From: a virus | Taxonomy: Duplodnaviria > Heunggongvirae > Uroviricota > Caudoviricetes | Virus record (IMG/VR): IMGVR_UViG_3300014205_008670 | Coordinates: 1 to 64,000 of that record | DNA: 64,000 bases | Direction: 5' to 3' (one strand) | Part shown: positions 1-64,000 of the stretch, in pieces | Position numbering within the stretch: position 1 is the first letter of the stretch | Layout of the letters: every line of letters begins with the position of its first letter | Position numbers and translations under genes: made by a program | Notes under the pieces: generated by a model | The model's database searches: none | What the model was told of the DNA's origin: nothing | What the model saw: the letters and a program-made list of their open reading frames with translations, nothing else

Positions 1-50
1 AAAAATAATAAATATTGGAATTATAGTTCCAGAAGACTTAAAACATCTAG

Positions 51-296
51 ATGAGGATAGCAAAAATTCAAATGAAACCTTTTAATTTAAAGAAAAAGTC
101 AAGTGAGACACTTAATATATACCGAGATGAAGAAGGAAGATATACGTTTAGCTACTCTGAAAAAGATGACGAAATTATTATAGAATCAATTGAAATACCA
201 AATATTTTTGGAAAAGATCTTATGACAGTTATTGGGATTATTTCAGATTTAAATTTAGAATTAGAATTTTTATACAAGAATGTGTATGAGAGATAA
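51..296 (+). CDS. hypothetical small protein
   Basis: 81-aa ORF with an ATG start immediately upstream of the giant ORF. No recognisable motifs. Confidence 0.3.
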   Translation: MRIAKIQMKPFNLKKKSSETLNIYRDEEGRYTFSYSEKDDEIIIESIEIPNIFGKDLMTVIGIISDLNLELEFLYKNVYER

Positions 297-301
297 TTTT
301 A

Positions 302-760
302 ATGCCGAAAATATTAAATGTACCTAAAAGCAAACAAAAATATTCTTGGGATTGTGGTCCACATACATTTATATCTATAATTAAAGCATTAAAAAATACG
401 GTCCCTTCTGAAAACGAAATTATTAAAAATTTAAATGCAGATAAAAAGACTGGAACTGATCCGTTAAATTATATTGAAGCACTAAATAAAGAAAATATAA
501 AAAGTCATTTAATGGAGAACCCAGATATAGAAAAAATAAAGAAAGCAATTATATCAGGAAATCCTGTTGCTTTAATTGTTCAAGCCTATTCTGATTCAAA
601 GGAAGAAGTAATAAATTTAAAATCAGGACATTGGGTTGTATTGGTTGGAAGTGATAAAGATTATTTGTATTTCATAGATCCTTTAAGTAAGAGTGGAATT
701 ACAAAAATAAAAGAAAGTGATTTTCTTTATAGATGGAAAAACATAGTAAAAAAAAATCAA
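302..760 (+). other. C39-like papain-fold cysteine peptidase domain within the giant protein
   Basis: Cys in SWDCGPH (aa 18) and His in SGHWVVLVG (aa 110) at the spacing typical of C39 bacteriocin-processing peptidases. Confidence 0.6.
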
Positions 761-3700
761 CCTGAAAAAAGAACAGCAATAGTTATTGACTATAAAATAG
801 ATAAAATAATAAAAATAAAAAACGACATAGATTTAATGCCAATGTCTTTGGGAACAAATAAAATGAATTATTGGTATAAAAAAGCTTCACAAGAAGAAAA
901 CATTATTGAAAAGCTTGAAAATGATGATTATAAAAGTCATGAAGAATTAATTTCAGATCTTGAAAATTCTGTTTTAATCTGGAGAGAGGTAAGGTTAAAA
1001 AACGAAAATATTGTAATTTTATCTACTGATGGTAAAAAAGAATATGTTGCTATAGTCCATGATGGTTATAATGATTTTGATGATATTTTTGATTGGTTTT
1101 ATGGTATTTCTGATATTGACATATATAATTATGTAGACTATCTTGAAGAAAATGATTTTTGGGAAGGCGTATCTGAAGGGTATTTTCTTTATCATGCTAC
1201 AGACTGTAAGAATATTGAAAGTATAAAAGAAAAGGGACTTATTGTTGATTGCAAGACTAGAGCAATTACCAATAGAAACATGCCTTGTGCTGTTTTTTCG
1301 CACCCAAACGATACTTCGTTAGATTCATATGGGGATTGTGTTATTGGTATAAATGTTGGGCTAATGAAAAAAGACGGTTATATGCCAAAAACAATGAAAG
1401 AAAATGGTATGGAAGAGGCAGAAGTAAGAGAAATTTTGGCTCATAAACTAGGAATTGAAGATTTCGATATTTATGATGAACTAAATAAAGGTATGTCTCA
1501 AGGTTTAGATCCAGAAACAATAGCCTTTCTTGGTAATATTCCTCCAAAGTATTTAATATTTCCAGAAAATATAAAAGCAAACAAAAGTTCTTCAATTAAA
1601 ATAGCAACAAAAATGACACAAGAAGATTTTATAAAACAATTCAATGATTTTCAGAAAAAAATAAATAAAGTTTTTGAAAAGTATTCATATATAAATCCAG
1701 AATATATTAAAGAATACAAAGAAGACTTTTTTAAAAATCTAAATAGATTTATTGAACATTATGACTATACTTCGTTAGATTTAGATGAGTTAATGAAAAT
1801 TTTAGATGATATTTCTTATGCCTATAAAAATGCTGGATGGATCATGGATTCCGCATTTTCAAAGAAACAAGAAACAAAAAATATTTCTAATCTTAAAGAT
1901 TTTAGATCTGAAGTTTATTATCTTGTTATGCAGTTTAAAAAAGGATTTTTAGAAAATAAAAATCCAGAAGGAAGGCTGGATGTTTTACAAGAAGTTTTTG
2001 ATTTAGTAGATTATTCGCTAGATGAATTATCTTTAAAGTATAAGAATTATAGTGAAATTATAAAAAAAGCTGTTTCTATATGGTCTGAAGCTAAAACAAA
2101 AATAGCAGAACAAATCTTTCAGTCTCCGAATAGACTTTTCAACTACGTAAGGCATTTTATATCTAAAATTGAAGATTTAGATACTGAAACATCTGATATA
2201 GATTTTAACTCTGAAATAAACATAAAAGAGCATTATTATGATGGAATTTGTCCAGATTGTGGTATGGAAATTCCAGAAAACTCAAAAGTAAATGATTCTT
2301 GTAAAGATTGTGGTCATGTTTTTAATTTAGAATATGAATTAACAGAAGAAGATTTAGATAGGCTTGAAGATTCTATAGATAAAGAGTTTAGAGAAGATCT
2401 ATATAGGTTGGGATATAATTCTCTTAGAAAATTAGAAAAATTTCTTAATATTGAAAAAACAAAAGAGTTTGAACACTATGAGGGATTTGAAGATTTTGGA
2501 AATAATATATTTTTAAATAATAAAAGTTGGTATAAGTTATCTCAAAATGAAGATCACATTAATATAAATTTTGATCCAAGCGGAACTGGAAGCACTCCAA
2601 ATAATCTAAATATAGAATATCTTGGATTTACAAAATATCTTACCCCAAATGAATTTTTATCTAATGCTGCACCATTACAGGAAGTTAATGAAAAAACAAT
2701 ACAATACTTTATTGATAAATATAAAAATGGAGAACCAATTAGCAATCCAACATTTTATGCGATATACGACGAAGATAAAAATGTTTTAGAAATAACAGGA
2801 CATGAAGGAAGGCATAGAATGGAAGCCTTAAGGAGAGTTTCTCCTAATGAAAAAGTTCCTGTTCATATTTTTCCACAAGGTTTAAGGGCAAGACATTTTG
2901 TTGATAAAAATGTTAATGAAATTAGTTTTGTTCCAGAAAAATATTCAGAAAAAAAATATAGCGGTAAAAACTTTATTAAAAATTCAGCTAATATTGGTGA
3001 GCAAATAGATTTATTTGAAAATGATGTCGAACTATCACCATTTACTTTGTTAAATGGTTATTTTAAAATTCTTGAAGAAATAAAGCCATATTTAGATGAA
3101 TCCGTTTTCGTTCATTTTGATCAAACAAATATAGATGAAATGGTTCAAGAGGAAATGGAAAGTCAAGGCAATGATTATGCAAACAATTATTTGGAAAATT
3201 ATGACGATATATATGGACAACTAATACATTCATTAAGAGATCAAGGTTATTTTGATGAAAAAGAAAATACTTATAAATCACTATTACAAGAAATCTCCAA
3301 TAAAATAAAAGTAAAGTCCATGGAGATTTTGTCTTTAGAGCCATTTTCCAAACTGGTAATAGATAAAATAAATAATAATGACTTTTTTTTAACAAAGATT
3401 TTAAACAAAGAAATATTTGATGACAATGAAAATTATTTTAAAAATAATGAAGATGTTGATATTTTAAAAAATATATATTTAAATGGTGATTTTAATTCTA
3501 TTTGTTCTCAGTATGTTGATATTAATTATTTAATTGATAATTTCCCTTCAATTTTTGATTATTATTCTTATCGTGGACTAGAAAAGGGTCCTGGATATGA
3601 AACCCTTATACCAATACTAAACGAATATGATGATTCAAACTTTTCAATTGAAGAAGAAGATTTAGTGGATCTTATTCCATATCAAAGTAAAATAGAGTGG

Positions 3701-6700
3701 ATATTGGAAGAATATAATGATCAAATTTTAGAGTCTATTCAAGAGGGAACATATTATAGTCTTAAAGAAAGTTATAGTGAAATGGCAAGGAAGCTTGGTG
3801 TTGGTAAAAATGAAAAAGACCTTGAAAATTTTACAATATTAGATTTGTTTGTAAATGCTGGAATAAACATAATAGAAGATCCTGAAAATCCAGAAGGATC
3901 TTATAGTGATTCTTTTATTGAAGAACTTAAGGGAGGGGTATCATATTTGTATGAATTTTTTAAAGACAATAAAGACGAAAGTGTTGATTTTTCAGAAAAT
4001 TGCCTTTATCTTTTAAAACAAATGCAAGAAGTTTCTGTTTCTATTGTTATTTCAGGTTTAAATTTAGATTATGATTTTTATAAAGACAACGTGTTGTCAA
4101 TGTTTAAAAACCAACTAAAACTTACTTATCCTGGATCTTTTGAACTAAATTTTGCAAAATTTATTATGGAAATGTGTCATGAGTACGCTGAGATAAGAGA
4201 CGAAAAAAAAGAAGAAAAAGATGAGATTTTAGAAACATATCATTTAAATATTTCTAAAAAAGACGAGTTACTTTCCAGAATTTCAATAACAAAATCTGAA
4301 ATATCTTCATTAGAGGACTTAAAAAAAACAGGGAATATTTCAATAGTAGATTATGAAAAAAGAAATAGTGAACTAGAAAATAAAATGGAGAAAGAAAATA
4401 GAAGGCTAGAGACTCTTGAATATGATATAAAAAAAATACAAGAAAAGCTTCAGGTTGCACAAGAAAATATTCCAGAGTTTCTAAATTTAAGAAATTGTAA
4501 TGTTGCAAAAATTCTTATGAACAAAATTGCAGTATTATTAGAGAATAAAGATAAAGATAGTTTTTTCCCTAAATTTTGCTATATAACTAATCAAAATGTT
4601 AATAGAAATGTAAAAAAGAATTGGATTGCAAAAAACGCAATACCATTTCTAGAAACATATCTTAATACTACACCAAACCCAAATGGAAGCATACAAATTC
4701 TTTATCAAAAAATGGGACCACTAGCTGGAACTGATAGAGAAACAATTCCTCAAAATGTTGCTGCTGGTAAAAATTATGTTTTAAAATGGCTTTCTTCTAG
4801 AGTTTTTGATTCTGGTGAAGAAATACACAATTGCATTCAACCGTTTTTTGACCACACAATTATGGGACAACAATTTTTAGGAAAGTTTTTAGAAGATGAG
4901 TTTTTAGGAGAAAGAAATTCAAATACAATAAATTTAGTTTTACGAGCAAGAAAAGATCTCATTGAAAAAAAACATTTAATTCCTGGGGAAAAAAATCCAC
5001 CTTCAGAAGTTTTATGGAGTCCAAGTAAAAAAATTGAGAACTATATTGTTCCCGATAAAAAAAGGGATATTCTTGCATATCATGAATATTCATTGGCATT
5101 ATTGTATGGAGGTGTTGGAACTGGAGATACATTGGGAATGTTTTCAGTAGAACTTTTAAAGGAAGGCTACTCAAATAAAGCTATAGAACATTTTTTGTCT
5201 AAAATTAATTTTGAAAAAGGACAAAATATAACTCCATATAGTTCAAATCATGGAAATTTTGATTTCGTTATTACTTCAAAACTAGATCCCATAAATGTTG
5301 TTGCTGGAGATAAAACAAATTGCTGCTTTTCAATTGGAGATGCAGCAGAAAGTTCACTAGTAGATGCTTTTACAAATCCTGATTCCGGATTTTTAATAGT
5401 TTATATTGCAGGAACAAAAACGCTAGTGGCACAATCATGGATAAGATTAAATTATGATTCAGAAAAAACGCCTTCCTTATACTTAGACAATATTGAGACT
5501 GTATCTAAATACAAATTTTCTACAGACTTAACAAAATGTTTTAAGTTGTTTGCAGAAAAAATTAAAAAAGATAGAAATTATAAAAATGTTTATGTTGGTA
5601 AAAATCTTTCTAAAATAATCTTTCATTCTCCGGCAATACGACCAAATGATATTCCTCGCTTTCCCGGGGCAAAGTCCGGAATATACTCAGATTTATCTAC
5701 AGGTGCTTGGATTATTGCAAATAAAAAAACTGATAAAAATTGGTATAAGATTTCTGGAGTAGAAGATTTTGTTTCTGGCATTCAAAATTATGACATAAAT
5801 GAAGTAATTGAAAAATATCCAAATGAAAGCGAATTAAATGAAGAGCAAAAAAGAAATATTAGAAGTATCTCTTTTTCTACAAATTATGGGTCTTCTAAGT
5901 CTAAAACAAAATTATTTTTAAAATATCCACAATATACATATTATTCTCTTTATGTTTTAGAACAGTATTTTTTAGGATATAACCCTGAAGAAAAAGAAAT
6001 TTTATTAATTTGGAATAAAATGGATAAAGAGAAAGATCAGAATATACCAGATAGTTTGCCTGCTTATATTTATAACGATATAGCAAAAAATTATACTAAT
6101 ATGATTTCAACAGAGTTCGCAACCAATGTATTTAGAAACAAGACTAAATATCCCGGGGCTTTAATCTATGCATGTGCAAAAAAATTTCCAGACTTGTACA
6201 AATGTTTAAACTCTAATAATCCAGACACTGTTTTAGACTCTTTATTAAAAAAGATTGAGTTTCCAAATGAAAAAAACATTGAAGAATCAATAGAAATAAC
6301 AAGAAATATGGTTAGACCTTTAAATAATATAGACGGAACCGTTCTTTCAGAGGAAGAATATAAAAAAGAAAAAGAAATAAAAAATCAAAATCAAAAATAT
6401 TTTATTGATTTTTTTGTAGAATTAAACAAAGAAGAAAAAAAATTATTTAATATTTTAAAAAGAGATAGTGAAAGTAATTTTACATCAATTTATTCAAGTA
6501 GTTCTTATTGGAATATTTCTTTAGATTCAGCAAATCTTTATCTTCTTTTAGATAAGGTTTTAGATAGTTATAAAAACAAAAATAATTATATTGACAAAGA
6601 TTCTGGATTTAGAGTTTATAATTTTACAATTAAAGAAAAGCAATTATCATATATTTCTTTTTGTGGAAATTTAATTTCAAAAGAAATTTTAGAAAATATA

Positions 6701-9700
6701 ATTAAATCTTTAGGGTCTGTAACAAAAAAAGAATCCGAATTTAGCATCAGTAAATATGACTTTAATATTTATTTAAATGGAGAAAAAAAAGAAGTTTCAA
6801 TTAATAGTGAACATATTTCATCCCCAGATAATTGTTTTAGAAGGGATCGTTCAAATACAAATTTAAGTGGGTTTATATTACAAAGTTTTCCATTATACGA
6901 AGAATTATATATGGATATTTTTAATAAAAAATATAAAAATATTATAGATGAAACTGCTAATGAAAATGATTTTGTTTTACTGAAAACAGATCCATTATTT
7001 TATTTACTAGGAGAATTAGCAGGAAATGAAGCATCATATATTTTCGTTAATAGACATAAAGTTATTGATAGAGAAACATATAATAAAATATCTAATCCAT
7101 TTTCCTATAGTGTTACTACTAATGATTTTCTTGAGTTATATAAAAAAATAATTTCTAAAATTCCACAAAATATTAGGAAGTCTTTTGAAAAGCAAAATAT
7201 TGAACATCTGTTTAATTTTAAAATAAACGATCCATTAAAAAGTAATACTTGGACCTATTTGTGCTCTGGTGTTTTTTCACCTGAATTTATTCAATCTTTA
7301 ATCGAAAAATGGCCAGAAGATGCAAGAAAGGTAAGAAATTTAATTAAGTCTAATTCTAGTGAAGAAGTAAATAATGAACTAAAAGAAAAGATTGATATTT
7401 TTTCAGATAAAAAATTAAAAAATTTAAACAAAGATATTTCAGAATTTTTACTTGGTCAAAATAATTCAAAATTATTCCATGTTTCAGATTTTCCTGAACT
7501 AAAAGAATTTTCTACAGATTTTTTAAACTTTTTTTTAAAAAACAACGATAAAGAAACATACAACTATCAAGAAAGTGTAAATGAAACTAAACTTCAATCA
7601 GCTTTAAAAAACTTGGAAAAAATAGAAATATATATAGTGGATAGCCATAACTTAATAGAACAGTTTGGTGAAGAACAATTGAGAGGCTATAGAATTCATC
7701 CTGAAAATATTTCTGGATTTTATTCTGGTCCATATAATATTTTCCAAAAACCAAATCCTATTATAGTTATTTTTTCTGATAATACAAGTTCTGCTGAGGA
7801 TATATGTGAATCTGTTTCAGAGATATTGGGAATGAGACCTATTGGCTCAACTGGTTTAAATCTAAGAAAAGAACAAACACTATGGCATGAAACAACTCAT
7901 GGTTTAATAGATTTAGCAATTGGAGATATTGAAAAGGAAAGAAATTATTATGAAAACACAACAACATGGCTTTCTGATATTGAAGAAGTTTTAACAATTT
8001 CTTATGGCAATTTAGACTATATAAAAAATAGAGTTTCTGAAATGGTTGAAAGAACATTTCCTAAAGACAAAAAAATGATAGAAGGGTTTATCGAAAATCT
8101 AAAAAAAGATTTAATAAAAGAATTCCCATTGGAATTTTACGGTGTTTATTCAGAAAAAGCAAAAATAGAAATAGACGAATACGTAAAAGAAGAATTACCA
8201 GAAATTCTTTCAAAAGAAAATATGGACTCCTTAAAACAATCAATTGTTTCTATGTTTTCAAAATTCTTTTTATCAAAGATGTTAGTCCAAAAATTTGACT
8301 CTATTAATAGTATAGGTGATGATAGAAATAAACTAAAGTTCCCTTCTGATAAAATAGTTCCAGAAGTAAATGAAGAACCTTATGTGCAAAATAAAAAAGA
8401 TGAATTTATTTTAGAATTAGAAAAAAGAAGCGATTACCAAGACTTTATAAATAAAGTAAAAGAAAGAATAAAAGGCATTACCTTTAGCAAAAACAAAGAT
8501 ACTATGTATGAATATAAATCATATATAAATAATACTAAAAACAATATGAGTCCTATTTTTACTATTTATGATCTGATTAGATTTATATATGATCAAAACT
8601 TTTACAGTTTAAGTGATGTTGATGTAAATAAAATAAATCCATATTTTGAAGATATTATACCAGAATCACTACTTAATGATATAACTGAATATGTAATAAT
8701 AGAAAAAGAAAAACTTAATATACCCTTAAATATTCAGGAACCTGAAATTACATCAGAAGAGGCTGAAGATTTGGGAAATATGATTTATGACACAAGAGAA
8801 AATATTGGAAAAGGATGGGAATGGTTAGCTTTTAATGAAAATAAATTGTATAAAAAAGCTAAAACAAATTGGTATAAAATTTCTCAACATACAAATACAT
8901 TGGTTTGTATAGATATACAAGAAGAATGGAAAGAATATTTTTCAAACATTGATATGTGTGATTTTTTTAAATTTATTAATAGTTATGATAAAACTATTTA
9001 CGTAGTAGATTCTTTGGCTTCAGGAATTGACTTTTATAGCGATTATAAAGCAAAACTTCCAAAAGATTTGGCATTTCAATTCTATAACAATAGCAATGAA
9101 GACAAAAATAATGACGAATTTGATTTTGATAGTTTGTATGAATATGGAGAATGTCCAGTTTCTCCTAAAATAGATTTTCAGATAAAAAACTATGGAGGAA
9201 TACTAAGAGAGGCTATTGATGCTGGCATGGACAATGAAGTAAAGTTTATGCTTAAATCTATTATAAACAAAGATATAAATGAAGAAAAGTTAGATTATAT
9301 AGAAGAAACAATTAAAGAACTTGATAAACATACTGGAATTGATTATTGGGAAAAAGAATTTGACTTTCTAGAAGCAGATCAATTGGCACAAAAAATTTAT
9401 GAAAAATTTTCTTATCATTCCTCAGAACTTATCCAAGGTATTCCTAATGATTTTTGGAAAAGCTTAGGCTCTATAGATATTTGTGGTGGTGGAATTAATG
9501 AATGTTTAGCGGAAGTTACTGCTGCATTAGATATCCTTGATGTTCAATATAATATTATTAATAAATATACTTATGGAAGCAATGAAAAGTTTTATAAAAA
9601 CTCATTGGCCAAAACTTTGACAAACAATGATTTGTCCATTACAGTACCTAATTATAGAAAGGAAAGTAAAATGCTTACTTTTGCTCAAATGGCAGATGGT

Positions 9701-11413
9701 GGTAAGGCGTATAATACAGACCTACAAATAGATCTTCCGCCTACGTTAAACAATATTCTAAATACTTTAAAACAAAACAATTCATACGGATTGCTTGTTG
9801 GTGGTGCTGTCCGAGATAAATTTCTTGGTCTAGAACCAAAAGATTTAGATATAGAAGTTTATGGCATAAGCTATGAACAGCTTTTTAAAATCTTAAGTAA
9901 ATTTGATAGAAAAAATTCTCCAGATGTTGTTGGTAAATCATTTGGGATAATAAAAATAACAGATAACGAAGGTAATGACTATGATTTTTCAATTCCAAGA
10001 AGAGAATCAAAAACAGGAGTTGGACATCAGGGATTTTCTGTAGAGTTTGATCCTAATATTACTCCAAAGGAAGCTGCTGCAAGAAGAGACTTTACTATAA
10101 ACTCTTTGTCGTACGATCCTTTGACACATCAGGTTTTTGATTATTTTGGTGGTGTAGATGATATACAAAATAAAATTCTTAAAGCTACTTCTCCTGCATT
10201 TGCCGAAGATTCACTAAGGGCATTAAGAGGGATGCAGTTTGCCGGAAGATTTGGCTTTTCTTTAGAAGATCAAACAGCAGAAATGATAAGGGGTTTAATA
10301 AGCGATTATCCGTCTCTAGCTAAAGAACGTGTTTCTGGTGAATGGATGAAGTTTTTTACAAAGAGTAATCATCCCGGAAAAGCTTTAGAATTTTTAATTA
10401 AAAGTGGTTGGATAAAATTATATCCAGAAATAAATGCCTTTATTCCAGACAAATATGAAGAACAATTGTTAGAAGAAATAAAGTCAGATAATTATCCGGG
10501 TATTTCTGGACATAAAAGTATAAGGCAAGAGTTTGAATGGCATCCCGAAGGGTCTGTTTTACTTCACACAATTTATGTTTTAGAAGCTTCTGCAAAAATT
10601 GCTGACGAACAAAACATAAAGGGTGAAGACAGGGCTGTTATTTTAATGTCAGCATTATGTCACGATTTAGGTAAAGCTACACATACAAAAATAGAAAATA
10701 AAAAAGGAATACAAAGAGTAACTTCTCCGGGACATGAAGAGGCTAGTGTTCCTTTAGCTAAAACATTTTTAGAAAGTGTTGGAATCAAAAAAAATCTTAT
10801 TGACAGAGTTTTGCCATTAGTAGGAAATCATATGCAGCATATAACATATGATTCAAAATCTAAAAACGGAAATGTCAGACAAATTGCTGAAAGAATTTTT
10901 CCGGCTACAATAAGAGAATTAGAGTTAGTAATAAGATCAGATATGGGAGGAAGACCTCCATTACCCGGTGGGTTACCTCCAGAAGCAGAGCAAATGGTTT
11001 CTGACGCTAGAGAACATGGTGTTTATGAAGGTAAATATCAAAACCTAATTCAAGGAAGAGATTTGATTGAAGAGTTTAATCTTAAGCCCGGAATAATTAT
11101 GGGGGAAACATTAAAATTTGTTAGACAAAAAATGTTAGAGGGTTTGGTTTCCAGTCGTGAAGAAGCACTTATTGTTGCTGATGATTTTTTGAAGAGAAAA
11201 CAAAATTTTATTAACGGTAAAGATGTTTTAGAGGTAATGGAAACAGATAAAGGGGGACCGTTTGTAAAAGAAATATTAGATTTGGCATGGGAACAACAAA
11301 AAAATGGGACACTAAAGACAAGAGAAGAATCAATTAACTGGTTAATTGGATATGTTAAAGGTAATCTAGAAATAAAACCAGAAACAAACAACAACATTAT
11401 TTCAGAGGAATAA
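302..11413 (+). CDS. giant multidomain (polyvalent-type) protein, 3703 aa. N-terminal C39-like cysteine peptidase, internal ParB/Srx-like motif, Cys4 zinc ribbon, C-terminal class II CCA-adding/poly(A) polymerase head + HD phosphohydrolase domain
   Basis: Uninterrupted 11.1-kb ORF. N-terminus has KYSWDCGPHTF with a downstream SGHWVVLVGSDKDYLYFIDP His box, a papain-like C39 pattern. ITGHEGRHRMEALRR resembles the ParB/sulfiredoxin DGHHR box. CPDCG...CKDCG is a zinc ribbon. The C-terminus has LLVGGAVRDKFLGLEPKDLDIE (GGxVRD + DxD), RRDFTINSL (class II motif C), EDSLRALRGMQFAGRFGF (motif D), then HPEG...CHDLGK (HD domain). Confidence 0.85.
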   Translation: MPKILNVPKSKQKYSWDCGPHTFISIIKALKNTVPSENEIIKNLNADKKTGTDPLNYIEALNKENIKSHLMENPDIEKIKKAIISGNPVALIVQAYSDSKEEVINLKSGHWVVLVGSDKDYLYFIDPLSKSGITKIKESDFLYRWKNIVKKNQPEKRTAIVIDYKIDKIIKIKNDIDLMPMSLGTNKMNYWYKKASQEENIIEKLENDDYKSHEELISDLENSVLIWREVRLKNENIVILSTDGKKEYVAIVHDGYNDFDDIFDWFYGISDIDIYNYVDYLEENDFWEGVSEGYFLYHATDCKNIESIKEKGLIVDCKTRAITNRNMPCAVFSHPNDTSLDSYGDCVIGINVGLMKKDGYMPKTMKENGMEEAEVREILAHKLGIEDFDIYDELNKGMSQGLDPETIAFLGNIPPKYLIFPENIKANKSSSIKIATKMTQEDFIKQFNDFQKKINKVFEKYSYINPEYIKEYKEDFFKNLNRFIEHYDYTSLDLDELMKILDDISYAYKNAGWIMDSAFSKKQETKNISNLKDFRSEVYYLVMQFKKGFLENKNPEGRLDVLQEVFDLVDYSLDELSLKYKNYSEIIKKAVSIWSEAKTKIAEQIFQSPNRLFNYVRHFISKIEDLDTETSDIDFNSEINIKEHYYDGICPDCGMEIPENSKVNDSCKDCGHVFNLEYELTEEDLDRLEDSIDKEFREDLYRLGYNSLRKLEKFLNIEKTKEFEHYEGFEDFGNNIFLNNKSWYKLSQNEDHININFDPSGTGSTPNNLNIEYLGFTKYLTPNEFLSNAAPLQEVNEKTIQYFIDKYKNGEPISNPTFYAIYDEDKNVLEITGHEGRHRMEALRRVSPNEKVPVHIFPQGLRARHFVDKNVNEISFVPEKYSEKKYSGKNFIKNSANIGEQIDLFENDVELSPFTLLNGYFKILEEIKPYLDESVFVHFDQTNIDEMVQEEMESQGNDYANNYLENYDDIYGQLIHSLRDQGYFDEKENTYKSLLQEISNKIKVKSMEILSLEPFSKLVIDKINNNDFFLTKILNKEIFDDNENYFKNNEDVDILKNIYLNGDFNSICSQYVDINYLIDNFPSIFDYYSYRGLEKGPGYETLIPILNEYDDSNFSIEEEDLVDLIPYQSKIEWILEEYNDQILESIQEGTYYSLKESYSEMARKLGVGKNEKDLENFTILDLFVNAGINIIEDPENPEGSYSDSFIEELKGGVSYLYEFFKDNKDESVDFSENCLYLLKQMQEVSVSIVISGLNLDYDFYKDNVLSMFKNQLKLTYPGSFELNFAKFIMEMCHEYAEIRDEKKEEKDEILETYHLNISKKDELLSRISITKSEISSLEDLKKTGNISIVDYEKRNSELENKMEKENRRLETLEYDIKKIQEKLQVAQENIPEFLNLRNCNVAKILMNKIAVLLENKDKDSFFPKFCYITNQNVNRNVKKNWIAKNAIPFLETYLNTTPNPNGSIQILYQKMGPLAGTDRETIPQNVAAGKNYVLKWLSSRVFDSGEEIHNCIQPFFDHTIMGQQFLGKFLEDEFLGERNSNTINLVLRARKDLIEKKHLIPGEKNPPSEVLWSPSKKIENYIVPDKKRDILAYHEYSLALLYGGVGTGDTLGMFSVELLKEGYSNKAIEHFLSKINFEKGQNITPYSSNHGNFDFVITSKLDPINVVAGDKTNCCFSIGDAAESSLVDAFTNPDSGFLIVYIAGTKTLVAQSWIRLNYDSEKTPSLYLDNIETVSKYKFSTDLTKCFKLFAEKIKKDRNYKNVYVGKNLSKIIFHSPAIRPNDIPRFPGAKSGIYSDLSTGAWIIANKKTDKNWYKISGVEDFVSGIQNYDINEVIEKYPNESELNEEQKRNIRSISFSTNYGSSKSKTKLFLKYPQYTYYSLYVLEQYFLGYNPEEKEILLIWNKMDKEKDQNIPDSLPAYIYNDIAKNYTNMISTEFATNVFRNKTKYPGALIYACAKKFPDLYKCLNSNNPDTVLDSLLKKIEFPNEKNIEESIEITRNMVRPLNNIDGTVLSEEEYKKEKEIKNQNQKYFIDFFVELNKEEKKLFNILKRDSESNFTSIYSSSSYWNISLDSANLYLLLDKVLDSYKNKNNYIDKDSGFRVYNFTIKEKQLSYISFCGNLISKEILENIIKSLGSVTKKESEFSISKYDFNIYLNGEKKEVSINSEHISSPDNCFRRDRSNTNLSGFILQSFPLYEELYMDIFNKKYKNIIDETANENDFVLLKTDPLFYLLGELAGNEASYIFVNRHKVIDRETYNKISNPFSYSVTTNDFLELYKKIISKIPQNIRKSFEKQNIEHLFNFKINDPLKSNTWTYLCSGVFSPEFIQSLIEKWPEDARKVRNLIKSNSSEEVNNELKEKIDIFSDKKLKNLNKDISEFLLGQNNSKLFHVSDFPELKEFSTDFLNFFLKNNDKETYNYQESVNETKLQSALKNLEKIEIYIVDSHNLIEQFGEEQLRGYRIHPENISGFYSGPYNIFQKPNPIIVIFSDNTSSAEDICESVSEILGMRPIGSTGLNLRKEQTLWHETTHGLIDLAIGDIEKERNYYENTTTWLSDIEEVLTISYGNLDYIKNRVSEMVERTFPKDKKMIEGFIENLKKDLIKEFPLEFYGVYSEKAKIEIDEYVKEELPEILSKENMDSLKQSIVSMFSKFFLSKMLVQKFDSINSIGDDRNKLKFPSDKIVPEVNEEPYVQNKKDEFILELEKRSDYQDFINKVKERIKGITFSKNKDTMYEYKSYINNTKNNMSPIFTIYDLIRFIYDQNFYSLSDVDVNKINPYFEDIIPESLLNDITEYVIIEKEKLNIPLNIQEPEITSEEAEDLGNMIYDTRENIGKGWEWLAFNENKLYKKAKTNWYKISQHTNTLVCIDIQEEWKEYFSNIDMCDFFKFINSYDKTIYVVDSLASGIDFYSDYKAKLPKDLAFQFYNNSNEDKNNDEFDFDSLYEYGECPVSPKIDFQIKNYGGILREAIDAGMDNEVKFMLKSIINKDINEEKLDYIEETIKELDKHTGIDYWEKEFDFLEADQLAQKIYEKFSYHSSELIQGIPNDFWKSLGSIDICGGGINECLAEVTAALDILDVQYNIINKYTYGSNEKFYKNSLAKTLTNNDLSITVPNYRKESKMLTFAQMADGGKAYNTDLQIDLPPTLNNILNTLKQNNSYGLLVGGAVRDKFLGLEPKDLDIEVYGISYEQLFKILSKFDRKNSPDVVGKSFGIIKITDNEGNDYDFSIPRRESKTGVGHQGFSVEFDPNITPKEAAARRDFTINSLSYDPLTHQVFDYFGGVDDIQNKILKATSPAFAEDSLRALRGMQFAGRFGFSLEDQTAEMIRGLISDYPSLAKERVSGEWMKFFTKSNHPGKALEFLIKSGWIKLYPEINAFIPDKYEEQLLEEIKSDNYPGISGHKSIRQEFEWHPEGSVLLHTIYVLEASAKIADEQNIKGEDRAVILMSALCHDLGKATHTKIENKKGIQRVTSPGHEEASVPLAKTFLESVGIKKNLIDRVLPLVGNHMQHITYDSKSKNGNVRQIAERIFPATIRELELVIRSDMGGRPPLPGGLPPEAEQMVSDAREHGVYEGKYQNLIQGRDLIEEFNLKPGIIMGETLKFVRQKMLEGLVSSREEALIVADDFLKRKQNFINGKDVLEVMETDKGGPFVKEILDLAWEQQKNGTLKTREESINWLIGYVKGNLEIKPETNNNIISEE
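2650..2900 (+). other. ParB/Srx-like (ParB N-terminal nuclease-like) motif region within the giant protein
   Basis: LEITGHEGRHRMEALRRV resembles the ParB/sulfiredoxin GxxRxxA / DGHHR box. Weaker than the other domain calls. Confidence 0.4.
9740..10860 (+). other. class II tRNA nucleotidyltransferase (CCA-adding / poly(A) polymerase-like) head-neck plus HD domain, C-terminal part of the giant protein
   Basis: GGAVRD, DLDIE, RRDFTIN and EDxLRxLRxxRF motifs are present in canonical order. The downstream HD domain (H...HD...D) matches bacterial Cca. Confidence 0.8.
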
Positions 11414-11415
11414 TT

Positions 11416-11826
11416 ATGAATAACCCATTTTATAAGAAATCTTCAAAAAAAATTGCGGGTCCTTTTAACTTAAAAAATATTGATCAAAGAACTGAAAGAA
11501 GATATTATCAAACAACCTTAAAAGATCCTGTTAGTAGTATTTATATTCCTGAATATGATACAACTTATAATAGTGGAGAATATCTTGATACAAGAAGAAA
11601 CTATTTCAAAATAATAGGTATAAAAGAAGACTCTTCAGATGTTAATAATTCTATTTTTGAGCTTCAAGAATATGATCCTTTTGAAGGCAAAACTGTTGGA
11701 TCTATTGTAAGCAGAAAATTCTATCAGATAAATGGTTATGAGATAAGAAGTGAAGAGGAAATGAAATTAATTTCAGAATCTTTGAAAAAAGGTAAGTCTA
11801 ATAAAAGTGTAAATAGTAGATTTTAA
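11416..11826 (+). CDS. hypothetical protein starting with an NPFYKK motif
   Basis: ATG preceded by GAGGAA. N-terminus MNNPFYKKSSKK shares the peptide motif repeated in the 34029..36161 protein. Confidence 0.5.
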   Translation: MNNPFYKKSSKKIAGPFNLKNIDQRTERRYYQTTLKDPVSSIYIPEYDTTYNSGEYLDTRRNYFKIIGIKEDSSDVNNSIFELQEYDPFEGKTVGSIVSRKFYQINGYEIRSEEEMKLISESLKKGKSNKSVNSRF

Positions 11827-12139
11827 AATTTTCTATTATTTTCTATTCTTTGTTTTGATTCTTCAATTTCTTCAAACTTTATATTAAAAATAGCTTCAAT
11901 ACATTTAGTTGCATCTTCCATGTCTTCTATTATAAATTGATGGTTTTTCAAAGGCGTAAATGAAGTTTTAAATAGTTCTAGCAAAAATTTAATACTTACT
12001 ATTTGATCGGCTATCCTTTCTAGTTCTACTTGAATTTCTCTATTGTTGACATTTAGCATTTTGTCTTGTTCGTCTAGTTGTTTCGCTATTTCACGAACTA
12101 TTACAGGATTTGTTATTGATATTTTTTCAATAAGCATTT
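11823..12139 (-). CDS. hypothetical protein
   Basis: The track ORF starts at TTG (12179). An internal ATG at 12139 has GGAG 8 nt upstream and is the more likely start. The upstream track residues lie in a terminator palindrome. Confidence 0.45.
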
Positions 12140-12147
12140 TAGTCTCC

Positions 12148-12176
12148 AATAAAAAGGAGGAGGCACTGCCTCCTCC
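12148..12176 (-). terminator. intrinsic terminator downstream of the Hsp20 gene
   Basis: Perfect 10-bp inverted repeat GGAGGAGGCA-c-TGCCTCCTCC, followed on the - strand by TTTTTATT. Confidence 0.6.
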
Positions 12177-12203
12177 CAATTATTTCTATTTTAAATTAAA
12201 CTG

Positions 12204-12770
12204 TTATTCTATTTGAATCTTTTTCCTACTCTTTTCTTTCTTCTTTTCTTCAAAACTAAATGGAATCTTAATTTCAAGAATTCCATCCTTAGCGGTACTT
12301 TCAATTTTATCTATATCTTTAATGTTTTCAAATGAAACTGGAATTCTTCTTTCAAAGTTTGATTTCTTAACTTCTGAATAAAAAATTTCTTCGTTATTTT
12401 GACCTTCACTTGATTCTTTTTCCCCACTAACAATTAATGCTTGTTGCTCGTGATCATATTCTAAAGAAATTTTATTCTTGTCATATCCACTAATATGAAG
12501 TTTTAGTATGAGAATATCTTTTTCAAGATCTCTTAAAATTTCAAGACATGGAAATTTTGAGTTAGTTTGATATATTTCTTTTAATCTTGGTTTAAATCTA
12601 GGGCTTAATAGTTCATCTGCCAATTGATCTAAAGCATTAAGAACGTCATTTTCTCCAAACAAGGGGCTTGTAATACTTCTAAATGGAGATGTGGCTTTTA
12701 TTGAAAAAAACTCACTAGGAACTACACTACCTACACTACCTACACTACGACTACTGTTACGGTTTGTCAT
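12204..12770 (-). CDS. small heat-shock protein, Hsp20/alpha-crystallin family
   Basis: Alpha-crystallin domain pattern (LKLHISGYDKNKISLEYDHEQQALIVSGEKE ... DGILEIKIPF). Start moved to the ATG at 12770, which has a GGAGGT RBS; the track starts at a GTG at 12809. Confidence 0.7.
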   Translation of the reverse strand: MTNRNSSRSVGSVGSVVPSEFFSIKATSPFRSITSPLFGENDVLNALDQLADELLSPRFKPRLKEIYQTNSKFPCLEILRDLEKDILILKLHISGYDKNKISLEYDHEQQALIVSGEKESSEGQNNEEIFYSEVKKSNFERRIPVSFENIKDIDKIESTAKDGILEIKIPFSFEEKKKEKSRKKIQIE

Positions 12771-12862
12771 GGTCCGTACCTCCGAATTTATTTTAGGCTC
12801 TTTCGACACCTATAACATACCAAATTGGTCATGTCTCTTTTTTATACGACAAGAAATATTTT

Positions 12863-12900
12863 GGCCAAAAAATTGATTTTTTATTTTTACCATAATCACA
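12863..12900 (+). promoter_or_regulatory. candidate promoter with an upstream TTTGGCCA element (family member A)
   Basis: TTTTGGCCAAAAAATTGATT lies in the divergent intergenic region upstream of the 12930 CDS. The same GGCC(A)+TTGA arrangement recurs at 13521, 18514, 21099 and 49810. Confidence 0.3.
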
Positions 12901-12929
12901 ATAATCGTATCTTTTGTTGGAGAACAAAT

Positions 12930-13322
12930 ATGAGCGATAATATTAGAATGGTAATAGAAGACATTGTATCTTCTTATTTTGAAAAAATAAATTGGGAAAA
13001 TATTGTAGGACCTGCTGTTTTAGAAAAAATAGAAGTTAAAACTAAAGCAGACTATAATTTTGTTAATGAAATTGTTGATAGCATTTCTATGGCTTTATCT
13101 GATAATGTTTCTGGAGAACAAATAACAGAAGAAATAATGGAACAAATTAAACTTAGAACAGTTTCTTTTGACCAAACACCTAATGTTGAAGAATCTGGAA
13201 ATATGATTTGCTCTAAGTGTTACCGTCCGTTTGGAGTTTGGACATCAACCTCTGGAAATAGTTTCTCAGATCAAACAATAATTTCTAATGGAAAATCTAT
13301 ATTAATGATGGATGATTTCTAA
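12930..13322 (+). CDS. hypothetical protein
   Basis: ATG at 12930 with a GGAGAA RBS. The ATG at 12825 sits in a promoter-like region and is unlikely. Confidence 0.5.
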   Translation: MSDNIRMVIEDIVSSYFEKINWENIVGPAVLEKIEVKTKADYNFVNEIVDSISMALSDNVSGEQITEEIMEQIKLRTVSFDQTPNVEESGNMICSKCYRPFGVWTSTSGNSFSDQTIISNGKSILMMDDF

Positions 13323-13513
13323 TGAATAAAAAAGAATATGTTTTTGATAGTGAAAACCCAGATAAATATCCATTTGGATATAGTGTAGTAAAACGTAAAG
13401 AAAGAGCCGGAATGGAATATGATTTATATATTCCAAACTTACCTCCTATAGGCAATTGGACAAGATCTGTTGCTATTTTTAATAGCAGATTTATTTTTGT
13501 ATTAGAAAAATAA
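13322..13513 (+). CDS. hypothetical small protein
   Basis: ATGA overlap with the upstream gene suggests translational coupling. Confidence 0.35.
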   Translation: MNKKEYVFDSENPDKYPFGYSVVKRKERAGMEYDLYIPNLPPIGNWTRSVAIFNSRFIFVLEK

Positions 13514-13520
13514 TATTTTT

Positions 13521-13560
13521 GGCCGTTACCCTTGTCATTTGACTTCCATTGCAGTGAAAT
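13521..13560 (+). promoter_or_regulatory. candidate sigma70-like promoter (GGCC element, -35 TTGTCA, 17 nt, -10 TGAAAT)
   Basis: GGCCgttaccCTTGTCA-17nt-TGAAAT upstream of the SPFH-M28-RtcB gene string. Confidence 0.35.
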
Positions 13561-13615
13561 TTCCCTGCATGTGATTTGCTAATTTTAGTTTGTAAATTTA
13601 AAGGAGATCCAAAAA

Positions 13616-14971
13616 ATGGATTTTAAAAAACTAACACGCTTTGTAGTTCCTGTTATTATTTTTGCAATTGTTCTTTTCAGTTTGCTTGCTGGCTCTTATC
13701 TTGTTGAAGAAGTAAGGGCTGGTGAATATCATATTGTTCAATATCCATCCGGCAAATTAGTGGCAAAGATGGAGCCGGGTTGGTATGGTCAATGGTTCGG
13801 AACGGTTACAAAATGGCCAAAAGCATTTACCCTTAACTTTGATCGGAATCCTGATACTACCGTTGATTCTCAGGCACAAAACGATATAGATATTACTGCA
13901 ATTGAAGTTAGGTTTGCAGACGGAACTATTGCTCCAATTGAAGGTTCGTTAAGAGGAGAACTTCCACGAAGTCCGGAAATGGCAGTTGATCTTGTTTCTA
14001 AATTTGGATATAGATCAGTTCATGAACTTGTAGAAAATCTTGTAGCAAGACGAGTCCGTGTGTCTGTTAATAGTTCTGCAACAATGATGACCGCAATTGA
14101 ATCTTCTTCAAGTCGAAGAAATGATTTCATTCAACATTCTTGGGATCAAATTCAAAACGGACTATATCATACTAATACAGTATCTCAAGTTGTAGAAGGA
14201 CAAGTAAAACAAGAAGTTAAAGTGGCTAAAATTACAATAGGACCAGACGGGAATCCTATTCGTCAAAACGAAACAGGTGGATTGGATGACTTAGGTGTTG
14301 TTTTATCAAACTTTGAAATTAAGTCCTTTATTTATCCGTCAGAGTTAGAAAAACAAATTGCAAGTCAAAGAGATGCAATTATGGCTATTTCAGTGGCTAG
14401 AGCTAATGCAGAAAAGGCAAACGAAGAAGCCAAAACATCAGAAGCTCAAGGTAAAGCCAAAGTTATGACGGCTCAATATGAAGAAGAACAAATGAAAATT
14501 CGTGCTACAGTTAAAGCTGATCAAGAAAAAGCAGTTGCTTTAATTATGGCAGAAAAAGAAAAACAACAAGCCACAATTGCGGCACAAAAAAGAGTTGAAG
14601 TTGCAGAGCTTGAAAAGGAAGAGGCTGAAATTCAAGCACGTAGAGGTTTGGAAGTTGCAAAACTTAATAGGCAAGCCTCTGAAGAAGAATCCGCAAGAAT
14701 TATTTCTCTTGGTGCAGCAGAAGCTAAAGCGAAACAAGCTGTTTTTAATGCAAATGGTGCATTAACAGAAAAACTTAAAGCTTGGACTGATGCACAAGTT
14801 GCTTGGGCGCAAGCATATGGTATTCGTAGAGTCCCCGGAATTGTTCTTGGAACAAAAACTGATGACGGAACCGAAACCCTAGACCTTCAAACAGCACTAA
14901 GTGTAAAGTTATTAAATGATCTTAATCTTGATCTTGGATTAAATTCAAATACTTCTCCAACAAACAACTAA
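13616..14971 (+). CDS. membrane-anchored SPFH/band-7 (HflK/C, flotillin-like) protein
   Basis: N-terminal TM helix (VVPVIIFAIVLFSLLAGSYL), a globular domain, then a long Ala/Glu/Lys-rich coiled coil typical of SPFH proteins. Strong RBS AAAGGAGAT. Confidence 0.5.
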   Translation: MDFKKLTRFVVPVIIFAIVLFSLLAGSYLVEEVRAGEYHIVQYPSGKLVAKMEPGWYGQWFGTVTKWPKAFTLNFDRNPDTTVDSQAQNDIDITAIEVRFADGTIAPIEGSLRGELPRSPEMAVDLVSKFGYRSVHELVENLVARRVRVSVNSSATMMTAIESSSSRRNDFIQHSWDQIQNGLYHTNTVSQVVEGQVKQEVKVAKITIGPDGNPIRQNETGGLDDLGVVLSNFEIKSFIYPSELEKQIASQRDAIMAISVARANAEKANEEAKTSEAQGKAKVMTAQYEEEQMKIRATVKADQEKAVALIMAEKEKQQATIAAQKRVEVAELEKEEAEIQARRGLEVAKLNRQASEEESARIISLGAAEAKAKQAVFNANGALTEKLKAWTDAQVAWAQAYGIRRVPGIVLGTKTDDGTETLDLQTALSVKLLNDLNLDLGLNSNTSPTNN

Positions 14972-14982
14972 GAGGCTGAGAA

Positions 14983-15885
14983 ATGAAAATTTTGACTTCA
15001 AAAGACTTTGTGTTTAGCAATTTAAAAAAAGAAAATATTTCTGAAAATATTCTATCAGAAATTTCAACAAATTTCTTGGAAAAAATTGTTAGAGATATTT
15101 CGTATCCAAGACATTACACCGAAGAGTTTGAATCAAATAAAAAAGCCCGTAACTATATTGTAGAAGAATTAAAAAAGAATTCTTGGAATGTAAAACTTCA
15201 TGACTATTGTGATAATATTATTGCCACATTACCACCTTCTGAAAATCTTTCTAATTCTTCTAGAATTATTGGAGCTACACATTATGATAGTGTTCCTAAT
15301 TGCCCCGGGGCTGATGATAATGGTAGCGGAATAGCGGTTCTTTTGGCTGCTTCAAAAGTATTACCAAAAATGAATTTGAAAGTAAACCCAACTCTTATTT
15401 TCTTTAATCAAGAAGAAGATGGACTTTTGGGATCTTTTGAATTTGTAAAAAATAACAAAAAACAACTACGTGAAACAGTAAAGTCTGTGCATGTAATGGA
15501 AATGGTTGGTTATACATCTAACAAACAATTAACCCCAAAAGGATTTCCAGTAAGTATTGGAAATGTTGGTGATTTCTTGGGAATAGTTTCAAACAATAAA
15601 TCAAATATTGAATTGCTAAATCTTCTTAAGAAAAACGCAATTTATTGCCCAAACCTTCTTTCAAAGGGAATCTATCTATCAGAGGGATTTGAAAGAGTAT
15701 TTCAAGATGTAATTAGAAGTGATCATTATCCATTTTGGTTAGAAAAAATACCCGCCCTTATGTGGACAGATACTTCAAATTTTAGAAATTTTAATTATCA
15801 TAAATCAACAGACACATCAGAAACTTTAGATTATGGTTTTATGCACGAGGTTACAAAATTATTTGTTTCTTTATTTATAGAATAG
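14983..15885 (+). CDS. M28-family zinc aminopeptidase
   Basis: HYDSVPNCPGADDNGSG (His/Asp zinc ligands), NQEEDGLLGS (Glu-Glu) and a downstream DHYPF, the canonical M28 motifs in order. Confidence 0.8.
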   Translation: MKILTSKDFVFSNLKKENISENILSEISTNFLEKIVRDISYPRHYTEEFESNKKARNYIVEELKKNSWNVKLHDYCDNIIATLPPSENLSNSSRIIGATHYDSVPNCPGADDNGSGIAVLLAASKVLPKMNLKVNPTLIFFNQEEDGLLGSFEFVKNNKKQLRETVKSVHVMEMVGYTSNKQLTPKGFPVSIGNVGDFLGIVSNNKSNIELLNLLKKNAIYCPNLLSKGIYLSEGFERVFQDVIRSDHYPFWLEKIPALMWTDTSNFRNFNYHKSTDTSETLDYGFMHEVTKLFVSLFIE

Positions 15886-15895
15886 GAAAAATAAA

Positions 15896-18508
15896 ATGTC
15901 TCTTAACAAAACAGATAGTGGCGTTTTTTACTTTGGGGTTCTTCCAGAAGAAGAAGTTTTAATTCAAGCTAGTCGTCATCTAGTTGATAACCGTTGTGTT
16001 TTTATGGGGTTAATGTCAGATTGTCACTTAGGGTATTCAACCCCAATAGGTGGAGTAGCTGTTTATAAAGATGTTATTTCTCCATCTGGAGTGGGATTTG
16101 ATATTTCATGTATTGTCGAAGGATCAGAGGTTACTACAGGTTCTGGAGAACTTGTAAGGATTGAGGATATCTCCAAAGAGAATGTGGGACTTACTATGAA
16201 GTTGTCCGGATCTCTTGTTGAAACAAATATTACTGGTGTATCTTGCAAAGAAGTCGAAGAAATATTAGAGATAGAATTAGAAAATGGAGATTTTATAAGA
16301 TTAACAGAAGATCATCTTCTTTTGACGGAATATGATGGCGTGAAATCTTGGCGGGAAGCAAATAGTTTTTCTATGGGAGACAGGATTATGGTCTCTCCTT
16401 ATATTGGTTGTAAAGGGAAATTAACGAAACATCATATTTTCATGAGAATTTTGGGATATTTGATGGGAGATGGACATCTTCCAAGAGATAGCAATAGAAG
16501 CGTTTTTTATTCTTCTATTGATAAAGATGCTGATTCCATTGCAAAAGATATAGAAAAATATTATGAGTATCTTGTTCATCAACAAGATATACAAAAATCT
16601 ATATCTGTAAATCCTAATGACATTCCATCTATAGATACAGTAAATGTTGGAATTTTTCGTAGGGACAAAAAAACTATTACAGGAAAAAACACAAGAGAAA
16701 ATTGTGTTTATTTTTTTTCCAGTTATATTAGGAAAGAATTTGAACTTTACGGGTGTCCTGTTGGTAAAAAAGAGTTTGATATTTCAAGACTACATGAAAT
16801 CTTTTCAAACCTTTCGTTGGTTGATAAGTCCAATTTCATCGGAGGGATTTTGGGCGCTGAAGCGGGATGTCCAAAAATTGGTAAGAATAATGTTTTTAAC
16901 CCTTGGATAAAGATGGGAGGTATAAACGGAAGAGATTTCTTGGAATTTATCTCTTCTCTTCTTGAGGAATTCGATTTCGAATCTCATATTACTCTCTCAA
17001 CTGAAGAAGATGGAGAAAAAAAAGCAACATATGTCCTCCAAATCATTGGAGGGATGGACGAGTTTGAAAGATTTTATAGAACTTTCAAATTTTTTTATTC
17101 TGATTATAAAGAGATAGAAAAGGCAAAAGTTCTTTCTTATATTTGGAGTAAAAAGAAAATAGTTAACAAAAAAATTGCAGCCAGAGAACTGTGTCGCTTT
17201 CTCAGGTCTCAAGGTTGCAAAGTGAATTCTTTGCATAAAGAAGCTTCTAAAATGCTTGGATATGAAGTAAATAAAAGATTTGCTCTAAGGTCCATTTATG
17301 AGGATTGCGGAGATCCAAGAATTAGTGAAGAAAAACCAATTATCAATACAAATGATCAAGGAATTTGGGTCAAGATTGTATCTATTAATAAACTTAAAGA
17401 AAAGACAAAAGTTTACGATATAGGAATTGACCATGTAGGTCATAACTTTATTGCAAATGGAGTAGTTGTGCATAACTGTGGGAATAAAGCTGTAAAGTTA
17501 AACATAAAGGGTGTTACTATAAGAAAAGATATAAAAAAAATAATTGAAGAAATATCGAAAAATATTTCATTTGGAGTAGGTAGATGCAATAACAAAAAAG
17601 TAGATCATGAATTGTTTGATGATCCTACTTGGAATTTAGATTGTATTAAAGAAATATCAAGAGGTGTTAACAAAAAAAATGATTTAAGAGATATGGCAAT
17701 ATCCCAATTGGGCACTATTGGTTCCGGAAATCACTATCTAGACCTGTTTGTAGACGAAAATGATGATGTATGGATTGGAGTTCATTTCGGATCTCGTGGA
17801 CTTGGACATAAAATAGCAACATATTTTCTACATGAAGCTGGTGGAAAAGATGATATTAATGCCTATCCTACATTAATTAGTGTAAATAGCGACTTAGGAC
17901 AAGAGTATATTTCTTGTATGAAGCTGGCTGGTAGATATGCCTATGCCGGAAGAGATTGGGTTTGTAATACTGTTGCAAATATACTTCGTGGTAAAATAAT
18001 AGAAGAAGTACATAACAATCATAATTTTGCATTTGAAGAAACTCATTTTGGAGAAAGTTATTGGGTTATTAGAAAAGGTGCCACGCCTGCTTTTCCGGGT
18101 CAAAAAGGTTTTGTTGGCGGAAGCATGGGAGATAACAGCGTAATTATTGAGGGTGTAGACTCAGAAGAATCAAGACAATCATTTTATTCAACGGTACATG
18201 GCGCTGGTCGTGTTATGGGAAGAATGGAAGCTAAAGGAAAGTTTAAACAAAAAAAAGATTCTTCAGGGAAAAAAACCGGAGAATTTGAATGTGTAAGAGA
18301 ACCTAAAGTAAAAAAAGAAGATATGCTAAAATGGATTAAAGAAAAGGGAGTTGAACTTTATGGTGCAGATGTTGATGAATCTCCATTTGTTTATAAAAGA
18401 TTAAATGAAGTTCTTGGGTTTCATTCAAACACAATAAAAATCCTTCATGACTTACAACCAATTGCAGTAATGATGGCTGGTAACGAAAGAGATCCGTACA
18501 AAGATTGA
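15896..18508 (+). CDS. rtcB: RtcB RNA ligase (3'-phosphate/5'-OH) interrupted by an intein
   Basis: N-extein has SDCHLGYSTPIGGV and SPSGVGFDIS, followed by the C-extein CGNKAV. Extein total is ~414 aa, like E. coli RtcB. The 456-aa insert has LAGLIDADG blocks. Confidence 0.85.
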   Translation: MSLNKTDSGVFYFGVLPEEEVLIQASRHLVDNRCVFMGLMSDCHLGYSTPIGGVAVYKDVISPSGVGFDISCIVEGSEVTTGSGELVRIEDISKENVGLTMKLSGSLVETNITGVSCKEVEEILEIELENGDFIRLTEDHLLLTEYDGVKSWREANSFSMGDRIMVSPYIGCKGKLTKHHIFMRILGYLMGDGHLPRDSNRSVFYSSIDKDADSIAKDIEKYYEYLVHQQDIQKSISVNPNDIPSIDTVNVGIFRRDKKTITGKNTRENCVYFFSSYIRKEFELYGCPVGKKEFDISRLHEIFSNLSLVDKSNFIGGILGAEAGCPKIGKNNVFNPWIKMGGINGRDFLEFISSLLEEFDFESHITLSTEEDGEKKATYVLQIIGGMDEFERFYRTFKFFYSDYKEIEKAKVLSYIWSKKKIVNKKIAARELCRFLRSQGCKVNSLHKEASKMLGYEVNKRFALRSIYEDCGDPRISEEKPIINTNDQGIWVKIVSINKLKEKTKVYDIGIDHVGHNFIANGVVVHNCGNKAVKLNIKGVTIRKDIKKIIEEISKNISFGVGRCNNKKVDHELFDDPTWNLDCIKEISRGVNKKNDLRDMAISQLGTIGSGNHYLDLFVDENDDVWIGVHFGSRGLGHKIATYFLHEAGGKDDINAYPTLISVNSDLGQEYISCMKLAGRYAYAGRDWVCNTVANILRGKIIEEVHNNHNFAFEETHFGESYWVIRKGATPAFPGQKGFVGGSMGDNSVIIEGVDSEESRQSFYSTVHGAGRVMGRMEAKGKFKQKKDSSGKKTGEFECVREPKVKKEDMLKWIKEKGVELYGADVDESPFVYKRLNEVLGFHSNTIKILHDLQPIAVMMAGNERDPYKD
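16109..17476 (+). mobile_element. intein with LAGLIDADG homing-endonuclease domain inserted at the RtcB catalytic Cys
   Basis: Starts at Cys (CIVEGSEV), ends ...NGVVVHN with +1 Cys. DOD motifs ILGYLMGDGHL and IGGILGAEAG. The flanking exteins rejoin to the RtcB DISCG active-site motif. Confidence 0.75.
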
Positions 18509-18513
18509 AAAGT

Positions 18514-18555
18514 GGCCAAAATAGTATTGCGGTTCAAAATGGTTTGTCGTACATA
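18514..18555 (+). promoter_or_regulatory. candidate promoter (GGCCA element, -35 TTGCGG, 17 nt, -10 TACATA) driving the Y-RNA region
   Basis: GTGGCCAAAATAGTATTGCGG-17nt-TACATAT. The -10-like TCGTACAT is shared with the 49810 promoter. Confidence 0.3.
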
Positions 18556-18609
18556 TATACCATAGTTGTTGAGCAAGAAAGTCTGTTCTTTGAAATTGTA
18601 GTAAGATTT

Positions 18610-18748
18610 TTACATTAGGTCGGACTGAGTTGATTATCCGCTCAGAGGTCCAAACGCAGGTTCGAATCCTGCCCAACTAGTAGTACTGGTTGGTCGTCTA
18701 GCGGTTCAGGACGGGAAAAAACTCAACTCTAATTTTTATCTAATGTAA
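18610..18748 (+). ncRNA. YrlA-like Y RNA with a circularly permuted tRNA-like module (T-arm, acceptor stem, D-arm) closed by a long-range helix
   Basis: T-arm GCAGG-TTCGAAT-CCTGC (18656-72). Acceptor 3' strand CCAACTA (18673-79), 5-nt loop, acceptor 5' strand CTGGTTGG. D-arm GTCT-AGCGGTTCA-GGAC (18696-712). Flanking strands TTACATTAG...GAGTTGA (18610-33) and TCAACTC...CTAATGTAA (18723-48) are complementary. GGTCGGA resembles the conserved Ro-binding GGUCCGA. Confidence 0.5.
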
Positions 18749-18749
18749 T

Positions 18750-19000
18750 TTAAAAATTAATGGGTCGAATGAAAACGATTATCAAATGCCTATTCGTTCT
18801 CAACTTTTTTATCCATTATTAAATTTCAACAATCTTGCAGGGCTTCGTTCCTGTTAGGTTGTTGAGACCCTGGTCAAAGGAAGGCAATCCCGAAGATTGC
18901 CTTCCCTAAAAATCTTCTGGGTCGTAGTAATTGATTATCCCTTCGATAGAGAACCGAGGAATCTTCCTCGTTACTTTCAATTACAGTTTTATCCAGAATT
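18750..19000 (+). ncRNA. possible additional Y-RNA-like modules or structured RNA
   Basis: Two more copies of the GGTCG-N-GATTATC motif (18762-90, 18919-41). Perfect 11-bp hairpin GGAAGGCAATC-ccgaag-GATTGCCTTCC at 18878-906. CGAGGA-atct-TCCTCG hairpin. No credible ORF. Confidence 0.25.
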
Positions 19001-19324
19001 TTTTATACGGTCTTACTATAGCTTTAGTTTAAATAACTTAAAACGTCAAGACATCTTTATTAACCATTCAATACAGCGACAGATTGTAGAATTAAAAATT
19101 CTATTTGTATTGAAATTAACTTATCAGAATTTAAAATAAAAATTCAGGTCGTATTTTGTAGATTACCCTTCCAATCAGAAAGAACAAATGATGTCTTGTT
19201 CGTAAATCTGTCAAAAACAAAACAAATTAATCCATGAGATTTATTTGTTTTTCTACAAAAAACTTTTATCTGGTTTTATTTTAAATTCTGAACACTTTAT
19301 TCCTACTATATAAGGAGTCGAATT

Positions 19325-21010
19325 ATGAGTGTTAAGGCTTATAAAAATATTGGAAAAAGAAATGCTGAAAAAAAGGCAACTCAAGGAACAAAGCTTGAGG
19401 GTCAAGTAAAAAATCATGATGGAGCATATGTATATAAGGTAGATGATTGGAATAAACTTGATCGTTTCCTTTTTCTTGGTACAGAAAATGGAAGTTACTA
19501 TGCTTCAGAAAAAAAACTTACCAAAGAAAGTGTAAAGAATATTTTGAAGCTTTTGGAGCTAGATGGGAAGAAGGTTGTTGATCGTGTTGTTGAAATTTCT
19601 CTTCTTGGATCAGCCCCAAAGAATGATCAGGCTTTATTTGTTCTTGCTTTAGCCTCTGCTGATAAAAATGTAGAAACTCGTAGAGCCGCATTTAATGCTC
19701 TTTCAAAAGTTGCTAGAATTGGTACTCATCTTTTCCATTTCGTAGAATTTCGTGAACAATTTGCTGGTTGGGGAAAAGGAATGAGAAAGGCTATTTCTAG
19801 TTGGTATGGAGATAAAGACCTTAAGGACCTTTCATTTCAGCTTGGAAAATATCAATCTCGTGATGGTTGGTCAAATAGAGACTTACTAAGACTTTCTCAT
19901 GCAAATCCTAAAGAGGATGAAAATAGATCTACTATTTATAAGTGGGTAGTTAGCCCAAAAGAAGTTAATGGAGATTACCTCAAGGTGGCTTCTCCTATTC
20001 TTAGTGCTTTTGATGAAATTAAATCTACTGATGATGAAAAAAGAATTTTAGAGCTTGTTACTGAGTTTAAACTTCCTCTAGAAATGATTCCTACCGATAA
20101 ACGTAGCCGTAAGGTTTATGAAGTAATGTTGAATAATTTTGGCATTACTGCACTTATTAGAAATCTAGGAAAACTTAGTGAATGTGGAATTCTTGATTCA
20201 GGTAACTTTTCTGAAGTGAATAAGGTTGTTAATAGACTAACAAACGTTGATGAAATTAAAAAAGGTCGTGTTCATCCTATTTCTACCCTAATGGCATTGC
20301 TTGTATATAAGAATGGTAAAGGGGTTAAAGGTGATTTGACTTGGAAACCAAATCCAAAAATCATTGACGCACTTAATGAGGCTTTTTATCTTGGATTTGA
20401 CTCAATTGAATCAACTGGAAAAAACATAATGCTTGCATTGGATGTTTCTGGTTCTATGAATAGCCCTATTGGTGGAACATTTCTTACTTGTCGAGAGGCG
20501 AGTGCAGCAATGGCAATGGCTGTTGCAAAAACAGAAAAGAACTACTTGATAACAAGTTTTAGTTCTAAGGGAAATGGATATTTATCTGGCGGACATAGAT
20601 TCTATGACAAATCTATCAGCAATGATTTCTTTAACGTGTCTGGATTAACTGAATTAAATATTACAAATAAAACAAAACTACCTGAAGTAATGGATAGTGT
20701 TAATAATCTTGATTTTACTGCCACAGATTGTTCTCTTCCAATGAGATGGGCTTTAAAAAACAAAATTAAATTTGATGCCTTTGTTGTTTATACAGACAAT
20801 GAAACTAACTGTTACAACCAAATCCAACCATCAGCGGCATTAAAGAGATATCGTGAAGAAATGGGAATAGATGCAAAGTTAATTGTAAATGCAATGACAG
20901 TTACTGATTTTACAATTGCAGATCCAAATGACAAAGGAATGCTTGATTGTATCGGATTTTCAAGTGATACCCCTCAAGTTATATCTCGCTTTATTAAAAA
21001 CGAATTCTAA
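19325..21010 (+). CDS. rsr: Ro60/Rsr ortholog (TROVE domain + vWA domain with MIDAS)
   Basis: N-terminal TROVE-like region. C-terminal vWA with MLALDVSGSM (DxSGS MIDAS). RBS AAGGAG. Confidence 0.8.
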   Translation: MSVKAYKNIGKRNAEKKATQGTKLEGQVKNHDGAYVYKVDDWNKLDRFLFLGTENGSYYASEKKLTKESVKNILKLLELDGKKVVDRVVEISLLGSAPKNDQALFVLALASADKNVETRRAAFNALSKVARIGTHLFHFVEFREQFAGWGKGMRKAISSWYGDKDLKDLSFQLGKYQSRDGWSNRDLLRLSHANPKEDENRSTIYKWVVSPKEVNGDYLKVASPILSAFDEIKSTDDEKRILELVTEFKLPLEMIPTDKRSRKVYEVMLNNFGITALIRNLGKLSECGILDSGNFSEVNKVVNRLTNVDEIKKGRVHPISTLMALLVYKNGKGVKGDLTWKPNPKIIDALNEAFYLGFDSIESTGKNIMLALDVSGSMNSPIGGTFLTCREASAAMAMAVAKTEKNYLITSFSSKGNGYLSGGHRFYDKSISNDFFNVSGLTELNITNKTKLPEVMDSVNNLDFTATDCSLPMRWALKNKIKFDAFVVYTDNETNCYNQIQPSAALKRYREEMGIDAKLIVNAMTVTDFTIADPNDKGMLDCIGFSSDTPQVISRFIKNEF

Positions 21011-21028
21011 CAATTACTGTTTATATCA

Positions 21029-21064
21029 AAAGCCTCAATTTCTAGAAATAGGTTTTGAGGCTTT
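21029..21064 (+). terminator. possible terminator hairpin after rsr
   Basis: AAAGCCTCAA ... TTGAGGCTTT, a 10-bp stem with a large 16-nt loop and a weak U tract. Confidence 0.3.
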
Positions 21065-21098
21065 ATCGTATTTAATTGTGTAAAATAATTTTACATAA

Positions 21099-21136
21099 GG
21101 CCAGTTGTTGACAAACAACAAAAAGTATTGAAAATA
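21099..21136 (+). promoter_or_regulatory. candidate promoter (GGCCA element, -35 TTGACA, 17 nt, -10 AAAATA)
   Basis: AAGGCCAGTTGTTGACA-17nt-AAAATA upstream of the IF3 gene. Confidence 0.3.
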
Positions 21137-21184
21137 AAGAAGTTACACATATTCTTAGGAAAGAAATTAGGAGAAAATTTTTAA

Positions 21185-21685
21185 ATGACAACAGAGTACG
21201 TTGCTAATGATGAGATTAGTTTTCAGGAAGTTACAGTAATCAATACAAATGGAGAAAATTTAGGGATTAAAAGGTTAGAGGAAGCACTAGAAATTGCTTC
21301 AAATGAAGACTTAGATCTTGTTGTTGTAAATCCAGATCCAGAGAATCCGGTTTGTAAAATCATAGACCTTTCAAAGTTTAGATATGAAAAGCGTCAAAAA
21401 GATAAGAAAAATCCAAAAAGACATAAAACAAAAGAAATTAGAATTTCTGTAAACATAGAAGAACATGATCTTAATATTAAAACTAAAAATATTGATAGAT
21501 TTTTGTCTCAAGGTTCAAATGTTCTTGTTAATATTAAATTTCCTACCCGCCAAAGAGATACAATTTCACTAACTATTAGCGAAATATTAAATAAAATTCA
21601 AACCCTTTTAAACACAAAACACCAAATTGAACTTGGTTCTTATGGTAGTTCTAATTATTCTACGGAGATTATTCCAATTAAATGA
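21185..21685 (+). CDS. infC: translation initiation factor IF-3 homolog
   Basis: ISFQEVTVINTNGENLGIKRLEEALEIASNEDLDLVVVNPDPENPVCKIIDLSKFRYEK aligns nearly residue for residue with the E. coli IF3 N-domain/linker (...[27 protein letters not shown]). The C-domain is also alignable. Confidence 0.85.
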   Translation: MTTEYVANDEISFQEVTVINTNGENLGIKRLEEALEIASNEDLDLVVVNPDPENPVCKIIDLSKFRYEKRQKDKKNPKRHKTKEIRISVNIEEHDLNIKTKNIDRFLSQGSNVLVNIKFPTRQRDTISLTISEILNKIQTLLNTKHQIELGSYGSSNYSTEIIPIK

Positions 21686-22377
21686 TTAATGTTCAAGAGC
21701 CTCCTAGGGTCTTGAATGAATATCAACGTGATGATAAAATATTAAAAAACCTTTACTTAGTAAACATTGTTGCAAAAGAGTATCGTTTTTTAGAAAACTC
21801 AAAATATGAGGATCTTATTCAAGAAGGACGAATCGGACTCATTAAAGCAGTAGATAAATTCGATCCAATCATAGGAACCAATTTTAAAACATATGCATTA
21901 TATCACATAAAATATAACATTCAAGATTTTCTTAGAAAAGAGTCATCTTTAGTATATATTCCTTATAATCGTCTTTGCAAGGCTTTTCGTCTACAAAGAT
22001 TTATACATTCTTTTATTCAAAATAAAAATGGAACCCCTCCTTCTGAAAAAGAAATGAGGGGTTTTCTTCATTGTAACTCAACATATCTAACAGATATACT
22101 GTTGATTGTGTTGATCTTAAATAATAAAATCAACAATATTGAAGAAAAATATTCGTATAGTAGTAATATGCATGTCAATATATTTAATTTAAATATTACT
22201 TCTATGATGAAAAGTCTTTACTATGAGGAAGAGTTGGTTTTAAAAGAAAAATATTTTGAAAACAAATCATTTAGAGAAATAGGTAGTATTTTAAATTTTT
22301 CACATGAAAAAATTAGAAAAATTCACAATAATGGTCTTTTGAGACTTAAATCTCTTTTGAAAGATTTAGAGGAATAA
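21682..22377 (+). CDS. sigma-70 family RNA polymerase sigma factor (regions 2 and 4)
   Basis: Region 2 RIGLIKAVDKFDPIIGTNFKTYALYHIKYNIQDFL. C-terminal HTH FREIGSILNFSHEKIRKIHNNGLLRLK (region 4). ATGA overlap with IF3. Confidence 0.7.
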   Translation: MINVQEPPRVLNEYQRDDKILKNLYLVNIVAKEYRFLENSKYEDLIQEGRIGLIKAVDKFDPIIGTNFKTYALYHIKYNIQDFLRKESSLVYIPYNRLCKAFRLQRFIHSFIQNKNGTPPSEKEMRGFLHCNSTYLTDILLIVLILNNKINNIEEKYSYSSNMHVNIFNLNITSMMKSLYYEEELVLKEKYFENKSFREIGSILNFSHEKIRKIHNNGLLRLKSLLKDLEE

Positions 22378-22436
22378 GGATTTTTTTTTGAGAATTTACA
22401 TTAGATGCTATAACTATTTTTTATGGAGTCTGTAAG

Positions 22437-25400
22437 ATGACTTTTAAGATAAGAAAAATATTTGATAAATTTAATCCACTTTCAAGTACTATTGATAACT
22501 TTATTAAATTGTCTGTTAGACCAGAAGAAGAAGAAATAACCATGCAAGATGAACAGGGACAGCCACAACCTGTAACAGACTTAGAATATTTAGAAAAAAA
22601 CTATCCGGAAAATGTTAATCAACCACTAGTTGATAATTCCGATGTTTCTGTATCAGAAATACTTTCTCAATTTGCATCTATTTTTGGAGAAACAATTGTA
22701 AGTGTAAATAAGGTTAAACCTCTTATAAGTAAGCTTATAAATAAATTAAAAGTAAAAAATGGTATTACATGGAATAATTTAGATTCAAATACCAGAAAGA
22801 TTTTTGAAATAAGCTTTAATTTAGATACAAAAAGTCGTTCATTTAAAGAAATAGAACTATTTCCGTTCGATAGAGAAGAAAGAGATTTAATGGATGAAAT
22901 AGGATCTGTTGTATTTTCAAGTATAAATAGTAATTTAGAAAATGAAGAGTTAAAGAAATATGAATTATCAGTATATGAGTTTGGGGATGTTCAAGGATAC
23001 TCTGTTGCTCAAAAATTATTATTAAGTATTTTTATTAAAAAATTAGTTGAAAACTTTTATGAAATTTTAGGTGAAAATTATTCTATCTATTTTCAAAATG
23101 TAAAGTCAATAAGAGAAATAGAAAATAAAGTAGATAAAATACAGGATTTAGATTTAAAAAACAAATTAAAAGAAATTTTAAATAAAATAAATTCAAAAAA
23201 AACAGAGATGTTAAATTATATTGAAGACTATGGATCTGACATCTTGGGTTTTGATATAGAGATTCTTGATGGTCTTTCTATTGACTTTAACAAGCCAGGG
23301 TTACTCTCTCGTGGTGAGCTAGATAGAATGGTTTTTAGTTTAGAGTCAGTATTAAATACCTCTGCACAAATGGCTGGAGTGGCTCCATCAGAAGATCCAT
23401 ATAGGTCAGAAAGATTTTATGATAAAGGAAACGAAAGCCCAGCAGCAGGACAAGAAGAGCGTTATGAAAACGAAAAAATGACCCAGCTAAAATGGACGAA
23501 CTTAATTGAAAACTTTCCATTAAATAAGGATTTTAGTAAAGAAGTAGATTTTTTTCTTAGTAATTATGGATTATCTGTTGAAAATATCCTTGAAATTCAA
23601 TTACCAGATTTTGATTCAAAAAATCCTAAACCATTATCTAGTGAAGGTCTTTTTTATGAGAATTGGACTCGTAGAAAATTTATAGCGTTTGTAAAGGCAA
23701 GTAAAGAATATGCTAGTTCTGCTGGTGCAAAAATTTATGGTGGAGAATTTGATATATTCCCTGAAAATGTTTGGGATGCAATGATTGCAATTGGCTCTGG
23801 TGTAAATCAAACCAACTCTCAAGGAATTGGAAATATAAGTTTTAAATTTGAAAATCCTTATAAACAATTTCCTGGTCTATCAAAATTCGTTCAGTCATTT
23901 ATGGGTAAATTGGAAGATGTTTATTTTAGATTTAAAATAAATCCAACTAAAGACTATTCTAGTAATGCAGAAAGAATAAGAATTAAAGAAGCTTCATACC
24001 TTTTAGAAGAATTGAATTCTACGGCTAATAGAATTAATAGTTCTATTTCAAATCCAACAGAAGAGTCTAATTACACTCTACCAAGAGATATTATATTTAT
24101 AAGAGATGGTTCACAAAAGTTTTTTGAATATTATGATAAATTAATTGGAATAAAGTCTAATATGTCTTTTGGTGAAAAAGAAAAAAAATATACTGAAGTA
24201 TCCTCTCCTATATCAGCAAACGATTTGTTAAAATTTAACAGTTCAATCTCGTCTTATGATGGTGGTGTTGTTTTAAGTCTTCTTAATAAAGTAAACGATT
24301 CTTGTGAAAAAATTGTAAAAATATTAGGATCTTTAAAACATAGAACAACTAGAAAACAAGAAAAAGAATTAATAATAAGATTGAAAGAGGCTTCTGTAAA
24401 TATTAAAAAACATATTAAAGGCATGGGAAACAACAAAGAAGATTTTGATCAACTAAAAAACTATGTTTCTATATTTAAATCCTATTTACAACAAGCATCA
24501 GGTCCAATTAGAATGATGTATGGGGAAAGTGACAACACATCAAAGCTAATAAATTCTATTAAATTAGTAGCAATTTTACTAGATAGGGAAATTGGTTTTG
24601 GAAAAATAACAGAAAATTCTAAAGAAATTTCTGAAAGACTAACAACAATAATAAACATACTAAAAGAGGCTTCTGATGAACGTTTAGGAATTTCTGAATC
24701 AGCTATAAATTCTGAAGATGAAATTGAATTCAAAAGAATTCAATCTGAAATCAGCAGGTCTTATTTAGATTTACTTAATATTTCTCTTTCAGATGAAGAA
24801 AATAAATTTTCTGAAATTAAGGAAGTTGGTGATAAAATTTCTAAATTATCAAAGGAATCTTTACCTGTATTAGAAAATATGCTAAATGATTTTTGGAATT
24901 TAGATTCAAATGACAATTTGGCAAATACATGTTATAAAGAAATTCAGTCAGCATCTGAAGACCTTCCTGAAATTTTCTTTGCTTATGGTGATTATAAAAT
25001 TTTAATGGCAGAAGAAGAGGCTGAAATTGAAAAAGAATCTCAAGAATCAGAATCTGAAGTAGAAAAAAAAGAAAAGAAGATTAAAATTAAAACAGAATAT
25101 TCTTTTGATGAAGATAATCAAACTATAACGTTTAATGATATTAAAAAGTCTAAAAATGGAATAGAAAGAAAATCAAGATCTTACGATATTGGAGATCCAA
25201 GACTTGAGAGGGCATTGAAGACAAGAAAACTAATAAAACTTTCACCAGAAGAAAATAGTGGTTTTATGAGAGCTTTTTATGAAGATACTTACTTTGACCC
25301 ATCTGACATAAAAAAGGAAAGTGATTTTGAGGCAAAAGTAATCTATAACACACCTCAAAACCCAAGTGTTTTAAATAGAATTATAAAAGATCTACAACAA

Positions 25401-26552
25401 CAGTTTCATTCTGGAGAAATAAACGATCCTAAAGAACTAAAATTAAATCTTAAAAAAACTTTAGAAAAATACAACAAGGATGAAGTTTTTGGAAAACAAA
25501 TAAAGGGATTCATATCTGGTTTACTAAATTCAAATCAAGAAACAGAGACAATATCTAAAGATCTATTTAGATCTTTAATTATTATTGATATTGAAAATAA
25601 TTTTAAACAAAATTCAAAAATGTTTGGGAATCCATTTCTTGGTGGAGAAAGTTTAGATAAGGCTATAGATAAAGCTATTGATATTGGTGAAAAAAATCCA
25701 AAATATAAAAATCATGTTGAAGTTTTAAAAGAAATGAAAACAACCCCTTTAATAAAAACAAAACTGATAGATTATCACCTAAAAGGAACTCTTTTTTCTA
25801 CAGATATTAGAAAAGAAAGGAAAAGAGAAAACTTATATACAAAGTTAATTTCTATTTTTCCAGAAGTTGAAAATCTAATTGGCATTGCAATTCAAGAATC
25901 ATCAGAAGATTTTATATACAATCCTGAATTCATTAAGCTTACAACTGATGTTATAAACGCCAAAAAAGAAGAAAAAAATCTTTTAAATACTCCTGCTCTT
26001 TTAGAAAACGCAAAAACAACAACAAAACAAGCTTTAGACATTTTAATAGATTATATGAATAAGATTCCAGACGAGGGAGAAACTCCCATTGGTGATGTTT
26101 CATACGAACAGCTTGCTGAAGAAGAATATTATGGTAATGAAGACAGAGATTCTTCTGAAGAAGAGATAGAAGACGAGGAATCTTTATCTGAAGAAAATTA
26201 TGGGAAACAACTTTTTTATGATAAAGATACTTTTGAAAAAGATTATTATAGTTTTATTAGTAAAATATCTAAAAAATTATTAAAAGAACGTACATTTAAT
26301 CAGTATTTTAAAAATAAAAACTCTGAAGCTATAAACTTCTTTATTGAAAGTTTTGCCAGCCAAATAGATGAAGATTTTCTTTCGAAACTAAAAGAACAGG
26401 ATGGCTATTCTATAGAAAGATTAATTGACGACGTTTTAGATTCTTATGGAAATAAGAATAAAAAATCTTCTTTTAATACTTTGACAATGAAAAAGATATC
26501 CTCATCTAATAAAATCGTATTTAATTTAAAAGAAAATAGGATAAAAAAATGA
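22437..26552 (+). CDS. large hypothetical protein (1371 aa), acidic C-terminal region
   Basis: Long uninterrupted ORF, no recognisable catalytic motifs. Probably a virion/internal protein. Confidence 0.65.
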   Translation: MTFKIRKIFDKFNPLSSTIDNFIKLSVRPEEEEITMQDEQGQPQPVTDLEYLEKNYPENVNQPLVDNSDVSVSEILSQFASIFGETIVSVNKVKPLISKLINKLKVKNGITWNNLDSNTRKIFEISFNLDTKSRSFKEIELFPFDREERDLMDEIGSVVFSSINSNLENEELKKYELSVYEFGDVQGYSVAQKLLLSIFIKKLVENFYEILGENYSIYFQNVKSIREIENKVDKIQDLDLKNKLKEILNKINSKKTEMLNYIEDYGSDILGFDIEILDGLSIDFNKPGLLSRGELDRMVFSLESVLNTSAQMAGVAPSEDPYRSERFYDKGNESPAAGQEERYENEKMTQLKWTNLIENFPLNKDFSKEVDFFLSNYGLSVENILEIQLPDFDSKNPKPLSSEGLFYENWTRRKFIAFVKASKEYASSAGAKIYGGEFDIFPENVWDAMIAIGSGVNQTNSQGIGNISFKFENPYKQFPGLSKFVQSFMGKLEDVYFRFKINPTKDYSSNAERIRIKEASYLLEELNSTANRINSSISNPTEESNYTLPRDIIFIRDGSQKFFEYYDKLIGIKSNMSFGEKEKKYTEVSSPISANDLLKFNSSISSYDGGVVLSLLNKVNDSCEKIVKILGSLKHRTTRKQEKELIIRLKEASVNIKKHIKGMGNNKEDFDQLKNYVSIFKSYLQQASGPIRMMYGESDNTSKLINSIKLVAILLDREIGFGKITENSKEISERLTTIINILKEASDERLGISESAINSEDEIEFKRIQSEISRSYLDLLNISLSDEENKFSEIKEVGDKISKLSKESLPVLENMLNDFWNLDSNDNLANTCYKEIQSASEDLPEIFFAYGDYKILMAEEEAEIEKESQESESEVEKKEKKIKIKTEYSFDEDNQTITFNDIKKSKNGIERKSRSYDIGDPRLERALKTRKLIKLSPEENSGFMRAFYEDTYFDPSDIKKESDFEAKVIYNTPQNPSVLNRIIKDLQQQFHSGEINDPKELKLNLKKTLEKYNKDEVFGKQIKGFISGLLNSNQETETISKDLFRSLIIIDIENNFKQNSKMFGNPFLGGESLDKAIDKAIDIGEKNPKYKNHVEVLKEMKTTPLIKTKLIDYHLKGTLFSTDIRKERKRENLYTKLISIFPEVENLIGIAIQESSEDFIYNPEFIKLTTDVINAKKEEKNLLNTPALLENAKTTTKQALDILIDYMNKIPDEGETPIGDVSYEQLAEEEYYGNEDRDSSEEEIEDEESLSEENYGKQLFYDKDTFEKDYYSFISKISKKLLKERTFNQYFKNKNSEAINFFIESFASQIDEDFLSKLKEQDGYSIERLIDDVLDSYGNKNKKSSFNTLTMKKISSSNKIVFNLKENRIKK

Positions 26553-27043
26553 CAATAGTAAACAGAGGACCGAACACCGTAACTCCCGGGGCAATTTGTT
26601 ATAGCTGTATAAAACTTGAAACAGGAGAATGTCCTTACGAAAATAAATATGGAAATAGTACCTTAACATTTAAAGGAGATCCCGGAACAAATACATGTAA
26701 CTATTATGAACAGTATCCTGAAGATACTTGGGGTGCAATGGCTTCTGGGGAAAACGAAATGAAAAAGACAGCAAATATAATGAAAGAAGCTCAACTAAAT
26801 ATGGCTTTATATAAAAAAATTATAGCATTAAGTGACAATGATGCAAATAAACTTTTTAATTATTGGGGAAGAGTTTATCCTGAAAATTATGCAGAAGATA
26901 TGGTTGATGAAAAAAATTCAACTGAGCAAAGAGATGTTAATGATAAAAAAACTCCACAAAAGAGTAGCTTTAAAAAGGAAGAAAAAAAGTCTTATAAAGA
27001 AAGAAGACTTGAAGAAAAAACAAAAAAGAAGTTTTTCGATTAA
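26549..27043 (+). CDS. hypothetical protein, Cys-rich N-terminus, basic C-terminus
   Basis: ATGA-coupled to the upstream ORF. Confidence 0.5.
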   Translation: MTIVNRGPNTVTPGAICYSCIKLETGECPYENKYGNSTLTFKGDPGTNTCNYYEQYPEDTWGAMASGENEMKKTANIMKEAQLNMALYKKIIALSDNDANKLFNYWGRVYPENYAEDMVDEKNSTEQRDVNDKKTPQKSSFKKEEKKSYKERRLEEKTKKKFFD

Positions 27044-27048
27044 GGAGT

Positions 27049-27993
27049 TTGAAAATGTCTAAACAAGTATATATTACTTCTGGAAACATATTAGGTGATA
27101 CTAAAAAGGTTTTTGATAAGTCAGATGAATTGAAGAAAGCATTTTCAAGAGAAGATTCATTTGATAAAAATGATGATAAAACAGAAAAACAAAAAAGAGT
27201 TGATAGAAAAGCATATGAGAAATCTAAAATACAAGATCGTTCTTGGGAAGAAGTTAGAAGCTCTTCACTTAAAGTAGATAGAGTAAATGAAAAACAAATA
27301 GGAAAATCTGGAAATATTGTTGAAAATCAATTTAAAAATGAGCTTCCAGACACAAAACCTAGTTTGTTTAACTCAAACCCGTTTTTAAATATAAAAAATG
27401 AAGAATTTACTGAGCATATTATATCTTCTGGAAAAACAAAAAGAAAAGAAGAAAGAAATAGAAAAAATAGTGGTAGGGATTTTGAAATTTCAAAGGCAAC
27501 AAATACTTCAGATATTCCAGCAAACATGATGGGCTTTACTCCGCATAGAACCTCTTTAACTCAAGGTGAGCTTCCAAGACTTCCAGAGCTTCCAGAAATA
27601 AAATTACAAAAAGAAAATATTACAAGATCTATTGAGGCCGGAATGAAAGTAGCCGAAATTTATAAAGAAATAGAAACAAAAAAGCATGAAGAGTTCTTAA
27701 AAGATGCAAATGATGTAAGAAAATGGCAGGATTATGCTGCATCAAAAATAGAAAAAAATTATACTAAAAAAATGGATTCTACAGAAAAACCTTTTAATTT
27801 TGGGAACCCAAATGAATATAGAGAGTCTTCATATAAAGAAGATTTATCTCAAATATTTAAAAAAGAAGAAATGTCTAATAACGAAGTTAATATTAAGAAA
27901 GATAGAAAAGATATTGAAAATTCAACAAGAAAACATCGTAGTGATGATAGGTCTTGGGAGTCAACAGAAAACTCCAAATCTAAAAAGTTTTAA
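27049..27993 (+). CDS. hypothetical highly charged protein
   Basis: RBS GGAG. Lys/Glu-rich. Confidence 0.5.
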   Translation: MKMSKQVYITSGNILGDTKKVFDKSDELKKAFSREDSFDKNDDKTEKQKRVDRKAYEKSKIQDRSWEEVRSSSLKVDRVNEKQIGKSGNIVENQFKNELPDTKPSLFNSNPFLNIKNEEFTEHIISSGKTKRKEERNRKNSGRDFEISKATNTSDIPANMMGFTPHRTSLTQGELPRLPELPEIKLQKENITRSIEAGMKVAEIYKEIETKKHEEFLKDANDVRKWQDYAASKIEKNYTKKMDSTEKPFNFGNPNEYRESSYKEDLSQIFKKEEMSNNEVNIKKDRKDIENSTRKHRSDDRSWESTENSKSKKF

Positions 27994-28006
27994 TTGGAGT
28001 AAAAAA

Positions 28007-31000
28007 ATGCAGGATAAAATTCTTGATAAAATATTTAAACTTGCTAGAAACCAAAAAGAAGTTTTATATGATAATTTTGAACAAGTTTGCAAAATAGTTG
28101 GAATAAAACTAGCCCAAACAGTTGAACCTATTGATGAAAATATTCAAGATGATTCTTTTGAAGAAGAGAAATTAGAAGAAAATTTCTTACTAAAATCTAA
28201 AGAATATGTAGAAAAACTATCTAAAAATAAAGATTTTTTAAAAAAAATAAAATCAATTATAAATTCAGAAAATGCTATGGATGAGGCTGATAAGGCTGAT
28301 AATGAATCAAGCTTTATTAAGGCACAAAATGAATTAGATGACAACATTGACGATATTTCTGGATTTATATTTAATTTTATAAAACTAGATGATTCTTTAT
28401 TCTATGATGAGCTATTTAATTATCAAAACAAAGATTTGTTTGTTTTATCTATTATTTCTGATGCAAAATCTTTAGATCAATCTGAACTTGATACAACACA
28501 TACATTAAGACAAGTTTCATATGATGACTATATTGGAGTAATTGCCTCACAAATAGACCAAAGCGTATTGTTGTCTTTTATTGAAACTAAAAAAAAATAT
28601 GATACAAATCCAAAAATTCAAAAAGAATATATATCATCAGTAATAAATACATTTGATTATGTTAAAAAAATAAATGAAAAAATTAAAAAGCAAAATCCAC
28701 AATATGAAGAAGCATCTAAAACTATATTAGATGCAGTTGATTTTGAAAGAAAAAAAATAATTTTAGAAAATATTTCTTCAAAACTTGGCATTTTAAAACC
28801 ATTAGAAAATACCATGGAAGAAGAATATTCTCAAGAAAGAGAATTTACTCCAACGGGAGAGCCTTATAAAAACTCTTCTGGTGAATTAATTCAAATTTAT
28901 GGTAAAGTATGGCCAGTACCAATTGAGTCTGAGGTAAATGAAAACGGAGAGCTTGTTCCTGTTTTTACAAATGAAATTGATGAAAAAACTGGAATTGCAA
29001 AACAAATACCTATTCCAAAAATAGAAATAAGAGTAGTTAGTGATTTACATAATCTTTTTTTATCTAAATATAATTTCGAAGATAAAGCTAGAAAGGAAGA
29101 AGAAATTATTTTAGATGTTAGATCTATTTATCAAAAATATTTTGGACAAGAAAAATATGATTTTTACAAAAACAAAATACTTTCATTGATATATAAAGAA
29201 TACTCTGTTAAAAACCCACAAAAATTAATTGAAAATGGACTAGATCCAAGTAGAGATTTTAATTCTTACTCAAAAGATCAGTCAATGCTATTTTCATTAT
29301 CTATTTCAAAGGAAGACATAAATACAGCTATATCTAAAGATCCTGAAATAAATAGTTTTTTTGAAAACATAAATTACACAAAAAAAATTATAAAAGATCT
29401 TTCTGGATATGCAGTAAGGGTTAAAGTAGCAAGCCAAGAAAGTATTGATGAAAGTGCTTACAATTATATATTGGAATTTTGTGAAAAGTATTACGGAAAA
29501 CATTTAGAAAATTTAAACAACACAGAGTTTTATGATATTACAGAACTTATTACAATGCATGATCTTGGAACTTCTTTTGGTCCAGAAATTGATGAGGGAA
29601 TTGATCAAATAAATGAAAGAGTTGTAAAAAAACTAATGGACTCAGGGGATAGTGAGGGAAATCCACTTAGCTTTAAAGAAGCTTTAGGCATTCTATCTGG
29701 CATATTAAAAAAAGACATAATAGTTTATTTAAAAAACATAAAAGATCGTGCAGAATCATTTATCACACAACAAGAACTTTCTCATGGAATTAACTTCACT
29801 CACAGTGGGGCTTCTCAATTTTGTAAATTTTGTGGAAGATTTAGAGGGATAACAAGAGATACGAAAAAAACTGATACTGGAATGGCAAAAATAAAGGGAA
29901 TACCATATTTTATTACTCCAGAAATAGATAAGGAAATAAAACTTTCAACTACCGATTCACAAAGTATTAGTCCTGAAAATTTAGAAAAATATTTTGATAA
30001 AGTTGGAGATGAGTTTGTTCAAAAAAAATGTGATTATGACAAACAAACACAATCGGGAAGCTGTGATATTGTAGATAGCTTTATGTTCAAGGGAATTTCT
30101 AAATCTTCATCAATAAACATGCTTTATGATAGAAATATTCCAGCACAAATTGAAGGTACTGAGCTTGGAATAGAAATCGACGGAAACATAAATAAAATAC
30201 TATTAAATAATTCTGAAAATGAATTAATTCAAAGTTTTTCAAAAAGACTTTTATCTGACAATATAGAAGGAATTGAGAGATATTGGAGTGGTAAAAAAAT
30301 ATCAATACTAAAACCATTTGAAGAGCAATCAGAAAATCAAAACGAAACTGAAGAAGTTACTTTAGATAAAGAAACTATAAAAAATGCCTTTATAGAATAT
30401 TTAAATTCAACTTCTACTTCAATACAAGATGCGCTACTTTCTAGAAGATCTAAATTAATTGGAAAATCAGCAGTAAAAAATTCTATTTCAATGAAACGAT
30501 CTTCAAGGATTTTATTTCATGCATTGCAATCTTATAATTCATTACAATATAATTTTGATGAAGAAAAGTCTAAGTTTATGGCTGGAACAGATTTGATGCA
30601 GCTTTTTGCGTGCGGATCTTATTTCATTGGGAATCAAGTACTAGATGCATTAGGTATTAAAAAAGGTAAAAAATACAATATAGATTTAATAACAGATCAA
30701 GAAAAAAAACTTACAATGAGAGATCCTTCTGGAAATTTAATGAAGTCAGAAGAAAATTTAGAAAAAGATCTTTCACATGAAGAGTTTTTAGAAAATATAA
30801 AAATACCATTTGGATCTATTGATTTTCCATCTGAAGACCATGCTGCTATTAGTTTTATCTATATGAACCGAACAGGAACAGGTGGGTATTCTAGCAAGGT
30901 CTCTAATGCCTTATCATTTGCAGACAAAATTATTAAAAAAACAAAAGCATTAGATATATACAAAGAAGTTCAAGACATTCTTCTAGATGATAGAATTAGT

Positions 31001-33295
31001 TTTCAAAATAAACAAATTGCAATTGAAGAAGCTTGGGAAAAAGTAAAGGAAAATATAGGGTATAAAAATGTACAAATTCCAGAATATAAAAATAAACCTA
31101 CAAAATATATAGAAGATCCTAAAACAAAAACACTAATACTAAACCCGTATTATGAACAAATGCTTTCTAATTGGATTCGAAAACATTTTGTTGATGGTGA
31201 AGCGAAATTTACAGAAGAAGAATTAGCATTTTATTCGGCTGATTCTGAAGATATTGCAAATTCATTTATTTCAATAATGAATGAAGTGTATTCAACTTTT
31301 GATTTTGACATGCCATACAAGGGCACTTCTACTCCAACTGATACTGATATTGAGGTTTTCACAAGACAGTTAAAAAATATTCCTGCTTTGTCCAAAATAT
31401 TTACCCCTCAAGAAATTAAAAAGCTAGAAAAGAAAAGAAAAGAATTAGATAAAAAGTTTTTTGATGATCCTGATTTTATCCCAAATCCGTTAAGAGGGGA
31501 TCTTATTTTTGATAAAAAAACTAAAAAATATTTTATTGTTTTAGACTATGTTGAAAAATCAGAAAATTTCAAATTACTTCCAGTTGAAGTTTTTGTAAAT
31601 GATGATTTTGAAGAAGAATATAAAGTAAATTCTTTAGAAGATATTATTTATTATAATTTCCCAAAGATTTCAAAATTTAAAAAAGATTCCTTTTCTATTT
31701 ACCCCGGCAAGGGAATTGAAATTTTGGAAAAAAACTCATCTCCAGTATCAGTACTTTCTGCAAGATTTCAAGAAAAATATGCATATACTGGAAGTGAAAA
31801 AGATTCAGTAAAATTTGCAAGTGCAGGACTTGTAAAATGGATGGATCAAAAACAAAAAAAGGGAATTAACTTAAATAAACTTTTAGAACAAACATTTGGA
31901 GAAAACTCTAATTTCTATAAAGAATTATATAAACAAAAAAATGACTTAAACTTTTTTTCAAATTACTATTCTTTATATAAGTTTGTAGAAACATTAAAAG
32001 TATTAAAAGATTCAAATATAACTGATGAAAACCTAGGAAAAACCGCTTTAGAAAAACTACACAAAGAACTTAAAAAGGAATATTCAAAAAAAATAGGAAC
32101 AAGCAATTTAAGAACAGATAATGAAAATATTGCTCTTTTAAAACAAAGAATATATAAAGACCTAATACAAAGAAGTGTTATAGACAGTGTTCCTTTAGAA
32201 GAGTTTTTTAATAGTCTTAATATCCCTAAAGATTTCTTTGGAAATTTAGAGGACTATATAGAAACTGAAAAGGTTCTTGGTGGAGCACTACCAGATTATT
32301 TACCATTCTTTGCTCCAAAGATTACAACTGAAGACGAATATTTAAAGTCATTTAATAAAGGCTCTATAGCTTCTACCTTTTGCCCAACAGGAGAAGGTAA
32401 GGATATTGACGAAAAATATAATCTTTCAGCAATCACTGGCTATGATGTAAGCGGAGAAAAAATATCAGAACAAGAAAAACTAATAATAAGACGTAAAGCT
32501 TTTACCTCAATGACAGAAAAGATAATGAAACTATCTTTACTAGACAAGACTGTATGTTCAAAACTCTATGATTATTTAAACGAAATGTCATCTAAAGGTT
32601 GTTTTATTGTAGCTTTCACTCCTAAAATAAATCAAATACTAGGCATTCTTTCATTAAATATGTTTCAAAACCCAAAAAGATCACTAAATGCTGAAAGACC
32701 CGTAACAATAAGCCAAGCATTAGTTATGTACGTAAATGCCTATAAAGGAATATTACCAGATAGAGAAATGGGATTCCCTTTAGGGGGGTCACAGTTAGCT
32801 TTTAATGAACAAAGTGATCCCGGAACAGCAGGAGAGTTTACCAGTAATATGTCTCCAATGCAAATAGCAATAAACTCAATACCAGAATGGGGTCTAGATG
32901 GTGTTAGTTTTTCAAAAGGATTAAATTCAATAATTCAAGGTTCCAGAATCGAAGGCACTTCAAATATTCCAATTCTTGAAAAATTAAAAGAAAGAAGAAA
33001 ATCAAAAGCTAACTCAAATCAATGGTATAAAGTTGCAGAAAACAAGGAATTTGTTAGTGGAAACTTTTCTCATGTTTTAATTACAAGTAATGCAGATTTA
33101 ACAAATTGTGTAAAAAATTCACAAATGACAAAAAATGAAGATCCAATAATTCTACCTTTCGTCAAAGTAGTTCCTTATGAAAATTTCAAAACAATTGAAA
33201 GGATTATTGATTTTAAAAACAGAACAGGATATAATGCAGTCATATTAAGCGATTCAGAATATGACTTTTTAAATAAAATTGGATTAATTCCATAG
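28007..33295 (+). CDS. large hypothetical protein (1762 aa)
   Basis: The track ORF starts at 27800 and overlaps the upstream gene. The in-frame ATG at 28007 follows a GGAG RBS and the upstream stop at 27993. Confidence 0.7.
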   Translation: MQDKILDKIFKLARNQKEVLYDNFEQVCKIVGIKLAQTVEPIDENIQDDSFEEEKLEENFLLKSKEYVEKLSKNKDFLKKIKSIINSENAMDEADKADNESSFIKAQNELDDNIDDISGFIFNFIKLDDSLFYDELFNYQNKDLFVLSIISDAKSLDQSELDTTHTLRQVSYDDYIGVIASQIDQSVLLSFIETKKKYDTNPKIQKEYISSVINTFDYVKKINEKIKKQNPQYEEASKTILDAVDFERKKIILENISSKLGILKPLENTMEEEYSQEREFTPTGEPYKNSSGELIQIYGKVWPVPIESEVNENGELVPVFTNEIDEKTGIAKQIPIPKIEIRVVSDLHNLFLSKYNFEDKARKEEEIILDVRSIYQKYFGQEKYDFYKNKILSLIYKEYSVKNPQKLIENGLDPSRDFNSYSKDQSMLFSLSISKEDINTAISKDPEINSFFENINYTKKIIKDLSGYAVRVKVASQESIDESAYNYILEFCEKYYGKHLENLNNTEFYDITELITMHDLGTSFGPEIDEGIDQINERVVKKLMDSGDSEGNPLSFKEALGILSGILKKDIIVYLKNIKDRAESFITQQELSHGINFTHSGASQFCKFCGRFRGITRDTKKTDTGMAKIKGIPYFITPEIDKEIKLSTTDSQSISPENLEKYFDKVGDEFVQKKCDYDKQTQSGSCDIVDSFMFKGISKSSSINMLYDRNIPAQIEGTELGIEIDGNINKILLNNSENELIQSFSKRLLSDNIEGIERYWSGKKISILKPFEEQSENQNETEEVTLDKETIKNAFIEYLNSTSTSIQDALLSRRSKLIGKSAVKNSISMKRSSRILFHALQSYNSLQYNFDEEKSKFMAGTDLMQLFACGSYFIGNQVLDALGIKKGKKYNIDLITDQEKKLTMRDPSGNLMKSEENLEKDLSHEEFLENIKIPFGSIDFPSEDHAAISFIYMNRTGTGGYSSKVSNALSFADKIIKKTKALDIYKEVQDILLDDRISFQNKQIAIEEAWEKVKENIGYKNVQIPEYKNKPTKYIEDPKTKTLILNPYYEQMLSNWIRKHFVDGEAKFTEEELAFYSADSEDIANSFISIMNEVYSTFDFDMPYKGTSTPTDTDIEVFTRQLKNIPALSKIFTPQEIKKLEKKRKELDKKFFDDPDFIPNPLRGDLIFDKKTKKYFIVLDYVEKSENFKLLPVEVFVNDDFEEEYKVNSLEDIIYYNFPKISKFKKDSFSIYPGKGIEILEKNSSPVSVLSARFQEKYAYTGSEKDSVKFASAGLVKWMDQKQKKGINLNKLLEQTFGENSNFYKELYKQKNDLNFFSNYYSLYKFVETLKVLKDSNITDENLGKTALEKLHKELKKEYSKKIGTSNLRTDNENIALLKQRIYKDLIQRSVIDSVPLEEFFNSLNIPKDFFGNLEDYIETEKVLGGALPDYLPFFAPKITTEDEYLKSFNKGSIASTFCPTGEGKDIDEKYNLSAITGYDVSGEKISEQEKLIIRRKAFTSMTEKIMKLSLLDKTVCSKLYDYLNEMSSKGCFIVAFTPKINQILGILSLNMFQNPKRSLNAERPVTISQALVMYVNAYKGILPDREMGFPLGGSQLAFNEQSDPGTAGEFTSNMSPMQIAINSIPEWGLDGVSFSKGLNSIIQGSRIEGTSNIPILEKLKERRKSKANSNQWYKVAENKEFVSGNFSHVLITSNADLTNCVKNSQMTKNEDPIILPFVKVVPYENFKTIERIIDFKNRTGYNAVILSDSEYDFLNKIGLIP

Positions 33296-33304
33296 GATTT
33301 TAAG

Positions 33305-34057
33305 TTGATAAACTTTATTGAACATACAGAACTAAATCCAAAAAAAGAAACTGACTATTGCTCTGTTCTTCCATTGAGTGTATTGAACTTATCTCATTCT
33401 AAAAAAGATAAAATAAGAACAGGTGGAGAAAATTACAACAAACAAAGTAGCAGAGATTCCTTTTCCTGTTTCCCAGAAAATGTAAACGAACTTTGTTATG
33501 ATTTTTATCTAAAAAATTCTAAAAATATTTTTGACCCTTTTGCTGGCTGGGGAGAAAGAAGTAAAAAAGCAAAAGAAAAAAATAAAAACTATTTTGGATA
33601 TGACATATCCCCACTGGCAATTGAATATGCAGAGAAAAACTTTAATGTAAAAAACAATTTAGGAAATTCTCTAACAGATGAAATTCCACTACATGACGGA
33701 TTAATTACATGTCCACCCTATTGGAATTTAGAAAAATATGAAGGTGAAGGATTGCAAAAAAATAAAACTTGGAACGATTTCCTTACCTCATATAAAAAAA
33801 TATATTCCAGATGTTTGGAAAAATCAACCGATCAGGCCACTTACTGTATTATGGTTGGAGATTGGAGATCAAAAGGAATTTATTATAACCTAAGCTTTGA
33901 AACAGAAAAAATAATGCTAGAATTAGGAATGAAAACTTTTGATAAACTAATTGTTTCAAGAGCGAATAATACAAAAATAAAAATACTTCTACCTCAAGCA
34001 AAAAAACTAGGATATTCGGTGAAAGTTCATGAATACTTATTCATTTTCAAAAAATAA
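33305..34057 (+). CDS. DNA methyltransferase (N6-adenine/N4-cytosine type)
   Basis: Motif I FDPFAGWG and motif IV TCPPY. Apparent TTG start. Paralogous to the C-terminus of the 49900..52020 protein (PPYWNLEKY vs PPYYDLEHY). Confidence 0.7.
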   Translation: MINFIEHTELNPKKETDYCSVLPLSVLNLSHSKKDKIRTGGENYNKQSSRDSFSCFPENVNELCYDFYLKNSKNIFDPFAGWGERSKKAKEKNKNYFGYDISPLAIEYAEKNFNVKNNLGNSLTDEIPLHDGLITCPPYWNLEKYEGEGLQKNKTWNDFLTSYKKIYSRCLEKSTDQATYCIMVGDWRSKGIYYNLSFETEKIMLELGMKTFDKLIVSRANNTKIKILLPQAKKLGYSVKVHEYLFIFKK

Positions 34058-36161
34058 ATTTAAATGCCCTAGATGCAGTAAGGCAGATTATAGTATACAA
34101 AATCAAGGTGGCTCTAAACCAACTTTCCTACATTGCAAATCATGCGGATATAATGCTACCGAAGTGTCTTGGAAAAAACAACAAGAAGATCTATCAAAAG
34201 AAGTAGTTGCAAATGGTCCATCTGGAATTGGATCTGATACAAAACCAGCCTCAGATCAACCTAGCACTGAAAATAACCCGTTCATTATAAATCAAAAAAG
34301 CTTATCAAAAAAACCAAAAAAAAGACCAGAAAAAGCTTTTGGAAAAGAAGACCCAGAAGAAATTAGGAGAGTTTCAATGCAAAATCCATTTTATAAAGAA
34401 TCAAAAATAGATAATATAAAAATTATTAGACTAGGTACAGATAAACATCCGGCTACACCTAAAAGTCTAATAGCACAAAAACAATTGTCTATAATTTCCG
34501 AAAAAACTTCTAATCCATTCTATAAAAAATCTTTTTATGGAGACAAAAGCTTTGATTTAAACACAGATCCATATAGCATTGTAAGTGGATATATTAATGG
34601 CGCTTTTGATGACTTCGATGAGTTAGTAGATGCACTGAAATCTCAAGGTGTTGAGGGAAAAGAATTAGAAAAATTTGTTAATGATGCTCTTGACGGGAAA
34701 AAAGAAAACGAAGCCAATAAAGAAAGCGAAGAAGATAACTTTCATGATGAAGGCTGGACCGAAGATAGACATCTTGATGAAAGATGGGAAAATAGAGCAG
34801 ATCAAGACTTTGGACATTCTTTATTTGGATCAAAAAACCCATTCTATAAAAAAAGCAACATAGAAGATAAAGTCCTTAAAGATGCTATCGCAAAAGACGC
34901 AATATCAGTTTGGAAAGATCCAAAAAATAAATTAAGATTTTTTAAAGAAGATAGAGGTCCTGACGGAATGCAGTTTACAGAAAACGGCGGAGAAACATGG
35001 TCCTTTTCACAAAGAACAGAAGATGAAATAGAAAAAATGGGCATGGTTAAACTAATAGATGGCTCTGAAGAAGATAATAAATATTGGGATGAAGGAGAAA
35101 AAATGGGATTTGATAATGAAGAAGAATGGGATTCTATGAGCGATTCTTTTGCCTCTAAAAATCCATTTTATAAAAAAAGCGAAAATGAAAATGAAAAAAC
35201 ATATCTAGCAGTGGAGAAATCCTCTGGCAAAGTCCTCCTAGATGTAAAATCAAGTAGCAAAGAAAAAGCAAAAGAATCTTTTGAATCAAATCCAAATTTG
35301 AAGAAAACAGAATGGTTTATTAAAGAACAAAATTCTTCAAATCCATTCTACAAAGAAGCCCGTGAATTTGGAGATAGATCTAACTATGGAAAAATCATGA
35401 AAGAAATTTCAGACAAAAACATGGTATATCCAGAACAAAATGATTTTATTAATAAAAAAACAAAAAATAAAGACTCTAAAGAAAAATCTAAAAAATCTGA
35501 TGCCCCAAAAGCTACTCCAAATGTAGACGAAGGAGAAACATCAAACTTAGATAGTACATGGAGCTATAATACTGTTGATAGAAAAGAATATAGATCTTCT
35601 CCAAAACCGCAAGATTATATCCCCGGATATAAAGAGTGGTACGACCAAGAAGTAGATCCGTACTATGATGGCTGGCTTGATGATCACATAGAAAATTCTG
35701 GTGGGTCTATTCCCGGATCTAATACAGAAAAAACTATGAATCTTAATGCCGGAGAAAGAGAACACTCTCCAACATTTCCAGCAGAAGCAGTTTATGAAAA
35801 ATTATTAGAAAGTAGACATAATTTCGATGGAGATTATACAAGAATAGTAGCAGAAGGAAAATCCTATCTTTTTAAAAAATCAGATGTGGAAAATATTTTA
35901 AAAACCTCCTTTACACACTATCAGTATCTTAGAGATGATCCTGAATTTGAAGCTTATTTTTCTGAAAAATTAAAAGAAGCTAGAAAAAATAGATCATTTA
36001 TGGGAGATGCAGATGCAGCCGTCATGCATAGATTTGAAGAACATTGTTTAGATGAATTTGGACAAAACAAAGAAAATGATAAAGAACTAAAAAGTTCAAG
36101 CTGTAAAAAAAAAACTTTGACAAAGAAATCAATGTCAGGTCTCCATACAATCCTGATGTGA
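34029..36161 (+). CDS. zinc-ribbon protein with repeated NPFYKK peptide motifs
   Basis: N-terminal CPRC...CKSC ribbon. Motifs QNPFYKES, SNPFYKKS, KNPFYKKS (x2), SNPFYKEA and NPFIIN, all in frame. Confidence 0.65.
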   Translation: MNTYSFSKNKFKCPRCSKADYSIQNQGGSKPTFLHCKSCGYNATEVSWKKQQEDLSKEVVANGPSGIGSDTKPASDQPSTENNPFIINQKSLSKKPKKRPEKAFGKEDPEEIRRVSMQNPFYKESKIDNIKIIRLGTDKHPATPKSLIAQKQLSIISEKTSNPFYKKSFYGDKSFDLNTDPYSIVSGYINGAFDDFDELVDALKSQGVEGKELEKFVNDALDGKKENEANKESEEDNFHDEGWTEDRHLDERWENRADQDFGHSLFGSKNPFYKKSNIEDKVLKDAIAKDAISVWKDPKNKLRFFKEDRGPDGMQFTENGGETWSFSQRTEDEIEKMGMVKLIDGSEEDNKYWDEGEKMGFDNEEEWDSMSDSFASKNPFYKKSENENEKTYLAVEKSSGKVLLDVKSSSKEKAKESFESNPNLKKTEWFIKEQNSSNPFYKEAREFGDRSNYGKIMKEISDKNMVYPEQNDFINKKTKNKDSKEKSKKSDAPKATPNVDEGETSNLDSTWSYNTVDRKEYRSSPKPQDYIPGYKEWYDQEVDPYYDGWLDDHIENSGGSIPGSNTEKTMNLNAGEREHSPTFPAEAVYEKLLESRHNFDGDYTRIVAEGKSYLFKKSDVENILKTSFTHYQYLRDDPEFEAYFSEKLKEARKNRSFMGDADAAVMHRFEEHCLDEFGQNKENDKELKSSSCKKKTLTKKSMSGLHTILM

Positions 36162-36312
36162 AAGACGGAGAAGAAAAACGCCTTTACAACGGATCAGATA
36201 ACAATGCTCTGTTTTTTGACCCAGAAACAGGAAAAGTATACCATAGAAATGGAAACGCATTTAATAAAAAACAACCTATTTGGAAAACCAAAAAGGAGAC
36301 TATAAAACAATG
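36102..36312 (+). other. possible -1 frameshift extension of the preceding CDS at an A10 run
   Basis: Zero-frame TGT AAA AAA AAA ACT contains the slippery heptamer A_AAA_AAC. The -1 frame is open for 68 codons (..NFDKEINVRSPYNPDVKDGEEKRLYNGSDNNALFFDPETGKVYHRNGNAF..) with no in-frame ATG. Confidence 0.3.
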
Positions 36313-36355
36313 AAAAAATTAGCACAGATAATTAAAAATCATTTGGAGCTTTTAA

Positions 36356-36628
36356 ATGCCAAGTTTTGAAAAACACTGTGAAGATTGTGAAAGAGAACTA
36401 GGTGATAGGTGCGAAGAAGTTAATAGGTGGATGGACGAACTCTTCGCTAGTATGGGTCCTAAACATAGAATTGTTAGACACCATGAAGGTGGTGTAAAAG
36501 AAGCAGAAAAACTATTTGGTGCTATCGGTAAAAAGGCAGCGGAAATTCACATAAAGGCTGATTGTAGTGGAAGAATACCAACAGAATTAGAAGCCAAGAT
36601 GTGGTCCTTGTTCACTTGGGGCAGATAA
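36356..36628 (+). CDS. hypothetical Cys/His-rich small protein
   Basis: RBS present. Higher local GC than surroundings. Confidence 0.5.
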   Translation: MPSFEKHCEDCERELGDRCEEVNRWMDELFASMGPKHRIVRHHEGGVKEAEKLFGAIGKKAAEIHIKADCSGRIPTELEAKMWSLFTWGR

Positions 36629-36674
36629 CTATATCGTATACGTTATAAAATGAAAGGAATAGACAAACAAAACT

Positions 36675-39600
36675 ATGAGTAGATTCGGTAAAAACAATAC
36701 TGGAATTAGACTGTTCGATAAAGATTCTTATATTTTCTCTAAAGGCAGAACCGCATCAGAAATTATTAATGATGCAGGAGATGCCATAAAAGGAACACTA
36801 CCAAAAATAAAAACAGCAATATCAGAAAACATATCAACAGGAAAATTTCAACCAAGAAATCCTAAATTCGCAAACTTCGCATCACCATCAACATTCGGCG
36901 CCTTTGGCTCCGGTGTTTCTGGTAGCACTATGTACACATCACCAACATTCTATTCACCAATTCATACCGCTACTAACTGGCAAATTCCAACCAAGCGAAA
37001 AGAGGTCTATCAGTGGCGCTGTTCAAAAAATACCTTTTTACTAGAAGAAGATTTGTCCTTCTGTCGTATTGATTCTATTGAGTTTGCGTGCAACGAGATA
37101 ACTCAAGATATTGTCACTGGAGGCATCATACACGAGAATATTGATTGTTCTCCAATTTATGGTGGAATTTCACAATTAAGAAATCCAATAAATTTTTTTG
37201 AATATCCAGATGTGGAAAGTGAGTATATTAAAATAAAAACTCATGGATCATGGAGATTATTAGATATTCACAAAGAGCATAATGTCTATGTGGTAAAAGG
37301 AAAGCCTCTTCGTAAAGAACAAAAGAAATATGGTGATAAACTTTATAAAGAAGGACATAGAGGGAATTTATGTAAAAAATATTATATAGAGAATAAGTCT
37401 TGGCCAATAGAAATGACTCCCGCAAATAATGTGGAAAGGGGAGATTTTCTTTTATTTCCAATACCAGAATTTAAAAGGGAAGATATTCAAGATTTAGACT
37501 TTTATTGGCTTATAGGTTTAATTGCTGCCGATGGTACTGTTCGTGAAGATTATATTCATTTAAATATAAACAATTTAGAATATGACAAATATATTGACAC
37601 AATATCAACATTGCTTCCTATTCATAATAAATATAGTCACGGTGATAATTGCACAAGAATTTCAAAAGGGAATAAAGGTGGATTCTTAAAATATACTCAA
37701 TATATTTTAGGAAAACTTGAAAATAAAAAATTTACCAAACTTATAACCCATTTAAGCAAAGAACAAATCCTTTCTATTCTTGGTGGTTATTTTGATGGAG
37801 ATGGTTCTTTTACTCATCAGAACAAATTGGTAGCAAACAATGTATCTTGTGATATGTCAGACCAAATATATCATATGTGTTTAATGTGTGGAATTCATGC
37901 TTCTATTGGAAAATATACTAGAACTGGGGATCACTATCCAACACATAATGAAGAGTATTATAGAATATTTATTCCTGCGAGTGATGTTCATATATTAAAA
38001 CCTTATATGAAGTCTGATAAGATTCCTGCTGATTTTGATTTTGATGGAAATGACAGAACTTTAAGATTCTTTTTTACTGGTGAAGATGGTGTAAAGTATT
38101 ATGCCCAGCAAGTTGCCAAAGTAGAGGAATATTTATATACAGGTATAGGATATGACATTCAGATAGATCCAGAACGTTCTTATGTGGCTTCAGGATTTAA
38201 GATTTCCAACTGCCGTTTCTTTTCCCAGAACGATCCAACAATAGCATCTTCTTTAAGATTTTATTCTCAATTTCCTTTTGCTGGATATGAAAACGTTATT
38301 GGTGATCCAATAAGAAAAGAATATTATGATAATTTGAAAAAAAGATTACAAATTGAAAAATGGCTACCAATGATAGCTTACGAATACTTTACAATGGGTG
38401 ATGCTTTTCCATTTGTTAGTATAGACTGTGCCGAATGTTCTGGATTTGGCAAAAAGAAAAATGGTGAGGTTTGTAACCATACAGATGGTAGAATTTCCGT
38501 AATTTCTTTAATGAATCCAGATTGGATTGATGTTAAAATTAATCCATTAGATCCGAGCAATCCAATTATGAATTTAATAATGGATGACACAATAAAAAAT
38601 ATTGTTTGGAATAAAGAGCCATATGAGATATACAAACAAATTCCAGATTATATAAAGAAATATGTTCTAGCGAATAAGCCTATTCCATTAAATAAAAATT
38701 GTGTTACTCATCTAAAGCATGATGAGGTTCCATATATGTCTTATGGAAGAAGTCTTTTGTGTCCATTATTTCCTATTCTAGCTTATCAAGATAAGTTAAG
38801 ACAAGCTCAGTGGATTGTTGCTGAGAGGCATATATTGCCTATAAAGATATGTAAGATAGGTAATGATAATCGTCCTGCTGGACCTCAAGATATAGCTGAT
38901 ACACAGAGACAGTTGGCGATAACTGCTAGTGATCCAAATTTAACATTAGTAACACACCATGCATTTGATTTCTCGTGGGTGGGTTCTTCTGGAAAGGTTC
39001 TTCAGTTATCTAAGGAATATGAATTGATAGAAAAGGCTATTATTAAGGGACTTGGAGTTAATGAGGCTTTGTTGAGTGGCACTGGTCCAAGTTACAGCCA
39101 AGCGGCGATTGGAATAGAGGCTACTATTAAAAGACTTAAAACGGTTCAAAATATGTTGGCAGATTGGATTGTGGAGAAGATATATAAAATAGAAGCAAGA
39201 ATGAAGGGTTTTTACAAGGAAGATTTGCAAGGGAATAAGGTTTTAGATTATCCTGATATTAGATGGAATGATTTAAACTTAAGGGATGAATCTCAGAAAA
39301 ACAGTTTATTCATGCAATTATGGGATAAGAAAATTGTATCTACTCAATTTATTTGTGAAAAATTACAAATAGATTATGATGTTGAGACGGAAAGGGTTCG
39401 TCTTGAATCTGAGTTTCAGCAACAATTAGGCATTACTGATGATGGTAGTGGTGGGAAGCCTAAGGGTGGTCTTGGTGGTTTGGGTGGTGGATTTGGAGGA
39501 GGTGGTGGGAAGGGTCTTGGAGGAGGTTTGGGTGGTCTTGGTGGTGGGGATTCTAATAAGGGTAATTTACCGGGTGGTCAGAGTGGTCCCGGGCTTCCGG

Positions 39601-40157
39601 GTGATAGTATTGCGCCATCTATGAGTGGTGGTGATGAAGCTGATTACGAATTAAAGCTTAAGTCATATGAGCAGGCAAAAGATTATTTGCCTGCGGTACA
39701 TAGACCGAGGAAGTATAAGGTAAAAAAGCCTAAAGAGCCAATGGTTCCTCAGGTAGAAGAGCAGCAAACTGGAATTGCTTTAGATGGAAGGACTGGTCAA
39801 TTTAGATTAACGTCAATTGAAATGGATTTATATAGGGCAGTAAAGCGTGGTCAAGAAACGGGTAATTTGCCAATGAATTTTATTATGCAACAAAAACCTG
39901 AGCCGATTGAGATGGCTAAGGTTACTGTTGATGGGTTTTTTCCTGATATTAAGTTAATAATAGAAGCGGACGGTAAATTATACCATTCAAGTGAGGAGCA
40001 AATAGCAAAGGATAATGATAGGGACAGTAGATTAAATAATTTAGGTTGGATTGTTTTAAGATTTAAGGAAGAAGAAATAAAATATAATATAGATCAAGTT
40101 CTTGCTAAGATTATTCAGTCAGTAAAATCTCTTCAAGAAAAAAATACGCAGTACTAA
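36675..40157 (+). CDS. portal-like morphogenesis protein containing an intein, a Gly-rich linker and a C-terminal DUF559/Vsr-like endonuclease-fold domain
   Basis: The portal assignment rests on gene order (upstream of the scaffold and capsid genes), not on motifs. The insert has intein blocks and LAGLIDADG motifs. The C-terminus DFFPDIKLIIEADGKLYHSSEEQIAKDNDRDSRLNNLGWIVLRF matches the DUF559 pattern. Confidence 0.6.
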   Translation: MSRFGKNNTGIRLFDKDSYIFSKGRTASEIINDAGDAIKGTLPKIKTAISENISTGKFQPRNPKFANFASPSTFGAFGSGVSGSTMYTSPTFYSPIHTATNWQIPTKRKEVYQWRCSKNTFLLEEDLSFCRIDSIEFACNEITQDIVTGGIIHENIDCSPIYGGISQLRNPINFFEYPDVESEYIKIKTHGSWRLLDIHKEHNVYVVKGKPLRKEQKKYGDKLYKEGHRGNLCKKYYIENKSWPIEMTPANNVERGDFLLFPIPEFKREDIQDLDFYWLIGLIAADGTVREDYIHLNINNLEYDKYIDTISTLLPIHNKYSHGDNCTRISKGNKGGFLKYTQYILGKLENKKFTKLITHLSKEQILSILGGYFDGDGSFTHQNKLVANNVSCDMSDQIYHMCLMCGIHASIGKYTRTGDHYPTHNEEYYRIFIPASDVHILKPYMKSDKIPADFDFDGNDRTLRFFFTGEDGVKYYAQQVAKVEEYLYTGIGYDIQIDPERSYVASGFKISNCRFFSQNDPTIASSLRFYSQFPFAGYENVIGDPIRKEYYDNLKKRLQIEKWLPMIAYEYFTMGDAFPFVSIDCAECSGFGKKKNGEVCNHTDGRISVISLMNPDWIDVKINPLDPSNPIMNLIMDDTIKNIVWNKEPYEIYKQIPDYIKKYVLANKPIPLNKNCVTHLKHDEVPYMSYGRSLLCPLFPILAYQDKLRQAQWIVAERHILPIKICKIGNDNRPAGPQDIADTQRQLAITASDPNLTLVTHHAFDFSWVGSSGKVLQLSKEYELIEKAIIKGLGVNEALLSGTGPSYSQAAIGIEATIKRLKTVQNMLADWIVEKIYKIEARMKGFYKEDLQGNKVLDYPDIRWNDLNLRDESQKNSLFMQLWDKKIVSTQFICEKLQIDYDVETERVRLESEFQQQLGITDDGSGGKPKGGLGGLGGGFGGGGGKGLGGGLGGLGGGDSNKGNLPGGQSGPGLPGDSIAPSMSGGDEADYELKLKSYEQAKDYLPAVHRPRKYKVKKPKEPMVPQVEEQQTGIALDGRTGQFRLTSIEMDLYRAVKRGQETGNLPMNFIMQQKPEPIEMAKVTVDGFFPDIKLIIEADGKLYHSSEEQIAKDNDRDSRLNNLGWIVLRFKEEEIKYNIDQVLAKIIQSVKSLQEKNTQY
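37062..38210 (+). mobile_element. intein with LAGLIDADG homing endonuclease in the portal-like gene
   Basis: Starts CRIDSIEF. Block B-like GSWRLLDIHKEH. DOD motifs LIGLIAADGTV and ILGGYFDGDGSF. Block F/G GYDIQIDPERSYVASGFKISN, then +1 Cys. Confidence 0.6.
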
Positions 40158-40246
40158 AGGTATTGTATAGAGGAATAATCGTATTAGTAGTAGAATATCT
40201 TATATATGAATATTATTTTTAATATTAAAAGTGGTGGGGACAAATA

Positions 40247-40639
40247 ATGCCTTCAAATTTACCTAGGAATACTGGTGGTCGTGGTGGTCGTGAGCCCGGG
40301 ATTATGCCATTAGAGTTTCCTGCTGACTTCGACACTCTTAGGAAAAGAACTCAGCCAGAAACTATTGTTTTTACTAATTCTGGTGGTGCTACAAGTGATC
40401 CTTATAGTGTAGCGCCTTGTGAGTATTTTTCTATTTATGTTTGGGGTACTACTCCTGATGTGGATGTAGAGGCTTGTATGAATCCTACATATGGGAATTG
40501 GGTTTTATTAAATGCAAGTGCGTTAGGTGATGGTGGTTTTTATGCGGGTCAGGGTGGTCAGCATCCGTGGATAAGGGTTGTGATAAATTCTGGGACAAAT
40601 GTTACCGTGCATTTATTTAGAAAGTATGCAACATATTAA
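40247..40639 (+). CDS. hypothetical protein, Gly/Arg-rich N-terminus
   Basis: RBS GGTGGGG. Confidence 0.45.
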   Translation: MPSNLPRNTGGRGGREPGIMPLEFPADFDTLRKRTQPETIVFTNSGGATSDPYSVAPCEYFSIYVWGTTPDVDVEACMNPTYGNWVLLNASALGDGGFYAGQGGQHPWIRVVINSGTNVTVHLFRKYATY

Positions 40640-40729
40640 AATATTTTCTAAACAAAAAGGAATATTTTAAGAAGTTTAGTAACAGATATAAATGAGCATT
40701 AAAAGTTACCACATTGTGGAGGAAAAAAA

Positions 40730-40924
40730 ATGAAATTTAATAAAATTTCTGCTTTATCATCTGAAGATAGAACAAAGCTTAAGGAATACTGGAGTGATTT
40801 ATGGGGAAGTGAATTTGCGACTGCCCTTACTACAGATTTCAAGAGTGATGCAAAGAAGGTAGATGTTAAGGCTAATAGTAACAGTACTAAGAAACAGTCA
40901 ACTGTCAAGAAAATAACTCTCTAA
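40730..40924 (+). CDS. hypothetical small protein
   Basis: Strong RBS GGAGGAAAAAAAATG. The overlapping minus-strand ORF is less likely. Confidence 0.4.
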   Translation: MKFNKISALSSEDRTKLKEYWSDLWGSEFATALTTDFKSDAKKVDVKANSNSTKKQSTVKKITL

Positions 40925-40948
40925 AAAGATTAAAGGGAGTTTATCCTA

Positions 40949-43900
40949 ATGTCTTTTATTAAAAAAGCAAAAATACAATTTACAAATTCGTCTTCTTTAG
41001 CTGATATAGTTAAGGGTTCTTGCATGGAAGACGTTATTTTATATAACCCTAGAACTGCATTTATAAAACATGATATTTCTAAAAATTTAATTCAAGCAGA
41101 AAATTCTTTAGATATTGTTGCTGAATTAGAGCAAAGAGATCCTGATGAATGGGTTTTATTTAGGGCTAGGGCAATTGATGCTGGTGGTTCTGAAAAAACT
41201 GGAGAACATTATCATGGTGCCAATGATAATGGCGATTATTTTTCAGAGGAAGAGTTATTAAAAGTTTTTGCAAAAGATAGTAATGGAAGGCAGGTTCGTT
41301 CTTTTGAGACTTTTATTAATTGTCCTGTTTTTACAAATCATCAAAATACAGATATTGAAAAAGCTCGTGGAAAAATTATAAATGCCTTTTATGATAAGGA
41401 TAACCATTGTGTGTATATAGATGGTTTAGTTGATGCAAAAGCATATCCTGAATTAGCTAGAGGTATAAGAGAAGGGTATATAAGTGATGTAAGTATGGGT
41501 GCAAGTGTCAAGTCTTCAAGCTGTTCTATTTGTGGTCATGAGGCTGAAAACGAAAAAACTTATTGTACTCATATAAAAAACAATAAAGGTAAAAAAATTG
41601 GTGGAAAACCAGTTTATGAAATAAATCATGGTATTAAGTTTATTGAATTGTCGGCAGTAACCGATGGTGCTTGTGATAACTGTACAATTCAAAGTGCTTA
41701 TTCTGGTAGTGAGTTTCTAAAGAAATTAGATGAAACGGTAAGAAAGGGAAATAGTTTTTTATCTTCTATTAAAAATGCATCTTCAGATTCTACCATAAAG
41801 GTTGCTCGTGGTGAAGATGTTGATAAATTAAATAAGGCTTTAGATTTATTAAAAGAAGTAGCGGAACAAATTTTAGGATCAAAGGATGTTGACTTTGAAT
41901 TCCTTGAGGATATTGGATCTCTTTTAGCTGAACTTCAAAACTTAATTGTTGACCTTGTTGAAGCTGGGTTTGCCAATCAAAGTCAGGGTGGTGGGGTTCC
42001 TACTAATCCAATGGGTGAGGGTGTTCAAAAGGGTTTAAACACAGAAACACAAACAGAGACTCCTCCTGCGCCAGCGGAAATACCTCCAACCACATCTCCG
42101 CCACAGCCTTCACCAGTTGGTTTGGAAGCACAATTGCCATTAGCAGTTTCATCTCCGGTTGAAAAAAATATAAAGAATAGTAATAAAATAAAAGGGTTAA
42201 AGACAATAAATCAAGAATTGGTAAAATTACAAGAATCTATAAACAGATTTAAAATGGAACTAAAAAGTGGAGAAAACGTCATGGCTTCTAGTAAAGAGCT
42301 AAAAAGAATTCAAACAACAAATAAAATTTCTGAGAAATTTGATAAGTTACTTGAAACTCAAGCTTCCATGAACCTTCCGATTATAATTTCCGAAGGTCCT
42401 TATTCGGTAAAAATAGACTTTGAAAAAGGAATTACAGGATATGTTGGTAAGGAAGTTGTTGCTTCCATTTCAAATGAAGAATTAGAAGAAAAAGCATTAG
42501 AAAATATAAAAGAAAATCCGTCAGTTTTAGCTGGTCGTCTTATTGAAAAGATGGCTAAAAAATACAACCAAAATGGAGAGATAAAAATGGCTGGTGAAAA
42601 ATTAGATATTAAAGAAGCCCTTCAAACAAATGCACCTCCTCAAGAGCAAGTGCAAGAAGGCCAGTTAGAAGACCTCTCTGGTAATTGGTCTCGTAAAAAT
42701 GATGTTTCTGAAGCTACTGGTCAGCTTGGTGTAACTACACAGAAACAATTAGATAATGTTCCTAAATCTTCAGAAACAGGTAAAGGTGATTGGAATAGAG
42801 TTCGTCCAGAGGGTGTTAAAGAAAACTTACAAGTAACAGAAGGACAGCTTGACAATCCTACAAATCCTTCAAAATTAAATTCTGAAAGAAAAGAATCTGG
42901 TGTTGCAAAGGCTGAAGGACAGCATAGCCAAGTACAAGAAGGGCAATTAGGTGATAAGAGCCTTAATTTTGGATCTGAAAGATGGCAAGATGATACTGCT
43001 GCTGGAGATTTTATTCCAGTTACAGAAAATCAGTTTGAAGGAAAAGACAGACAGGGTACTGCCATTAATGAAGTTCCAGAAGGTCAATTAAAAAACTATC
43101 GTCAGGGTCCTGATGTTGCAAATTCAAAATCAGCATCAATACCAGCACGAGTAGTTAATGCAATGATTAATGGTATGGCTGACGCAGTTCTTAAGGAACA
43201 TGTTTCTCCAAAAGTTGTTGCTGCTACAAAGGTTGGAATAAACGATCTTTTAGTTGATACGAATAATAGGCTTGCTCCTTATATTAAGGCTTCTATTGGA
43301 AGTAATATGAAGTTAGCTTCTCCTTATTTGGAGGATGCAATTTCAGTTCTTTATGAAGATAAAGATTATTTACAGAAAAAAATAGCTTCTTATGTTGATG
43401 CAAAAATTGAAAATCTTAAAAAATTAGCTTCTGGTGTTGGTCAAAAAACACGATTTGAAGTTCTTCGTGAGGCATTTAGAAAGGAATCAGAAAGAAGTGC
43501 GTTTTCTATAGACGCATCAGTTCTTTCAAACCTATTCCCCGGTGTTTCTGACTTTACCAATTTAGATGAAAAAATGATTAAACAAAAGTTCTTAGAAAGC
43601 AATCCTGGCTCTAAACTCTTAGGGTTTAGAAAGGTAGATGGTGGATTTATTGCTGAACTTGAAACAGACAAAAACAAACCTTCTGAGGTACAAAACAATG
43701 TATCTGAACAGGTGCCTAATTTGGATTCAAATTCACAAGATGTATCTATTGGAGTAGGTCAAGAAACAATGAATACAAATGAAGAAATTCCAGTATCCGC
43801 TGAAGCTATTAAAAAGCTTAAGGCTCTTGCAATGCAAAAGAAAGCTCAAAATCCAGCAGGTACAACTCTTCCTCCTGCTGGTGGTGCTCCTGCCGGTGGT

Positions 43901-46579
43901 GCTGGTGCTCTTCCTCCAGATATTGGTGGTGGTGCTGGTAGTTTTGCGGGTCCCGGTGCTGGTGCTGATACAGAAATGGCTCCAGATGATGAACTTTCTG
44001 GAGAAGAAACAGAGGTTAGTGGAGAATCAAAACCATTTGGTGCAATAAATCCATTTACTGGAAATGAAAATGTTGATGTTATTGACGGACACTATAGAGA
44101 TGCAGATACAGGTCTTGAGTGGGAAGCTGAAGTAAACATCAAAGTTTTAAATCCAGAAAAAGTAAAGGGACTTGATTTTGTTGAAGATGAGGGTGGTGTT
44201 GATGAGGGAGAAGGTGAGCCAGATACAGAAGGAATTAATAGTGAAATAGCTTCTCCTGAAGCTGAACCTGCTGCAATGCCGGGTGCTGGTGGTGGAGGAA
44301 TGTCTCCAACAAGTCCAATGGCAAGTGCTCCAAACTGGGTTAAAGATGCTCCTTTAAGACTTTCTATGTCTCTTAGTCCAAATATGTTTATGGGTAGCTA
44401 TCTAAAGACAGCTTCTTCAAAAACAAATATGAATCACCACAAACTTGGTCAAGTATGCCCACAATGTGGTTCTAAAGACAAGGTTGCTTTTAAGAATAGT
44501 GAAGGAAATTGTGGTAGTTGTGGTTGTAAAACATATGTTTCTACTAAAAAAGCAAAAAACGGAAAAGTTGATTCACATGTTTATATGCTACCAAATATTG
44601 AAAGATCAAATAAGAAAAATCCATGGGGTGGTCATGCTGTAACCGCAGAAGTTGAAAACAGAGAAGAAATTCAGAAAAATATTCATACAATTCTTTCTCA
44701 AAGAAAAGCTTTATTAAAGGCTGCTGCAACAATAGATCAAGATCCTTGGATTGCTTGTGTTTCAGATCAGGTTACTTCAGGTTATTCTGGAGATAATGCA
44801 ATTCAAATTTGTTCTTCAATAAGAGACATTCAACTTAAAAAGATTGCAATGGAAAGTGAAAATTCAAAAAATCCTTTTGAAAAGAAAGATAAAAAGAAAA
44901 ATGAGAAATCAGAAGACTCAAATGATGAAGAAACTGATAAATTAGAAGATTCTAATAAGTCAGATGATGTTGATTTTGAGGAGACAGAAGATAAGAGTAA
45001 GGATGATGATGTTGATTTCGAAAACGAATCTTCAGAAAGTGAAGTTGATGGTGAAGAATTAGGACTTGAAGATGAGTCTTCAGAAATAGAAGGTGAAGAA
45101 GACAATGTAGAATTCGAAAACGAAACTGAAGGTGAGGAAGTTGCGGATTCCTTTGGTGATGAATTCGAAGAAATAGAAGAGGATGATATGAATGCTGAAG
45201 TTGCAGAATTAGGTTCTCCAACTTCTATAAAAGTTACTCTTCAAGATGCTGAAGGGAAAACCGTTGAATTAGTTGCCGATGATGGTGGAATTACTGTTTC
45301 AGAACAAGAAGAAGTAGAAGGTGAAGTTGGAACAGAACCTGAATTTGGTGATGATTTTGGTGATGGTTTTGGAGAAGAAGGTGATTTAGAGGATGACATT
45401 GAAATTAATGATGTTGTGACTGATTCTGATGTTGAGGAAGATCCTCTTTCTTCAGTTTTTAGTGATGGGCTTGATAAGTTTGACGAAGAAGATTCAGAAG
45501 ATGAAGAAGAACCAAAAATGACATCTGCTGATATAATGGCTAAATCTCTTCAAACATCAGAACTTTTAAGAGGAGATAGAGTTGCATCTTCAAATAGAAG
45601 TGGTGGTGGATCTTTAGATATGGATATATTAGCTGCTGCTTTAGGATTCAAAAAAGAATCAACTCAGACTGTACCAACAGGAACTCCGGTAAAGGGTGTT
45701 TTGAGGGATGAATCAGTAGGAGTTTCAGATGAAGGCGGAAATGTTCATACCACAGAGCATGAAAATACAGCAAAGAAAAGAAATTCAATTGCAGACAGTT
45801 CTTTTAATGAAAAGGGAGTAGTTGATGGTTCTGGTCGTGGAGTTGAAGTTATAAAGGGTAGGGAAGGGCGTTTTTCTGGTTCAAACAAGGACGTTGTAGT
45901 TGCAAATGAAAAAACTAGTGACTGCAAGAAAAGAAAAGACGTTCATCCTGTAGATGAAACAGGTGGTGGAGAAAGAACTTCAAAAGAAAAACAAATGGCA
46001 AAACAGTTTAAAGGATCTACTGAACCTAAAGAGAAAAAAGAAGCTTCTAAGAATGTTAAGGCTCAATCACAAGCAAAACAAACTGAACCAACCGATGTCG
46101 GTGATGGAGAAAAGGGTGGTGAAAAAATTAAAACACCACGAAATACTTCAAAATCAAAGCCAGAAGAAATTGAAGGAAGAAAGGATGTAAAGTCACCATT
46201 AAAGGTTCGTAAAGACAATTATGGAAAGGGTTCTGAGGGTAAGAATCTTCATACCGATATTGTTCCTAGAGACAAAGGTGGTGATGGTCTTGGTGGAAAG
46301 GCAGTAACTTTCGAGAAAGAAAATTCAGAAAGTGCAACTTCTGGAAATCCTGATACATATGTTCAGAAATTCCAATCTGACAGTTACATTAAACCAACTT
46401 CATATGGAAAAGAAGAAAACCATGCAACAAGTGGTCCAAATACAGCATCGTCTTTGGCAATTAAAAAGGTAGCAAGTGAGAACGGAATAAAGAATCTTAA
46501 AAATCTTGAAGCAGTAGATTTCGGAGGCTTTATTGTTGTTAGAGACTTAAAAAACGGAAATACATTTAGAGTAGAATAA
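40949..46579 (+). CDS. giant virion morphogenesis protein (1876 aa): N-terminal region with a zinc ribbon that sits in the protease/scaffold slot, long acidic and Gly/Pro-rich low-complexity tracts, C-terminal module paralogous to the next gene
   Basis: RBS AAGGGAG. Position between portal and capsid. Asp/Glu-rich segment 44900-45500. Gly/Ala/Pro tracts. The C-terminal ~110 aa repeat in the 46758 gene. Confidence 0.7.
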   Translation: MSFIKKAKIQFTNSSSLADIVKGSCMEDVILYNPRTAFIKHDISKNLIQAENSLDIVAELEQRDPDEWVLFRARAIDAGGSEKTGEHYHGANDNGDYFSEEELLKVFAKDSNGRQVRSFETFINCPVFTNHQNTDIEKARGKIINAFYDKDNHCVYIDGLVDAKAYPELARGIREGYISDVSMGASVKSSSCSICGHEAENEKTYCTHIKNNKGKKIGGKPVYEINHGIKFIELSAVTDGACDNCTIQSAYSGSEFLKKLDETVRKGNSFLSSIKNASSDSTIKVARGEDVDKLNKALDLLKEVAEQILGSKDVDFEFLEDIGSLLAELQNLIVDLVEAGFANQSQGGGVPTNPMGEGVQKGLNTETQTETPPAPAEIPPTTSPPQPSPVGLEAQLPLAVSSPVEKNIKNSNKIKGLKTINQELVKLQESINRFKMELKSGENVMASSKELKRIQTTNKISEKFDKLLETQASMNLPIIISEGPYSVKIDFEKGITGYVGKEVVASISNEELEEKALENIKENPSVLAGRLIEKMAKKYNQNGEIKMAGEKLDIKEALQTNAPPQEQVQEGQLEDLSGNWSRKNDVSEATGQLGVTTQKQLDNVPKSSETGKGDWNRVRPEGVKENLQVTEGQLDNPTNPSKLNSERKESGVAKAEGQHSQVQEGQLGDKSLNFGSERWQDDTAAGDFIPVTENQFEGKDRQGTAINEVPEGQLKNYRQGPDVANSKSASIPARVVNAMINGMADAVLKEHVSPKVVAATKVGINDLLVDTNNRLAPYIKASIGSNMKLASPYLEDAISVLYEDKDYLQKKIASYVDAKIENLKKLASGVGQKTRFEVLREAFRKESERSAFSIDASVLSNLFPGVSDFTNLDEKMIKQKFLESNPGSKLLGFRKVDGGFIAELETDKNKPSEVQNNVSEQVPNLDSNSQDVSIGVGQETMNTNEEIPVSAEAIKKLKALAMQKKAQNPAGTTLPPAGGAPAGGAGALPPDIGGGAGSFAGPGAGADTEMAPDDELSGEETEVSGESKPFGAINPFTGNENVDVIDGHYRDADTGLEWEAEVNIKVLNPEKVKGLDFVEDEGGVDEGEGEPDTEGINSEIASPEAEPAAMPGAGGGGMSPTSPMASAPNWVKDAPLRLSMSLSPNMFMGSYLKTASSKTNMNHHKLGQVCPQCGSKDKVAFKNSEGNCGSCGCKTYVSTKKAKNGKVDSHVYMLPNIERSNKKNPWGGHAVTAEVENREEIQKNIHTILSQRKALLKAAATIDQDPWIACVSDQVTSGYSGDNAIQICSSIRDIQLKKIAMESENSKNPFEKKDKKKNEKSEDSNDEETDKLEDSNKSDDVDFEETEDKSKDDDVDFENESSESEVDGEELGLEDESSEIEGEEDNVEFENETEGEEVADSFGDEFEEIEEDDMNAEVAELGSPTSIKVTLQDAEGKTVELVADDGGITVSEQEEVEGEVGTEPEFGDDFGDGFGEEGDLEDDIEINDVVTDSDVEEDPLSSVFSDGLDKFDEEDSEDEEEPKMTSADIMAKSLQTSELLRGDRVASSNRSGGGSLDMDILAAALGFKKESTQTVPTGTPVKGVLRDESVGVSDEGGNVHTTEHENTAKKRNSIADSSFNEKGVVDGSGRGVEVIKGREGRFSGSNKDVVVANEKTSDCKKRKDVHPVDETGGGERTSKEKQMAKQFKGSTEPKEKKEASKNVKAQSQAKQTEPTDVGDGEKGGEKIKTPRNTSKSKPEEIEGRKDVKSPLKVRKDNYGKGSEGKNLHTDIVPRDKGGDGLGGKAVTFEKENSESATSGNPDTYVQKFQSDSYIKPTSYGKEENHATSGPNTASSLAIKKVASENGIKNLKNLEAVDFGGFIVVRDLKNGNTFRVE
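46060..46400 (+). repeat. diverged direct repeat, copy 1 (paralogous coding module); copy 2 at ~47010..47340
   Basis: Nucleotide similarity is visible (e.g. gctcaatcacaagcaaaacaaactgaacca vs gctcaatcacaagcgaaacaaactgagcct), along with the aligned peptide modules. Confidence 0.6.
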
Positions 46580-46588
46580 TGTTTTACA

Positions 46589-46622
46589 AGAGGGAGATCT
46601 TAGGGTCTCCCTCTTTATTTAA
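46589..46622 (+). terminator. intrinsic terminator
   Basis: AGAGGGAGA-loop-TCTCCCTCT stem, followed by TTTATTTAAAAAAAAG. Confidence 0.55.
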
Positions 46623-46757
46623 AAAAAAGAAAAAAAAGTTTAAAAAAATAAAGGTGTAAATTCAATTGTTAGAGTATTTAGATATTACAAAATGTTAAAA
46701 ATATTCAAATCGCAACAACATGGTGTAGCTCAAAAAAAATGAGGAGAACAAGATAGA

Positions 46758-48092
46758 ATGAAAAAAATTAGTATGTTTTCAGATGGCGCAATTGTTGTTG
46801 CTGAGGATAATAATGTTCGCAAGGCAAATAAGAAAGAGATTTCTGACTTTTTAAAAACCGCCTCTGAAGAACAAACATCAAAGTATCTTACTGGTTTATT
46901 TCCAAAAGAACATGAAGGGAACAAGCTAACACACGTTATGCTAGAGAAAGAAAATGGTTATGCATACGGTAAGTATGCAGATACTTCTAAGCTTTTGAAA
47001 ATTAAGGTTTTAGCTCAATCACAAGCGAAACAAACTGAGCCTGTAAACTCAGTTGAGAAATCAGATCCCGATCTTGAAATTCCAAGAGATGAAAGCAAGG
47101 GGAAACCACAAGAGTTTAAAGCAAGAGAAGATGTAAATTCTCCTGCTGAAGTTAGAAAAGATAATTATAAAGTAGGTCCTGATAGTAAGAATCTTCATAC
47201 AAATAAAGTTCCTAGAGATAAGAGTGGTGATGGACTTGATGGAGAATCTGTTTCTTTTGAGAAAGAAAACGCATTAGAAGCAACTTCAGGAAAACCAGAT
47301 ACATATGTTCAAGAGTATTCAGAAAATGAAAAACCAGAAAGTGCTGGTTCTAAAGAAAATCATGTAGCTGCATCAACAAAACCTTTAAATGTAAAGGTTA
47401 AACATGCAGGAGAAAATCTTCATCTAAATTTAGTTGCAAAAAAAGAAGAAGATAAGAAAGAAGATGAAAAAGAAAACAAAAACGACCACAAAACAGATGA
47501 TAAAAAAGATGAAAAAAAGGACAAGTCTAAGAAAAATCTTCCGCCTTGGTTAAAGAAAGATAAAGACGAAGACGAAGATGATTCAGAAAAGACAGGCGAA
47601 GAAAAAGACGCATCAACAAACGAAGTGGTTGAATTGAATAAAAAGCTTGCAGAAGTTACTAAAGAACTTCAAAAGCTTGAAAGAGAGATCAATAATAGAA
47701 AAGTCGCAGAAGCTAGGCGTGAAGCAGCTATAGGATTAGTTTTAGCCTATAGAGACAGACAGCCTGAAAAGTATGTTACCGCAGAATCATTTAATTCAAA
47801 AGTCACAGAGATCTCGAAAAAAATGAGTGTCGAAGCAATAGATTCGGCTCTTGAGGAGTTTGGAACGTTAATTTTAGCAGAAACAGAAAGACAAAAAAAG
47901 GTTGCTCAAACCCAAACGGGTAATGAACCAGTTTCACTTTCACATTCACTAACATTCCCTCATTCGAATTATAAATTTGCCTCAGACTCAGCAGACAGTA
48001 ACGATTTAGCATCAATTTTGATGTCAAACACAACCCTTGGAAGAAAGGTAGCCAATATGGACCTTTATCACCAAGACCAATCTAACGAATAA
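46758..48092 (+). CDS. scaffold-like protein with coiled-coil region; N-terminal module paralogous to the C-terminus of the preceding giant protein
   Basis: AQSQAKQTEP...VRKDNY...KNLHT...VPRDK.GDGL...FEKEN...ATSG.PDTYVQ is shared with the 1876-aa protein. Followed by a charged coiled coil (KLAEVTKELQKLEREINNRKVAEARREAA). Confidence 0.55.
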   Translation: MKKISMFSDGAIVVAEDNNVRKANKKEISDFLKTASEEQTSKYLTGLFPKEHEGNKLTHVMLEKENGYAYGKYADTSKLLKIKVLAQSQAKQTEPVNSVEKSDPDLEIPRDESKGKPQEFKAREDVNSPAEVRKDNYKVGPDSKNLHTNKVPRDKSGDGLDGESVSFEKENALEATSGKPDTYVQEYSENEKPESAGSKENHVAASTKPLNVKVKHAGENLHLNLVAKKEEDKKEDEKENKNDHKTDDKKDEKKDKSKKNLPPWLKKDKDEDEDDSEKTGEEKDASTNEVVELNKKLAEVTKELQKLEREINNRKVAEARREAAIGLVLAYRDRQPEKYVTAESFNSKVTEISKKMSVEAIDSALEEFGTLILAETERQKKVAQTQTGNEPVSLSHSLTFPHSNYKFASDSADSNDLASILMSNTTLGRKVANMDLYHQDQSNE

Positions 48093-48130
48093 GAACTACT
48101 ACAAAATAAAGCTAGTGGAGGAAATATAAA

Positions 48131-48721
48131 ATGCTTATTCCGATTTATCGAGTTATATCAAGTCAGTTCCCAGTAGACACCCTTACAGGTGATGTTGAAA
48201 TGGGGTTTGTTGTAGGACTTGCTACCAATAGCGCCGGATTAACTGTTGTTAGAAAAACAGATTTAGGTGCTGCTGGTAACAATGTTGCCAATATAATTGG
48301 TATTGCAGGAGATAGAAAAAGAGCATCAGAAGCCTATGAGTGGGTTAATAGACTTTCTGATTCTGGTGACGAAACTGCTGGTAGTGGTAAAATAACTGTC
48401 TATCATGGTGGTGGTGAATTCTGGGTAGACGTTGATGATGCAGCTATCACAACCCCTCTTGGTACTGCTATTGAAGGTGTTATTTCAAGTGCAGCTTCCT
48501 TAACTATTGGTTCAAAGCTTTATGGTTGTACTGATAATGGAACTACTAAACTTGCTGGTCAGATGGACAGTGTAAGTAGTGGTGATGCTGTTGCACAGGT
48601 ATTAAGTGCTGCTGTTACATTAGAATCAGGTATTCCTGGCGAATACGAACCCGGATCAAGTGTTGCCTATGCTGATCCTTCAGACCCAAGAACTTGGGTT
48701 CAGATCAAATTGCTTGTGTAA
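48131..48721 (+). CDS. putative capsid decoration/structural protein
   Basis: Gly/Ala/Thr-rich beta-type composition. Higher GC. Directly upstream of the capsid-like gene. Confidence 0.45.
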   Translation: MLIPIYRVISSQFPVDTLTGDVEMGFVVGLATNSAGLTVVRKTDLGAAGNNVANIIGIAGDRKRASEAYEWVNRLSDSGDETAGSGKITVYHGGGEFWVDVDDAAITTPLGTAIEGVISSAASLTIGSKLYGCTDNGTTKLAGQMDSVSSGDAVAQVLSAAVTLESGIPGEYEPGSSVAYADPSDPRTWVQIKLLV

Positions 48722-48756
48722 AAACAGCTAAATTCATTTAAAGGAGAAAACTAAAA

Positions 48757-49623
48757 ATGAGTATTATAAAGAATACTGCTAACGAGTACAACAGAGAGTT
48801 ACTCATTGCACAGGCACTTGAAACCCCAGAAGGTCGAGTTGCTTTAGCGCAAGCTATGGTTGAGCCAATCAAGAGAGCTTTAGAATATCAAGCAATTGGT
48901 AGAAAGTTACTCATGGTTGATGAGCTTCCACAGGGTGCTCTTGCACGTTACGAGAAGGATGTTGCATCAACTGCTTACGTCGTTTCAAGACGAGGCGGAG
49001 TTCGTGATCGTATCGTTGAAGGTGAAGAAGTTTTGGTTCCAACATGGGAAATCGCTGCTAATCCACAGATTAGACTAAGCGAAATCAAAGCACGTAGATT
49101 CTACATTGTTGATCGTGCCCAAATGAAAGCCAAAGAAGCTATTCAGAAACAAGAAGATACTGAAATCTTGGGTGATATTGAAGCTGCTGTTCGTGCAGAT
49201 CAAACCGTTACTCAGTCTGGAGACCTTAGTATCGCCTCCCTTAACTATGCATTCTCAACTGTTGAGTCTCACGACCTAACCGTTGCAAAAATAGTTATGC
49301 ACCCACAGCAATACGCAGACGTTAGACTTTTTGGTCGTGACGTTTTCGATGAAGCAACCCGTAGAGATGTTTTGATGTCTGGTTTGTTTGGACATCTTTG
49401 GACAGCAGACATTCACGTTTCGCATAGAGTTCCAAGAGGTTCTGTTTATCTCTTAGCTCCTGCTGAATTCGTTGGTGCAATCCCAGTTAGACAAGATATT
49501 ACCGTTCTACCTGCTGATGATCCAAAGAATTTGAGACTTGGATGGGTAATCTATGAAGAGTTGGGTGTCGTAGTCATTAACGATTATTCAATCGCAAAGG
49601 TAAATCTTACCTCAACCAGCTAA
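48757..49623 (+). CDS. major capsid protein-like (small HK97-fold candidate)
   Basis: Strong RBS AAAGGAGAA. Elevated GC/codon bias typical of a highly expressed gene. Last gene of the portal-scaffold string. Followed by the strongest terminator in the window. No motif-level proof. Confidence 0.5.
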   Translation: MSIIKNTANEYNRELLIAQALETPEGRVALAQAMVEPIKRALEYQAIGRKLLMVDELPQGALARYEKDVASTAYVVSRRGGVRDRIVEGEEVLVPTWEIAANPQIRLSEIKARRFYIVDRAQMKAKEAIQKQEDTEILGDIEAAVRADQTVTQSGDLSIASLNYAFSTVESHDLTVAKIVMHPQQYADVRLFGRDVFDEATRRDVLMSGLFGHLWTADIHVSHRVPRGSVYLLAPAEFVGAIPVRQDITVLPADDPKNLRLGWVIYEELGVVVINDYSIAKVNLTSTS

Positions 49624-49657
49624 TAAATAGCTGAAAACATTAGACTTAAAGAATTGT

Positions 49658-49691
49658 GGGCAGGAATTAATTTTCCTGCCCATTCTTTTTT
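49658..49691 (+). terminator. strong rho-independent terminator
   Basis: GGGCAGGAA-ttaatt-TTCCTGCCC, followed by ATTCTTTTTTG. Confidence 0.75.
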
Positions 49692-49809
49692 GTATAAAAA
49701 CAAACAAGTTATAGACCCGCAAATTTTTCATATTTCGAATGAGCTACAGCGAGTGGTAGCTAACGACTATGTTTGATCTTTATGTTTTTTAAAAAAACAA
49801 TTTGTTTTT

Positions 49810-49850
49810 GGCCAACTTAAGTTGAACACTAGCCATAGTTCGTCGTACAT
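49810..49850 (+). promoter_or_regulatory. candidate promoter (TTTTGGCCA element, palindrome CAACTTAAGTTG, -35 TTGAAC, -10 TACAT)
   Basis: TTTTTGGCCAACTTAAGTTGAAC-17nt-GTACATTAT. Shares CCATAGTT and CGTCGTACAT strings with the 18514 promoter region. Confidence 0.3.
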
Positions 49851-49899
49851 TATTATTAGTTTTGTTTTACGGACATCATGTAGTTTAAAGGATTCAAAA

Positions 49900-52020
49900 A
49901 TGTTTAAGTGTCTTATTTGCGAGAAAAATGGAATAGAAATATATAAAAAAAATTTAGTTCCACATATATTAAGCTTTCACAAAGAGCTTAAGGATGGAAC
50001 AAAAACCTACATAGATATGTTTCCCGGATCAAAGCTAAGAGAAGCCCCTAAAACAAGTTATGGAAATAAAAGTTTTAGAGATATGTGTGTAGATAAATCT
50101 GTAAAATCAAGAATTGGAAAAAATTTATCAGAAGAACATAAATTAAAAATTGGGTCTTCAAATAAAGAAAGTTTAAAGTATTTAGAAAGTCGAAAAATAT
50201 TATCTGAAAAATTTAAAACTGGTGAATTAATTAATTGTAGAAAAAAATATATTGACAAAAACGTTCTTGAAAATCTATACCTCAACGAATTAAAGTCTAT
50301 AAATGAAATTTCAACAATTTTAAATATAGGAAGAGATATTATATCAAATGAGCTTTCACGTCATGAGATAGTAAAAAGAAATAGATCGTCTTCTATGAAA
50401 ATAAAACATTCAAAAGAAGATAGCATTTCATTAAGCAAGCAAGAAATTGATGTGATAACAGGACAGTTGCTGGGAGATGGGTGTCTTAGAAAAGGTAAAG
50501 GAATAACCCCACAATACATTCAAAGTTGTAAATATATTGATTTTTTACTTTGGATAAAAAGCTTACTTCCAAGTGTTGTTTGGTCGGAGAATGCAATAAC
50601 TCTTGGAAAAATTACAAATTGTGGAAGTAGATATTTTAGTTTAAACTCAAAAACACATCAAGATTTTTTAAATATTCACAGTAAGTTTTATTATTATAAT
50701 ACAAATAAAAAAAAAATGAAAAAAAAGATACCAATTGATTTAAAAATAAATGAAACAATATTATTGCATTGGTTTTTGGGTGATGGACATTCTTATATTG
50801 GAAAGGACAATTCAAAAGAGATAGCTATTTCTGCTTGTGATTTTAATGAAGATGATTTAGAAAGAATTGTAATACCTCAAATAATAAATATGGGTATTAA
50901 TTGCAGGGTTAAAAAAAGAAAACAGGGACCTGTTATAAAATTTTATGCCGAATCTTATGAGAATTTTTATAAAAAGATTGGAATAAAATCTCCAGTTGCC
51001 TGTTATTCTTATAAATTTGAAATGGTTGAAAAACTATTTCCTCATCTTTTAGAAAACATAAAAGAAGAAATTATTGTAGCCTCTTCAGAAGAATCTTTTA
51101 ATAATTACAGAGCTAATGGATTTCCTTTCATCAAAATGTCATCTGAAAATAAACTTAACAGTTTCAAAAATTTGATAGATTTAGATGTTTCTAATTTACT
51201 TGAGTTAGATGTAATAAAAATAAATAGAGTTGGTCTTAAACTTGCCAACTATTACCATCCGCAAATATTTAATATAAAAACAAAAAATTCAGAATATAGT
51301 CCATTAGATATTTTTCAAAATGACTTGTTGTTAAAAAAAATTACCGAAGATTTAAAAGAAAAATATAACATAATAAAAGATTCCGATGTTAGATCTAGGT
51401 GTAGGTATATTTCAAATAGTATGATAATGAATTTTAGACCAACTATAGCAAAGTTTATAACAAAAATGTTTACTGATAAAAAATCTGTTGTTTTAGATCC
51501 TTGTGCTGGATTTGGAGGAAGATTACTAGGATGTACTTCGTGCGAAGAACGAGAATATATTGGTATTGATCCTGAATATACCGTTATAAAAAATCTTGAA
51601 AGGATGAGTGTTGATCTTGGAATAGAAAATAGAATAAAACTATTCAATTTGTCATATGAAAATTTTGAATATAATAAAGAGTCTATAGATTTAATTTTAA
51701 CTTCACCACCATATTATGATCTAGAGCACTACAATCAAAACGATCCAGAACAAAGTAATATTAAATATAAAACTTATGAAGAATGGAAAAACGGATTTCT
51801 ATCTAACCTAATAGAAAAATCTTATAGTTTACTAAAAAACAAATGTTATTTTTGTATTAATTTAAAAAATACAGAATATCCAATTGCAGATGATTTTTTT
51901 CAACTATCTTGTAAACTATTTGATCATATAACTACATATAGAATTGAATTTGAATCCGGCGCCATAAAAAATAACGAATATAGATATGAACAGTTATTTA
52001 TTTTTAAAAAAGGAAGTTAA
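49900..52020 (+). CDS. LAGLIDADG homing-endonuclease-like / DNA methyltransferase fusion protein
   Basis: N-terminal C2H2-like finger. NUMOD3-like KSRIGKNLSEEHKLKI. LAGLIDADG-type motifs QLLGDGCL and FLGDGHSY. C-terminal MTase motif I LDPCAGFGG and motif IV TSPPYYD. Start moved to the ATG at 49900, which has an AAAGGA RBS. Confidence 0.6.
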   Translation: MFKCLICEKNGIEIYKKNLVPHILSFHKELKDGTKTYIDMFPGSKLREAPKTSYGNKSFRDMCVDKSVKSRIGKNLSEEHKLKIGSSNKESLKYLESRKILSEKFKTGELINCRKKYIDKNVLENLYLNELKSINEISTILNIGRDIISNELSRHEIVKRNRSSSMKIKHSKEDSISLSKQEIDVITGQLLGDGCLRKGKGITPQYIQSCKYIDFLLWIKSLLPSVVWSENAITLGKITNCGSRYFSLNSKTHQDFLNIHSKFYYYNTNKKKMKKKIPIDLKINETILLHWFLGDGHSYIGKDNSKEIAISACDFNEDDLERIVIPQIINMGINCRVKKRKQGPVIKFYAESYENFYKKIGIKSPVACYSYKFEMVEKLFPHLLENIKEEIIVASSEESFNNYRANGFPFIKMSSENKLNSFKNLIDLDVSNLLELDVIKINRVGLKLANYYHPQIFNIKTKNSEYSPLDIFQNDLLLKKITEDLKEKYNIIKDSDVRSRCRYISNSMIMNFRPTIAKFITKMFTDKKSVVLDPCAGFGGRLLGCTSCEEREYIGIDPEYTVIKNLERMSVDLGIENRIKLFNLSYENFEYNKESIDLILTSPPYYDLEHYNQNDPEQSNIKYKTYEEWKNGFLSNLIEKSYSLLKNKCYFCINLKNTEYPIADDFFQLSCKLFDHITTYRIEFESGAIKNNEYRYEQLFIFKKGS

Positions 52021-52021
52021 A

Positions 52022-53716
52022 ATGGAAAGAAAAGTATTTAATTTTAATTCTATAATTTTAAAAGAAAAAACAATTGAGAAGTATGGATATGATCCTGATA
52101 AGTTTGGTAAATCTTCTTCTAAATTTGTTGTAGCTACTTGTAGATTCTGCGGTAAAGATTCTAATATTAGAAAAGGATTTTTTAATAAGTCAGGGTCTGC
52201 TTGTCATAAGTTATGTAAGATTGAAGAGCAGAAACTAAACTCCCCATTTAAAAGTAAAGAAACTCGTGAGAAGGCATTAAATACAATTAAAGAAAGATAT
52301 GGGGATAGCAGAGAGTCTATAAAGGAAAAGATTTCTATTTCTAAAAAAAATAGTAATGAAAAAACAAAGCAAACTTGTTTGGAAAAATATGGTGTGGAAA
52401 ATGTTTTTCAAGCAAAAGAAGTTAGAAAGAAAATTAAAGAAACAAACTTAGAAAGATATGGATTTGAAAATCCAATGAAAAATATTGATATTGCAAAAAA
52501 GGTAAAAAATACAAATCTAGAAAGATACGGGGTTGATAATCCTTTAAAAAGAGAAGACATTAAAGAAAAAATAAAAGAAATGAATATAGAAATGCATAAT
52601 GATTCTAATATAAATAAATTTGATTTTTTTATACAAAAAACAAAGGTTTCTTGTAGTAAGAATATATCTGGTGGAGAAAATGAAAATCATTTATTATGCA
52701 ATGAATTAAATGGTAATAATTTTTGGGATCTTTTAAAACAGGGATTACCACTAAAAGAAGTTTGTAAGCGATTGAATTTAAACTATCAGTCATGTACTTC
52801 TGTTTTACTGAAAGATGAGTATCGTGAAAAATACTATTCTAACTATACATTTCCTAAAGCACAAATTCAAAAAAAGATATATGATTTATTGGTTTCTTAT
52901 GGGTTTAGTGTTTTAATGAATGATAAAAGTGTTATCAGTCCTTTGGAATTAGATATTTATATTCCTGAAAAAAAATTTGCAATTGAATTTAATGGATCTT
53001 ATTCTCATTCTGAAGCTGCTTTAGACACAACTGAATCTAGAATGAAACATAAGGGGAAGCTTGATTTATGTAGAAAAAATGGTGTTTATTTATTTAATAT
53101 ATTTGAGCATCAGTGGATTGCTCGTGAAAAACAATTTTTGAATTTTATTAAAACTATTTTAGGTTTAAATTCAATAAAGATTGCAGCAAGGAAATGTGTT
53201 GTTGCAAATTATAGCAGTAAAGAATTTATAGACGAAAATCATATTCAGGGATGGGGTGCGAGAACTATTCAATGTTTTAATTTAATATATAACAATGAAA
53301 TAGTTGGATCTATGACAGCTAGTCCTCATCATAGACAAAATGTTGAGGATGGGGTTATTGTTTTAAATCGACTTTGTTTTAAGGATGGATATAGTATTCA
53401 GGGTGGTGCAAGTAGATTATTTAGTGCGTTTTGTATTTGGGCTAAGAATAAAGGTTATACAAAAATATTAAGCTGGAGTGATAATTGTTGGACTGAGGGA
53501 AAGATTTATGAAATTTTAGGATTTAAATTTAAAGAAGAATATAAACCAGACTATTTTTATTGGGACCCTAAAGGTGATTGTTATAGATCAAAACAATCTC
53601 AAAGGAAGGTTTCAAATGGATGTCCTCCAGAAATTACAGAGAGAGATTGGTGTTATAGTCATGAACTATATAGGATATATGATTGTGGTAAAAAGCTTTT
53701 TGAATATACATTATAA
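52022..53716 (+). CDS. homing-endonuclease-like protein with tandem EKYG/ERYG DNA-binding repeats and a PD-(D/E)xK (DUF559-like) domain
   Basis: Repeats TCLEKYGVENVFQ / TNLERYGFENPMK / TNLERYGVDNPLK. Then ELDIYIPEKKFAIEFNGSYSHSE...GVYLFNIFEHQW resembles the Vsr/DUF559 core. Confidence 0.5.
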   Translation: MERKVFNFNSIILKEKTIEKYGYDPDKFGKSSSKFVVATCRFCGKDSNIRKGFFNKSGSACHKLCKIEEQKLNSPFKSKETREKALNTIKERYGDSRESIKEKISISKKNSNEKTKQTCLEKYGVENVFQAKEVRKKIKETNLERYGFENPMKNIDIAKKVKNTNLERYGVDNPLKREDIKEKIKEMNIEMHNDSNINKFDFFIQKTKVSCSKNISGGENENHLLCNELNGNNFWDLLKQGLPLKEVCKRLNLNYQSCTSVLLKDEYREKYYSNYTFPKAQIQKKIYDLLVSYGFSVLMNDKSVISPLELDIYIPEKKFAIEFNGSYSHSEAALDTTESRMKHKGKLDLCRKNGVYLFNIFEHQWIAREKQFLNFIKTILGLNSIKIAARKCVVANYSSKEFIDENHIQGWGARTIQCFNLIYNNEIVGSMTASPHHRQNVEDGVIVLNRLCFKDGYSIQGGASRLFSAFCIWAKNKGYTKILSWSDNCWTEGKIYEILGFKFKEEYKPDYFYWDPKGDCYRSKQSQRKVSNGCPPEITERDWCYSHELYRIYDCGKKLFEYTL

Positions 53717-53951
53717 ATCGTATATTATATCATATATCTTTGAGAGAAACTATATGTCTAAAAGTTTTTTTAATTTAAAAGTCTTTAAAAAAAAAGATAA
53801 AGAAGACAAAGATAAAAATTCTAAAAAAGAAGATCTTAGTCATAAAAAATCATGTTGTTTTGTTAAGAGAGAAGAGACTTTTTCAAAAAACAAATAAATT
53901 ACATTAAATTGTGTTGGTTTATTTTTATTTTAAATAATAATTTAATATACA

Positions 53952-53986
53952 AATAGGACTATTTTAGTCCTATTTTTTATTTTTAC
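53952..53986 (+). terminator. intrinsic terminator
   Basis: AATAGGACT-atttt-AGTCCTATT, followed by TTTTATTTTT. Confidence 0.5.
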
Positions 53987-54077
53987 ATCAATATTATTTT
54001 TAAAAGGATTCTCTTTAGAATAAACGGAACTAAAAAATGTATTTAAAAAAACAAAAGTTTGGCCTTGGGGTTTTTGT

Positions 54078-54509
54078 ATGGCAAAAATAAATTCTATAAA
54101 AATTGTTGTGGCAGAAGATGATGAGGATGATAAGTCTTTTATAATTGATGCTTTTAAAAACCTAAATCTAATAGATAGTGTTAAATTTGTTGAAAATGGA
54201 GAGGAACTTATTAAGTATTTAAAGAAGACAGAAAGGTATCCTGATATTATTTTTCTAGATTTAAATATGCCAATACTAAATGGTATTCAATCTTTAAAAA
54301 TAATAAAGAATGATATAGATTTTAAAAAAATACCAATAATAATTCTTACAACATCAAAAGATCAAGAAGATATTGACAAAACATACGGATCTGGAATTAG
54401 TGCTTATATTGTAAAACCATTTTCATTTGAAGATCTTTTAATGGTTGTAAGAGAAACTACAAACTATTATTTTAACACTGTAACACTTCCATATAGATAT
54501 GAAGAGTAA
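54078..54509 (+). CDS. stand-alone CheY-like response-regulator receiver (REC) domain protein
   Basis: KIVVAEDDEDD (acidic pocket), FLDLNMP (phospho-acceptor Asp), ILTTS (Thr), YIVKP (Lys), all at canonical spacing. Confidence 0.8.
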   Translation: MAKINSIKIVVAEDDEDDKSFIIDAFKNLNLIDSVKFVENGEELIKYLKKTERYPDIIFLDLNMPILNGIQSLKIIKNDIDFKKIPIIILTTSKDQEDIDKTYGSGISAYIVKPFSFEDLLMVVRETTNYYFNTVTLPYRYEE

Positions 54510-54511
54510 AA

Positions 54512-55357
54512 ATGATACGAAAGTCCCAAAGAACAACTCCAAATCTAGAAAATTTAACTGACGAAGAATTAAAACCAAATAAATATGAGGTCTATGATTA
54601 TAACCCGGGAAGAAGCCGTGAATGGATGGGTGTTGTTAATAGCTATAGGTATATTGAAGATATAAGAGTTGGAATGAGTGAGCTTTTTAGTAATGCAAAA
54701 AGCTGTTTATTAGATCTTCCTAAAACAAGGAAAAAAATATATGAATTAGAGTCAATTTTTTTTAATTTCTTAAATTCTGAGGTTAAGAAACCAATAGAAC
54801 AAATTCCATACCCCAAAGGACAATCAGACGAGAATACTCCAACAAGATTAATTAGATCATTTATTGAATTACCAATTCCAGTTTTAGAATTAATTCAACA
54901 TATGAATTATGTACTTTCAAACTTTATGAACAAATCAACTGCCGAAAAATATAGTAATTTTTTTAGAGATGAAATCAGAGATACTTTTGAAAAAGAACTA
55001 TTTTCTCTTGGGAAAAAAGATTTGGATTTGGATGAAGAATTGGATTTTGGTGAAGATTCTGATGTTGGGGGAGAGCAAATAATGGGGGAAGCAGACAAAA
55101 AATTTAATTTGAAAAAAACTGCAAATAAAATTGAAACATTGATAAGTATAAATTCTATTTCAAATGAATCGGATTTTTTAATTGATTTTGAAATAGATCC
55201 AAAAATAGATTCTTTTTTTCAAGACTATGGCGAGAAGGGATATAATGAAATTTTAGATACAATAGAATTTTTAAAAAATGAAATAAAAAGAAACTTTCAA
55301 GAAATAAATAAAAATGCCCTTACTTACAAAAACGTTTTTTCCAATCCTAAAAAATAA
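54512..55357 (+). CDS. hypothetical protein translationally coupled to the REC gene
   Basis: TAAaaATG junction with the REC stop. Acidic middle region. No known motifs. Confidence 0.5.
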   Translation: MIRKSQRTTPNLENLTDEELKPNKYEVYDYNPGRSREWMGVVNSYRYIEDIRVGMSELFSNAKSCLLDLPKTRKKIYELESIFFNFLNSEVKKPIEQIPYPKGQSDENTPTRLIRSFIELPIPVLELIQHMNYVLSNFMNKSTAEKYSNFFRDEIRDTFEKELFSLGKKDLDLDEELDFGEDSDVGGEQIMGEADKKFNLKKTANKIETLISINSISNESDFLIDFEIDPKIDSFFQDYGEKGYNEILDTIEFLKNEIKRNFQEINKNALTYKNVFSNPKK

Positions 55358-55429
55358 AAAGCAAAGGTTTTTACTGTTTTTTTATTGAAGATATAATAAT
55401 TGTAATTCTATTTTTGGAAATACTATTTT

Positions 55430-57877
55430 ATGTCTGAATTATTAAAGAGAATTATTGTTGCCCAAATAGATAATGTTCTTATTGAAGATTTAGGTGAGAA
55501 AGGTGTTTTTCTAAGAAAAAAGGGAGATTCTAGAGATTTATTATCTCAATATGTTGTTGGAAAAAATAAATTTAAATTTACACTGCAAGATATTTGCTCT
55601 TCACGTTCTTTAGATAATTTAATAAAGCGTGGACATTTAAAATTATATGATGAAAATGGTAATGAATTAGGTAATGATGCTGGTGGGGATGCCGAAAAAT
55701 CTACCAATTTAGCAACACTAAAAGATGTTTATGACAACATTGGTGGAAACAATAGCTCTTCAATAAATGACTTAAATGATGTTACTGTAAATTCGCCAGA
55801 AGATGGTGATATTTTAATTTATGGACAATCTTATGATTATGGAATTGAAAGCCAATGGTCTAATATTAATGGATTAGATTATTTTACTGCATTAAATTTT
55901 GGTAAAAGTCCAATTAGAATAGAGGTTTCTGATTCTGATTATGTAATTTCTTCAGATCAAAATTTACATATTGTTTACACATCCTTAACAAGAGAAAGAG
56001 AAGTTACTCTTCCACCAGCAAATAAAGTAAATCAAACGGTAAGAGTTTATGACGAAAGTGGAAGTTGCAGTCCTGAAAATCATATTGATATTACATCTTC
56101 TGGATCTGATGTAATAGAATGTTGTAATAATTATATTATTCAAAATAAATATGGTGTTGTTCTATTTGTTAATAATGGAAATGGTACTTGGAATATTTTA
56201 TCTTCTGAAAAATATTATTCTGCCGGTATAACAGATATGCCATTATTAACAGATAATGGTGATGGAACTGTTTCTTTAGAAAGAGGAATGTGTAATTTAT
56301 ATACTGATGAATATGGTTTTGGGTCTATTTATCCATTTCATATATTACCTAAAACTTTATCATTAACAAATATGTCAAATAATTATATTGTTGTTAACTA
56401 TAACAATGATAGTCCAGAATATCAAGTGATAACTGATGTTTCTTTAATTAATGAAACTACAATGATTCCAGTATATACCATTTACAGATATAATCTTAAT
56501 TTAAATATTTTAAATTGGGATACTTTAGGTATAGCACTCATAAATAAAATACATCAATCTATAGTAAAAACTCAAAGATACAGACTTGAATCAGGATTGT
56601 CTTTATCTGAATCAGGAACAAGAAATGTTGTTGTTACATCGGGAATTGTTTGGACCGGTGCAGTAAAGCATACATTGACATCTTTTAACTCTTCTACTGA
56701 CAATTTATATTTTGTTTATCATTCTGGCGGTGTTTGGCAAGATCCAACTCTTATTAACGAATACAATAATACACAATATGATAATGGCACAAATCTTCAG
56801 ACTCTTTCTGGGGGAAGATATGCTGTTAATTACATTTATAGATCAGTTGTTGATGAAGAATCTGAATGCTTTCTTGTTTTAGGTAATGGAAACTATAGAC
56901 TGCTTGATGCACAAGGAAGTTTACCGCCAACAGATTTGCCTTCATCAATAACATCACACTGTGTTTTAGTTGGAAGAATAATAGTAGAGAAAAGTCAAAA
57001 TGTTGCTTATCAGATAGACAGTATCTTTTCTGCTGCTTTTGCTTTATCAACCAGTGTTGATCACAATGACCTTGTTGGATTACAAGGAGGGGCTGTAGAC
57101 GAATATTATCATTTAACAAATTCTGAACATTTAGGTCTTACAACTAACTTACAAGATACAATAGAAGGGTTAGGTCTTGATCATACAACACTTGCAAATA
57201 TTGGAGCGCATACACACGATGAAATTGATCAGCATATAGATTCTGTTTCAAATCCACATTCTACTAGTGATGCGAATTTAATTGTAACAGATGTTACAAC
57301 AAATAATGTTGGAACTTTAAAACATGGATTTACCCCCAAACTATCTGGTGTAGCAGGGCAATATTTAGATGGGAATGGAAATTGGACAACTCCTAGTGGA
57401 ATTGCAAATGCTTATATTTCTCAATCATTTGATTTAGAAACCAGTATAAATGTTATTCATAACTTTGGAGCTTATCCGCTAGTTCAAGTTTTAGTTAGTA
57501 GTTCTCTTTTTATTCCATTTTCAATTACCCATAATACTGTAAATAATTTTACAGTAACTTTTACATCTCCTATTAGTGGGATTATAATTGCAACTTTAGG
57601 AAGTCCACAATTAAATAATTTTATTGTAACTGCCAATGACTATAATGCAACCAATAGTGATTATATAATAGAGGTTACTGGAATTGGGAAAACAATAACA
57701 TTACCGACAGCACTTGGAATAGAAGCAAAAATATTTATAATTAAAAATAAATCTACAGGTTCTATATTTGTAAACACAACAAGCTCACAATTAATTGATA
57801 CTCAATTAGCTTTAGAACTTATACCATTGGAATCAGTAAGTTTATACTCTAATGGCACACAATATAATATTATATAA
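55430..57877 (+). CDS. tail fibre/receptor-binding-like protein
   Basis: Asn/Ser/Thr/Gly-rich beta composition. Position in the tail block. Confidence 0.45.
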   Translation: MSELLKRIIVAQIDNVLIEDLGEKGVFLRKKGDSRDLLSQYVVGKNKFKFTLQDICSSRSLDNLIKRGHLKLYDENGNELGNDAGGDAEKSTNLATLKDVYDNIGGNNSSSINDLNDVTVNSPEDGDILIYGQSYDYGIESQWSNINGLDYFTALNFGKSPIRIEVSDSDYVISSDQNLHIVYTSLTREREVTLPPANKVNQTVRVYDESGSCSPENHIDITSSGSDVIECCNNYIIQNKYGVVLFVNNGNGTWNILSSEKYYSAGITDMPLLTDNGDGTVSLERGMCNLYTDEYGFGSIYPFHILPKTLSLTNMSNNYIVVNYNNDSPEYQVITDVSLINETTMIPVYTIYRYNLNLNILNWDTLGIALINKIHQSIVKTQRYRLESGLSLSESGTRNVVVTSGIVWTGAVKHTLTSFNSSTDNLYFVYHSGGVWQDPTLINEYNNTQYDNGTNLQTLSGGRYAVNYIYRSVVDEESECFLVLGNGNYRLLDAQGSLPPTDLPSSITSHCVLVGRIIVEKSQNVAYQIDSIFSAAFALSTSVDHNDLVGLQGGAVDEYYHLTNSEHLGLTTNLQDTIEGLGLDHTTLANIGAHTHDEIDQHIDSVSNPHSTSDANLIVTDVTTNNVGTLKHGFTPKLSGVAGQYLDGNGNWTTPSGIANAYISQSFDLETSINVIHNFGAYPLVQVLVSSSLFIPFSITHNTVNNFTVTFTSPISGIIIATLGSPQLNNFIVTANDYNATNSDYIIEVTGIGKTITLPTALGIEAKIFIIKNKSTGSIFVNTTSSQLIDTQLALELIPLESVSLYSNGTQYNII

Positions 57878-57948
57878 AGGAATAAATTAAACAAAAAAGT
57901 ATATTAAATATAAACATTTAATAATTTAAAACTATAGGGTGATTTAAA

Positions 57949-59172
57949 ATGTCTTTTTTTAAAGAAGTAAAAATAAATACTGATAATTCAACTGGTGATG
58001 CTTTTGGTCGTGTAAGAGTTTCAACACCTAAAACTCTTTTTGATGCAAAACAACTTAGTGATAATGCCCCCTTATTTTGGGAGGATGTACAAATAAGTGG
58101 ATCAGGAACGACTAGTACTTATTCTTCCGATAGAGCGTCAAGTGTTATAGCTGTTACAAATGTTACAGCAGGAAGAAGGGTTAGACAAACATATCAAAGA
58201 TTTAATTATCAGCCGGGTAAAAGTACCTTAATATTAATGACTGGCATTTTAAATAAAAGCGGCGGAGGTTCTGGAATAATTAGAAGAATGGGGTATTATG
58301 ATGATAATAATGGTGTTTTCCTACAAGATAGTTCTGGCACATATTCTGTTGTAAGAAGGACCCATGTTTCTGGAAGCCCAGTAGATACGGTTGTCTCTCA
58401 AGCAAGTTGGAATATTGATACTTTAGATGGAAATGGAGATTCTGGGATAACAATAGATTTGACTAAAACAAATATTTTAGTTATTGATTTAGAGTGGCTT
58501 GGTGTTGGTAGAGTACGTTTTGGGTTTAATATAGATGGTATTACATATTATTTTCATCAGTTTTTAAATGCAAATAGCTTAGATTCTGTTTATATGAGCA
58601 CCCCAAACCTTCCTCTTAGATACGAAATAATAAACAGTGGTACTGGAATTGCCTCTGAATTTGAATGTATTTGTACTTCAGTTATATCTGAAGGAGATTT
58701 AGATCCACTTGGAATAAACAGATATGCATCTACAGCGGGTACACATGTTGACGCAAATGTTGAAAATATAATTTATGCTATATTGGGAATTAGATTAAAA
58801 AGTAATTATTTAAGTACAACAATAAATATAAAAAATATTTCTTTATTTGTCGCAACAGCAGACTCTCTAGAATGGATGTTAATTTTCAATCCTACTGTAG
58901 CTGGTGTTTTTACGTATGTTGATGAAACAAATAGTGCTGTTCAGATTGCAAGAGGTGCTTTGGCAAATACAGTAACCGGAGGAATTCAATTTGATGGTGG
59001 ACATATAAATACAGTTGGATCTAGGTCAGAAAAAACAGATATAGATAGCATTTTAAAATTAGGATCTTCTGTTGCCGGTGTTCAAGATACAATTGTTTTA
59101 GCTGTTAGACCTATAGATGGTTCAATAAACATAGATGTTGAAGGCTCCATTTGTTGGAGAGAGTTATTATGA
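57949..59172 (+). CDS. putative tail/baseplate structural protein
   Basis: RBS GGGTGA. Beta-rich composition. Confidence 0.45.
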   Translation: MSFFKEVKINTDNSTGDAFGRVRVSTPKTLFDAKQLSDNAPLFWEDVQISGSGTTSTYSSDRASSVIAVTNVTAGRRVRQTYQRFNYQPGKSTLILMTGILNKSGGGSGIIRRMGYYDDNNGVFLQDSSGTYSVVRRTHVSGSPVDTVVSQASWNIDTLDGNGDSGITIDLTKTNILVIDLEWLGVGRVRFGFNIDGITYYFHQFLNANSLDSVYMSTPNLPLRYEIINSGTGIASEFECICTSVISEGDLDPLGINRYASTAGTHVDANVENIIYAILGIRLKSNYLSTTINIKNISLFVATADSLEWMLIFNPTVAGVFTYVDETNSAVQIARGALANTVTGGIQFDGGHINTVGSRSEKTDIDSILKLGSSVAGVQDTIVLAVRPIDGSINIDVEGSICWRELL

Positions 59173-59705
59173 TTATAGATAAACCAACAATATTAGATTT
59201 CTCAAATTCTCAGCATAATCATTCAGGTGAAGATCAGGGAGGAAAATTAAATTCTTTTGAAAGTATTTCTGGTGTTACATTTGGTGGAAGCGGTTCGTTA
59301 CAAGATGATCAAATTTTAGTTTATGGTTATGGCTATGGATATGATGGGTGGACAAATGTAAACGCTTTAGATTATTTATCAAATATTTTAGATTTTAGTT
59401 TGCAAAATGAGCCAGCATCTTCTGCCCAAGGATTAACTTTACCTATAACATATGTTTCTTCTGGTCCATATACAATTCTTTCTACAGACAAATATATCGT
59501 ATTTACAACTGGGACATATAATTCTATATTTCCTTCTGCTACTGGTTCTGGAAGATATTTATGGCTAAAAAACATAGGGACTGGGGTTATAAGTTTAATA
59601 CCAAATGGAAATGACACAATTGATGAAGAAACTGTTCAAGAAATTACAGAAGGTGATGGTGTTCAAATTACAGATATCCTTTCTGGAAAATGGGCTATAA
59701 TTTAG
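59151..59705 (+). CDS. putative tail structural protein
   Basis: Overlaps the upstream gene. Gly/Thr-rich. Confidence 0.45.
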   Translation: MLERVIMIIDKPTILDFSNSQHNHSGEDQGGKLNSFESISGVTFGGSGSLQDDQILVYGYGYGYDGWTNVNALDYLSNILDFSLQNEPASSAQGLTLPITYVSSGPYTILSTDKYIVFTTGTYNSIFPSATGSGRYLWLKNIGTGVISLIPNGNDTIDEETVQEITEGDGVQITDILSGKWAII

Positions 59706-59714
59706 GAGAAAAAA

Positions 59715-60056
59715 ATGTCTCAATTACAAGGTCCTACAAATATTTTGCTTTATCTTAAAAGATTATTAAAAATGTTAGAAAGTTTAACAGTTGTTGATTC
59801 AAGTCAGAGACAAAGAGTTGTTGTAGATTCTGTTGCAACAGTTTCTTCTGCGACTTTAGCGGCAAGTCAATCTATTTATTTATATAGCGGATCACCGTCT
59901 TCGTCTGCCTATGCTACACCTGCTGCCGTTCCACCAGTAGGTATTCAATATGGTGGTGTAGTTCATGAGGTTAATTTCCCGGTAGATCAAAGATGGGAAA
60001 TGATTGATAGAAGTAGAATAAATTTTACATTAACATGTAGGGGAAAAATTTCCTAG
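59715..60056 (+). CDS. hypothetical protein
   Basis: RBS AGGAGAAAAAAATG. Confidence 0.45.
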   Translation: MSQLQGPTNILLYLKRLLKMLESLTVVDSSQRQRVVVDSVATVSSATLAASQSIYLYSGSPSSSAYATPAAVPPVGIQYGGVVHEVNFPVDQRWEMIDRSRINFTLTCRGKIS

Positions 60057-60065
60057 GGAAAAAAT

Positions 60066-62444
60066 ATGCCATCACTAACAACATCATTGGTAGAAAAGCT
60101 AGACATTCCTGTTTGGGAATGGATGAGATTTACTCCAGTAGCCTCATCTGCATTATCAAGTTTTACAACAAGTAAAACAAAAACAGATAGATATATTTAT
60201 GCAAACTTTGGAGCATCATCATTCTGGAGATATGATACAATTTCAGATTCATGGCAAGAATTAGCATCTCCAATACAATCAATAGGTGTTGTTACTGGAA
60301 ACATTTGTCATTTAAAACAAAAAAGTTATGGCGGATTTATTGCTCAAGTAATAGGAACTCATGCAATTGGTGCATCTACCCTGAAGTGTGCGGGGTTGGG
60401 TGGAAATTTTTTAGTTGGAAAAACCGTAAGGGTAATTTCTGGAGCAGGTAAAGGTCAGGAACGAACAATATCATCAGTAACAACAGAAACCATTCATGAT
60501 TCTGGAGGAGCCTCTTCAGGAACAACCGGAACATTAGTTGATTCGGCAAAATCATGGACAATAAACCAATACCGTGGTTATCAAATAAATATAGACAATA
60601 TGTCAGCTAGCGGTTCGACAGTAAAAAGAGTTATATTATATAATAATGCAACTACAATTACATTCGCAGATACAGCTTGGTTTCCGGTAAAAATAAGATC
60701 TTCAGGATTATCACCTTCAAGCATAGCTGCCGGAGCAAATTATACTATTGAAAGTACAACTTTTGCTGTTAGTTCTCCATGGACAGTTGCATTAGATGAA
60801 ACATCTAATGTTATGTTTGTCGGAGAAGAAGTATATTGTATATCATCTAGTACATCAAACTATTTTTACATATATCAAGTATATTCTACTTTAGAAGATT
60901 GTTGGTATTATTTGTCTCAAAGCGGATTACAGCTTATCGTATCTCTTGGCACTGATACTAATCTAGAGTGTATTGATGAATCTACTGGGGTTTTAGACAC
61001 AGGAACGGCTACTATTGCCTCTACGGTATCAACAGTTGTTGATAGTGGAAAGTCATGGACAACAAATAGATGGGCTAACTATAGGGTTAGAATTACTGCT
61101 GGAACGGCTTTAGGTGAAAATGCGGTTATATTATCAAATGATGGAACTACATTAACAACACTAACTCCATTTTTAGTTGCTCCAGATGCTACGAGTACTT
61201 ATGAAATAATTCCTGATTCTGATAAAAATTATTGGATGAATGCTGGTGCTGGTAATATTTCTCAATACTCAAAAGAGATAGATAATTGGAGTTGGGGGAG
61301 AATATATGATAGTGGTGTTGCCAATATAGGAAGTGCCTCTTTTGGAGGTCAAGGAGTAATTGCTTTATCTTCGATTACTAGATCTGGAGTAACTGCAACT
61401 GCTACAACCGTTTTAAATCACAACTTTAAAGTTGGAGATTCGGTAACAATTGCTGGTGCAACTCATGCAAATTACAATGGAGCATTTGCAGTTGTTTCTG
61501 TTCCTTCACTAACAACGTTTACATATACTATGATTGGAGATCCGGGGGCTAATGCCACGCTTCTTTCTGCTGTATCAAGTACTGTAATTCCAGATTCTTC
61601 AAAAAACTGGGTAGTAAATTCATTGGCTGGAAAAATAATAATATATTATACAGGAGCAACTTCACTACAGACTAATAGTGCTAGGACTATTATCTCTAAT
61701 ACTGCAAATACAATTACTGTAACACAGGCAGTAGGTGCTGGTGGTGCAAATGGCGCTTCAAGATATGTAATTACAGATGGTCTTGGGTTTGGATATGCCT
61801 CATATGGAACCTGTAGTGGTGCTGGAACGTCAACAACCCTCAATGATGCTGCACAGTCATGGTCTACGAACCAATATGTTGGACATAGAGTAAGGGTTAT
61901 TTCTGGAACTGGTTCTAATGAAATGACAATTACTGCAAATACAGCCACATCACTTACCTTTGCTGGAGGTTCTGCAACTGACACCACTTCAAGATATGTA
62001 ATTTATGGAGTATCTCCTCGTTCGGTAGGGTTTAGTTTTATTTGGGCGGATAATGCCACTTACCCAACAAGTGCTGCTGAATCGAAAGGTAGGTATATAT
62101 ATTCTTTCCGTGGAGGAACTATTCCCGGAATTGATAGATATGACATATCTTCTATGCAGTGGTTTCCATTACAGCCAATACCCTCTGTTGGTCAATTTAC
62201 CACCGGAAGTCAATATACGTATGATGGAGTAAATACTATCTATATGGAAAAAGATAGTACACAAAGAATGTTTAGATACAATATTGGTGATAACAGTATT
62301 GAACCAACTGGAACTGCCCCATTCCCGGGAGCAACTGCTGTTGCTATGAATAGATTTGAAATAATAAATGTTAATGGTTTAATATATCTATATTTCAATA
62401 GACATTCGTCTCAGGAATTTTTTAGATGTTTACAGTGGTGGTAA
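60066..62444 (+). CDS. tail fibre/spike-like protein (Ser/Thr/Gly-rich repeats)
   Basis: Repetitive T/S/G/A-rich beta-strand pattern with recurring ...SWTTN.W.NYRVR... style units. Local GC is higher. Confidence 0.5.
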   Translation: MPSLTTSLVEKLDIPVWEWMRFTPVASSALSSFTTSKTKTDRYIYANFGASSFWRYDTISDSWQELASPIQSIGVVTGNICHLKQKSYGGFIAQVIGTHAIGASTLKCAGLGGNFLVGKTVRVISGAGKGQERTISSVTTETIHDSGGASSGTTGTLVDSAKSWTINQYRGYQINIDNMSASGSTVKRVILYNNATTITFADTAWFPVKIRSSGLSPSSIAAGANYTIESTTFAVSSPWTVALDETSNVMFVGEEVYCISSSTSNYFYIYQVYSTLEDCWYYLSQSGLQLIVSLGTDTNLECIDESTGVLDTGTATIASTVSTVVDSGKSWTTNRWANYRVRITAGTALGENAVILSNDGTTLTTLTPFLVAPDATSTYEIIPDSDKNYWMNAGAGNISQYSKEIDNWSWGRIYDSGVANIGSASFGGQGVIALSSITRSGVTATATTVLNHNFKVGDSVTIAGATHANYNGAFAVVSVPSLTTFTYTMIGDPGANATLLSAVSSTVIPDSSKNWVVNSLAGKIIIYYTGATSLQTNSARTIISNTANTITVTQAVGAGGANGASRYVITDGLGFGYASYGTCSGAGTSTTLNDAAQSWSTNQYVGHRVRVISGTGSNEMTITANTATSLTFAGGSATDTTSRYVIYGVSPRSVGFSFIWADNATYPTSAAESKGRYIYSFRGGTIPGIDRYDISSMQWFPLQPIPSVGQFTTGSQYTYDGVNTIYMEKDSTQRMFRYNIGDNSIEPTGTAPFPGATAVAMNRFEIINVNGLIYLYFNRHSSQEFFRCLQWW

Positions 62445-62459
62445 TTTTATGGAGACTTT

Positions 62460-63065
62460 ATGACATATTATATAAAGATTAATAAAATTAAATTTGGTCA
62501 AGATACTTTCATTTCTCCTGATTTAAGTAAGTATGATAGAATATATATACAACAAGTTATCGGTCCAGAAGAGTTATCTTTTTTGTGTATATTTGAAATG
62601 ATCGCTCCATTTCCAAATTTAATAAATGATTTTCCAGAAAACACTATAACTTTCTTAACGCAACAGGAGGCTGTTGATTTTGCTAATCAGTTATTTCCTC
62701 CTCGCTTTGAATTTAATGAAATGATAAAAACATCTTATTTTTCTTGGGAAATAAAACAAGACGGAACATTAGAACAGCCATCTTTTAATAGTCCAAAATT
62801 AACTTCTGTGGAAGAACAGATTTTAAACAATAGAGATGAAATTTTTATTACGGCAGTAAATTACATAAAATCCAATCCAACTGTAACCGATGCGGAAATT
62901 TTACAAATTATTCCAGACACAGGAATAGTTAGAGTTCAACTACTTCTAGGTTCATATATTTTTAATGCTTATAGTAAGGGAATTATACTACATCCGTCTT
63001 GGGATTGTCTGAAAGAGCTAATATTAAACAATACAATTGAGGAGTTAAAAAGATTAGAAGTTTAA
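62460..63065 (+). CDS. hypothetical protein
   Basis: ORF with a plausible start. No motifs. Confidence 0.45.
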   Translation: MTYYIKINKIKFGQDTFISPDLSKYDRIYIQQVIGPEELSFLCIFEMIAPFPNLINDFPENTITFLTQQEAVDFANQLFPPRFEFNEMIKTSYFSWEIKQDGTLEQPSFNSPKLTSVEEQILNNRDEIFITAVNYIKSNPTVTDAEILQIIPDTGIVRVQLLLGSYIFNAYSKGIILHPSWDCLKELILNNTIEELKRLEV

Positions 63066-63325
63066 AATTTAATATTTTTTATATATATGTAAATTCTTTT
63101 AGAATCTATTTCCCGATTATTCTCTAGTATAATAAATCCAGTTTCTATAAGGGATTTTTTTTCACAATTGTATTTTTCAAAATTTGTTATATATTCTTTT
63201 TTTAAAAGAATTTTAGGCAATGTTACAGTATATTTTTCCTCATTATTAAATAGGGCAATGCACTTTTTTTCAGTATCAAAATATTGAAAACCAATAAATT
63301 CAAATTTTTGGAATTCAATTTCCAT
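63062..63325 (-). CDS. hypothetical small protein
   Basis: Convergent with the upstream + gene. Confidence 0.35.
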   Translation of the reverse strand: MEIEFQKFEFIGFQYFDTEKKCIALFNNEEKYTVTLPKILLKKEYITNFEKYNCEKKSLIETGFIILENNREIDSKRIYIYIKNIKF

Positions 63326-63339
63326 GAAATATCTCTTAT

Positions 63340-63603
63340 TTAACTTTTATTTCTTGCTCCAAAATAAAATCCTAAAATCATTGTAAGAGAACTATACAGC
63401 CATTCTGGAATAGTTATACTTTTCAGCATAAGCAAACCAGAAATTCCTATCAATCCTATGGCCAATAATGCCCTTACAGAGCCTACTGGAAGGAATAAGG
63501 GTGGTGCATCTTTTATAAAGATAAAAAGTTTGTCTAAAATAGTTTTTTCTTTAGAAGAGTTATTTTTATTTTCAACTTTTTCTTCATCAATAATTTCATT
63601 CAT
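63340..63603 (-). CDS. small membrane protein (holin-like candidate)
   Basis: Two predicted TM helices (LLAIGLIGISGLLMLKSI, LYSSLTMILGFYFGA). Confidence 0.4.
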   Translation of the reverse strand: MNEIIDEEKVENKNNSSKEKTILDKLFIFIKDAPPLFLPVGSVRALLAIGLIGISGLLMLKSITIPEWLYSSLTMILGFYFGARNKS

Positions 63604-63650
63604 GTTAAAAACCTATCAGAAGAAATTTTACTATTAAAACTATTCTGTTT

Positions 63651-63989
63651 TTATTTACTTAATTCCTTTCCAAAATCTTTTTTTAATTTAGAAAATACTT
63701 CTTCCGTTATTGAAGTTAAATCTTTATTTTCCGGCAAGTATCCATATATTATGTACCAAACATATTCATAAACTGTTTGATATGTTTCCGGATCTCCTAA
63801 ATGAAATAATTTATGGTGTTTTTTACAAAGCAAAACTACATTTTTAGAATTTATGTATTCTCCAAAAATTCTAGATGTAGCAATTACGTGATGATATTCT
63901 CTTCCAAAATCTAAACAACAGGCACATTTGCAATTTTGTCTAATTTTTACTACTTCTTTTATTTCTTTTGGTATTTTTTTTCTTTTCAT
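63651..63989 (-). CDS. HNH endonuclease
   Basis: CKCACC ... EYHHVIATS ... CKKHHKLFH, an HNH zinc-knuckle pattern. Confidence 0.7.
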   Translation of the reverse strand: MKRKKIPKEIKEVVKIRQNCKCACCLDFGREYHHVIATSRIFGEYINSKNVVLLCKKHHKLFHLGDPETYQTVYEYVWYIIYGYLPENKDLTSITEEVFSKLKKDFGKELSK

Positions 63990-64000
63990 TTTTAAATTAT

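What the first reader, a model, noticed from the sequence alone, without database searches (positions are those of the whole stretch)
302..11413. 3703-aa polyvalent-type protein with C39-like peptidase, ParB-like motif and a complete class II CCA-adding/poly(A) polymerase + HD domain
The C-terminal ~370 aa carry every diagnostic motif of class II tRNA nucleotidyltransferases (GGAVRD, DLD, RRDFTIN, EDxLRxLR) plus an HD domain, as in bacterial Cca. The N-terminus is a C39-like Cys/His peptidase that could autoprocess the polyprotein, and a ParB/Srx-like box sits in between. A phage protein this size with a tRNA 3'-end repair/tailing enzyme embedded is unusual. It would make sense as an injected counter-defence effector that restores tRNA CCA ends removed or damaged by host defences, or that tails RNAs.
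Basis: partly seen in the sequence, partly recalled or inferred. Interest (0 to 1): 0.8.

Follow-up and report, generated by a model that had tools for sequence, protein, structure and literature searches.

The report
Giant modular megaphage protein with CCA enzyme
A single 3,703-residue protein of an uncultured phage-G-like megaphage strings several unrelated enzymes together, ending in a complete tRNA CCA-adding/repair enzyme, and its modules are separated by a short "WYK" leader that also starts dozens of unrelated small proteins in the same phage lineage.

Summary
ORF 302-11413 is one uninterrupted 3,703-aa gene.

- Its last ~560 aa are a class II tRNA nucleotidyltransferase with all catalytic motifs, plus an HD domain and a tRNA-binding tail.
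- The N-terminus is a C39-like Cys/His peptidase; the Pfam score is only just above threshold.

- A Tpt1/DarT-like ADP-ribosyltransferase domain (aa ~190-430).
- A zincin-type HExxH module conserved in the only two other relatives (3,064 and 3,624 aa; their CCA module is internal).
- A zinc ribbon.
- A recurring [NS]WYK[KIL][AS]Q motif exactly at module boundaries.

That motif is also the N-terminal leader (W at residue 2-3) of many unrelated solo proteins: ARTs, GNATs, a 2H phosphoesterase, a kinase, SLT and CCA enzymes. They occur in uncultured megaphages with the same phage-G-like capsid gene. The motif is essentially absent from cellular genomes.

An orthologous locus has a 957-aa MWYK-CCA gene, so the giant grew by fusing leader-tagged cassettes onto a CCA gene. 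RtcB and Ro60 lie downstream.

It is a new variant of polyvalent proteins. Virion delivery, proteolytic processing and enzyme activities remain inferences.

The parts
302..11413 (+). Single ORF of 3703 aa, the giant modular protein
   Evidence: identical protein P0001 on a 99-kb ENA contig
317..682 (+). C39-like papain-fold Cys/His peptidase domain (aa 6-127; Cys18, His110)
   Evidence: Pfam PF13529, 25.5 bits against cutoff 24; weak PDB match 3erv 'putative C39-like peptidase' with the His aligned; homologue in a 595-kb uncultured phage
869..892 (+). WYK leader 1 (YWYKKASQ, aa 190-197), preceded by a relic start Met at aa 188
866..1588 (+). ADP-ribosyltransferase-fold domain, Tpt1/KptA- and DarT-like (aa 189-429; H298, Y343, E367)
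2249..2314 (+). CxxC...CxxC zinc-ribbon-like element (aa 650-671)
   Evidence: motif scan; weak Pfam UPF0547 hit
2525..2545 (+). WYK leader 2 (SWYKLSQ, aa 742-748)
2564..2953 (+). ParB/sulfiredoxin-fold domain with invariant HEGRHR box (aa ~755-884; box at aa 834-839)
5738..5758 (+). WYK leader 3 (NWYKISG, aa 1813-1819)
   Evidence: same position in P0002 (aa 340) and P0003 (aa 338)
5669..6286 (+). Module of unknown function shared with the two other giants (aa 1790-1995)
   Evidence: BLASTP 34% and 26% identity to P0002 and P0003; alignment
6818..8890 (+). Large module shared with the two other giants (aa 2173-2863), with a zincin-type motif TLWHETTH (HExxH at aa 2529-2533, nt 7886-7900) and a downstream invariant E...GN
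   Evidence: sequence motif only, no profile or structural confirmation
8867..8887 (+). WYK leader 4 (NWYKISQ, aa 2856-2862), at the end of the zincin module
   Evidence: orthologous tags at P0002 aa 1383 and P0003 aa 1389
8888..9670 (+). Cassette of unknown function (aa ~2863-3123)
   Evidence: no Pfam or PDB sequence hit
9671..9688 (+). Degenerate leader (MLTFAQ, aa 3124-3129) at the start of the CCA cassette
   Evidence: compared by eye with the N-termini of solo homologues, e.g. WYKTAQSPSVYQFDLQIDM against LTFAQMADGGKAYNTDLQIDL; homology to P0002/3/4/5 starts at aa 3083-3120
9794..10180 (+). Class II nucleotidyltransferase head domain (aa 3165-3293): motif A GGAVRD...DLD, E3235, motif B RRDFTIN, motif C DYFGG
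10205..10438 (+). Motif D EDSLRALR (aa 3302-3309), motif E region, and neck/body (PolyA_pol_RNAbd aa 3318-3379)
10562..10846 (+). HD phosphohydrolase domain (aa 3421-3515; H3422, H3454-D3455, GHEE 3477, GNHMQH 3508)
   Evidence: Pfam HD E 1e-8; HDIG and Cas3-HD NCBIfam hits; conservation
11045..11173 (+). C-terminal tRNA_NucTran2_2-like tRNA-binding region (aa 3582-3624)
   Evidence: Pfam 33.4 bits against cutoff 27; TIGR02692 aligns over aa 3147-3620
12156..12177 (.). Bidirectional GC-rich hairpin terminator closing the transcription unit that holds the giant gene
15896..18508 (+). Context: RtcB RNA ligase interrupted by an intein with a LAGLIDADG endonuclease
19325..21010 (+). Context: Ro60/TROVE + vWA RNA-quality-control protein

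Best explanation
The gene encodes a polyvalent-type chain of enzymes from an uncultured megaphage whose head genes resemble those of phage G.

The chain has at least six cassettes:
1. a C39-like cysteine peptidase;
2. an NAD-dependent ADP-ribosyl/2'-phosphotransferase-like (Tpt1/DarT-like) domain, followed by a helical region and a zinc ribbon;
3. a ParB/sulfiredoxin-fold NTPase/nuclease-type domain plus about 900 aa of unknown function;
4. a block ending in a zincin-like HExxH module;
5. a 265-aa unknown cassette;
6. a complete class II CCA-adding enzyme with an HD phosphoesterase domain and a tRNA-binding tail.

Cassettes 2 to 5 each begin with the peptide [NS]WYK[KIL][AS]Q, and cassette 6 begins with a degenerate copy. 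In this phage lineage the same peptide is the N-terminal leader of many separate small effector-type proteins.

Origin (inferred from synteny): the giant arose by in-frame fusion of such leader-tagged genes onto the N-terminus of an ancestral leader-tagged CCA gene.

Mechanism (inferred, not shown):
- The chain is cut into units at or near the leaders by its own peptidases (zincin and/or C39-like).
- The CCA/HD unit heals and rebuilds damaged tRNA 3' ends: the HD domain removes 2',3'-cyclic or 3'-phosphates and the NTase re-adds C-C-A.
- It acts alongside the phage's RtcB ligase and Ro60 to keep translation running against host tRNA-directed defences.
- The ART and ParB/Srx units act on other host or RNA targets.
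- The protein may be delivered in the virion, as proposed for polyvalent proteins, or simply made early. This is open.
For: Domain calls:
- CCA/HD: with all motifs A-E and the HD residues conserved.
- C39-like.
- ParB/Srx fold.
- HExxH plus a downstream Glu invariant in all three giants.

Modularity:
- The only relatives among 5.8 billion protein clusters are two giants that share four modules in a different order, with the CCA module internal.
- P0003 is seen in three independent assemblies.

Leaders:
- All 4 WY dipeptides of the protein lie in the motif, against 0.04 expected by composition.
- P0002 and P0003 each have 9 copies, at BLAST module edges, on both sides of the CCA module and at the C-terminus.
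- The motif is more conserved than its flanks (81% against 60%).
- The same peptide starts 99 of 390 collected proteins, with W at residue 2-3 in 77 of them.
- It starts 44 unrelated ORFs in viral contigs, up to 7 per 14 kb.
- Synonymous codons vary.
- It is at chance level in 596 Gb of cellular genomes.
- Ten tag-bearing contigs carry the window's type of major head protein.

Effector vocabulary:
- Tagged solo proteins include ART-PolyVal, GNAT, 2H/Acb1-like, AAA_33 kinase, cREC, PolyA_pol and SLT.
- The ParB/Srx domain also occurs in P0191 next to ART-PolyVal, and in large phage proteins with tail-lysozyme or GNAT domains.

Fusion origin:
- The orthologous locus L008 has a GNAT-DUF5661 gene, then a 957-aa protein starting MWYKISS whose CCA module is 69-72% identical, then Hsp20 on the opposite strand.
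- This is the same order as around the giant.
- A relic Met precedes leader 1.

RNA-repair context: RtcB, Ro60 and IF3 lie 4-10 kb downstream.
Against: - There is no evidence of packaging. The gene is about 25 kb from the portal, in an operon ended by a terminator at 12156-12177. It is followed by Hsp20, SPFH, M28 peptidase and RNA-repair genes rather than virion genes.
- No MuF or other virion-anchoring domain was found.
- No cleavage has been observed. The leaders could be inert relics of fusion.
- The zincin assignment rests on a short motif only.
- The C39 score is marginal.
- NCBIfam CCA equivalog cutoffs are missed by a wide margin (139 against 451 bits), so the nucleotide specificity is unknown.
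- The Tpt1 catalytic tetrad was not checked. The H-Y-E triad fits a generic ART as well.
- This exact giant is seen on a single contig only.
- No close relatives were found in IMG/VR.
- No tRNA genes or obvious tRNA-targeting context occur in the window.
Confidence: 0.6

Rival explanations
1. The protein is a non-packaged cytoplasmic housekeeping enzyme. The CCA/HD module matures or maintains the megaphage's own tRNAs, as standalone phage CCA enzymes are thought to do. The N-terminal 3,100 aa are accreted accessory domains with unrelated roles, with no injection and no counter-defence role.
For: - Standalone CCA-adding enzymes are common in phages: 468 records; jumbo and huge phage surveys.
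- The orthologous gene in L008 and L006 is a much shorter CCA protein.
- The gene lies among auxiliary genes, not virion genes.
- The CCA module has higher GC (31% against ~26%) and far higher conservation than the rest. That is consistent with it being the selected core.
Against: - No tRNA genes occur in the 64-kb window, though the genome is much larger.
- The fusion partners (ART, ParB/Srx, zincin, papain-like peptidase) are conflict-type domains, not tRNA-maturation factors.
- The fusion of CCA to such modules is kept in two distant giants.
Confidence: 0.25
2. The C-terminal module is not a CCA-adding enzyme. It is a poly(A)/oligo(A) polymerase or an A-adding or CC-adding variant that tails host or phage RNAs, for example to mark host mRNAs for decay.
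For: - Class II CCA enzymes and bacterial poly(A) polymerases share the same head domain.
- pcnB models also hit (TIGR01942, 100.8 bits; PRK11623, 55 bits).
- PDB poly(A) polymerases score only slightly below CCA enzymes.
- No equivalog cutoff is reached.
Against: - The best NCBIfam, PHROG and PDB matches are all CCA-adding enzymes.
- The templating EDxxR motif D and the RRD motif B are intact.
- An HD domain and the tRNA_NucTran2_2 tail are typical of bacterial CCA enzymes, and TIGR02692 aligns end to end.
- Source annotations of homologues read 'CCA-adding enzyme'. These are only automatic names.
Confidence: 0.1
3. The WYK motif is a DNA-level signal rather than a peptide. TGGTATAAA resembles an extended -10 promoter (TGnTATAAT), so the motifs would be internal promoters or recombination hot spots, and the peptide conservation would be a by-product.
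For: - The commonest DNA form is TGG TAT AAA.
- The motifs sit at cassette junctions where recombination evidently occurred.
- A short conserved DNA string could promote cassette shuffling.
Against: - Synonymous positions vary (TAC 8 of 63, AAG 10 of 63, AAT/AAC 33:22, nine Ala/Ser codons).
- In solo genes the motif lies just after the start codon, where a promoter makes no sense.
- The flanking residues ([NS] before, [KI][AS]Q after) are conserved as amino acids.
- Promoter-like sites are not enriched in the gene (72 found, 82 expected).
Confidence: 0.05
4. The 3,703-aa ORF is an assembly or sequencing artefact (chimeric contig or lost stop codons), or a decaying chain of pseudogenes, rather than one expressed protein.
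For: - This exact protein is known from one contig only.
- In the nearest relatives the CCA enzyme is a separate, shorter gene.
Against: - An 11.1-kb stop-free frame in 26% GC DNA has a chance probability of about 1e-161.
- Two other giants with the same kind of architecture exist, one of them in three independent assemblies.
- Catalytic residues are intact in every recognisable domain.
- Flanking synteny is intact.
Confidence: 0.03

Closest known systems
Polyvalent proteins of phages and conjugative elements (Iyer, Burroughs, Anand, de Souza & Aravind 2017, PMC5512222; e.g. P1 DdrB/DarB, N4 virion RNAP-type proteins)
   Same: - One polypeptide combines several unrelated catalytic domains and is encoded by a phage.
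- Its domain vocabulary overlaps: an ART, a ParB/Srx-fold domain and a zincin-type HExxH module proposed there as the autoprocessing hub.
- Homologues of its ParB/Srx domain sit next to Pfam ART-PolyVal, tail-lysozyme and GNAT domains in other large phage proteins.
   Different: - The survey text I searched never mentions 'CCA' or 'papain'; its Pol-beta NTases are minimal protein-modifying ones, and its four peptidase superfamilies are zincin-like, assemblin-like, DD and LonC. I did not read the full list of 131 domains.
- The ART here is Tpt1/DarT-like, not the HYD2-type Pfam ART-PolyVal.
- There is no MuF fusion and the gene is not adjacent to virion genes.
- The cassettes are delimited by a conserved WYK leader, which that paper does not describe.
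Bacterial multifunctional CCA-adding enzyme with HD domain (E. coli Cca type, NCBIfam PRK10885; actinobacterial type TIGR02692) and standalone phage CCA-adding enzymes (PHROG 2244; jumbo and huge phages)
   Same: - Class II head domain with motifs A-E, an HD domain with H...HD...H...D residues, and a C-terminal tRNA-binding region.
- Phage homologues are widespread as solo genes.
   Different: - Here the enzyme is the last ~15% of a 3,703-aa chain. In the two relatives it is an internal cassette.
- Scores are far below the equivalog cutoffs (139 against 451 bits).
- It belongs to a metagenomic subfamily of ~470-560-aa proteins, many of which start with MWY[KR].
RNA 2'-phosphotransferase Tpt1/KptA and DarT (nucleic-acid-directed ADP-ribosyltransferases)
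   Different: - Sequence identity is 14-17%.
- The family has an H-Y-E type triad (H298, Y343, E367), like conventional ARTs.
- Presence of the Tpt1 Arg-His-Arg-Arg catalytic tetrad was not examined.
- The family has no Pfam model.
N-terminal capsid-targeting sequences and propeptides of packaged phage proteins (T4 internal proteins; SPN3US/phiKZ ejection proteins cleaved by the prohead protease; PMC5694885 and PMC10052503 listed, not read in detail)
   Same: A short N-terminal peptide is shared by otherwise unrelated proteins of one phage lineage. This is the pattern expected of a sorting or processing signal. The related phage G packages about 104 proteins, including many enzymes.
   Different: - The sequence (M-N-W-Y-K-K-A-Q) is unrelated to the T4 CTS or to the S/A/G-x-E cleavage motifs (from my own knowledge).
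- It also occurs internally and at C-termini of giants.
- It was not found in 41 kb of phage G.
- No experimental link to packaging or cleavage exists.

Membership tests
Class II tRNA nucleotidyltransferase / poly(A) polymerase family (Pfam PF01743) | Pol-beta-type head domain with motif A (GGxVRD...DxD) and the third carboxylate | tested here: met
   PF01743 E 7e-21. GGAVRD 3167, D3181/D3183 and E3235 align with 6ibp and are conserved in 16 sequences.
Class II tRNA nucleotidyltransferase / poly(A) polymerase family (Pfam PF01743) | Motif B RRD (ribose recognition), motif C DxxGG, motif D EDxxR (protein template for C/A), motif E | tested here: met
   RRDFTIN 3261, DYFGG 3280, EDSLRALR 3302 and ERVSGE 3342 are aligned to CCA enzyme 6ibp and conserved.
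Class II tRNA nucleotidyltransferase / poly(A) polymerase family (Pfam PF01743) | Neck/body/tail region that binds tRNA | tested here: met
   PF13735 scores 33.4 bits against cutoff 27. PF12627 scores 18.8 bits, below its cutoff of 22. TIGR02692 aligns over aa 3147-3620.
CCA-adding enzyme proper (as opposed to poly(A) polymerase, A-adding or CC-adding enzymes) | Addition of exactly C-C-A to tRNA 3' ends; score above a curated equivalog threshold | tested here: not met
   The best equivalog, PRK10885, scores 138.9 bits against a cutoff of 451, and all others are below cutoff too. Activity is not testable here. The ranking of hits favours CCA over pcnB.
HD phosphohydrolase superfamily (PF01966) | H...HD...H...D metal-binding residues | tested here: met
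   PF01966 scores 35.5 bits against cutoff 22. H3422, H3454-D3455 and GHEE 3477 are conserved.
Peptidase C39-like (PF13529, papain fold) | Profile match above the gathering score, with the catalytic Cys and His | tested here: met
   25.5 bits against cutoff 24, over profile positions 2-142 of 143. Cys18 sits in SWDCGP, and His110 in SGHWVV aligns with the His of 3erv. The margin is small.
Peptidase C39-like (PF13529, papain fold) | Cleavage of a leader peptide or of its own polypeptide | not testable with these tools
   No double-glycine leader context was seen. Autoprocessing is inference only.
ParB/sulfiredoxin superfamily | ParB/Srx alpha+beta fold | tested here: met
ParB/sulfiredoxin superfamily | Conserved Arg-containing [DE]GxHR / GxxR box in the active-site pocket | tested here: met
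   H-E-G-R-H-R: H, G and both R are invariant and E is at least 90% conserved in 55 sequences. Placement in the pocket was not inspected.
ParB/sulfiredoxin superfamily | Match to Pfam ParBc or another sequence profile | tested here: not met
   No Pfam hit at E<=1. Homologues carry no Pfam annotation. The profile against PDB finds nothing.
DdrB-like ParB domains of polyvalent proteins (Iyer 2017) | Asp/Asn at the end of strand 2 and an extra helix bearing a conserved Tyr | not tested
   No alignment to DdrB was made.
Polyvalent proteins (Iyer 2017) | Two or more domains with disparate biochemical activities in one polypeptide of a phage or conjugative element | tested here: met
   Peptidase, ART, ParB/Srx, NTase and HD domains in one ORF. 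Phage origin is shown.
Polyvalent proteins (Iyer 2017) | Zincin-like metallopeptidase hub domain (HExxH helix plus a downstream Glu helix after a three-stranded sheet) | tested here: inconclusive
   TLWHExxH and a downstream E...GN are invariant in the three giants.
Polyvalent proteins (Iyer 2017) | Location next to late/virion genes or fusion to MuF; packaging and injection with the DNA | tested here: inconclusive
   The gene has the same orientation as the head module but lies about 25 kb upstream of the portal, separated from it by RNA-repair, IF3 and sigma-factor genes. No MuF domain was found. Packaging is not testable here.
ADP-ribosyltransferase superfamily (Tpt1/KptA-DarT branch) | ART fold with the NAD-binding His on strand 1 | tested here: met
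ADP-ribosyltransferase superfamily (Tpt1/KptA-DarT branch) | Tpt1 catalytic Arg-His-Arg-Arg tetrad and RNA-binding N-lobe | not tested
   Residue-level superposition is not available. The near-invariant R320 (TRAITNR) may or may not correspond.

The most novel reading that the evidence does not exclude
The [NS]WYK[KI][AS]Q peptide is a previously undescribed sorting or processing signal of a large uncultured clade of megaphages with phage-G-like capsids. It marks a whole repertoire of effector enzymes (ARTs, GNATs, 2H phosphoesterases, kinases, lytic transglycosylase, CCA-adding enzymes) for a common fate.

Candidate fates are loading into the capsid for injection, cleavage by a phage protease, or timed degradation. 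On the last point: cleavage just before the Trp would expose an N-terminal Trp, which is a bacterial N-degron. That is my inference, not tested.

On this reading the giant proteins are polyproteins of such cargo units. The 3,703-aa protein would deliver a tRNA 3'-end repair enzyme, an RNA/DNA-directed ART and a ParB/Srx enzyme into the cell at the moment of infection.
Probability: 0.3. Interest if true: 0.85.

Novelty: new variant of a known kind. Interest (0 to 1): 0.66.

Why it matters
- **Repair enzyme in a polyvalent protein.** Polyvalent proteins are thought to be the first proteins a mobile element puts into a new host. This one carries a complete tRNA CCA-adding/HD repair enzyme, next to a Tpt1/DarT-like ART. 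That extends their known repertoire from attack and DNA protection to repair of the translation apparatus. It suggests that damage to tRNA 3' ends is a defence these phages meet very early.
- **A defined cargo set.** The WYK leader gives a simple, searchable handle on a set of probable effector proteins in uncultured megaphages, and on the boundaries of the units inside their giant proteins. If it is a sorting or cleavage signal, one could predict the injected proteome of phages that cannot be grown. It could also be used to target foreign cargo.
- **How giant genes grow.** The locus documents how giant phage genes grow: by in-frame fusion of tagged cassettes onto a conserved core gene.

Tried and rejected
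1. Megablast of the first 25 kb against 50,697 phage records found nothing.
2. tblastn of aa 1-3000 against the phage records found only two weak single-domain hits, both in uncultured huge phages, and nothing in phage G.
3. A Pfam ParBc assignment for the HEGRHR box got no hit. Sequence and profile searches against PDB were also empty. Only structure comparison worked. The box is formally an HExxH string too, but the fold is ParB/Srx, not zincin.
4. My by-eye guess that aa 2857-3121 is isochorismatase/nicotinamidase-like ('LVCIDIQ', 'ICGGG...C...TA.D') got no support from Pfam or PDB sequence search. I dropped it.
5. There are no tRNA genes or Rfam families (for example Y RNA for Ro60) in the window at gathering thresholds.
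6. The literature string search for the motif (MNWYK, NWYKK and similar) gave only irrelevant hits.
7. A 30-nt BLAST of the commonest tag DNA against phage records gave only noise. There was no tag in 41 kb of phage G. I did not scan the remaining ~450 kb of phage G.
8. Searches for more giants in IMG/VR, with the N-terminal 3,140 aa and with a profile of the zincin module, found nothing.
9. The promoter scan showed no enrichment and is uninformative.
10. I considered an internal restart at Met188. It has only a weak GGGA about 11 nt upstream, so I did not pursue it.
Full report
**1. Observation**

The window has an ATG-initiated ORF at 302..11413 on the + strand, encoding 3,703 aa. With the local composition (A 41%, T 32%) a stop is expected in 9.5% of codons. 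The chance of 3,703 open codons is therefore about 1e-161. The identical protein (P0001) is on record from one 99-kb ENA metagenome contig.

*CCA/HD module*
- Pfam finds PolyA_pol (aa 3165-3293, E 7e-21), HD (3421-3515, E 1e-8), tRNA_NucTran2_2 (3582-3624, E 5e-8) and a weak PolyA_pol_RNAbd.
- PHROGs gives 'tRNA nucleotidyltransferase' at E 5e-60.
- NCBIfam ranks CCA-adding models first (PRK10885 at 139 bits, TIGR02692 aligned end to end). All are far below the equivalog cutoffs.
- The best solved-structure matches are CCA-adding enzymes (6ibp, 1miv).

*C39-like peptidase*
- The N-terminal C39-like domain passes Pfam's gathering score narrowly: 25.5 against 24 bits, with nearly full profile coverage.
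- Cys18 and His110 are in the expected contexts.

*ParB/Srx box*
- The box (HEGRHR, aa 834-839) gets no sequence-profile support.
- It lies in a conserved ~130-aa domain with about 170 homologues and an invariant H-x-G-R-x-R core.

**2. What else is in the protein**

*ART domain.* A deep HMMER search with aa 1-1100 shows that aa ~190-430 belongs to a large, Pfam-less family (569 hits at E<1e-10) of mostly solo 220-270-aa proteins.
- Its profile hits the NAD-binding core of RNA 2'-phosphotransferase Tpt1/KptA (E 2e-3), then DarT and PARPs.
- Invariant or near-invariant H298, Y343 and E367 form an H-Y-E-type triad.

*Zinc ribbon.* A CxxC...CxxC element lies at aa 650-671.

*Zincin-type module.* A second HExxH (TLWHETTH, aa 2527-2534), with a downstream E...GN, is invariant in the three known giants. 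This is the signature of the zincin-like metallopeptidase that Iyer et al. (PMC5512222) identify as the hub and probable autoprocessing domain of polyvalent proteins. I could not confirm it by profile or structure.

About 1,900 aa remain unassigned.

**3. Relatives and architecture**

Among 5.8 billion protein clusters, the N-terminal 3,140 aa find only two relatives. P0002 (3,064 aa) is from groundwater. P0003 (3,624 aa) is present in three independent assemblies.

| Module in P0001 (aa) | Position in P0002 (aa) | Identity |
|---|---|---|
| 185-443 | 1753-2006 | 34% |
| 1790-1995 | 327-531 | 34% |
| 2173-2863 | 728-1389 | 27% |
| 3120-3681 (CCA/HD) | 2128-2660 | 52% |

- The four modules are shared in a different order.
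- In both relatives the CCA/HD module is internal and followed by 400-750 further residues.
- The closest relatives of the CCA module itself (72% and 65% identity) are a 957-aa and a 650-aa protein. Most homologues are solo 470-560-aa enzymes.

The 957-aa gene (locus L008) sits in the same neighbourhood as the giant. A GNAT+DUF5661 gene lies upstream, and small ORFs and a minus-strand Hsp20 gene lie downstream. Only the CCA module is shared. The two loci are thus orthologous, and the window's phage has about 3,000 extra residues on the N-terminal side of its CCA gene.

**4. The WYK delimiter**

*In the giants*
- All four WY dipeptides of the giant lie in one context: YWYKKASQ (190), SWYKLSQ (742), NWYKISG (1813) and NWYKISQ (2856). 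That is 4 observed against 0.04 expected.
- P0002 and P0003 each have nine copies.
- The positions coincide with the BLAST module edges, including both sides of the CCA module (2135/2674 and 2350/2889) and the extreme C-terminus (KNWYKIKDK*).
- Between P0002 and P0003 the xWYK core is 81% identical, against 60% for the 20-residue flanks.
- At orthologous module starts the tags survive at 27-34% overall identity.
- The CCA cassette of the window protein starts with a degenerate copy (MLTFAQ, aa 3124-3129).

*On solo proteins*
- The same peptide is the N-terminus of solo proteins: 54 of 148 deep-search hits (mostly ART-like) and 47 of 120 CCA homologues, including the 957-aa orthologue (MWYKISS). 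Only 2 of 120 HEGRHR-domain proteins have it.
- W is residue 2 or 3 in 77 of 99 cases.
- Back-translated patterns recovered 45 loci from viral contigs.
- These loci hold 44 N-terminal and 8 internal occurrences, with up to seven tagged genes in 14 kb.
- Thirty-five tagged proteins share nothing but M1, W3, Y4 and K5 (6% mean column identity).
- Their Pfam content reads like the polyvalent-protein domain list: ART-PolyVal, GNATs, 2H phosphoesterase/Acb1-like, AAA_33 kinase, cyclic-phosphate-processing cREC, PolyA_pol, SLT, DUF5661 and HTHs.

*Nature and distribution of the signal*
- Synonymous codons vary freely, so selection acts on the peptide.
- The 24-nt pattern has 2 matches in 596 Gb of cellular genomes. 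From pattern degeneracy and uniform base frequencies I estimate about 0.5 by chance. It matched 12 loci in the viral collection.
- Ten tag-bearing contigs, including ones of 461-548 kb, also carry the window's type of major head protein at 63-73% identity.
- That head protein is 54% identical to phage G gp27, and the sigma-portal-protease-MCP order matches phage G.
- The leader is therefore a hallmark of an uncultured megaphage clade with a G-like capsid.
- It was not found in 41 kb of phage G. The literature string search found nothing.

**5. Context**

The giant gene starts 5 nt after a 74-aa ORF. It is followed by a 136-aa ORF and a strong bidirectional terminator at 12156-12177.

Downstream lie Hsp20 (minus strand), an SPFH protein, an M28 peptidase, RtcB with an intein, Ro60/TROVE, IF3 and a sigma factor. 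After that come very large ORFs, a portal at 36675, a prohead-protease-containing 1,876-aa ORF, and the major head protein.

The immediate context is therefore RNA repair and translation, not virion structure.

**6. Interpretation**

*Shown*
- The domain composition.
- The cassette architecture and its delimiters.
- The lineage.
- The orthology to a shorter CCA gene.

*Inferred*
- The chain is cut into units by its own peptidases.
- The CCA/HD unit repairs tRNA 3' ends. Established knowledge of E. coli Cca is that the HD domain has phosphatase and 2',3'-cyclic phosphodiesterase activities and the NTase rebuilds CCA.
- It does so in concert with RtcB and Ro60, against tRNA-directed host defences.
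- The WYK leader gives the units a common fate.

Virion delivery is plausible by analogy with polyvalent proteins, and with phage G's particle proteome of 104 proteins. It has no direct support here.

The main rival is a plain cytoplasmic tRNA-maturation enzyme with accreted domains. Poly(A)-type activity, a DNA-level role for the motif, and an assembly artefact are less likely, for the reasons given under the rival explanations.

**7. Novelty**

- Standalone CCA-adding enzymes are well known in jumbo and huge phages, and polyvalent proteins are known.
- What I could not find described is a class II CCA/HD enzyme, a papain-like peptidase and a Tpt1-like ART as cassettes of a polyvalent-type giant.
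- The text of the 2017 survey never mentions 'CCA' or 'papain'; its NTases are minimal Pol-beta domains, and its peptidases are zincin, assemblin-like, DD and LonC.
- I also found no description of the WYK leader.
- I rate the finding a new variant of a known kind. The leader is the most interesting and least explained part.

Noticed in passing
window 869-892, 2525-2545, 5738-5758, 8867-8887, 33023-33043; loci L010-L054: The short peptide [NS]WYK[KIL][AS]Q marks cassette boundaries in the giant and in its two relatives. It is also the N-terminal leader (W at residue 2-3) of many unrelated solo proteins in uncultured megaphages with the same capsid type. It is virus-specific and selected at the peptide level. 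Its function is unknown.
   Followed up: yes
window 27800-33295: An 1,831-aa ORF (TTG start as listed) has weak Pfam hits to SLOG/YpsA and to ADDT (amino acid:DNA transferase, aa 1272-1410). About 75 aa from its end sits a WYK leader (QWYKVAENKEFVSGN) resembling cassette 1814 of the giant. It may be a second polyvalent-type protein, possibly linked to DNA hypermodification.
   Followed up: partly
window 15896-18508: The RtcB RNA ligase gene is interrupted by an intein with a LAGLIDADG homing endonuclease (870 aa in all).
   Followed up: partly
window 19325-21010 and 21185-22377: A Ro60/TROVE + vWA protein is followed by IF3 and a sigma-70-family factor. No Y-RNA or any other Rfam family was detected in the window at gathering thresholds.
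   Followed up: partly
window 36675-40157: The portal protein ORF is 1,160 aa. It has a LAGLIDADG domain inserted (aa ~363-420, probably an intein) and a C-terminal DUF559/REase-like domain (aa 1080-1150).
   Followed up: no
window 40949-46579: A 1,876-aa ORF has residues ~90-250 matching prohead (head maturation) protease families. The remaining ~1,600 aa have no match. This is a giant protease fusion next to the head genes.
   Followed up: no
window 49822-53716: A DNA methyltransferase ORF carries LAGLIDADG and HNH endonuclease segments and is followed by a 576-aa homing-endonuclease/GNAT ORF. The region is dense with selfish elements, and GC drops from 39% to 26% at about 50 kb.
   Followed up: no
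L005 2-1696 (parent contig, just upstream of the window) and L008 3554-7153, L006 7009-9772: A GNAT + DUF5661 protein (one gene or split into two) is always encoded immediately upstream of the CCA gene in these phages. DUF5661 is also fused to some CCA homologues (P0026, P0035, P0116). This is a conserved but unexplained partnership.
   Followed up: partly
loci L013, L016, L019, L020, L026, L028, L054: A recurrent small protein family carries, shortly after the WYK leader, a '[YN]x[DE]IGH' motif. It is present in several paralogues per phage and also as an internal cassette of long ORFs. It has no annotation.
   Followed up: no
L001 5255-6322 and L004 18033-19244: The phages with the two other giants also encode a separate 355-aa PolyA_pol-family protein and a T4 Rnl1-type RNA ligase near the giant gene, along with PAS/HisKA and response-regulator genes directly upstream of it.
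   Followed up: no
window 8888-9670 (aa 2863-3123): By eye this cassette resembles isochorismatase/nicotinamidase-type hydrolases (LVCIDIQ..., ICGGG..C..TA.D). No profile or PDB sequence search supports that.
   Followed up: partly

Follow-up and report, generated by a model that had tools for sequence, protein, structure and literature searches.

An uncultured large phage carries RtcB, Ro60 with Y-like RNAs, a tRNA-end repair domain, IF3 and a sigma factor together within about 12 kb of DNA, which raises the question of whether these genes form one counter-defence programme or several adjacent modules. Homology and domain searches across the window (the whole stretch analysed, 64,000 nucleotides) recovered every element named by a sequence-only reading of this DNA at its position, the last ORF ending at nucleotide 22377 (Table 1). 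Three of them take a form other than the one proposed there: the CCA domain closes a 3703-aa modular ORF and has no gene of its own, the RtcB gene is not uninterrupted but bears an intein, and Ro60 is accompanied by four Y-like units instead of a single Y RNA. The region also contains genes for Hsp20, SPFH/Band-7 and M28 peptidase proteins and several ORFs without matches. All genes but two lie on one strand over a span of 12.6 kb, and no tRNA genes were found in the 64-kb window. The region is best read as three adjacent modules, a reading we consider probable, and a single operon is improbable.

Table 1. Coordinates of the features in and around the region (window numbering).
Feature	Position	Strand	Evidence
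Giant modular ORF, 3703 aa	302..11413	+	Pfam, homologue comparison
Predicted class II CCA-adding nucleotidyltransferase + HD phosphohydrolase module	9671..11413	+	aa 3124-3703 of giant ORF
Hsp20/alpha-crystallin small heat-shock protein	12204..12809	-	Pfam HSP20, E 1e-9
SPFH/Band-7 protein	13616..14971	+	Pfam Band_7; PHROG 11908
M28-family metallopeptidase	14983..15885	+	Pfam Peptidase_M28, E 9e-29
RtcB RNA 3'-phosphate/5'-OH ligase precursor, 870 aa	15896..18508	+	Pfam RtcB, E 2e-60
Intein, 456 aa, LAGLIDADG homing endonuclease	16109..17476	+	Pfam Intein_splicing, LAGLIDADG_3
Small-RNA array leader, conserved	18509..18616	+	Alignment with equivalent L002, L008 stretch
Y RNA unit W1, YrlA type	18617..18741	+	Covariance model R1, consensus fold
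Y-like mini unit W2	18762..18814	+	R1 22.4 bits, E 0.002
Two strong hairpins in the W2-W3 interval	18824..18905	+	Fold energy
Y-like unit W3	18919..18994	+	R1 17.8 bits, E 0.02
Y-like unit W4, variant (AGGUCGU...UUUUAUCU)	19146..19271	+	Orthologues, cognate stem
Ro60 ribosome-binding region AAGGAGTCGAATTATG	19309..19327	+	Sequence
Ro60/Rsr orthologue	19325..21010	+	Pfam TROVE + vWA_Ro60, E 1e-57
Terminator-like hairpin AAAGCCTCAA...TTGAGGCTTT	21029..21064	+	Sequence 3' of Ro60 stop codon
IF3 homologue, 166 aa	21185..21685	+	Pfam IF3_N (E 4e-25), IF3_C (E 1e-13)
Sigma-70-family factor	21682..22377	+	Pfam Sigma70_r2 + r4

Joining the RtcB exteins gives a 414-aa protein. The intein is inserted directly before the metal-binding catalytic Cys of the DIxCGN motif, with junctions (GFDIS/CIVEG and VVVHN/CGNKAV) that could be fixed because the RtcB orthologue of a related phage, L002 (427 aa), has no intein. 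Spliced in silico, the window RtcB aligns to P. horikoshii RtcB with DIxCG, GSGNH, HxGSRGLGH, NHN and STxHGAGR all retained. Domain scans of the larger ORFs revealed neither an RtcA nor a polynucleotide kinase family.

All four occurrences of the 5' motif GGTCG..TTA[TC]C in the window are on the + strand between RtcB and Ro60, where they mark four Y-RNA-like genes (W1 to W4). The motif agrees with the published YrlA motif GNCGAA, which resembles the vertebrate GGUCCGA (PMC4201824). The array leader is conserved in the window, L002 and another related phage, L008, despite a different upstream gene in each. W1 combines a Ro60-binding stem with a T-arm (GCAGGTTCGAATCCTGC), an acceptor-like hairpin and a D-arm. 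A covariance model, R1, made from the units of two related phages only, with the window sequences excluded, scored 67 bits (E 5e-14) on 18617-18745, and the consensus fold has compensatory changes in 14 of its 35 pairs. The second- and third-best matches of R1 on both strands of the 64-kb window are W2, a GGGUCGAAUG stem with a short loop, and W3. W4 is not detected by R1, and its orthologues sit directly upstream of Ro60 in L002 and L008. The cognate stem of W2 has an energy of -7.0 kcal/mol against a non-cognate mean of -2.7, those of W3 and W4 each rank first of 22, and W4 folds with a z-score of -2.96. Helix 2 covaries, with cognate 5'/3' duplexes averaging -9.6 kcal/mol and non-cognate ones -3.9 (0 of 20000 permutations as good). 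The segment 18820-18917, which spans the two hairpins, folds at -40.2 kcal/mol (z -6.15), a stability equalled by none of 200 shuffles.

The Rfam scan of the window returned no Y RNA at gathering level and, at 18.1 bits, only a weak YrlA match (18626-18733). In L002, related units are matched by YrlA with E values of 2e-8 to 9e-6, and scores in the relative reach at most 46 bits, below the gathering score of 69. In other viruses, R1 detected 32 sites in 24 viral loci, all on the strand of Ro60 and, where the flanks were complete, no more than about 1 kb away from it. Ro60 itself retains the DVSGS MIDAS motif in its vWA domain (D373, S375 and S377 invariant) and is 69%, 65% and 59% identical to P0002, P0003 and P0004; it scores 501 bits against NCBIfam Rsr, short of the equivalog cut-off. 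Its ribosome-binding region includes the Y-RNA 5' motif GUCGAA. The gap between Ro60 and IF3 contains a promoter-like site and the terminator-like hairpin, in whose place the relatives have a CTP_transf_like gene.

The IF3 homologue comprises an N-domain, a linker helix and a complete C-domain, with both Pfam domains above their gathering scores (51 bits for IF3_C against a cut-off of 34.8) and a score of 135.7 against the infC equivalog TIGR00168 (cut-off 60). The predicted model reproduces both domains, and its C-domain fits 1tig with a TM-score of 0.84 and an rmsd of 1.6 Å. The sequence-only reading had made its IF3 assignment depend on the conserved C-domain residues; the C-domain being complete, the assignment therefore stands on that count. 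Its description of near-identical motifs was overstated: the protein and E. coli IF3 share about 35% identity, and substitutions (R99S, R131P) affect two of the arginines in the C-domain that are implicated in 30S binding. Nor is phage IF3 rarely reported, since tblastn retrieved it from 98 deposited phage records, many of which bear this annotation. As claimed, IF3 is followed by the phage's own sigma factor with regions 2 and 4, whose start overlaps the IF3 stop codon (ATGA); the pair is present in all four members of the clade.

The giant ORF consists of an N-terminal C39-like peptidase, modules without assignment, a conserved HExxH module (aa 2173-2863) and the C-terminal CCA/HD module, with module borders marked by the motif NWYK[KI][SA]Q (aa 191, 743, 1814 and 2857 of the window protein). 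A word-indexed search of 5.8 billion proteins, which distant relatives can escape, yielded just two further large homologues (3064 and 3624 aa), and module order is shuffled between homologues. One relative fuses a GNAT domain, and the phage that carries the giant ORF has a head module of the portal-terminase type. Within the C-terminal module, Pfam places a PolyA_pol head at aa 3165-3293 (E 7e-21), HD at aa 3421-3515, tRNA_NucTran2_2 at aa 3582-3624 and a weak PolyA_pol_RNAbd match (E 0.0014; 18.8 bits, under the curated cut-off of 22). These positions put the start of the module near nucleotides 9671-9794, in agreement with the 9740 given earlier. The motifs GGAVRD, DLD, RRDFTIN and AEDSLR are intact in alignments, the HD motif reading LCHDLGK. 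The module matches PHROG 2244 tRNA nucleotidyltransferase (E 2e-62) and shares 73% identity with the C-terminal end of a 1265-aa L008 protein. Its top-scoring NCBIfam entry is "multifunctional CCA addition/repair protein" (PRK10885, E 1e-42), at 146 bits against an equivalog cut-off of 451 for Cca. We refer to it as a predicted CCA-adding module, a term that leaves CCA, A-adding and poly(A) specificity undistinguished. An SD-like AAGGAA followed by ATG lies at its upstream end (9660-9673), and the module may also be made as a separate product from an internal start.

L002 and L008 share the gene order of the window (Y array, Ro60, a nucleotidyltransferase-like gene in some, IF3, sigma and a 1371-aa gene), with 46-73% identity between the block proteins. 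Hsp20 is kept in both as well; in their neighbourhoods the SPFH/Band-7 protein has no tblastn match and the M28 gene was not found. The SPFH/Band-7 gene is not an RNA gene. Clustering of the components is limited to this small clade. Among 80 other Ro60-bearing viral loci in IMG/VR (flanks of up to 10 kb on each side where the contig allowed), none has RtcB, IF3 or this sigma near Ro60 and only a single locus carries a CCA-type enzyme. Inherited gene order, and not selected linkage, could therefore account for the co-location.

From the gene identities, catalytic motifs, intein junctions, covarying RNA structure and synteny within the clade, we infer the activities, their substrates, the tie to host defence and any cooperation between modules. 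The region is probably an accessory, lineage-specific part of the genome of a huge tailed phage with low GC, with the three modules having the following roles. The first (rtcB, Y RNA array, rsr) would be the phage's copy of the Rsr/Y RNA/RtcB system that serves repair and surveillance in bacteria. RtcB, once its intein is spliced out, would reseal RNA breaks with 2',3'-cyclic-phosphate (or 3'-phosphate) and 5'-OH ends, and a Ro60 ring loaded with one of the four Y-like RNAs, one of them a YrlA-type tRNA mimic, would catch misfolded or broken RNAs and deliver them to a host 3'-5' exonuclease. The second, a nucleotidyltransferase with HD phosphohydrolase of the E. coli multifunctional type, would rebuild damaged tRNA 3' ends, and the translationally coupled IF3-sigma pair would turn host ribosomes and RNA polymerase toward phage messages. 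Jointly, the modules would keep the translation apparatus serving the phage under RNA damage, and the likeliest selective reason for the first two would be damage by infection-triggered defence nucleases. Judged from homology, such a counter-defence role is plausible: RNA-repair gene sets in jumbo phages, with RtcB, TROVE, CCA-adding enzyme and IF3 named, have been read in this way (PMC7824862), the idea has been published for huge phages too (PMC7162821), and damaged tRNAs switch on the rsr-yrlBA-rtcBA operon of Salmonella (PMC7790460).

The sequence-only reading went further and treated the whole 12 kb, from CCA to sigma, as one co-regulated programme against tRNA- and rRNA-cleaving defences. 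Its parts list holds, with catalytic signatures kept, and the near-uniform strand, the core gene order conserved in the clade and the concept published for jumbo phages (PMC7824862) are all in its favour. One tight unit is nevertheless improbable, given the unrelated genes (Hsp20, SPFH, M28) that part the modules and differ between relatives, the terminator-like hairpin and promoter-like site between Ro60 and IF3, the L008 Ro60 neighbourhood in which RtcB was not found, the absence of the association from the 80 other loci, and the 90 kb that separate IF3 from Ro60 in Sinorhizobium phage Phosso.

It is possible, if doubtful, that the genes serve housekeeping and takeover only, so that a huge phage, whose infection cycle is long, relies less on its host for RNA maintenance and initiation factors, with no specific link to immunity. 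IF1, IF3, CCA-adding enzymes, ribosomal proteins and sigma factors are common in huge phages, where they are read as translation redirection (PMC7162821), Ro60, RtcB and CCA-type nucleotidyltransferases occur in 355 (tblastn), 611 and 468 phage records from many hosts, and bacterial Rsr/Y RNA works in rRNA quality control and stress responses (PMC4201824). Against this, the only known chemistry of RtcB is the sealing of ends left by metal-independent RNases, the class of anticodon nucleases and many toxins (PMC7824862), and the bacterial operon responds to damaged tRNAs (PMC7790460). That the chief role of the Y array is to be a decoy or sponge for host tRNA-targeting nucleases or tRNA-binding sensors, stabilised by Ro60, seems very unlikely: the tRNA-like domain is missing from half of the window units, and YrlA lacks the anticodon arm that anticodon nucleases usually target (PMC4201824), even though mimicry of the tRNA T-arm, D-arm and acceptor stem is seen in W1 and in several units of relatives and the units have expanded to 4-10 in the clade and 6 in an unrelated viral contig.

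The three-module reading can be set against the closest known systems. As in the Salmonella Typhimurium rsr-yrlBA-rtcBA operon (and the Deinococcus Rsr/Y RNA/PNPase machinery), the genes for RtcB, Ro60/Rsr and Y RNAs are neighbours on one strand, one Y RNA belongs to the YrlA type (tRNA-like T-arm, acceptor-like stem, D-arm) and a GNCGAA-like motif is present on the 5' strand. The window differs in its order (rtcB, Y array, rsr), in its four Y-like units (10 in a relative) against two, in its RtcB intein and in being phage-borne, and neither an RtcA cyclase nor an RtcR/sigma-54 regulator was seen in the region. Actinobacteriophage loci (Chen et al. 2014, PMC4201824) likewise place a YrlA-like RNA next to a phage Ro60, which is about 40% identical to ours, whereas arrays in the window clade are expanded, include stem-only mini units and have IF3 and sigma directly downstream of Ro60. 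With T4 Pnk/Rnl1, which acts on PrrC-cleaved tRNA-Lys, the window would share by analogy the logic of a phage undoing tRNA cleavage by a host anticodon nuclease. RtcB, however, joins ends directly, without kinase-phosphatase healing or an ATP-grasp ligase, and no genes for either were noted in the window.

The CCA module has the head motifs (GGxVRD, DxD, RRD, EDxxR) and HD domain of E. coli Cca, a class II nucleotidyltransferase, but is joined to some 3100 preceding residues that form unrelated modules. In joining C39-like and HExxH peptidases with a Pol-beta-superfamily nucleotidyltransferase, the giant ORF resembles polyvalent proteins, very large polypeptides in which catalytic domains of unrelated kinds, peptidases among them, are combined (Iyer et al. 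2017, PMC5512222); that survey mentions no CCA-adding enzyme. The IF3 of 121Q/PBECO4-like jumbo coliphages and of Phosso is also two-domain and 33-35% identical to that of the window, but in the window clade IF3 is translationally coupled to sigma, directly downstream of Ro60. The jumbo and huge phage sets (Iyer et al. 2021, PMC7824862; Al-Shayeb et al. 2020, PMC7162821) contain the same components (RtcB, TROVE/Ro60, CCA-adding enzyme, IF3 and sigma-70) with the same proposed rationale of mending RNA cut by host effectors and redirecting translation. In the window these components are packed into 12.6 kb, and the CCA enzyme is a module of the giant protein, unlike the free-standing gene of those phages. 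A gene set of this kind having already been described for giant phages, the window is a good new example and not a new system; more original are the 4-10-unit Y-RNA arrays, the Ro60-binding motif within the ribosome-binding region of Ro60 and the CCA module inside a modular giant protein.

Genes for a portal protein and a prohead protease lie 25-30 kb downstream of the giant ORF and on the same strand, the window sequence matches a 99-kb metagenome contig (ENA ERZ27247358), and the contigs bearing the closest relatives span 65-349 kb. The window is therefore part of a huge tailed phage. Its G+C content is low (26-39%), its long ORFs are nearly all on the plus strand, and five of them are very large (3703, 1371, 1831, 1160, and 1876 aa). 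No DNA-level relative was found among deposited phages (megablast of the region against 50,697 phage records), ARAGORN detected no tRNA gene in the window, and Rfam at gathering thresholds gave no match there. All the elements named by the sequence-only reading (CCA domain, RtcB, Ro60, Y RNA, IF3, and sigma factor) are present, and Pfam searches with each protein identified the RtcB, Ro60, IF3, sigma, and PolyA_pol/HD families. Several ORFs without matches are also interspersed in this stretch. PHROGs further identified homing endonucleases in the window. The 1160-aa portal ORF contains an endonuclease-like stretch (aa 277-391), the prohead-protease domain forms the N-terminus of the 1876-aa ORF, and the ORFs at 49822-52020 and 51986-53716 combine LAGLIDADG/HNH homing-endonuclease and methyltransferase-like matches, which are further signs of mobile insertions and fusions.

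Features identified in the window, with positions and strand where reported
Feature	Position	Strand	Assignment
Giant ORF, 3703 aa	302-11413	+	CCA/HD module at C-terminal end
RtcB RNA ligase precursor, 870 aa	15896-18508		Pfam RtcB
Intein, 456 aa, with LAGLIDADG endonuclease	16109-17476		splits RtcB
W1	18617-18741	+	Y RNA unit, YrlA arrangement
W2	18762-18814	+	Y-like unit
W3	18919-18994	+	Y-like unit
W4	19146-19271	+	divergent but conserved Y-like variant
Ro60/Rsr	19325-21010		TROVE + vWA_Ro60 (Pfam)
IF3 (N + C domains)	21185-21685		Pfam
Sigma-70-family protein	21682-22377		Pfam
Hsp20		-	within repair-gene stretch
SPFH/Band-7 protein			within repair-gene stretch
M28 peptidase			within repair-gene stretch
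Portal protein	36675-40157		PHROGs
Prohead-protease domain	start of ORF 40949-46579		PHROGs

The 816-nt gap between RtcB and Ro60 contains four units, W1 to W4, on the plus strand and directly upstream of Ro60 (18617-19271). Each unit combines a 5' strand of the form (G/A)GGUCG(G/A/U)A...(G/A)AUUA(U/C)C with a U-rich 3' strand ending in AUC(C/U), a composite motif absent from the rest of the window on either strand. As the plain GGTCGRA motif is not enriched window-wide (3 found versus 2.9 expected), only the composite motif and its position are informative. Units occupy the same place in the loci of the relatives, with 10 copies in L002, seven in L008, and one in L012. They share a GGGU/AUCC closing helix, an internal loop, and a second helix, the sequence of which varies between units while complementarity is kept: cognate 5' and 3' strands pair with a mean of -9.6 kcal/mol versus -3.9 kcal/mol for non-cognate ones, and none of 20000 permutations reaches the cognate mean. 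The consensus fold displays compensatory changes in 14 of its 35 pairs, and the end-to-end stem of the Y-like units covaries. A T-arm (GGUUCGA loop), an acceptor-like hairpin, and a D-arm, corresponding to the YrlA arrangement, are found in W1 and in several units of the relatives. W1 is the only unit of the window with this tRNA-like domain; W2 to W4, which are without it, are in this respect like YrlB-type RNAs.

Scored with the Rfam YrlA family (RF02553), the window reaches 18.1 bits versus a gathering score of 69, and three L002 units, at 46.1, 44.4, and 36.8 bits (E-values 2e-8 to 9e-6), are also under this score. A covariance model built from the L002 and L008 units only recovers W1 with 67 bits (E = 5e-14), with W2 and W3 as its next-best matches in the window. 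The same model identifies 32 sites in 24 other viral Ro60 loci, all on the strand of Ro60, usually one or two per locus and within about 1 kb of Ro60 where full flanks were covered. The published YrlA 5' motif, GNCGAAN0-1G, resembles the vertebrate GGUCCGA contacted by Ro60 (PMC4201824). W2 carries GUCGAAUG, which fits the YrlA motif, and the GUCGGA of W1 and the GUCGUA of W3 and W4 are each one mismatch from it. Since the single-sequence folding z-scores of W1 to W3 are weak (-1.5, -0.5, and -1.3), the support for these units comes from covariation and the independent model and not from stability. Taken together, the architecture with its covariation, the covariance-model matches, and the agreement of the 5' motif make the prediction of a Y-RNA array well supported. 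The 5' strand GGGUCGGA N6-8 GGUUAUC (18617-18640, and in L002 units) also resembles the 5' ends of human Y RNAs, such as hY4 UGGUCCGAUGGUAGUGGGUUAUC. The Rfam metazoan Y_RNA model gives no match at E-values up to 10 in 18300-19500, and this resemblance is only a lead.

Several other features accompany the arrays. In the window, two very stable hairpins (18824-18905; -40.2 kcal/mol, z -6.15), with no U-tract after them, lie between W2 and W3. Directly upstream of a 39% identical Ro60 on an unrelated, high-GC viral contig (L099, 7292-7870, minus strand), six tandem Y-like units read GCGGGUCGGA N7 CGGUUAUC ... ACAUCCGC, so that multi-unit Y arrays are not confined to the clade of the window. The gene-free stretches upstream of Ro60 in the relatives extend over 2.2-3 kb (L002 7047-10001; L008 7764-10001) and include two or three spacers of 450-600 nt with a higher GC content, conserved in both phages. 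These look like large structured RNAs; they have no convincing Rfam family match, and a RAGATH-33 hit in an L002 spacer was rejected as chance (25.7 bits versus 120, Rfam). In L002, an inverted repeat (7131-7160/9449-9478) brackets most of the array in the manner of a processing stem, and a tRNA-like gene inside the array (9107-9187; Rfam tRNA, 50 bits) has a 14-nt anticodon loop and a four-base ARAGORN anticodon, 'taaa'. This gene could be intron-bearing, a frameshift suppressor, or a decoy. The L008 unit B4 (9165-9296) joins the 5' strand of one unit type to the 3' strand of a second type. With a poorly pairing stem (-3.0 kcal/mol, rank 14 of 22), it has the look of a recombinant or a decaying copy.

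Ro60/Y RNA complexes act with PNPase on misfolded RNA. The Ro60 protein encoded next to the array contains TROVE (125.7 bits) and vWA_Ro60 (194.9 bits) domains, and the MIDAS DxSxS residues D373, S375, and S377 are invariant in the clade alignment. It scores 501.5 bits versus a cut-off of 900 with the NCBIfam Rsr equivalog model, covering model positions 9-530 of 531, and is a clear full-length homologue below equivalog level. Ro60 occurs in 355 deposited phage records. A scan of IMG/VR with a single Ro60 protein found nothing; the IMG/VR Ro60 loci were recovered with an alignment query.

The Ro60-binding Y-RNA motif, G[UC]CGAA, also lies in the translation-initiation region of the Ro60 gene itself (19309-19327). 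It is placed either between the Shine-Dalgarno (SD) sequence and the AUG, as in the window (AAGGAGTCGAATTATG; elsewhere GGAGGGTCGAATCATG), or just 5' of the SD sequence (CGAGCCGAA N5-8 GGAG). Among 57 non-redundant viral Ro60 loci, 14 have the motif within 30 nt upstream of the Ro60 start, including the relatives L002 and L008 and the viral loci L019, L044, L050, and L058, versus 9 of 1055 other SD-led ORFs of the same loci (binomial p = 6e-17, uncorrected for shared ancestry). This recurrence suggests translational feedback by Ro60 on its own gene, and our search of the literature turned up no report that Ro60 binds its own mRNA.

The RtcB family seals breaks with 2',3'-cyclic phosphate and 5'-OH ends, and it is present in 611 deposited phage records. 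The RtcB domain of the window scores 205 bits versus a Pfam gathering score of 27, and the ORF also matches Intein_splicing (66.8 bits) and LAGLIDADG_3 (27.9 bits). The L002 orthologue, of 427 aa, is without the intein and thereby fixes the junctions: the window reads ...GFDIS/CIVEG...VVVHN/CGNKAV and L002 reads ...GYDIACGNKAV, which places the intein directly before the metal-binding Cys of the RtcB active site. In-silico removal recreates DISCGNKAV, matching DIACGNKAV in L002. With Cys1, the C-terminal His-Asn, and the +1 Cys, the canonical intein residues are all present, and the element is predicted to be a class 1 intein with a homing endonuclease. The spliced protein of 414 aa aligns to Pyrococcus horikoshii RtcB (1uc2) and keeps the motifs DISCG, GSGNHY, HFGSRGLGH, NHN, and STVHGAGR. 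The P. horikoshii metal and nucleophile residues are Cys98, Asn202/His203, His234, His329, and His404, and its RtcB gene presumably carries an intein at the same site. By its domain and its metal-binding and nucleophile residues, the window protein is a predicted RtcB RNA ligase.

IF3 controls 30S availability and start-site fidelity. The window homologue scores well over the cut-offs for IF3_N (88.1 bits versus 26.9), IF3_C (51.1 versus 34.8), and the infC equivalog model TIGR00168 (135.7 versus 60), and shares about 35% identity with E. coli IF3 and 46-51% with its orthologues in the clade. Its AlphaFold (AF2) model, with a mean pLDDT of 69.8, displays an N-domain, a linker helix, and a beta-alpha-beta-alpha-beta-beta C-domain, which superposes on 1tig with a TM-score of 0.84 and an rmsd of 1.6 Å over 84 columns (Foldseek). 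The C-domain, a point on which the sequence-only reading had made its interpretation depend, is thus complete. Seven C-domain arginines of E. coli IF3 (R99, R112, R116, R129, R131, R133, and R168) are implicated in ribosome binding. Of these, the window protein retains R116 and R133 and has Lys in place of R112 and R129; in all three clade members, Ser replaces R99 and Pro replaces R131. R168 is not alignable, and Y75 and D106 are unchanged. The sequence and the model identify the protein as a genuine, if divergent, IF3. An IF3 is encoded in 98 deposited phage records. A word-based homologue search (74 candidates scored) gave no clue to the host, and scanning metagenomes with the clade IF3 alignment yielded a single further clade member, a short one.

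The IF3 stop codon overlaps the start of the sigma gene (ATGA), and the pair was seen in four of four clade members. The downstream product matches sigma region 2 (50.1 bits versus 24), region 4 (29.2 versus 24.1), TIGR02937 (82.5 versus 42.9), and the PHROG 351 sigma factor (E = 5e-27), and is assigned, at the family level, as a putative sigma-70 protein.

Class II CCA enzymes that have HD domains restore and heal the 3' ends of tRNAs, and CCA-type enzymes are found in 468 deposited phage records. In the window, the CCA-adding signature is carried at aa 3165-3624 of the giant ORF and comprises a PolyA_pol head (75.2 bits versus 23), an HD domain, tRNA_NucTran2_2, and a weak, sub-threshold RNA-binding match (Pfam). 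Alignments place GGAVRD, DLD, RRDFTIN, AEDSLR, and the HD motif within the last 580 residues, and head motifs A-D (GGxVRD, DxD, RRD, and EDxxR) are found as LLVGGAVRDKFLGLEPKDLDIEV, ARRDFTINS, and FAEDSLRALR. The best NCBIfam match, to the E. coli-type multifunctional CCA addition/repair protein PRK10885, scores 146 bits, far under its cut-off of 451, and PcnB-type models match as well; the module is thus a putative CCA-adding enzyme, with A-addition or polyadenylation as other possible activities. It shares 73% identity with the C-terminus of a 1265-aa L008 protein, the N-terminal part of which is unrelated, and 52-53% with an internal module of two other giant proteins (3064 and 3624 aa). 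An SD-like AAGGAA and an ATG precede Met3124, at the start of the module, so that its separate translation is also possible.

The remainder of the giant ORF is modular too. Its N-terminus is a C39-like peptidase (Pfam), and aa 191-3100 have no Pfam or PHROGs match even at E-values up to 1. Module order is shuffled relative to the homologues P0131 and P0132, with a boundary motif, NWYK[KI][SA]Q, at aa 191, 743, 1814, and 2857 and in seven copies in each of the other giants; possible interpretations of this motif are a cleavage site, a targeting signal, and a gene-fusion remnant. A shared module of 700 aa (aa 2173-2863) with an invariant LWHExxH has 33 homologues among 1.84 billion representative proteins. 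Most of them measure about 1000-1100 aa, fusions to a CCA-type module and to a GNAT domain occur once each, and in the alignment consensus the stand-alone ones start with MNWY and end with NWYKxA. That the ORF is an artefact was rejected in view of its 11-kb stop-free frame in DNA of 26% GC and of the two independent homologues of 3064 and 3624 aa. Combining a C39-like peptidase, a conserved HExxH module, a nucleotidyltransferase, and an HD domain in 3703 aa, the predicted protein resembles 'polyvalent' proteins (Iyer 2017), very large polypeptides that each unite several catalytic or effector domains of unrelated kinds. It would fit the idea put forward for such phage proteins, which are predicted to be packaged and injected (PMC5512222), and would extend their repertoire to tRNA repair.

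The clade keeps the order Hsp20, small ORFs, variable genes, Y array, Ro60, CTP_transf_like, IF3, sigma, and 1371-aa gene at 46-73% protein identity. The CTP_transf_like gene between Ro60 and IF3 is lost in the window; in the relatives, it encodes a cytidylyltransferase-fold protein of 165-180 aa. The window has instead a 174-nt gap with a hairpin (21011-21184), in which tblastn with the relatives' protein found no remnant. Among the clade neighbourhoods, SPFH and M28 occur in the window only, RtcB is present in the window and L002 and absent from that of L008, and the variable part of L002 holds other genes. A terminator-like hairpin follows Ro60 and a promoter-like site precedes IF3. As the promoters found in the scan for promoters and terminators are no better than shuffles (51 found versus 47.6 expected), no transcription units can be claimed from it. 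RtcB, IF3, and a window-type sigma factor are found in none of 80 IMG/VR Ro60 loci (flanks up to 10 kb on each side), a CCA-type enzyme is near Ro60 in one of the 80, and the association with RtcB, IF3, or sigma is likewise absent from further loci found by the Y-RNA motif. In phage Phosso, Ro60 and IF3 are 90 kb apart. The 80-locus result and the Phosso spacing make the co-location a property of one small clade, and inherited order could account for it just as well as selection for linkage.

The region most likely represents three adjacent modules: RtcB-Y RNA-Ro60, which would form a repair and surveillance set; the CCA/HD module, which would repair tRNA ends while carried on the giant protein; and the IF3-sigma pair, which would supply takeover factors. 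These biochemical roles are predictions from family knowledge. We infer that host defence nucleases are the best available reason for the first two modules. The sequence-only reading had united all these genes in one RNA repair and translation-rescue arsenal against defences that cleave tRNA or rRNA; its parts list is confirmed, its interpretation is supported in part, the idea itself is not new (PMC7824862, PMC7162821), and the co-location is confined to one small clade. We consider rather unlikely two further readings, neither of which was found described in the literature searched. In one, the CCA/HD module would ride on a protease-processed giant protein that is packaged in the capsid and injected with the DNA, and tRNA 3'-end repair would begin before any phage gene expression. 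In the other, expanded Y-RNA arrays and the Ro60-binding motif in the ribosome-binding region of Ro60 would make up a titration circuit in which translation of Ro60 would be repressed by the free protein and restored by Y RNAs or damaged RNAs.

With its three modules, the region is a clean, compact case of a phage in which the bacterial RtcB/Y RNA/Ro60 system is accompanied by tRNA-end repair and takeover factors, and its size would allow cloning in one piece. Of more use than this headline gene set are the side results. Phage Y RNAs can now be recognized with a covariance model and a simple motif, which reveal arrays of up to 10 units, and the Ro60-binding motif in a quarter of viral Ro60 initiation regions, which is the most original lead, offers a testable idea for the setting of Ro60 levels.

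The closest known system, the rsr-yrlBA-rtcBA operon of Salmonella, is switched on by damaged tRNAs (PMC7790460). The window departs from this operon in gene order, in the absence of RtcA and RtcR, in its four Y units, and in the RtcB intein. Phage Ro60/YrlA loci are already known (PMC4201824); jumbo-phage RtcB, TROVE, CCA-adding enzymes, and IF3 have been catalogued and read as RNA repair and ribosome support (PMC7824862); and IF1, IF3, CCA-adding enzymes, and sigma-70 have been described in huge phages (PMC7162821). The gene set is therefore another case of one already described in phages, and what is less usual about it is the expansion of the Y-RNA array, the embedding of the CCA module in a modular giant protein, the position of the intein at the catalytic Cys of RtcB, and the coupling of IF3 and sigma as a pair.

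Follow-up and report, generated by a model that had tools for sequence, protein, structure and literature searches.

A predicted intein directly before the catalytic cysteine of an RtcB RNA ligase from a phage related to Bacillus phage G

Can an RNA ligase carry an intein at the very residue on which its chemistry depends? The question is raised by a 64,000-nucleotide stretch of viral DNA (IMG/VR record IMGVR_UViG_3300014205_008670, positions 1 to 64,000; hereafter the window), in which a gene on the + strand (15896-18508, ATG start, frame intact over 870 codons) is predicted to encode an 870-aa precursor of an RtcB 3'-phosphate/5'-OH RNA ligase. We estimate a probability of about 0.85 that the product is a 98-kDa RtcB precursor containing a class-1 intein with a double-motif LAGLIDADG homing endonuclease, located between the equivalents of Asn97 and Cys98 of P. 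horikoshii (Pho) RtcB. The features of the locus are collected in Table 1.

Table 1. Predicted features of the interrupted rtcB gene and the region downstream of it
Feature	Position	Strand	Remarks
RtcB N-extein	15896-16108	+	71 aa, C-terminal end GVGFDIS
Class-1 intein	16109-17476	+	456 aa, 52.0 kDa, start CIVEGSEV, end GVVVHN
Block A	16109-16147	+	CIVEGSEVTTGSG; Cys1 codon TGT 16109-16111 = precursor Cys72
Block B	16292-16333	+	FIRLTEDHLLLTEY; TxxH = intein T66-E-D-H69
LAGLIDADG motif 1	16448-16480	+	ILGYLMGDGHL; catalytic-position residue = intein Asp121
LAGLIDADG motif 2	16835-16867	+	FIGGILGAEAG; acidic residue = intein Glu251
Blocks F and G	17402-17476	+	KTKVYDIGIDHVGHNF.ANGVVVHN; Asp437, penultimate His455, terminal Asn456
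RtcB C-extein	17477-18508	+	343 aa and stop, start CGNKAV
+1 Cys codon TGT	17477-17479	+	Splicing nucleophile and Pho Cys98 equivalent
Candidate YrlA-type Y-RNA-like gene	18617-18741	+	tRNA-like T arm GGTTCGAATCC and D arm
Three more Y-like units	18762-18814, 18919-18994, 19146-19271	+	Start (R)GGTCG..GATTAYC, closing helix, end TTTTATC(C/T)
rsr (Ro60 orthologue)	19325-21010	+	TROVE and vWA: Pfam vWA_Ro60 1.1e-57, TROVE 3.7e-36

The first-pass annotation had read the gene as an rtcB split by a LAGLIDADG intein exactly at the catalytic Cys. Profile searches agreed with the first part of this reading, as the Pfam models RtcB (E 2.4e-60, 205 bits, cut-off 27), Intein_splicing (E 2.6e-18, 66.8 bits, cut-off 35.8) and LAGLIDADG_3 (E 2.9e-6, 27.9 bits, cut-off 22.5; precursor residues 315-395) all scored above their curated cut-offs, and the proposed extein ends were both read in the frame. 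Such agreement is well outside what chance would produce. When the insert was removed, the alignment of the exteins with Pho RtcB (1uc2/4dwq; a PF01139 protein) ran gap-free through the junction, with an E value of 1.2e-29, the junction-spanning query being VISPSGVGFDISCGNKAVKLNI. Counting chain residues from the start of this alignment places the +1 Cys at Pho Cys98 and Asp69, a metal ligand, at Pho Asp95. The claim of an insertion directly before the catalytic, metal-bridging Cys was thereby upheld; the counterpart of Pho Asn97 at the junction is Ser. In Pho RtcB itself, the published splice junction is Cys98 (PMC4150793).

The other active-site residues are also in place. In the N-extein, Asp42 and His44 align to Pho Asp65 and His67, and the C-extein retains Asn612/His613, His630, His709 and His768, the last being the GMP-accepting His and counterpart of Pho His404 (residue roles: PMC9745838). 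All of these, together with Asp69 and Cys528, were invariant in alignments A1 and A2. Counterparts of the binuclear-metal ligands Pho Asp95, Cys98, His203, His234 and His329, and of His404, are all present. Without the intein, the enzyme would be a 414-aa protein of the short bacterial/viral form, ending DPYKD. Pfam and Foldseek both pointed to an RtcB fold, with the predicted structure of the precursor matching human and Pho RtcB (8odp, 4dwq and 1uc2; E about 1e-17, target TM about 0.53).

In Pho RtcB, Asp95 and Cys98 are shared ligands of metal M2, and Cys98 bridges both Mn ions; its substitution by Ala abolishes all steps of the reaction (PMC9745838). On these grounds, we strongly infer that the activity of the window's RtcB depends on protein splicing.

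The insert has the layout of a HINT splicing domain interrupted by a double-motif LAGLIDADG homing-endonuclease domain. Every intein feature named in the first-pass annotation was found (456 aa, Cys1, terminal His-Asn, +1 Cys, ILGYLMGDGHL and IGGILGAEAG), and blocks A, B, F and G were all identified, with the nucleophile and key residues conserved in homologues. The block F-G string reads VYD437...H445...VVVH455N456, followed by the +1 Cys. Conservation was counted over 56 precursors with an intein at the Cys98 junction: five positions were invariant (56/56), namely Cys1, the His of block B, the Asp of block F, the terminal Asn and the +1 Cys, while the block-B Thr position held Thr in 47 and Ser in 9, and the penultimate His was present in 45. 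In the endonuclease domain, the Asp121 position was Asp in 53 of the 56, and the Glu251 position was acidic in 52 (Glu in 49, Asp in 3). Motif 2 (GAEAG) is non-canonical, yet this is its usual form within this intein family. With the complete class-1 residue set kept, the element is predicted to be splicing-competent; both LAGLIDADG acidic residues are kept as well.

The structural model pointed in the same direction. An AlphaFold2 model of the precursor had a mean pLDDT of 88.9 and a pTM of 0.59, with low confidence at the N-terminal junction (residues 67-71). In Foldseek, it resembled the TliVMA and PhoVMA inteins, PI-PfuI and PI-SceI (E 1e-13 to 1e-8); the Ssp DnaB mini-intein was also matched for the HINT fold. 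A match to I-DmoI (target TM 0.6-0.74, E about 1e-5) indicated the pseudo-dimeric alpha-beta-beta-alpha-beta-beta-alpha LAGLIDADG fold. At the sequence level, the intein weakly matched the Mtu RecA and Pho RadA inteins.

Splicing would follow the class-1 route. An N-S acyl shift at Cys1 would be followed by trans-thioesterification with the +1 Cys as the attacker; cyclisation of Asn456 would then free the 52-kDa intein, and an S-N shift would yield the 46-kDa ligase, ...GVGFDIS-CGNKAV... (computed masses: precursor 98.1 kDa, intein 52.0 kDa, spliced ligase 46.1 kDa). Only at this point would the spacing between Asp69 and the Cys on a single chain be three residues, the arrangement needed for the binuclear Mn site. 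As a single Cys thiol would serve first splicing and then catalysis, the precursor should be inactive. The sequence and fold features, the insertion site, the conservation among homologues and the empty-site allele described below are observations; we infer that splicing does take place, that the endonuclease is active and that the unspliced precursor is not.

We also compared the intein with others at the Cys98 site. About 70 of the 120 matches listed, archaeal and bacterial RtcBs, fit the pattern of an intein at this junction; the taxonomic spread obtained from the scan of genome contigs is a sample, covering the matches listed. The window's insertion falls in the same column of alignment A1 as the archaeal and bacterial inteins, with which it shares the blocks, at 20-34% identity over about 400 aligned residues. 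Searching with the intein only gave a single match, an archaeal RtcB intein (P0001); the tool used relies on shared words, and the full precursor was a much more informative query.

The archaeal RtcB inteins (Pho PH1602; P0001, P0049, P0062, P0081) resemble the window's in junction (GVGFDIN↓C...(H/S)N↓CG(V/I)R versus GVGFDIS↓C...HN↓CGNK, arrows marking the splice sites), in architecture (class-1 HINT with a double LAGLIDADG endonuclease, 460-515 aa) and in a near-identical block G (HNFIANN-IVVHN versus HNFIANG-VVVHN). However, identity to them is only 20-26% in the intein and 29-32% in the C-extein, and their hosts carry a long-form RtcB of about 480 aa ending ...GV.KG, whereas the host here is a phage with the short form. 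The bacterial same-site precursors, from Caldilineaceae (P0003-P0008), Calidithermus chliarophilus (P0011) and Longimicrobiaceae and Gemmatimonadota (P0013-P0036), share both the RtcB subfamily and the intein family and, compared at full length, are the nearest relatives (42-45% overall, 47-59% in the C-extein and 28-34% in the intein). They differ in having an ordinary chromosomal setting without rsr, and in a neighbour-joining extein tree, built without support values, the window's exteins grouped away from them, with intein-free viral RtcBs. This placement suggests that the distribution of the intein is sporadic.

Two viral loci are interrupted at the same Cys: Corynebacterium phage Lederberg gp59 (MK977712; GVDIG↓CVDADTEY...FITGN↓CGM), which is among the reported phage RtcB intein hosts (supplement of 10.1101/2025.01.02.630785), and IMG/VR contig UViG_3300021406_000430 (L040; GVGFDIA↓CLDGETEF...IITGN↓CGNK). 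Their inteins are nevertheless different and shorter (311 aa in L040, similar in Lederberg), end in Gly-Asn without a penultimate His, and have no detectable similarity to the one described here. Lederberg, moreover, is a 45.6-kb phage, not a jumbo phage, and has an E. coli-type RtcB. Archaea and bacteria, as well as at least one isolated phage, are therefore already known to have an RtcB intein at Cys98, and the window provides a further example. The first-pass annotation had called the case notable while naming RtcB inteins from archaea; the archaeal part stood (10 archaeal RtcB inteins were catalogued by Novikova et al., PMC4760082), but the novelty was weakened by the bacterial cases, 27 in the same catalogue, and by the precedent in Lederberg at the identical site.

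Several further candidates for same-site or phage precedents were rejected. Microcystis phage Mwe-JY26 and Sinorhizobium phage AP-16-3, whose matches begin at residue 527/528, had been considered as carriers of divergent inteins, but their genes encode 380-393 aa and are intein-free; locus L008 was set aside on the same ground. The inteins in the 'RtcB-like RNA ligase' of cluster J mycobacteriophages were also dropped, as Bobby gp147 does not resemble RtcB. By eye, it looks more like an Rnl-type ligase, with its intein right behind a KLHG motif.

The rtcB gene had been described as phage-borne, and portal, protease and major head genes within the window bear this out. Its head protein is 54% identical to the counterpart in Bacillus phage G, and the virus is read as a jumbo phage related to phage G. 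A syntenic related phage, L183, was recovered solely by protein search, with orthologues 43-73% identical to those of the window; scanning IMG/VR with Rsr as the sole protein yielded no relatives, and megablast of positions 13000-22000 against 50,697 phage genomes gave no match. The L183 rtcB is uninterrupted (427 aa), shares 64% identity with the spliced exteins of the window and is colinear with them through the junction, which reads GGTGTTGGTTATGATATCGCT followed directly by TGTGGTAACAAGGCTGTT (uninterrupted site: GGTGTTGGTTATGATATCGCTTGTGGTAACAAGGCTGTT). The L183 locus gave no intein match, and of these two related phages only the one in the window thus has the intein. Separately, the portal gene of the window probably contains a second intein.

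The freed intein is most likely a homing endonuclease, active now or until recently. It would cleave intein-free rtcB alleles, such as that of L183, during co-infection and then be copied into them, making it a selfish element at a site where the host tolerates no imprecise deletion. A less probable reading, though the most serious competitor, is that splicing is intact while the endonuclease is inactive or decaying, leaving a passenger that no longer moves and that the phage lineage has fixed and passes on vertically. The composition of the intein is fully ameliorated to that of the phage (GC 0.327 versus 0.335-0.366 in the exteins; GC3 0.235 versus 0.18), so that nothing points to a recent acquisition, and decay of the endonuclease is possible. 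Close relatives of the intein are also missing among 5.8 billion protein clusters, where the best full-length precursor shares 44% identity and the intein by itself reaches 33-34%, and an intein-only tblastn of 50,697 phage genomes gave zero matches. Phage RtcB inteins with decaying LAGLIDADG domains have been reported as well (supplement of 10.1101/2025.01.02.630785). Against such decay, Asp121 and Glu251, conserved family-wide, are both retained; the endonuclease domain is full length, modelled with high confidence and similar to I-DmoI and PI-PfuI; and presence in the window with absence from L183 is the pattern of an active or recently active element.

We then turned to the genes around the ligase, which appears to lie in a phage RNA-repair/quality-control cluster of rtcB, Y-like RNAs and rsr. 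The adjacency to rsr in the first-pass annotation proved correct, the gene lying 816 nt downstream. Between the two are four Y-like units, compared with ten in L183. The Rfam YrlA model aligned end to end with the unit nearest rtcB, although weakly (18.1 bits; gathering score 69). A profile built from five L183 units alone found 18618-18740 (E 3.6e-8), and three of those five matched YrlA with E values of 2e-8 to 1e-5, which also falls short of the gathering score. The motif shared by the units occurred four times, always in the rtcB-rsr gap, versus 0.02 expected. Pairing of cognate 5' and 3' arms exceeded that of non-cognate arms, with the observed mean reached in 0 of 20000 permutations. As the MFE folding z-scores of single units were weak (-1.1 to -2.8), it is the comparison with L183 that backs them. 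Rfam at gathering thresholds and ARAGORN returned nothing over the whole window, nor did Rfam at gathering on loci L020 and L001. The GGTCG..GATTATC repeats were also considered as sigma-70 promoters, which was rejected given their spacing of 6-12 nt and a scan without enrichment.

This arrangement, with rtcB, rsr and candidate Y-RNA-like genes bearing a putative tRNA-like domain together on one strand, recalls the rsr-yrlA(-yrlB)-rtcB operon of Salmonella Typhimurium and phage Ro60/Y-RNA loci. The differences are that rtcA and rtcR were not seen, that the Y-like units are four in tandem and that rtcB carries an intein. YrlA-like RNAs beside Ro60 have been reported from 254 bacteria and 22 phages (PMC4201824), and phage Ro60/Y-RNA loci are represented by 355 deposited phage records. 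Among 80 other viral RtcB loci, no rsr lay within 4 kb.

The setting bears on a second alternative, that splicing is conditional and acts as a regulatory switch. A reversible disulfide between Cys1 and the +1 Cys, or metal binding by them, would then arm RtcB only under certain redox or metal conditions inside the infected cell; if true, this would amount to post-translational arming of phage RNA repair, combining RtcB, Rsr and the Y-like RNA array. Both junction nucleophiles are Cys, the active-site Cys of RtcB is sensitive to oxidation and copper (PMC9745838, PMC10630183), and the gene lies within a stress/RNA-repair cluster (rsr, Y-like RNAs, Hsp20). We nevertheless regard a switch as improbable, as rtcB is intein-free in L183, the closest phage relative, and so are 79 of the 80 top-ranked viral RtcB loci, a pattern more in keeping with a selfish element that can be dispensed with than with a regulator. 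Still more improbable is a splicing-dead insertion that has effectively inactivated rtcB, against which stand the open 870-codon frame and the full set of class-1 splicing and RtcB catalytic residues, unlike what is expected of a pseudogene.

The locus, read as an RtcB precursor with a splicing-competent intein, leaves knowledge of inteins and of RtcB unchanged, and adds a clean further case of an intein at an enzyme's most constrained residue, here in a phage related to Bacillus phage G. Together with L183, which supplies the matching empty-site allele, the window offers a ready system for homing tests between large phages. Its rtcB is also suited to testing whether an RNA-repair ligase stays inert before splicing. 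For RNA biologists, the Y-RNA-like array beside rsr may be of more interest than the intein.

The rtcB ORF lay exactly where the first-pass annotation had placed it, as an intact reading frame preceded by an AGGA-like ribosome-binding site. On the whole precursor, Pfam recognized RtcB (E 2.4e-60, in two stretches either side of the insert), Intein_splicing (E 2.6e-18), and LAGLIDADG_3 (E 2.9e-6). These matches were above the curated cut-offs, and chance is not an issue as their source. The extein alignment to RtcB suggested beforehand was run with the insert taken out: the 414-aa product aligned to Pyrococcus horikoshii (Pho) RtcB (1uc2, 4dwq; E 1.2e-29) and was ungapped at the junction (query VISPSGVGFDIS-CGNKAVKLNI). 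The +1 Cys corresponded to Pho Cys98 and Asp69 to Pho Asp95 (chain residues counted from the alignment start), which places the insert at the metal-binding Cys. In published Pho structures, metal M1 is held by Cys98, His234, and His329, and M2 by Asp95, Cys98, and His203; Cys98 bridges the two Mn ions, and its change to Ala kills all ligation steps (PMC9745838). The other catalytic residues (Asp42, His44, Asn612/His613, His630, His709, and the GMP-accepting His768 of the precursor) were all kept and invariant in the alignments. Overall, the original observation is confirmed and its interpretation supported.

Coordinates of the rtcB parts, RNA arrays, and other genes (window positions unless L183, the locus of a syntenic related phage, is named)
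Feature	Position	Strand	Remarks
rtcB precursor ORF	15896-18508	+	ATG start, 870 codons
N-extein	15896-16108	+	71 aa, C-terminal end GVGFDIS
Intein insert	16109-17476	+	456 aa, CIVEGSEV at start, GVVVHN at end
C-extein	17477-18508	+	343 aa, N-terminal CGNKAV
Y-RNA-like array	18617-19271	+	4 units
Y-RNA-like array, L183	7177-9910		10 units
Portal protein gene	36675-40157	+	putative intein insert 37020-38210, 397 aa
732-aa ORF	49822-52020	+	LAGLIDADG_2 endonuclease domain (aa 210-382, 7.4e-19) and N6/N4 DNA methyltransferase domain
3703-aa protein	302-11413	+	CCA-adding-enzyme-like C-terminus, N-terminal C39-like peptidase domain
IF3 (translation initiation factor) and sigma-70-family factor	21185-22377	+	directly 3' of rsr

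Intein residues were compared across 56 RtcB precursors with an insert at the same position. Cys1, the block-B His of TxxH (TEDH here), the block-F Asp, the terminal Asn, and the +1 Cys were invariant, and the penultimate His, present in the window's intein, occurred in 45 of the 56. The acidic residues ending LAGLIDADG motifs 1 and 2 (Asp121 and Glu251) were kept here and in 53 and 52 of the 56 homologues, respectively. The Cys1, terminal HN, and paired LAGLIDADG motifs described at first pass were borne out, and intein blocks A, B, F, and G are present. An AlphaFold2 model of the entire precursor was confident (mean pLDDT 88.9; endonuclease domain mostly >90), and Foldseek matched it in the PDB to human and Pho RtcB (E about 1e-17). 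Other Foldseek matches were the endonuclease-bearing inteins TliVMA, PhoVMA, PI-PfuI, PI-SceI, and 2cw7 (intein homing endonuclease II, PI-PkoII), and the free-standing LAGLIDADG enzyme I-DmoI (target TM 0.6-0.74). Among solved inteins, Mtu RecA and Pho RadA gave weak sequence matches, in register at either end.

The evidence best supports a canonical class-1 intein, which would have to be excised before the two-metal site of RtcB could assemble, carried by a homing endonuclease that may be aimed at intein-free rtcB alleles of co-infecting relatives. Endonuclease activity is the less certain part, a decayed endonuclease being possible, if rather unlikely.

The product of rsr, the downstream Ro60 orthologue, has a 69%-identical relative (P0123) present on contigs up to 349 kb. 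Gene order in the L183 locus, which comes from a 180-kb contig, matches that of the window: Hsp20 on the minus strand, then rtcB, non-coding sequence, rsr, IF3, a sigma factor, a protein of 1361 aa, and further genes. Orthologues of the two phages share 43-73% identity. The L183 rtcB encodes 427 aa with no interruption, shares 64% identity with the spliced exteins of the window, and is colinear with them through ...GVGYDIACGNKAV...; no match to the window's intein was found at this locus. Of these two related large phages, one thus carries the intein and the other lacks it, the pattern that a homing element makes. In an extein neighbour-joining tree without support values, the window lay beside intein-free viral RtcBs, apart from intein-bearing bacterial clades. 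The intein and its neighbours have the same base composition (GC 0.327 vs 0.335-0.366), and the intein is therefore a long-standing resident rather than a recent import. Conditional splicing with a regulatory role is improbable, as this nearest relative gets by without the intein. The precursor is predicted to be splicing-competent because the splicing chemistry is fully conserved, and a dead, non-splicing precursor is the least credible reading.

Adjacency of rtcB and rsr also held, with an 816-nt gap separating them. The window contains four copies of the motif GGTCG-N6-12-GATTAYC (0.02 expected), every one in this gap and on the + strand. Unit 1 (18617-18741) includes a perfect tRNA T arm along with an element resembling a D arm, and aligned end to end but weakly (18.1 bits) with Rfam YrlA, a bacterial Y RNA with a tRNA-like domain. 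The L183 rtcB-rsr region is ~3 kb long and its ten units each read GGGTCGGA...GGTTATC......TTTTTATCC; three matched YrlA (E 2e-8 to 1e-5), and a profile built from five L183 units alone found window 18618-18740 (E 3.6e-8). Units of both phages share a 5' end (G)GGTCG(GA)..G(G/A)TTAYC, a covarying closing helix, and a 3' end TTTTTATC(C/T), and some have a tRNA-like T/D-arm domain and resemble YrlA. Across the 14 units, a unit's own 5' and 3' arms paired at a mean of 7.07 of 8 positions, vs 6.08 with other units' arms, and the observed mean was reached in 0 of 20,000 permutations. The most plausible reading of the units is an array of Y-RNA-like genes that would serve Rsr. Ro60/Y-RNA loci have already been described in phages (PMC4201824). 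At 80 other viral RtcB loci (the best 80 of 526 IMG/VR relatives of the window's RtcB), rsr was never found within 4 kb of rtcB. We know of no report of Y-RNA-like arrays as long as these. Within the L183 array, a tRNA-like gene at 9107-9187 (+) scored 50.3 bits against Rfam tRNA, and ARAGORN gave it a four-base anticodon (taaa) and no amino acid; the window has no counterpart.

Gene content upheld that rtcB is phage-borne, and its host is a phage. Products encoded in the window include a portal protein (phrog_16240, 7.4e-35), a head-maturation protease domain, a major head protein (phrog_2522, 5.9e-72), and a virion structural protein (phrog_1645, 1.2e-84). Nearly all genes lie on one strand, and several encoded proteins are very large. 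Its major head protein shares 54% identity with the counterpart in the 497-kb Bacillus phage G, and the window belongs to a 99-kb metagenomic contig (ENA ERZ27247358 k141_879052). The portal gene probably carries a second intein, with junctions ...YQWR/CSKNTF...GFKISN/CRFF, two LAGLIDADG motifs (YWLIGLIAADGT and ILGGYFDGDGSF), and matches to Pfam LAGLIDADG_3 (6.4e-9) and PI-PfuI (E 9.4e-6); Pfam gave no splicing-domain match in this insert. A DUF559/Vsr-like endonuclease domain (aa 1080-1150) ends the portal protein. The LAGLIDADG_2/methyltransferase ORF together with the two inteins suggests a genome rich in homing-endonuclease elements. The 3703-aa protein, with PolyA_pol head, HD, and tRNA_NucTran2_2 domains at aa 3165-3624, adds a further tRNA-repair function near rtcB and rsr. 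The rsr-IF3-sigma order is conserved in L183 (IF3 and the sigma factor at 12273-13481).

A full-precursor search returned 210 relatives with E below 1e-10. About 70 of the 120 listed fit the junction D-I-x/C...(H/S/G)-N/C-G, with inserts of 409-515 aa, a proportion not to be taken as a frequency because such a search favours intein carriers. The closest were bacterial, namely Caldilineaceae (42-45% overall identity), followed by Calidithermus chliarophilus, Longimicrobiaceae, and Gemmatimonadota; these intein-bearing rtcB genes sit in ordinary chromosomal surroundings. Intein-sized RtcB inserts among the GTDB matches listed came from Aquificaceae, Poribacteria, Methanomassiliicoccus, Methanosarcinales, Woesearchaeota, Thaumarchaeota, and others. 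Archaeal RtcB inteins occupy the same site at lower identity; the Pho splice junction is Cys98 (PMC4150793), and Novikova et al. catalogued 27 RtcB inteins in bacteria and 10 in archaea (PMC4760082). Among the best 80 IMG/VR relatives, 79 were intein-free and one (contig UViG_3300021406_000430) was interrupted at the same Cys by an intein of a different type, 311 aa long. An intein of that type occupies the same site in the E. coli-type RtcB of Corynebacterium phage Lederberg (gp59), which is entered in a 2025 preprint survey (10.1101/2025.01.02.630785). No relative of the window's intein was found by tblastn against 50,697 deposited phage genomes. Given these precedents and the lack of a tblastn relative, the novelty first proposed does not extend to site and kind, already known in archaea, bacteria, and phages; it is correctly stated as an intein lineage new for phages. 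The novelty of an intein-split rtcB is modest.

P0043, a JGI metagenome protein in the precursor alignment, is an RtcB of the same subfamily that has no intein at Cys98 and bears a different one elsewhere, after HNHHNF (...HNHHNF/C...VVHN/CW); inteins of this subfamily therefore occupy at least two sites. In Anaeramoeba, a third RtcB site (FGST/CHGE) is reported (PMC10710043). The 'RtcB-like RNA ligase' intein hosts listed for cluster J mycobacteriophages were rejected as phage precedents, as they do not appear to be RtcB proteins. On visual inspection, gp147 of Mycobacterium phage Bobby (L101, its locus, 13407-15809) looks like an Rnl-type ligase whose intein directly follows a KLHG motif (...TQKLHG/C...VHN/SS), and such labels are an annotation trap for counts of phage RtcB inteins. 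The locus is of value mainly for its naturally paired rtcB alleles, one filled and one empty, found in relatives of phage G, and for the adjoining Y-like RNA array.
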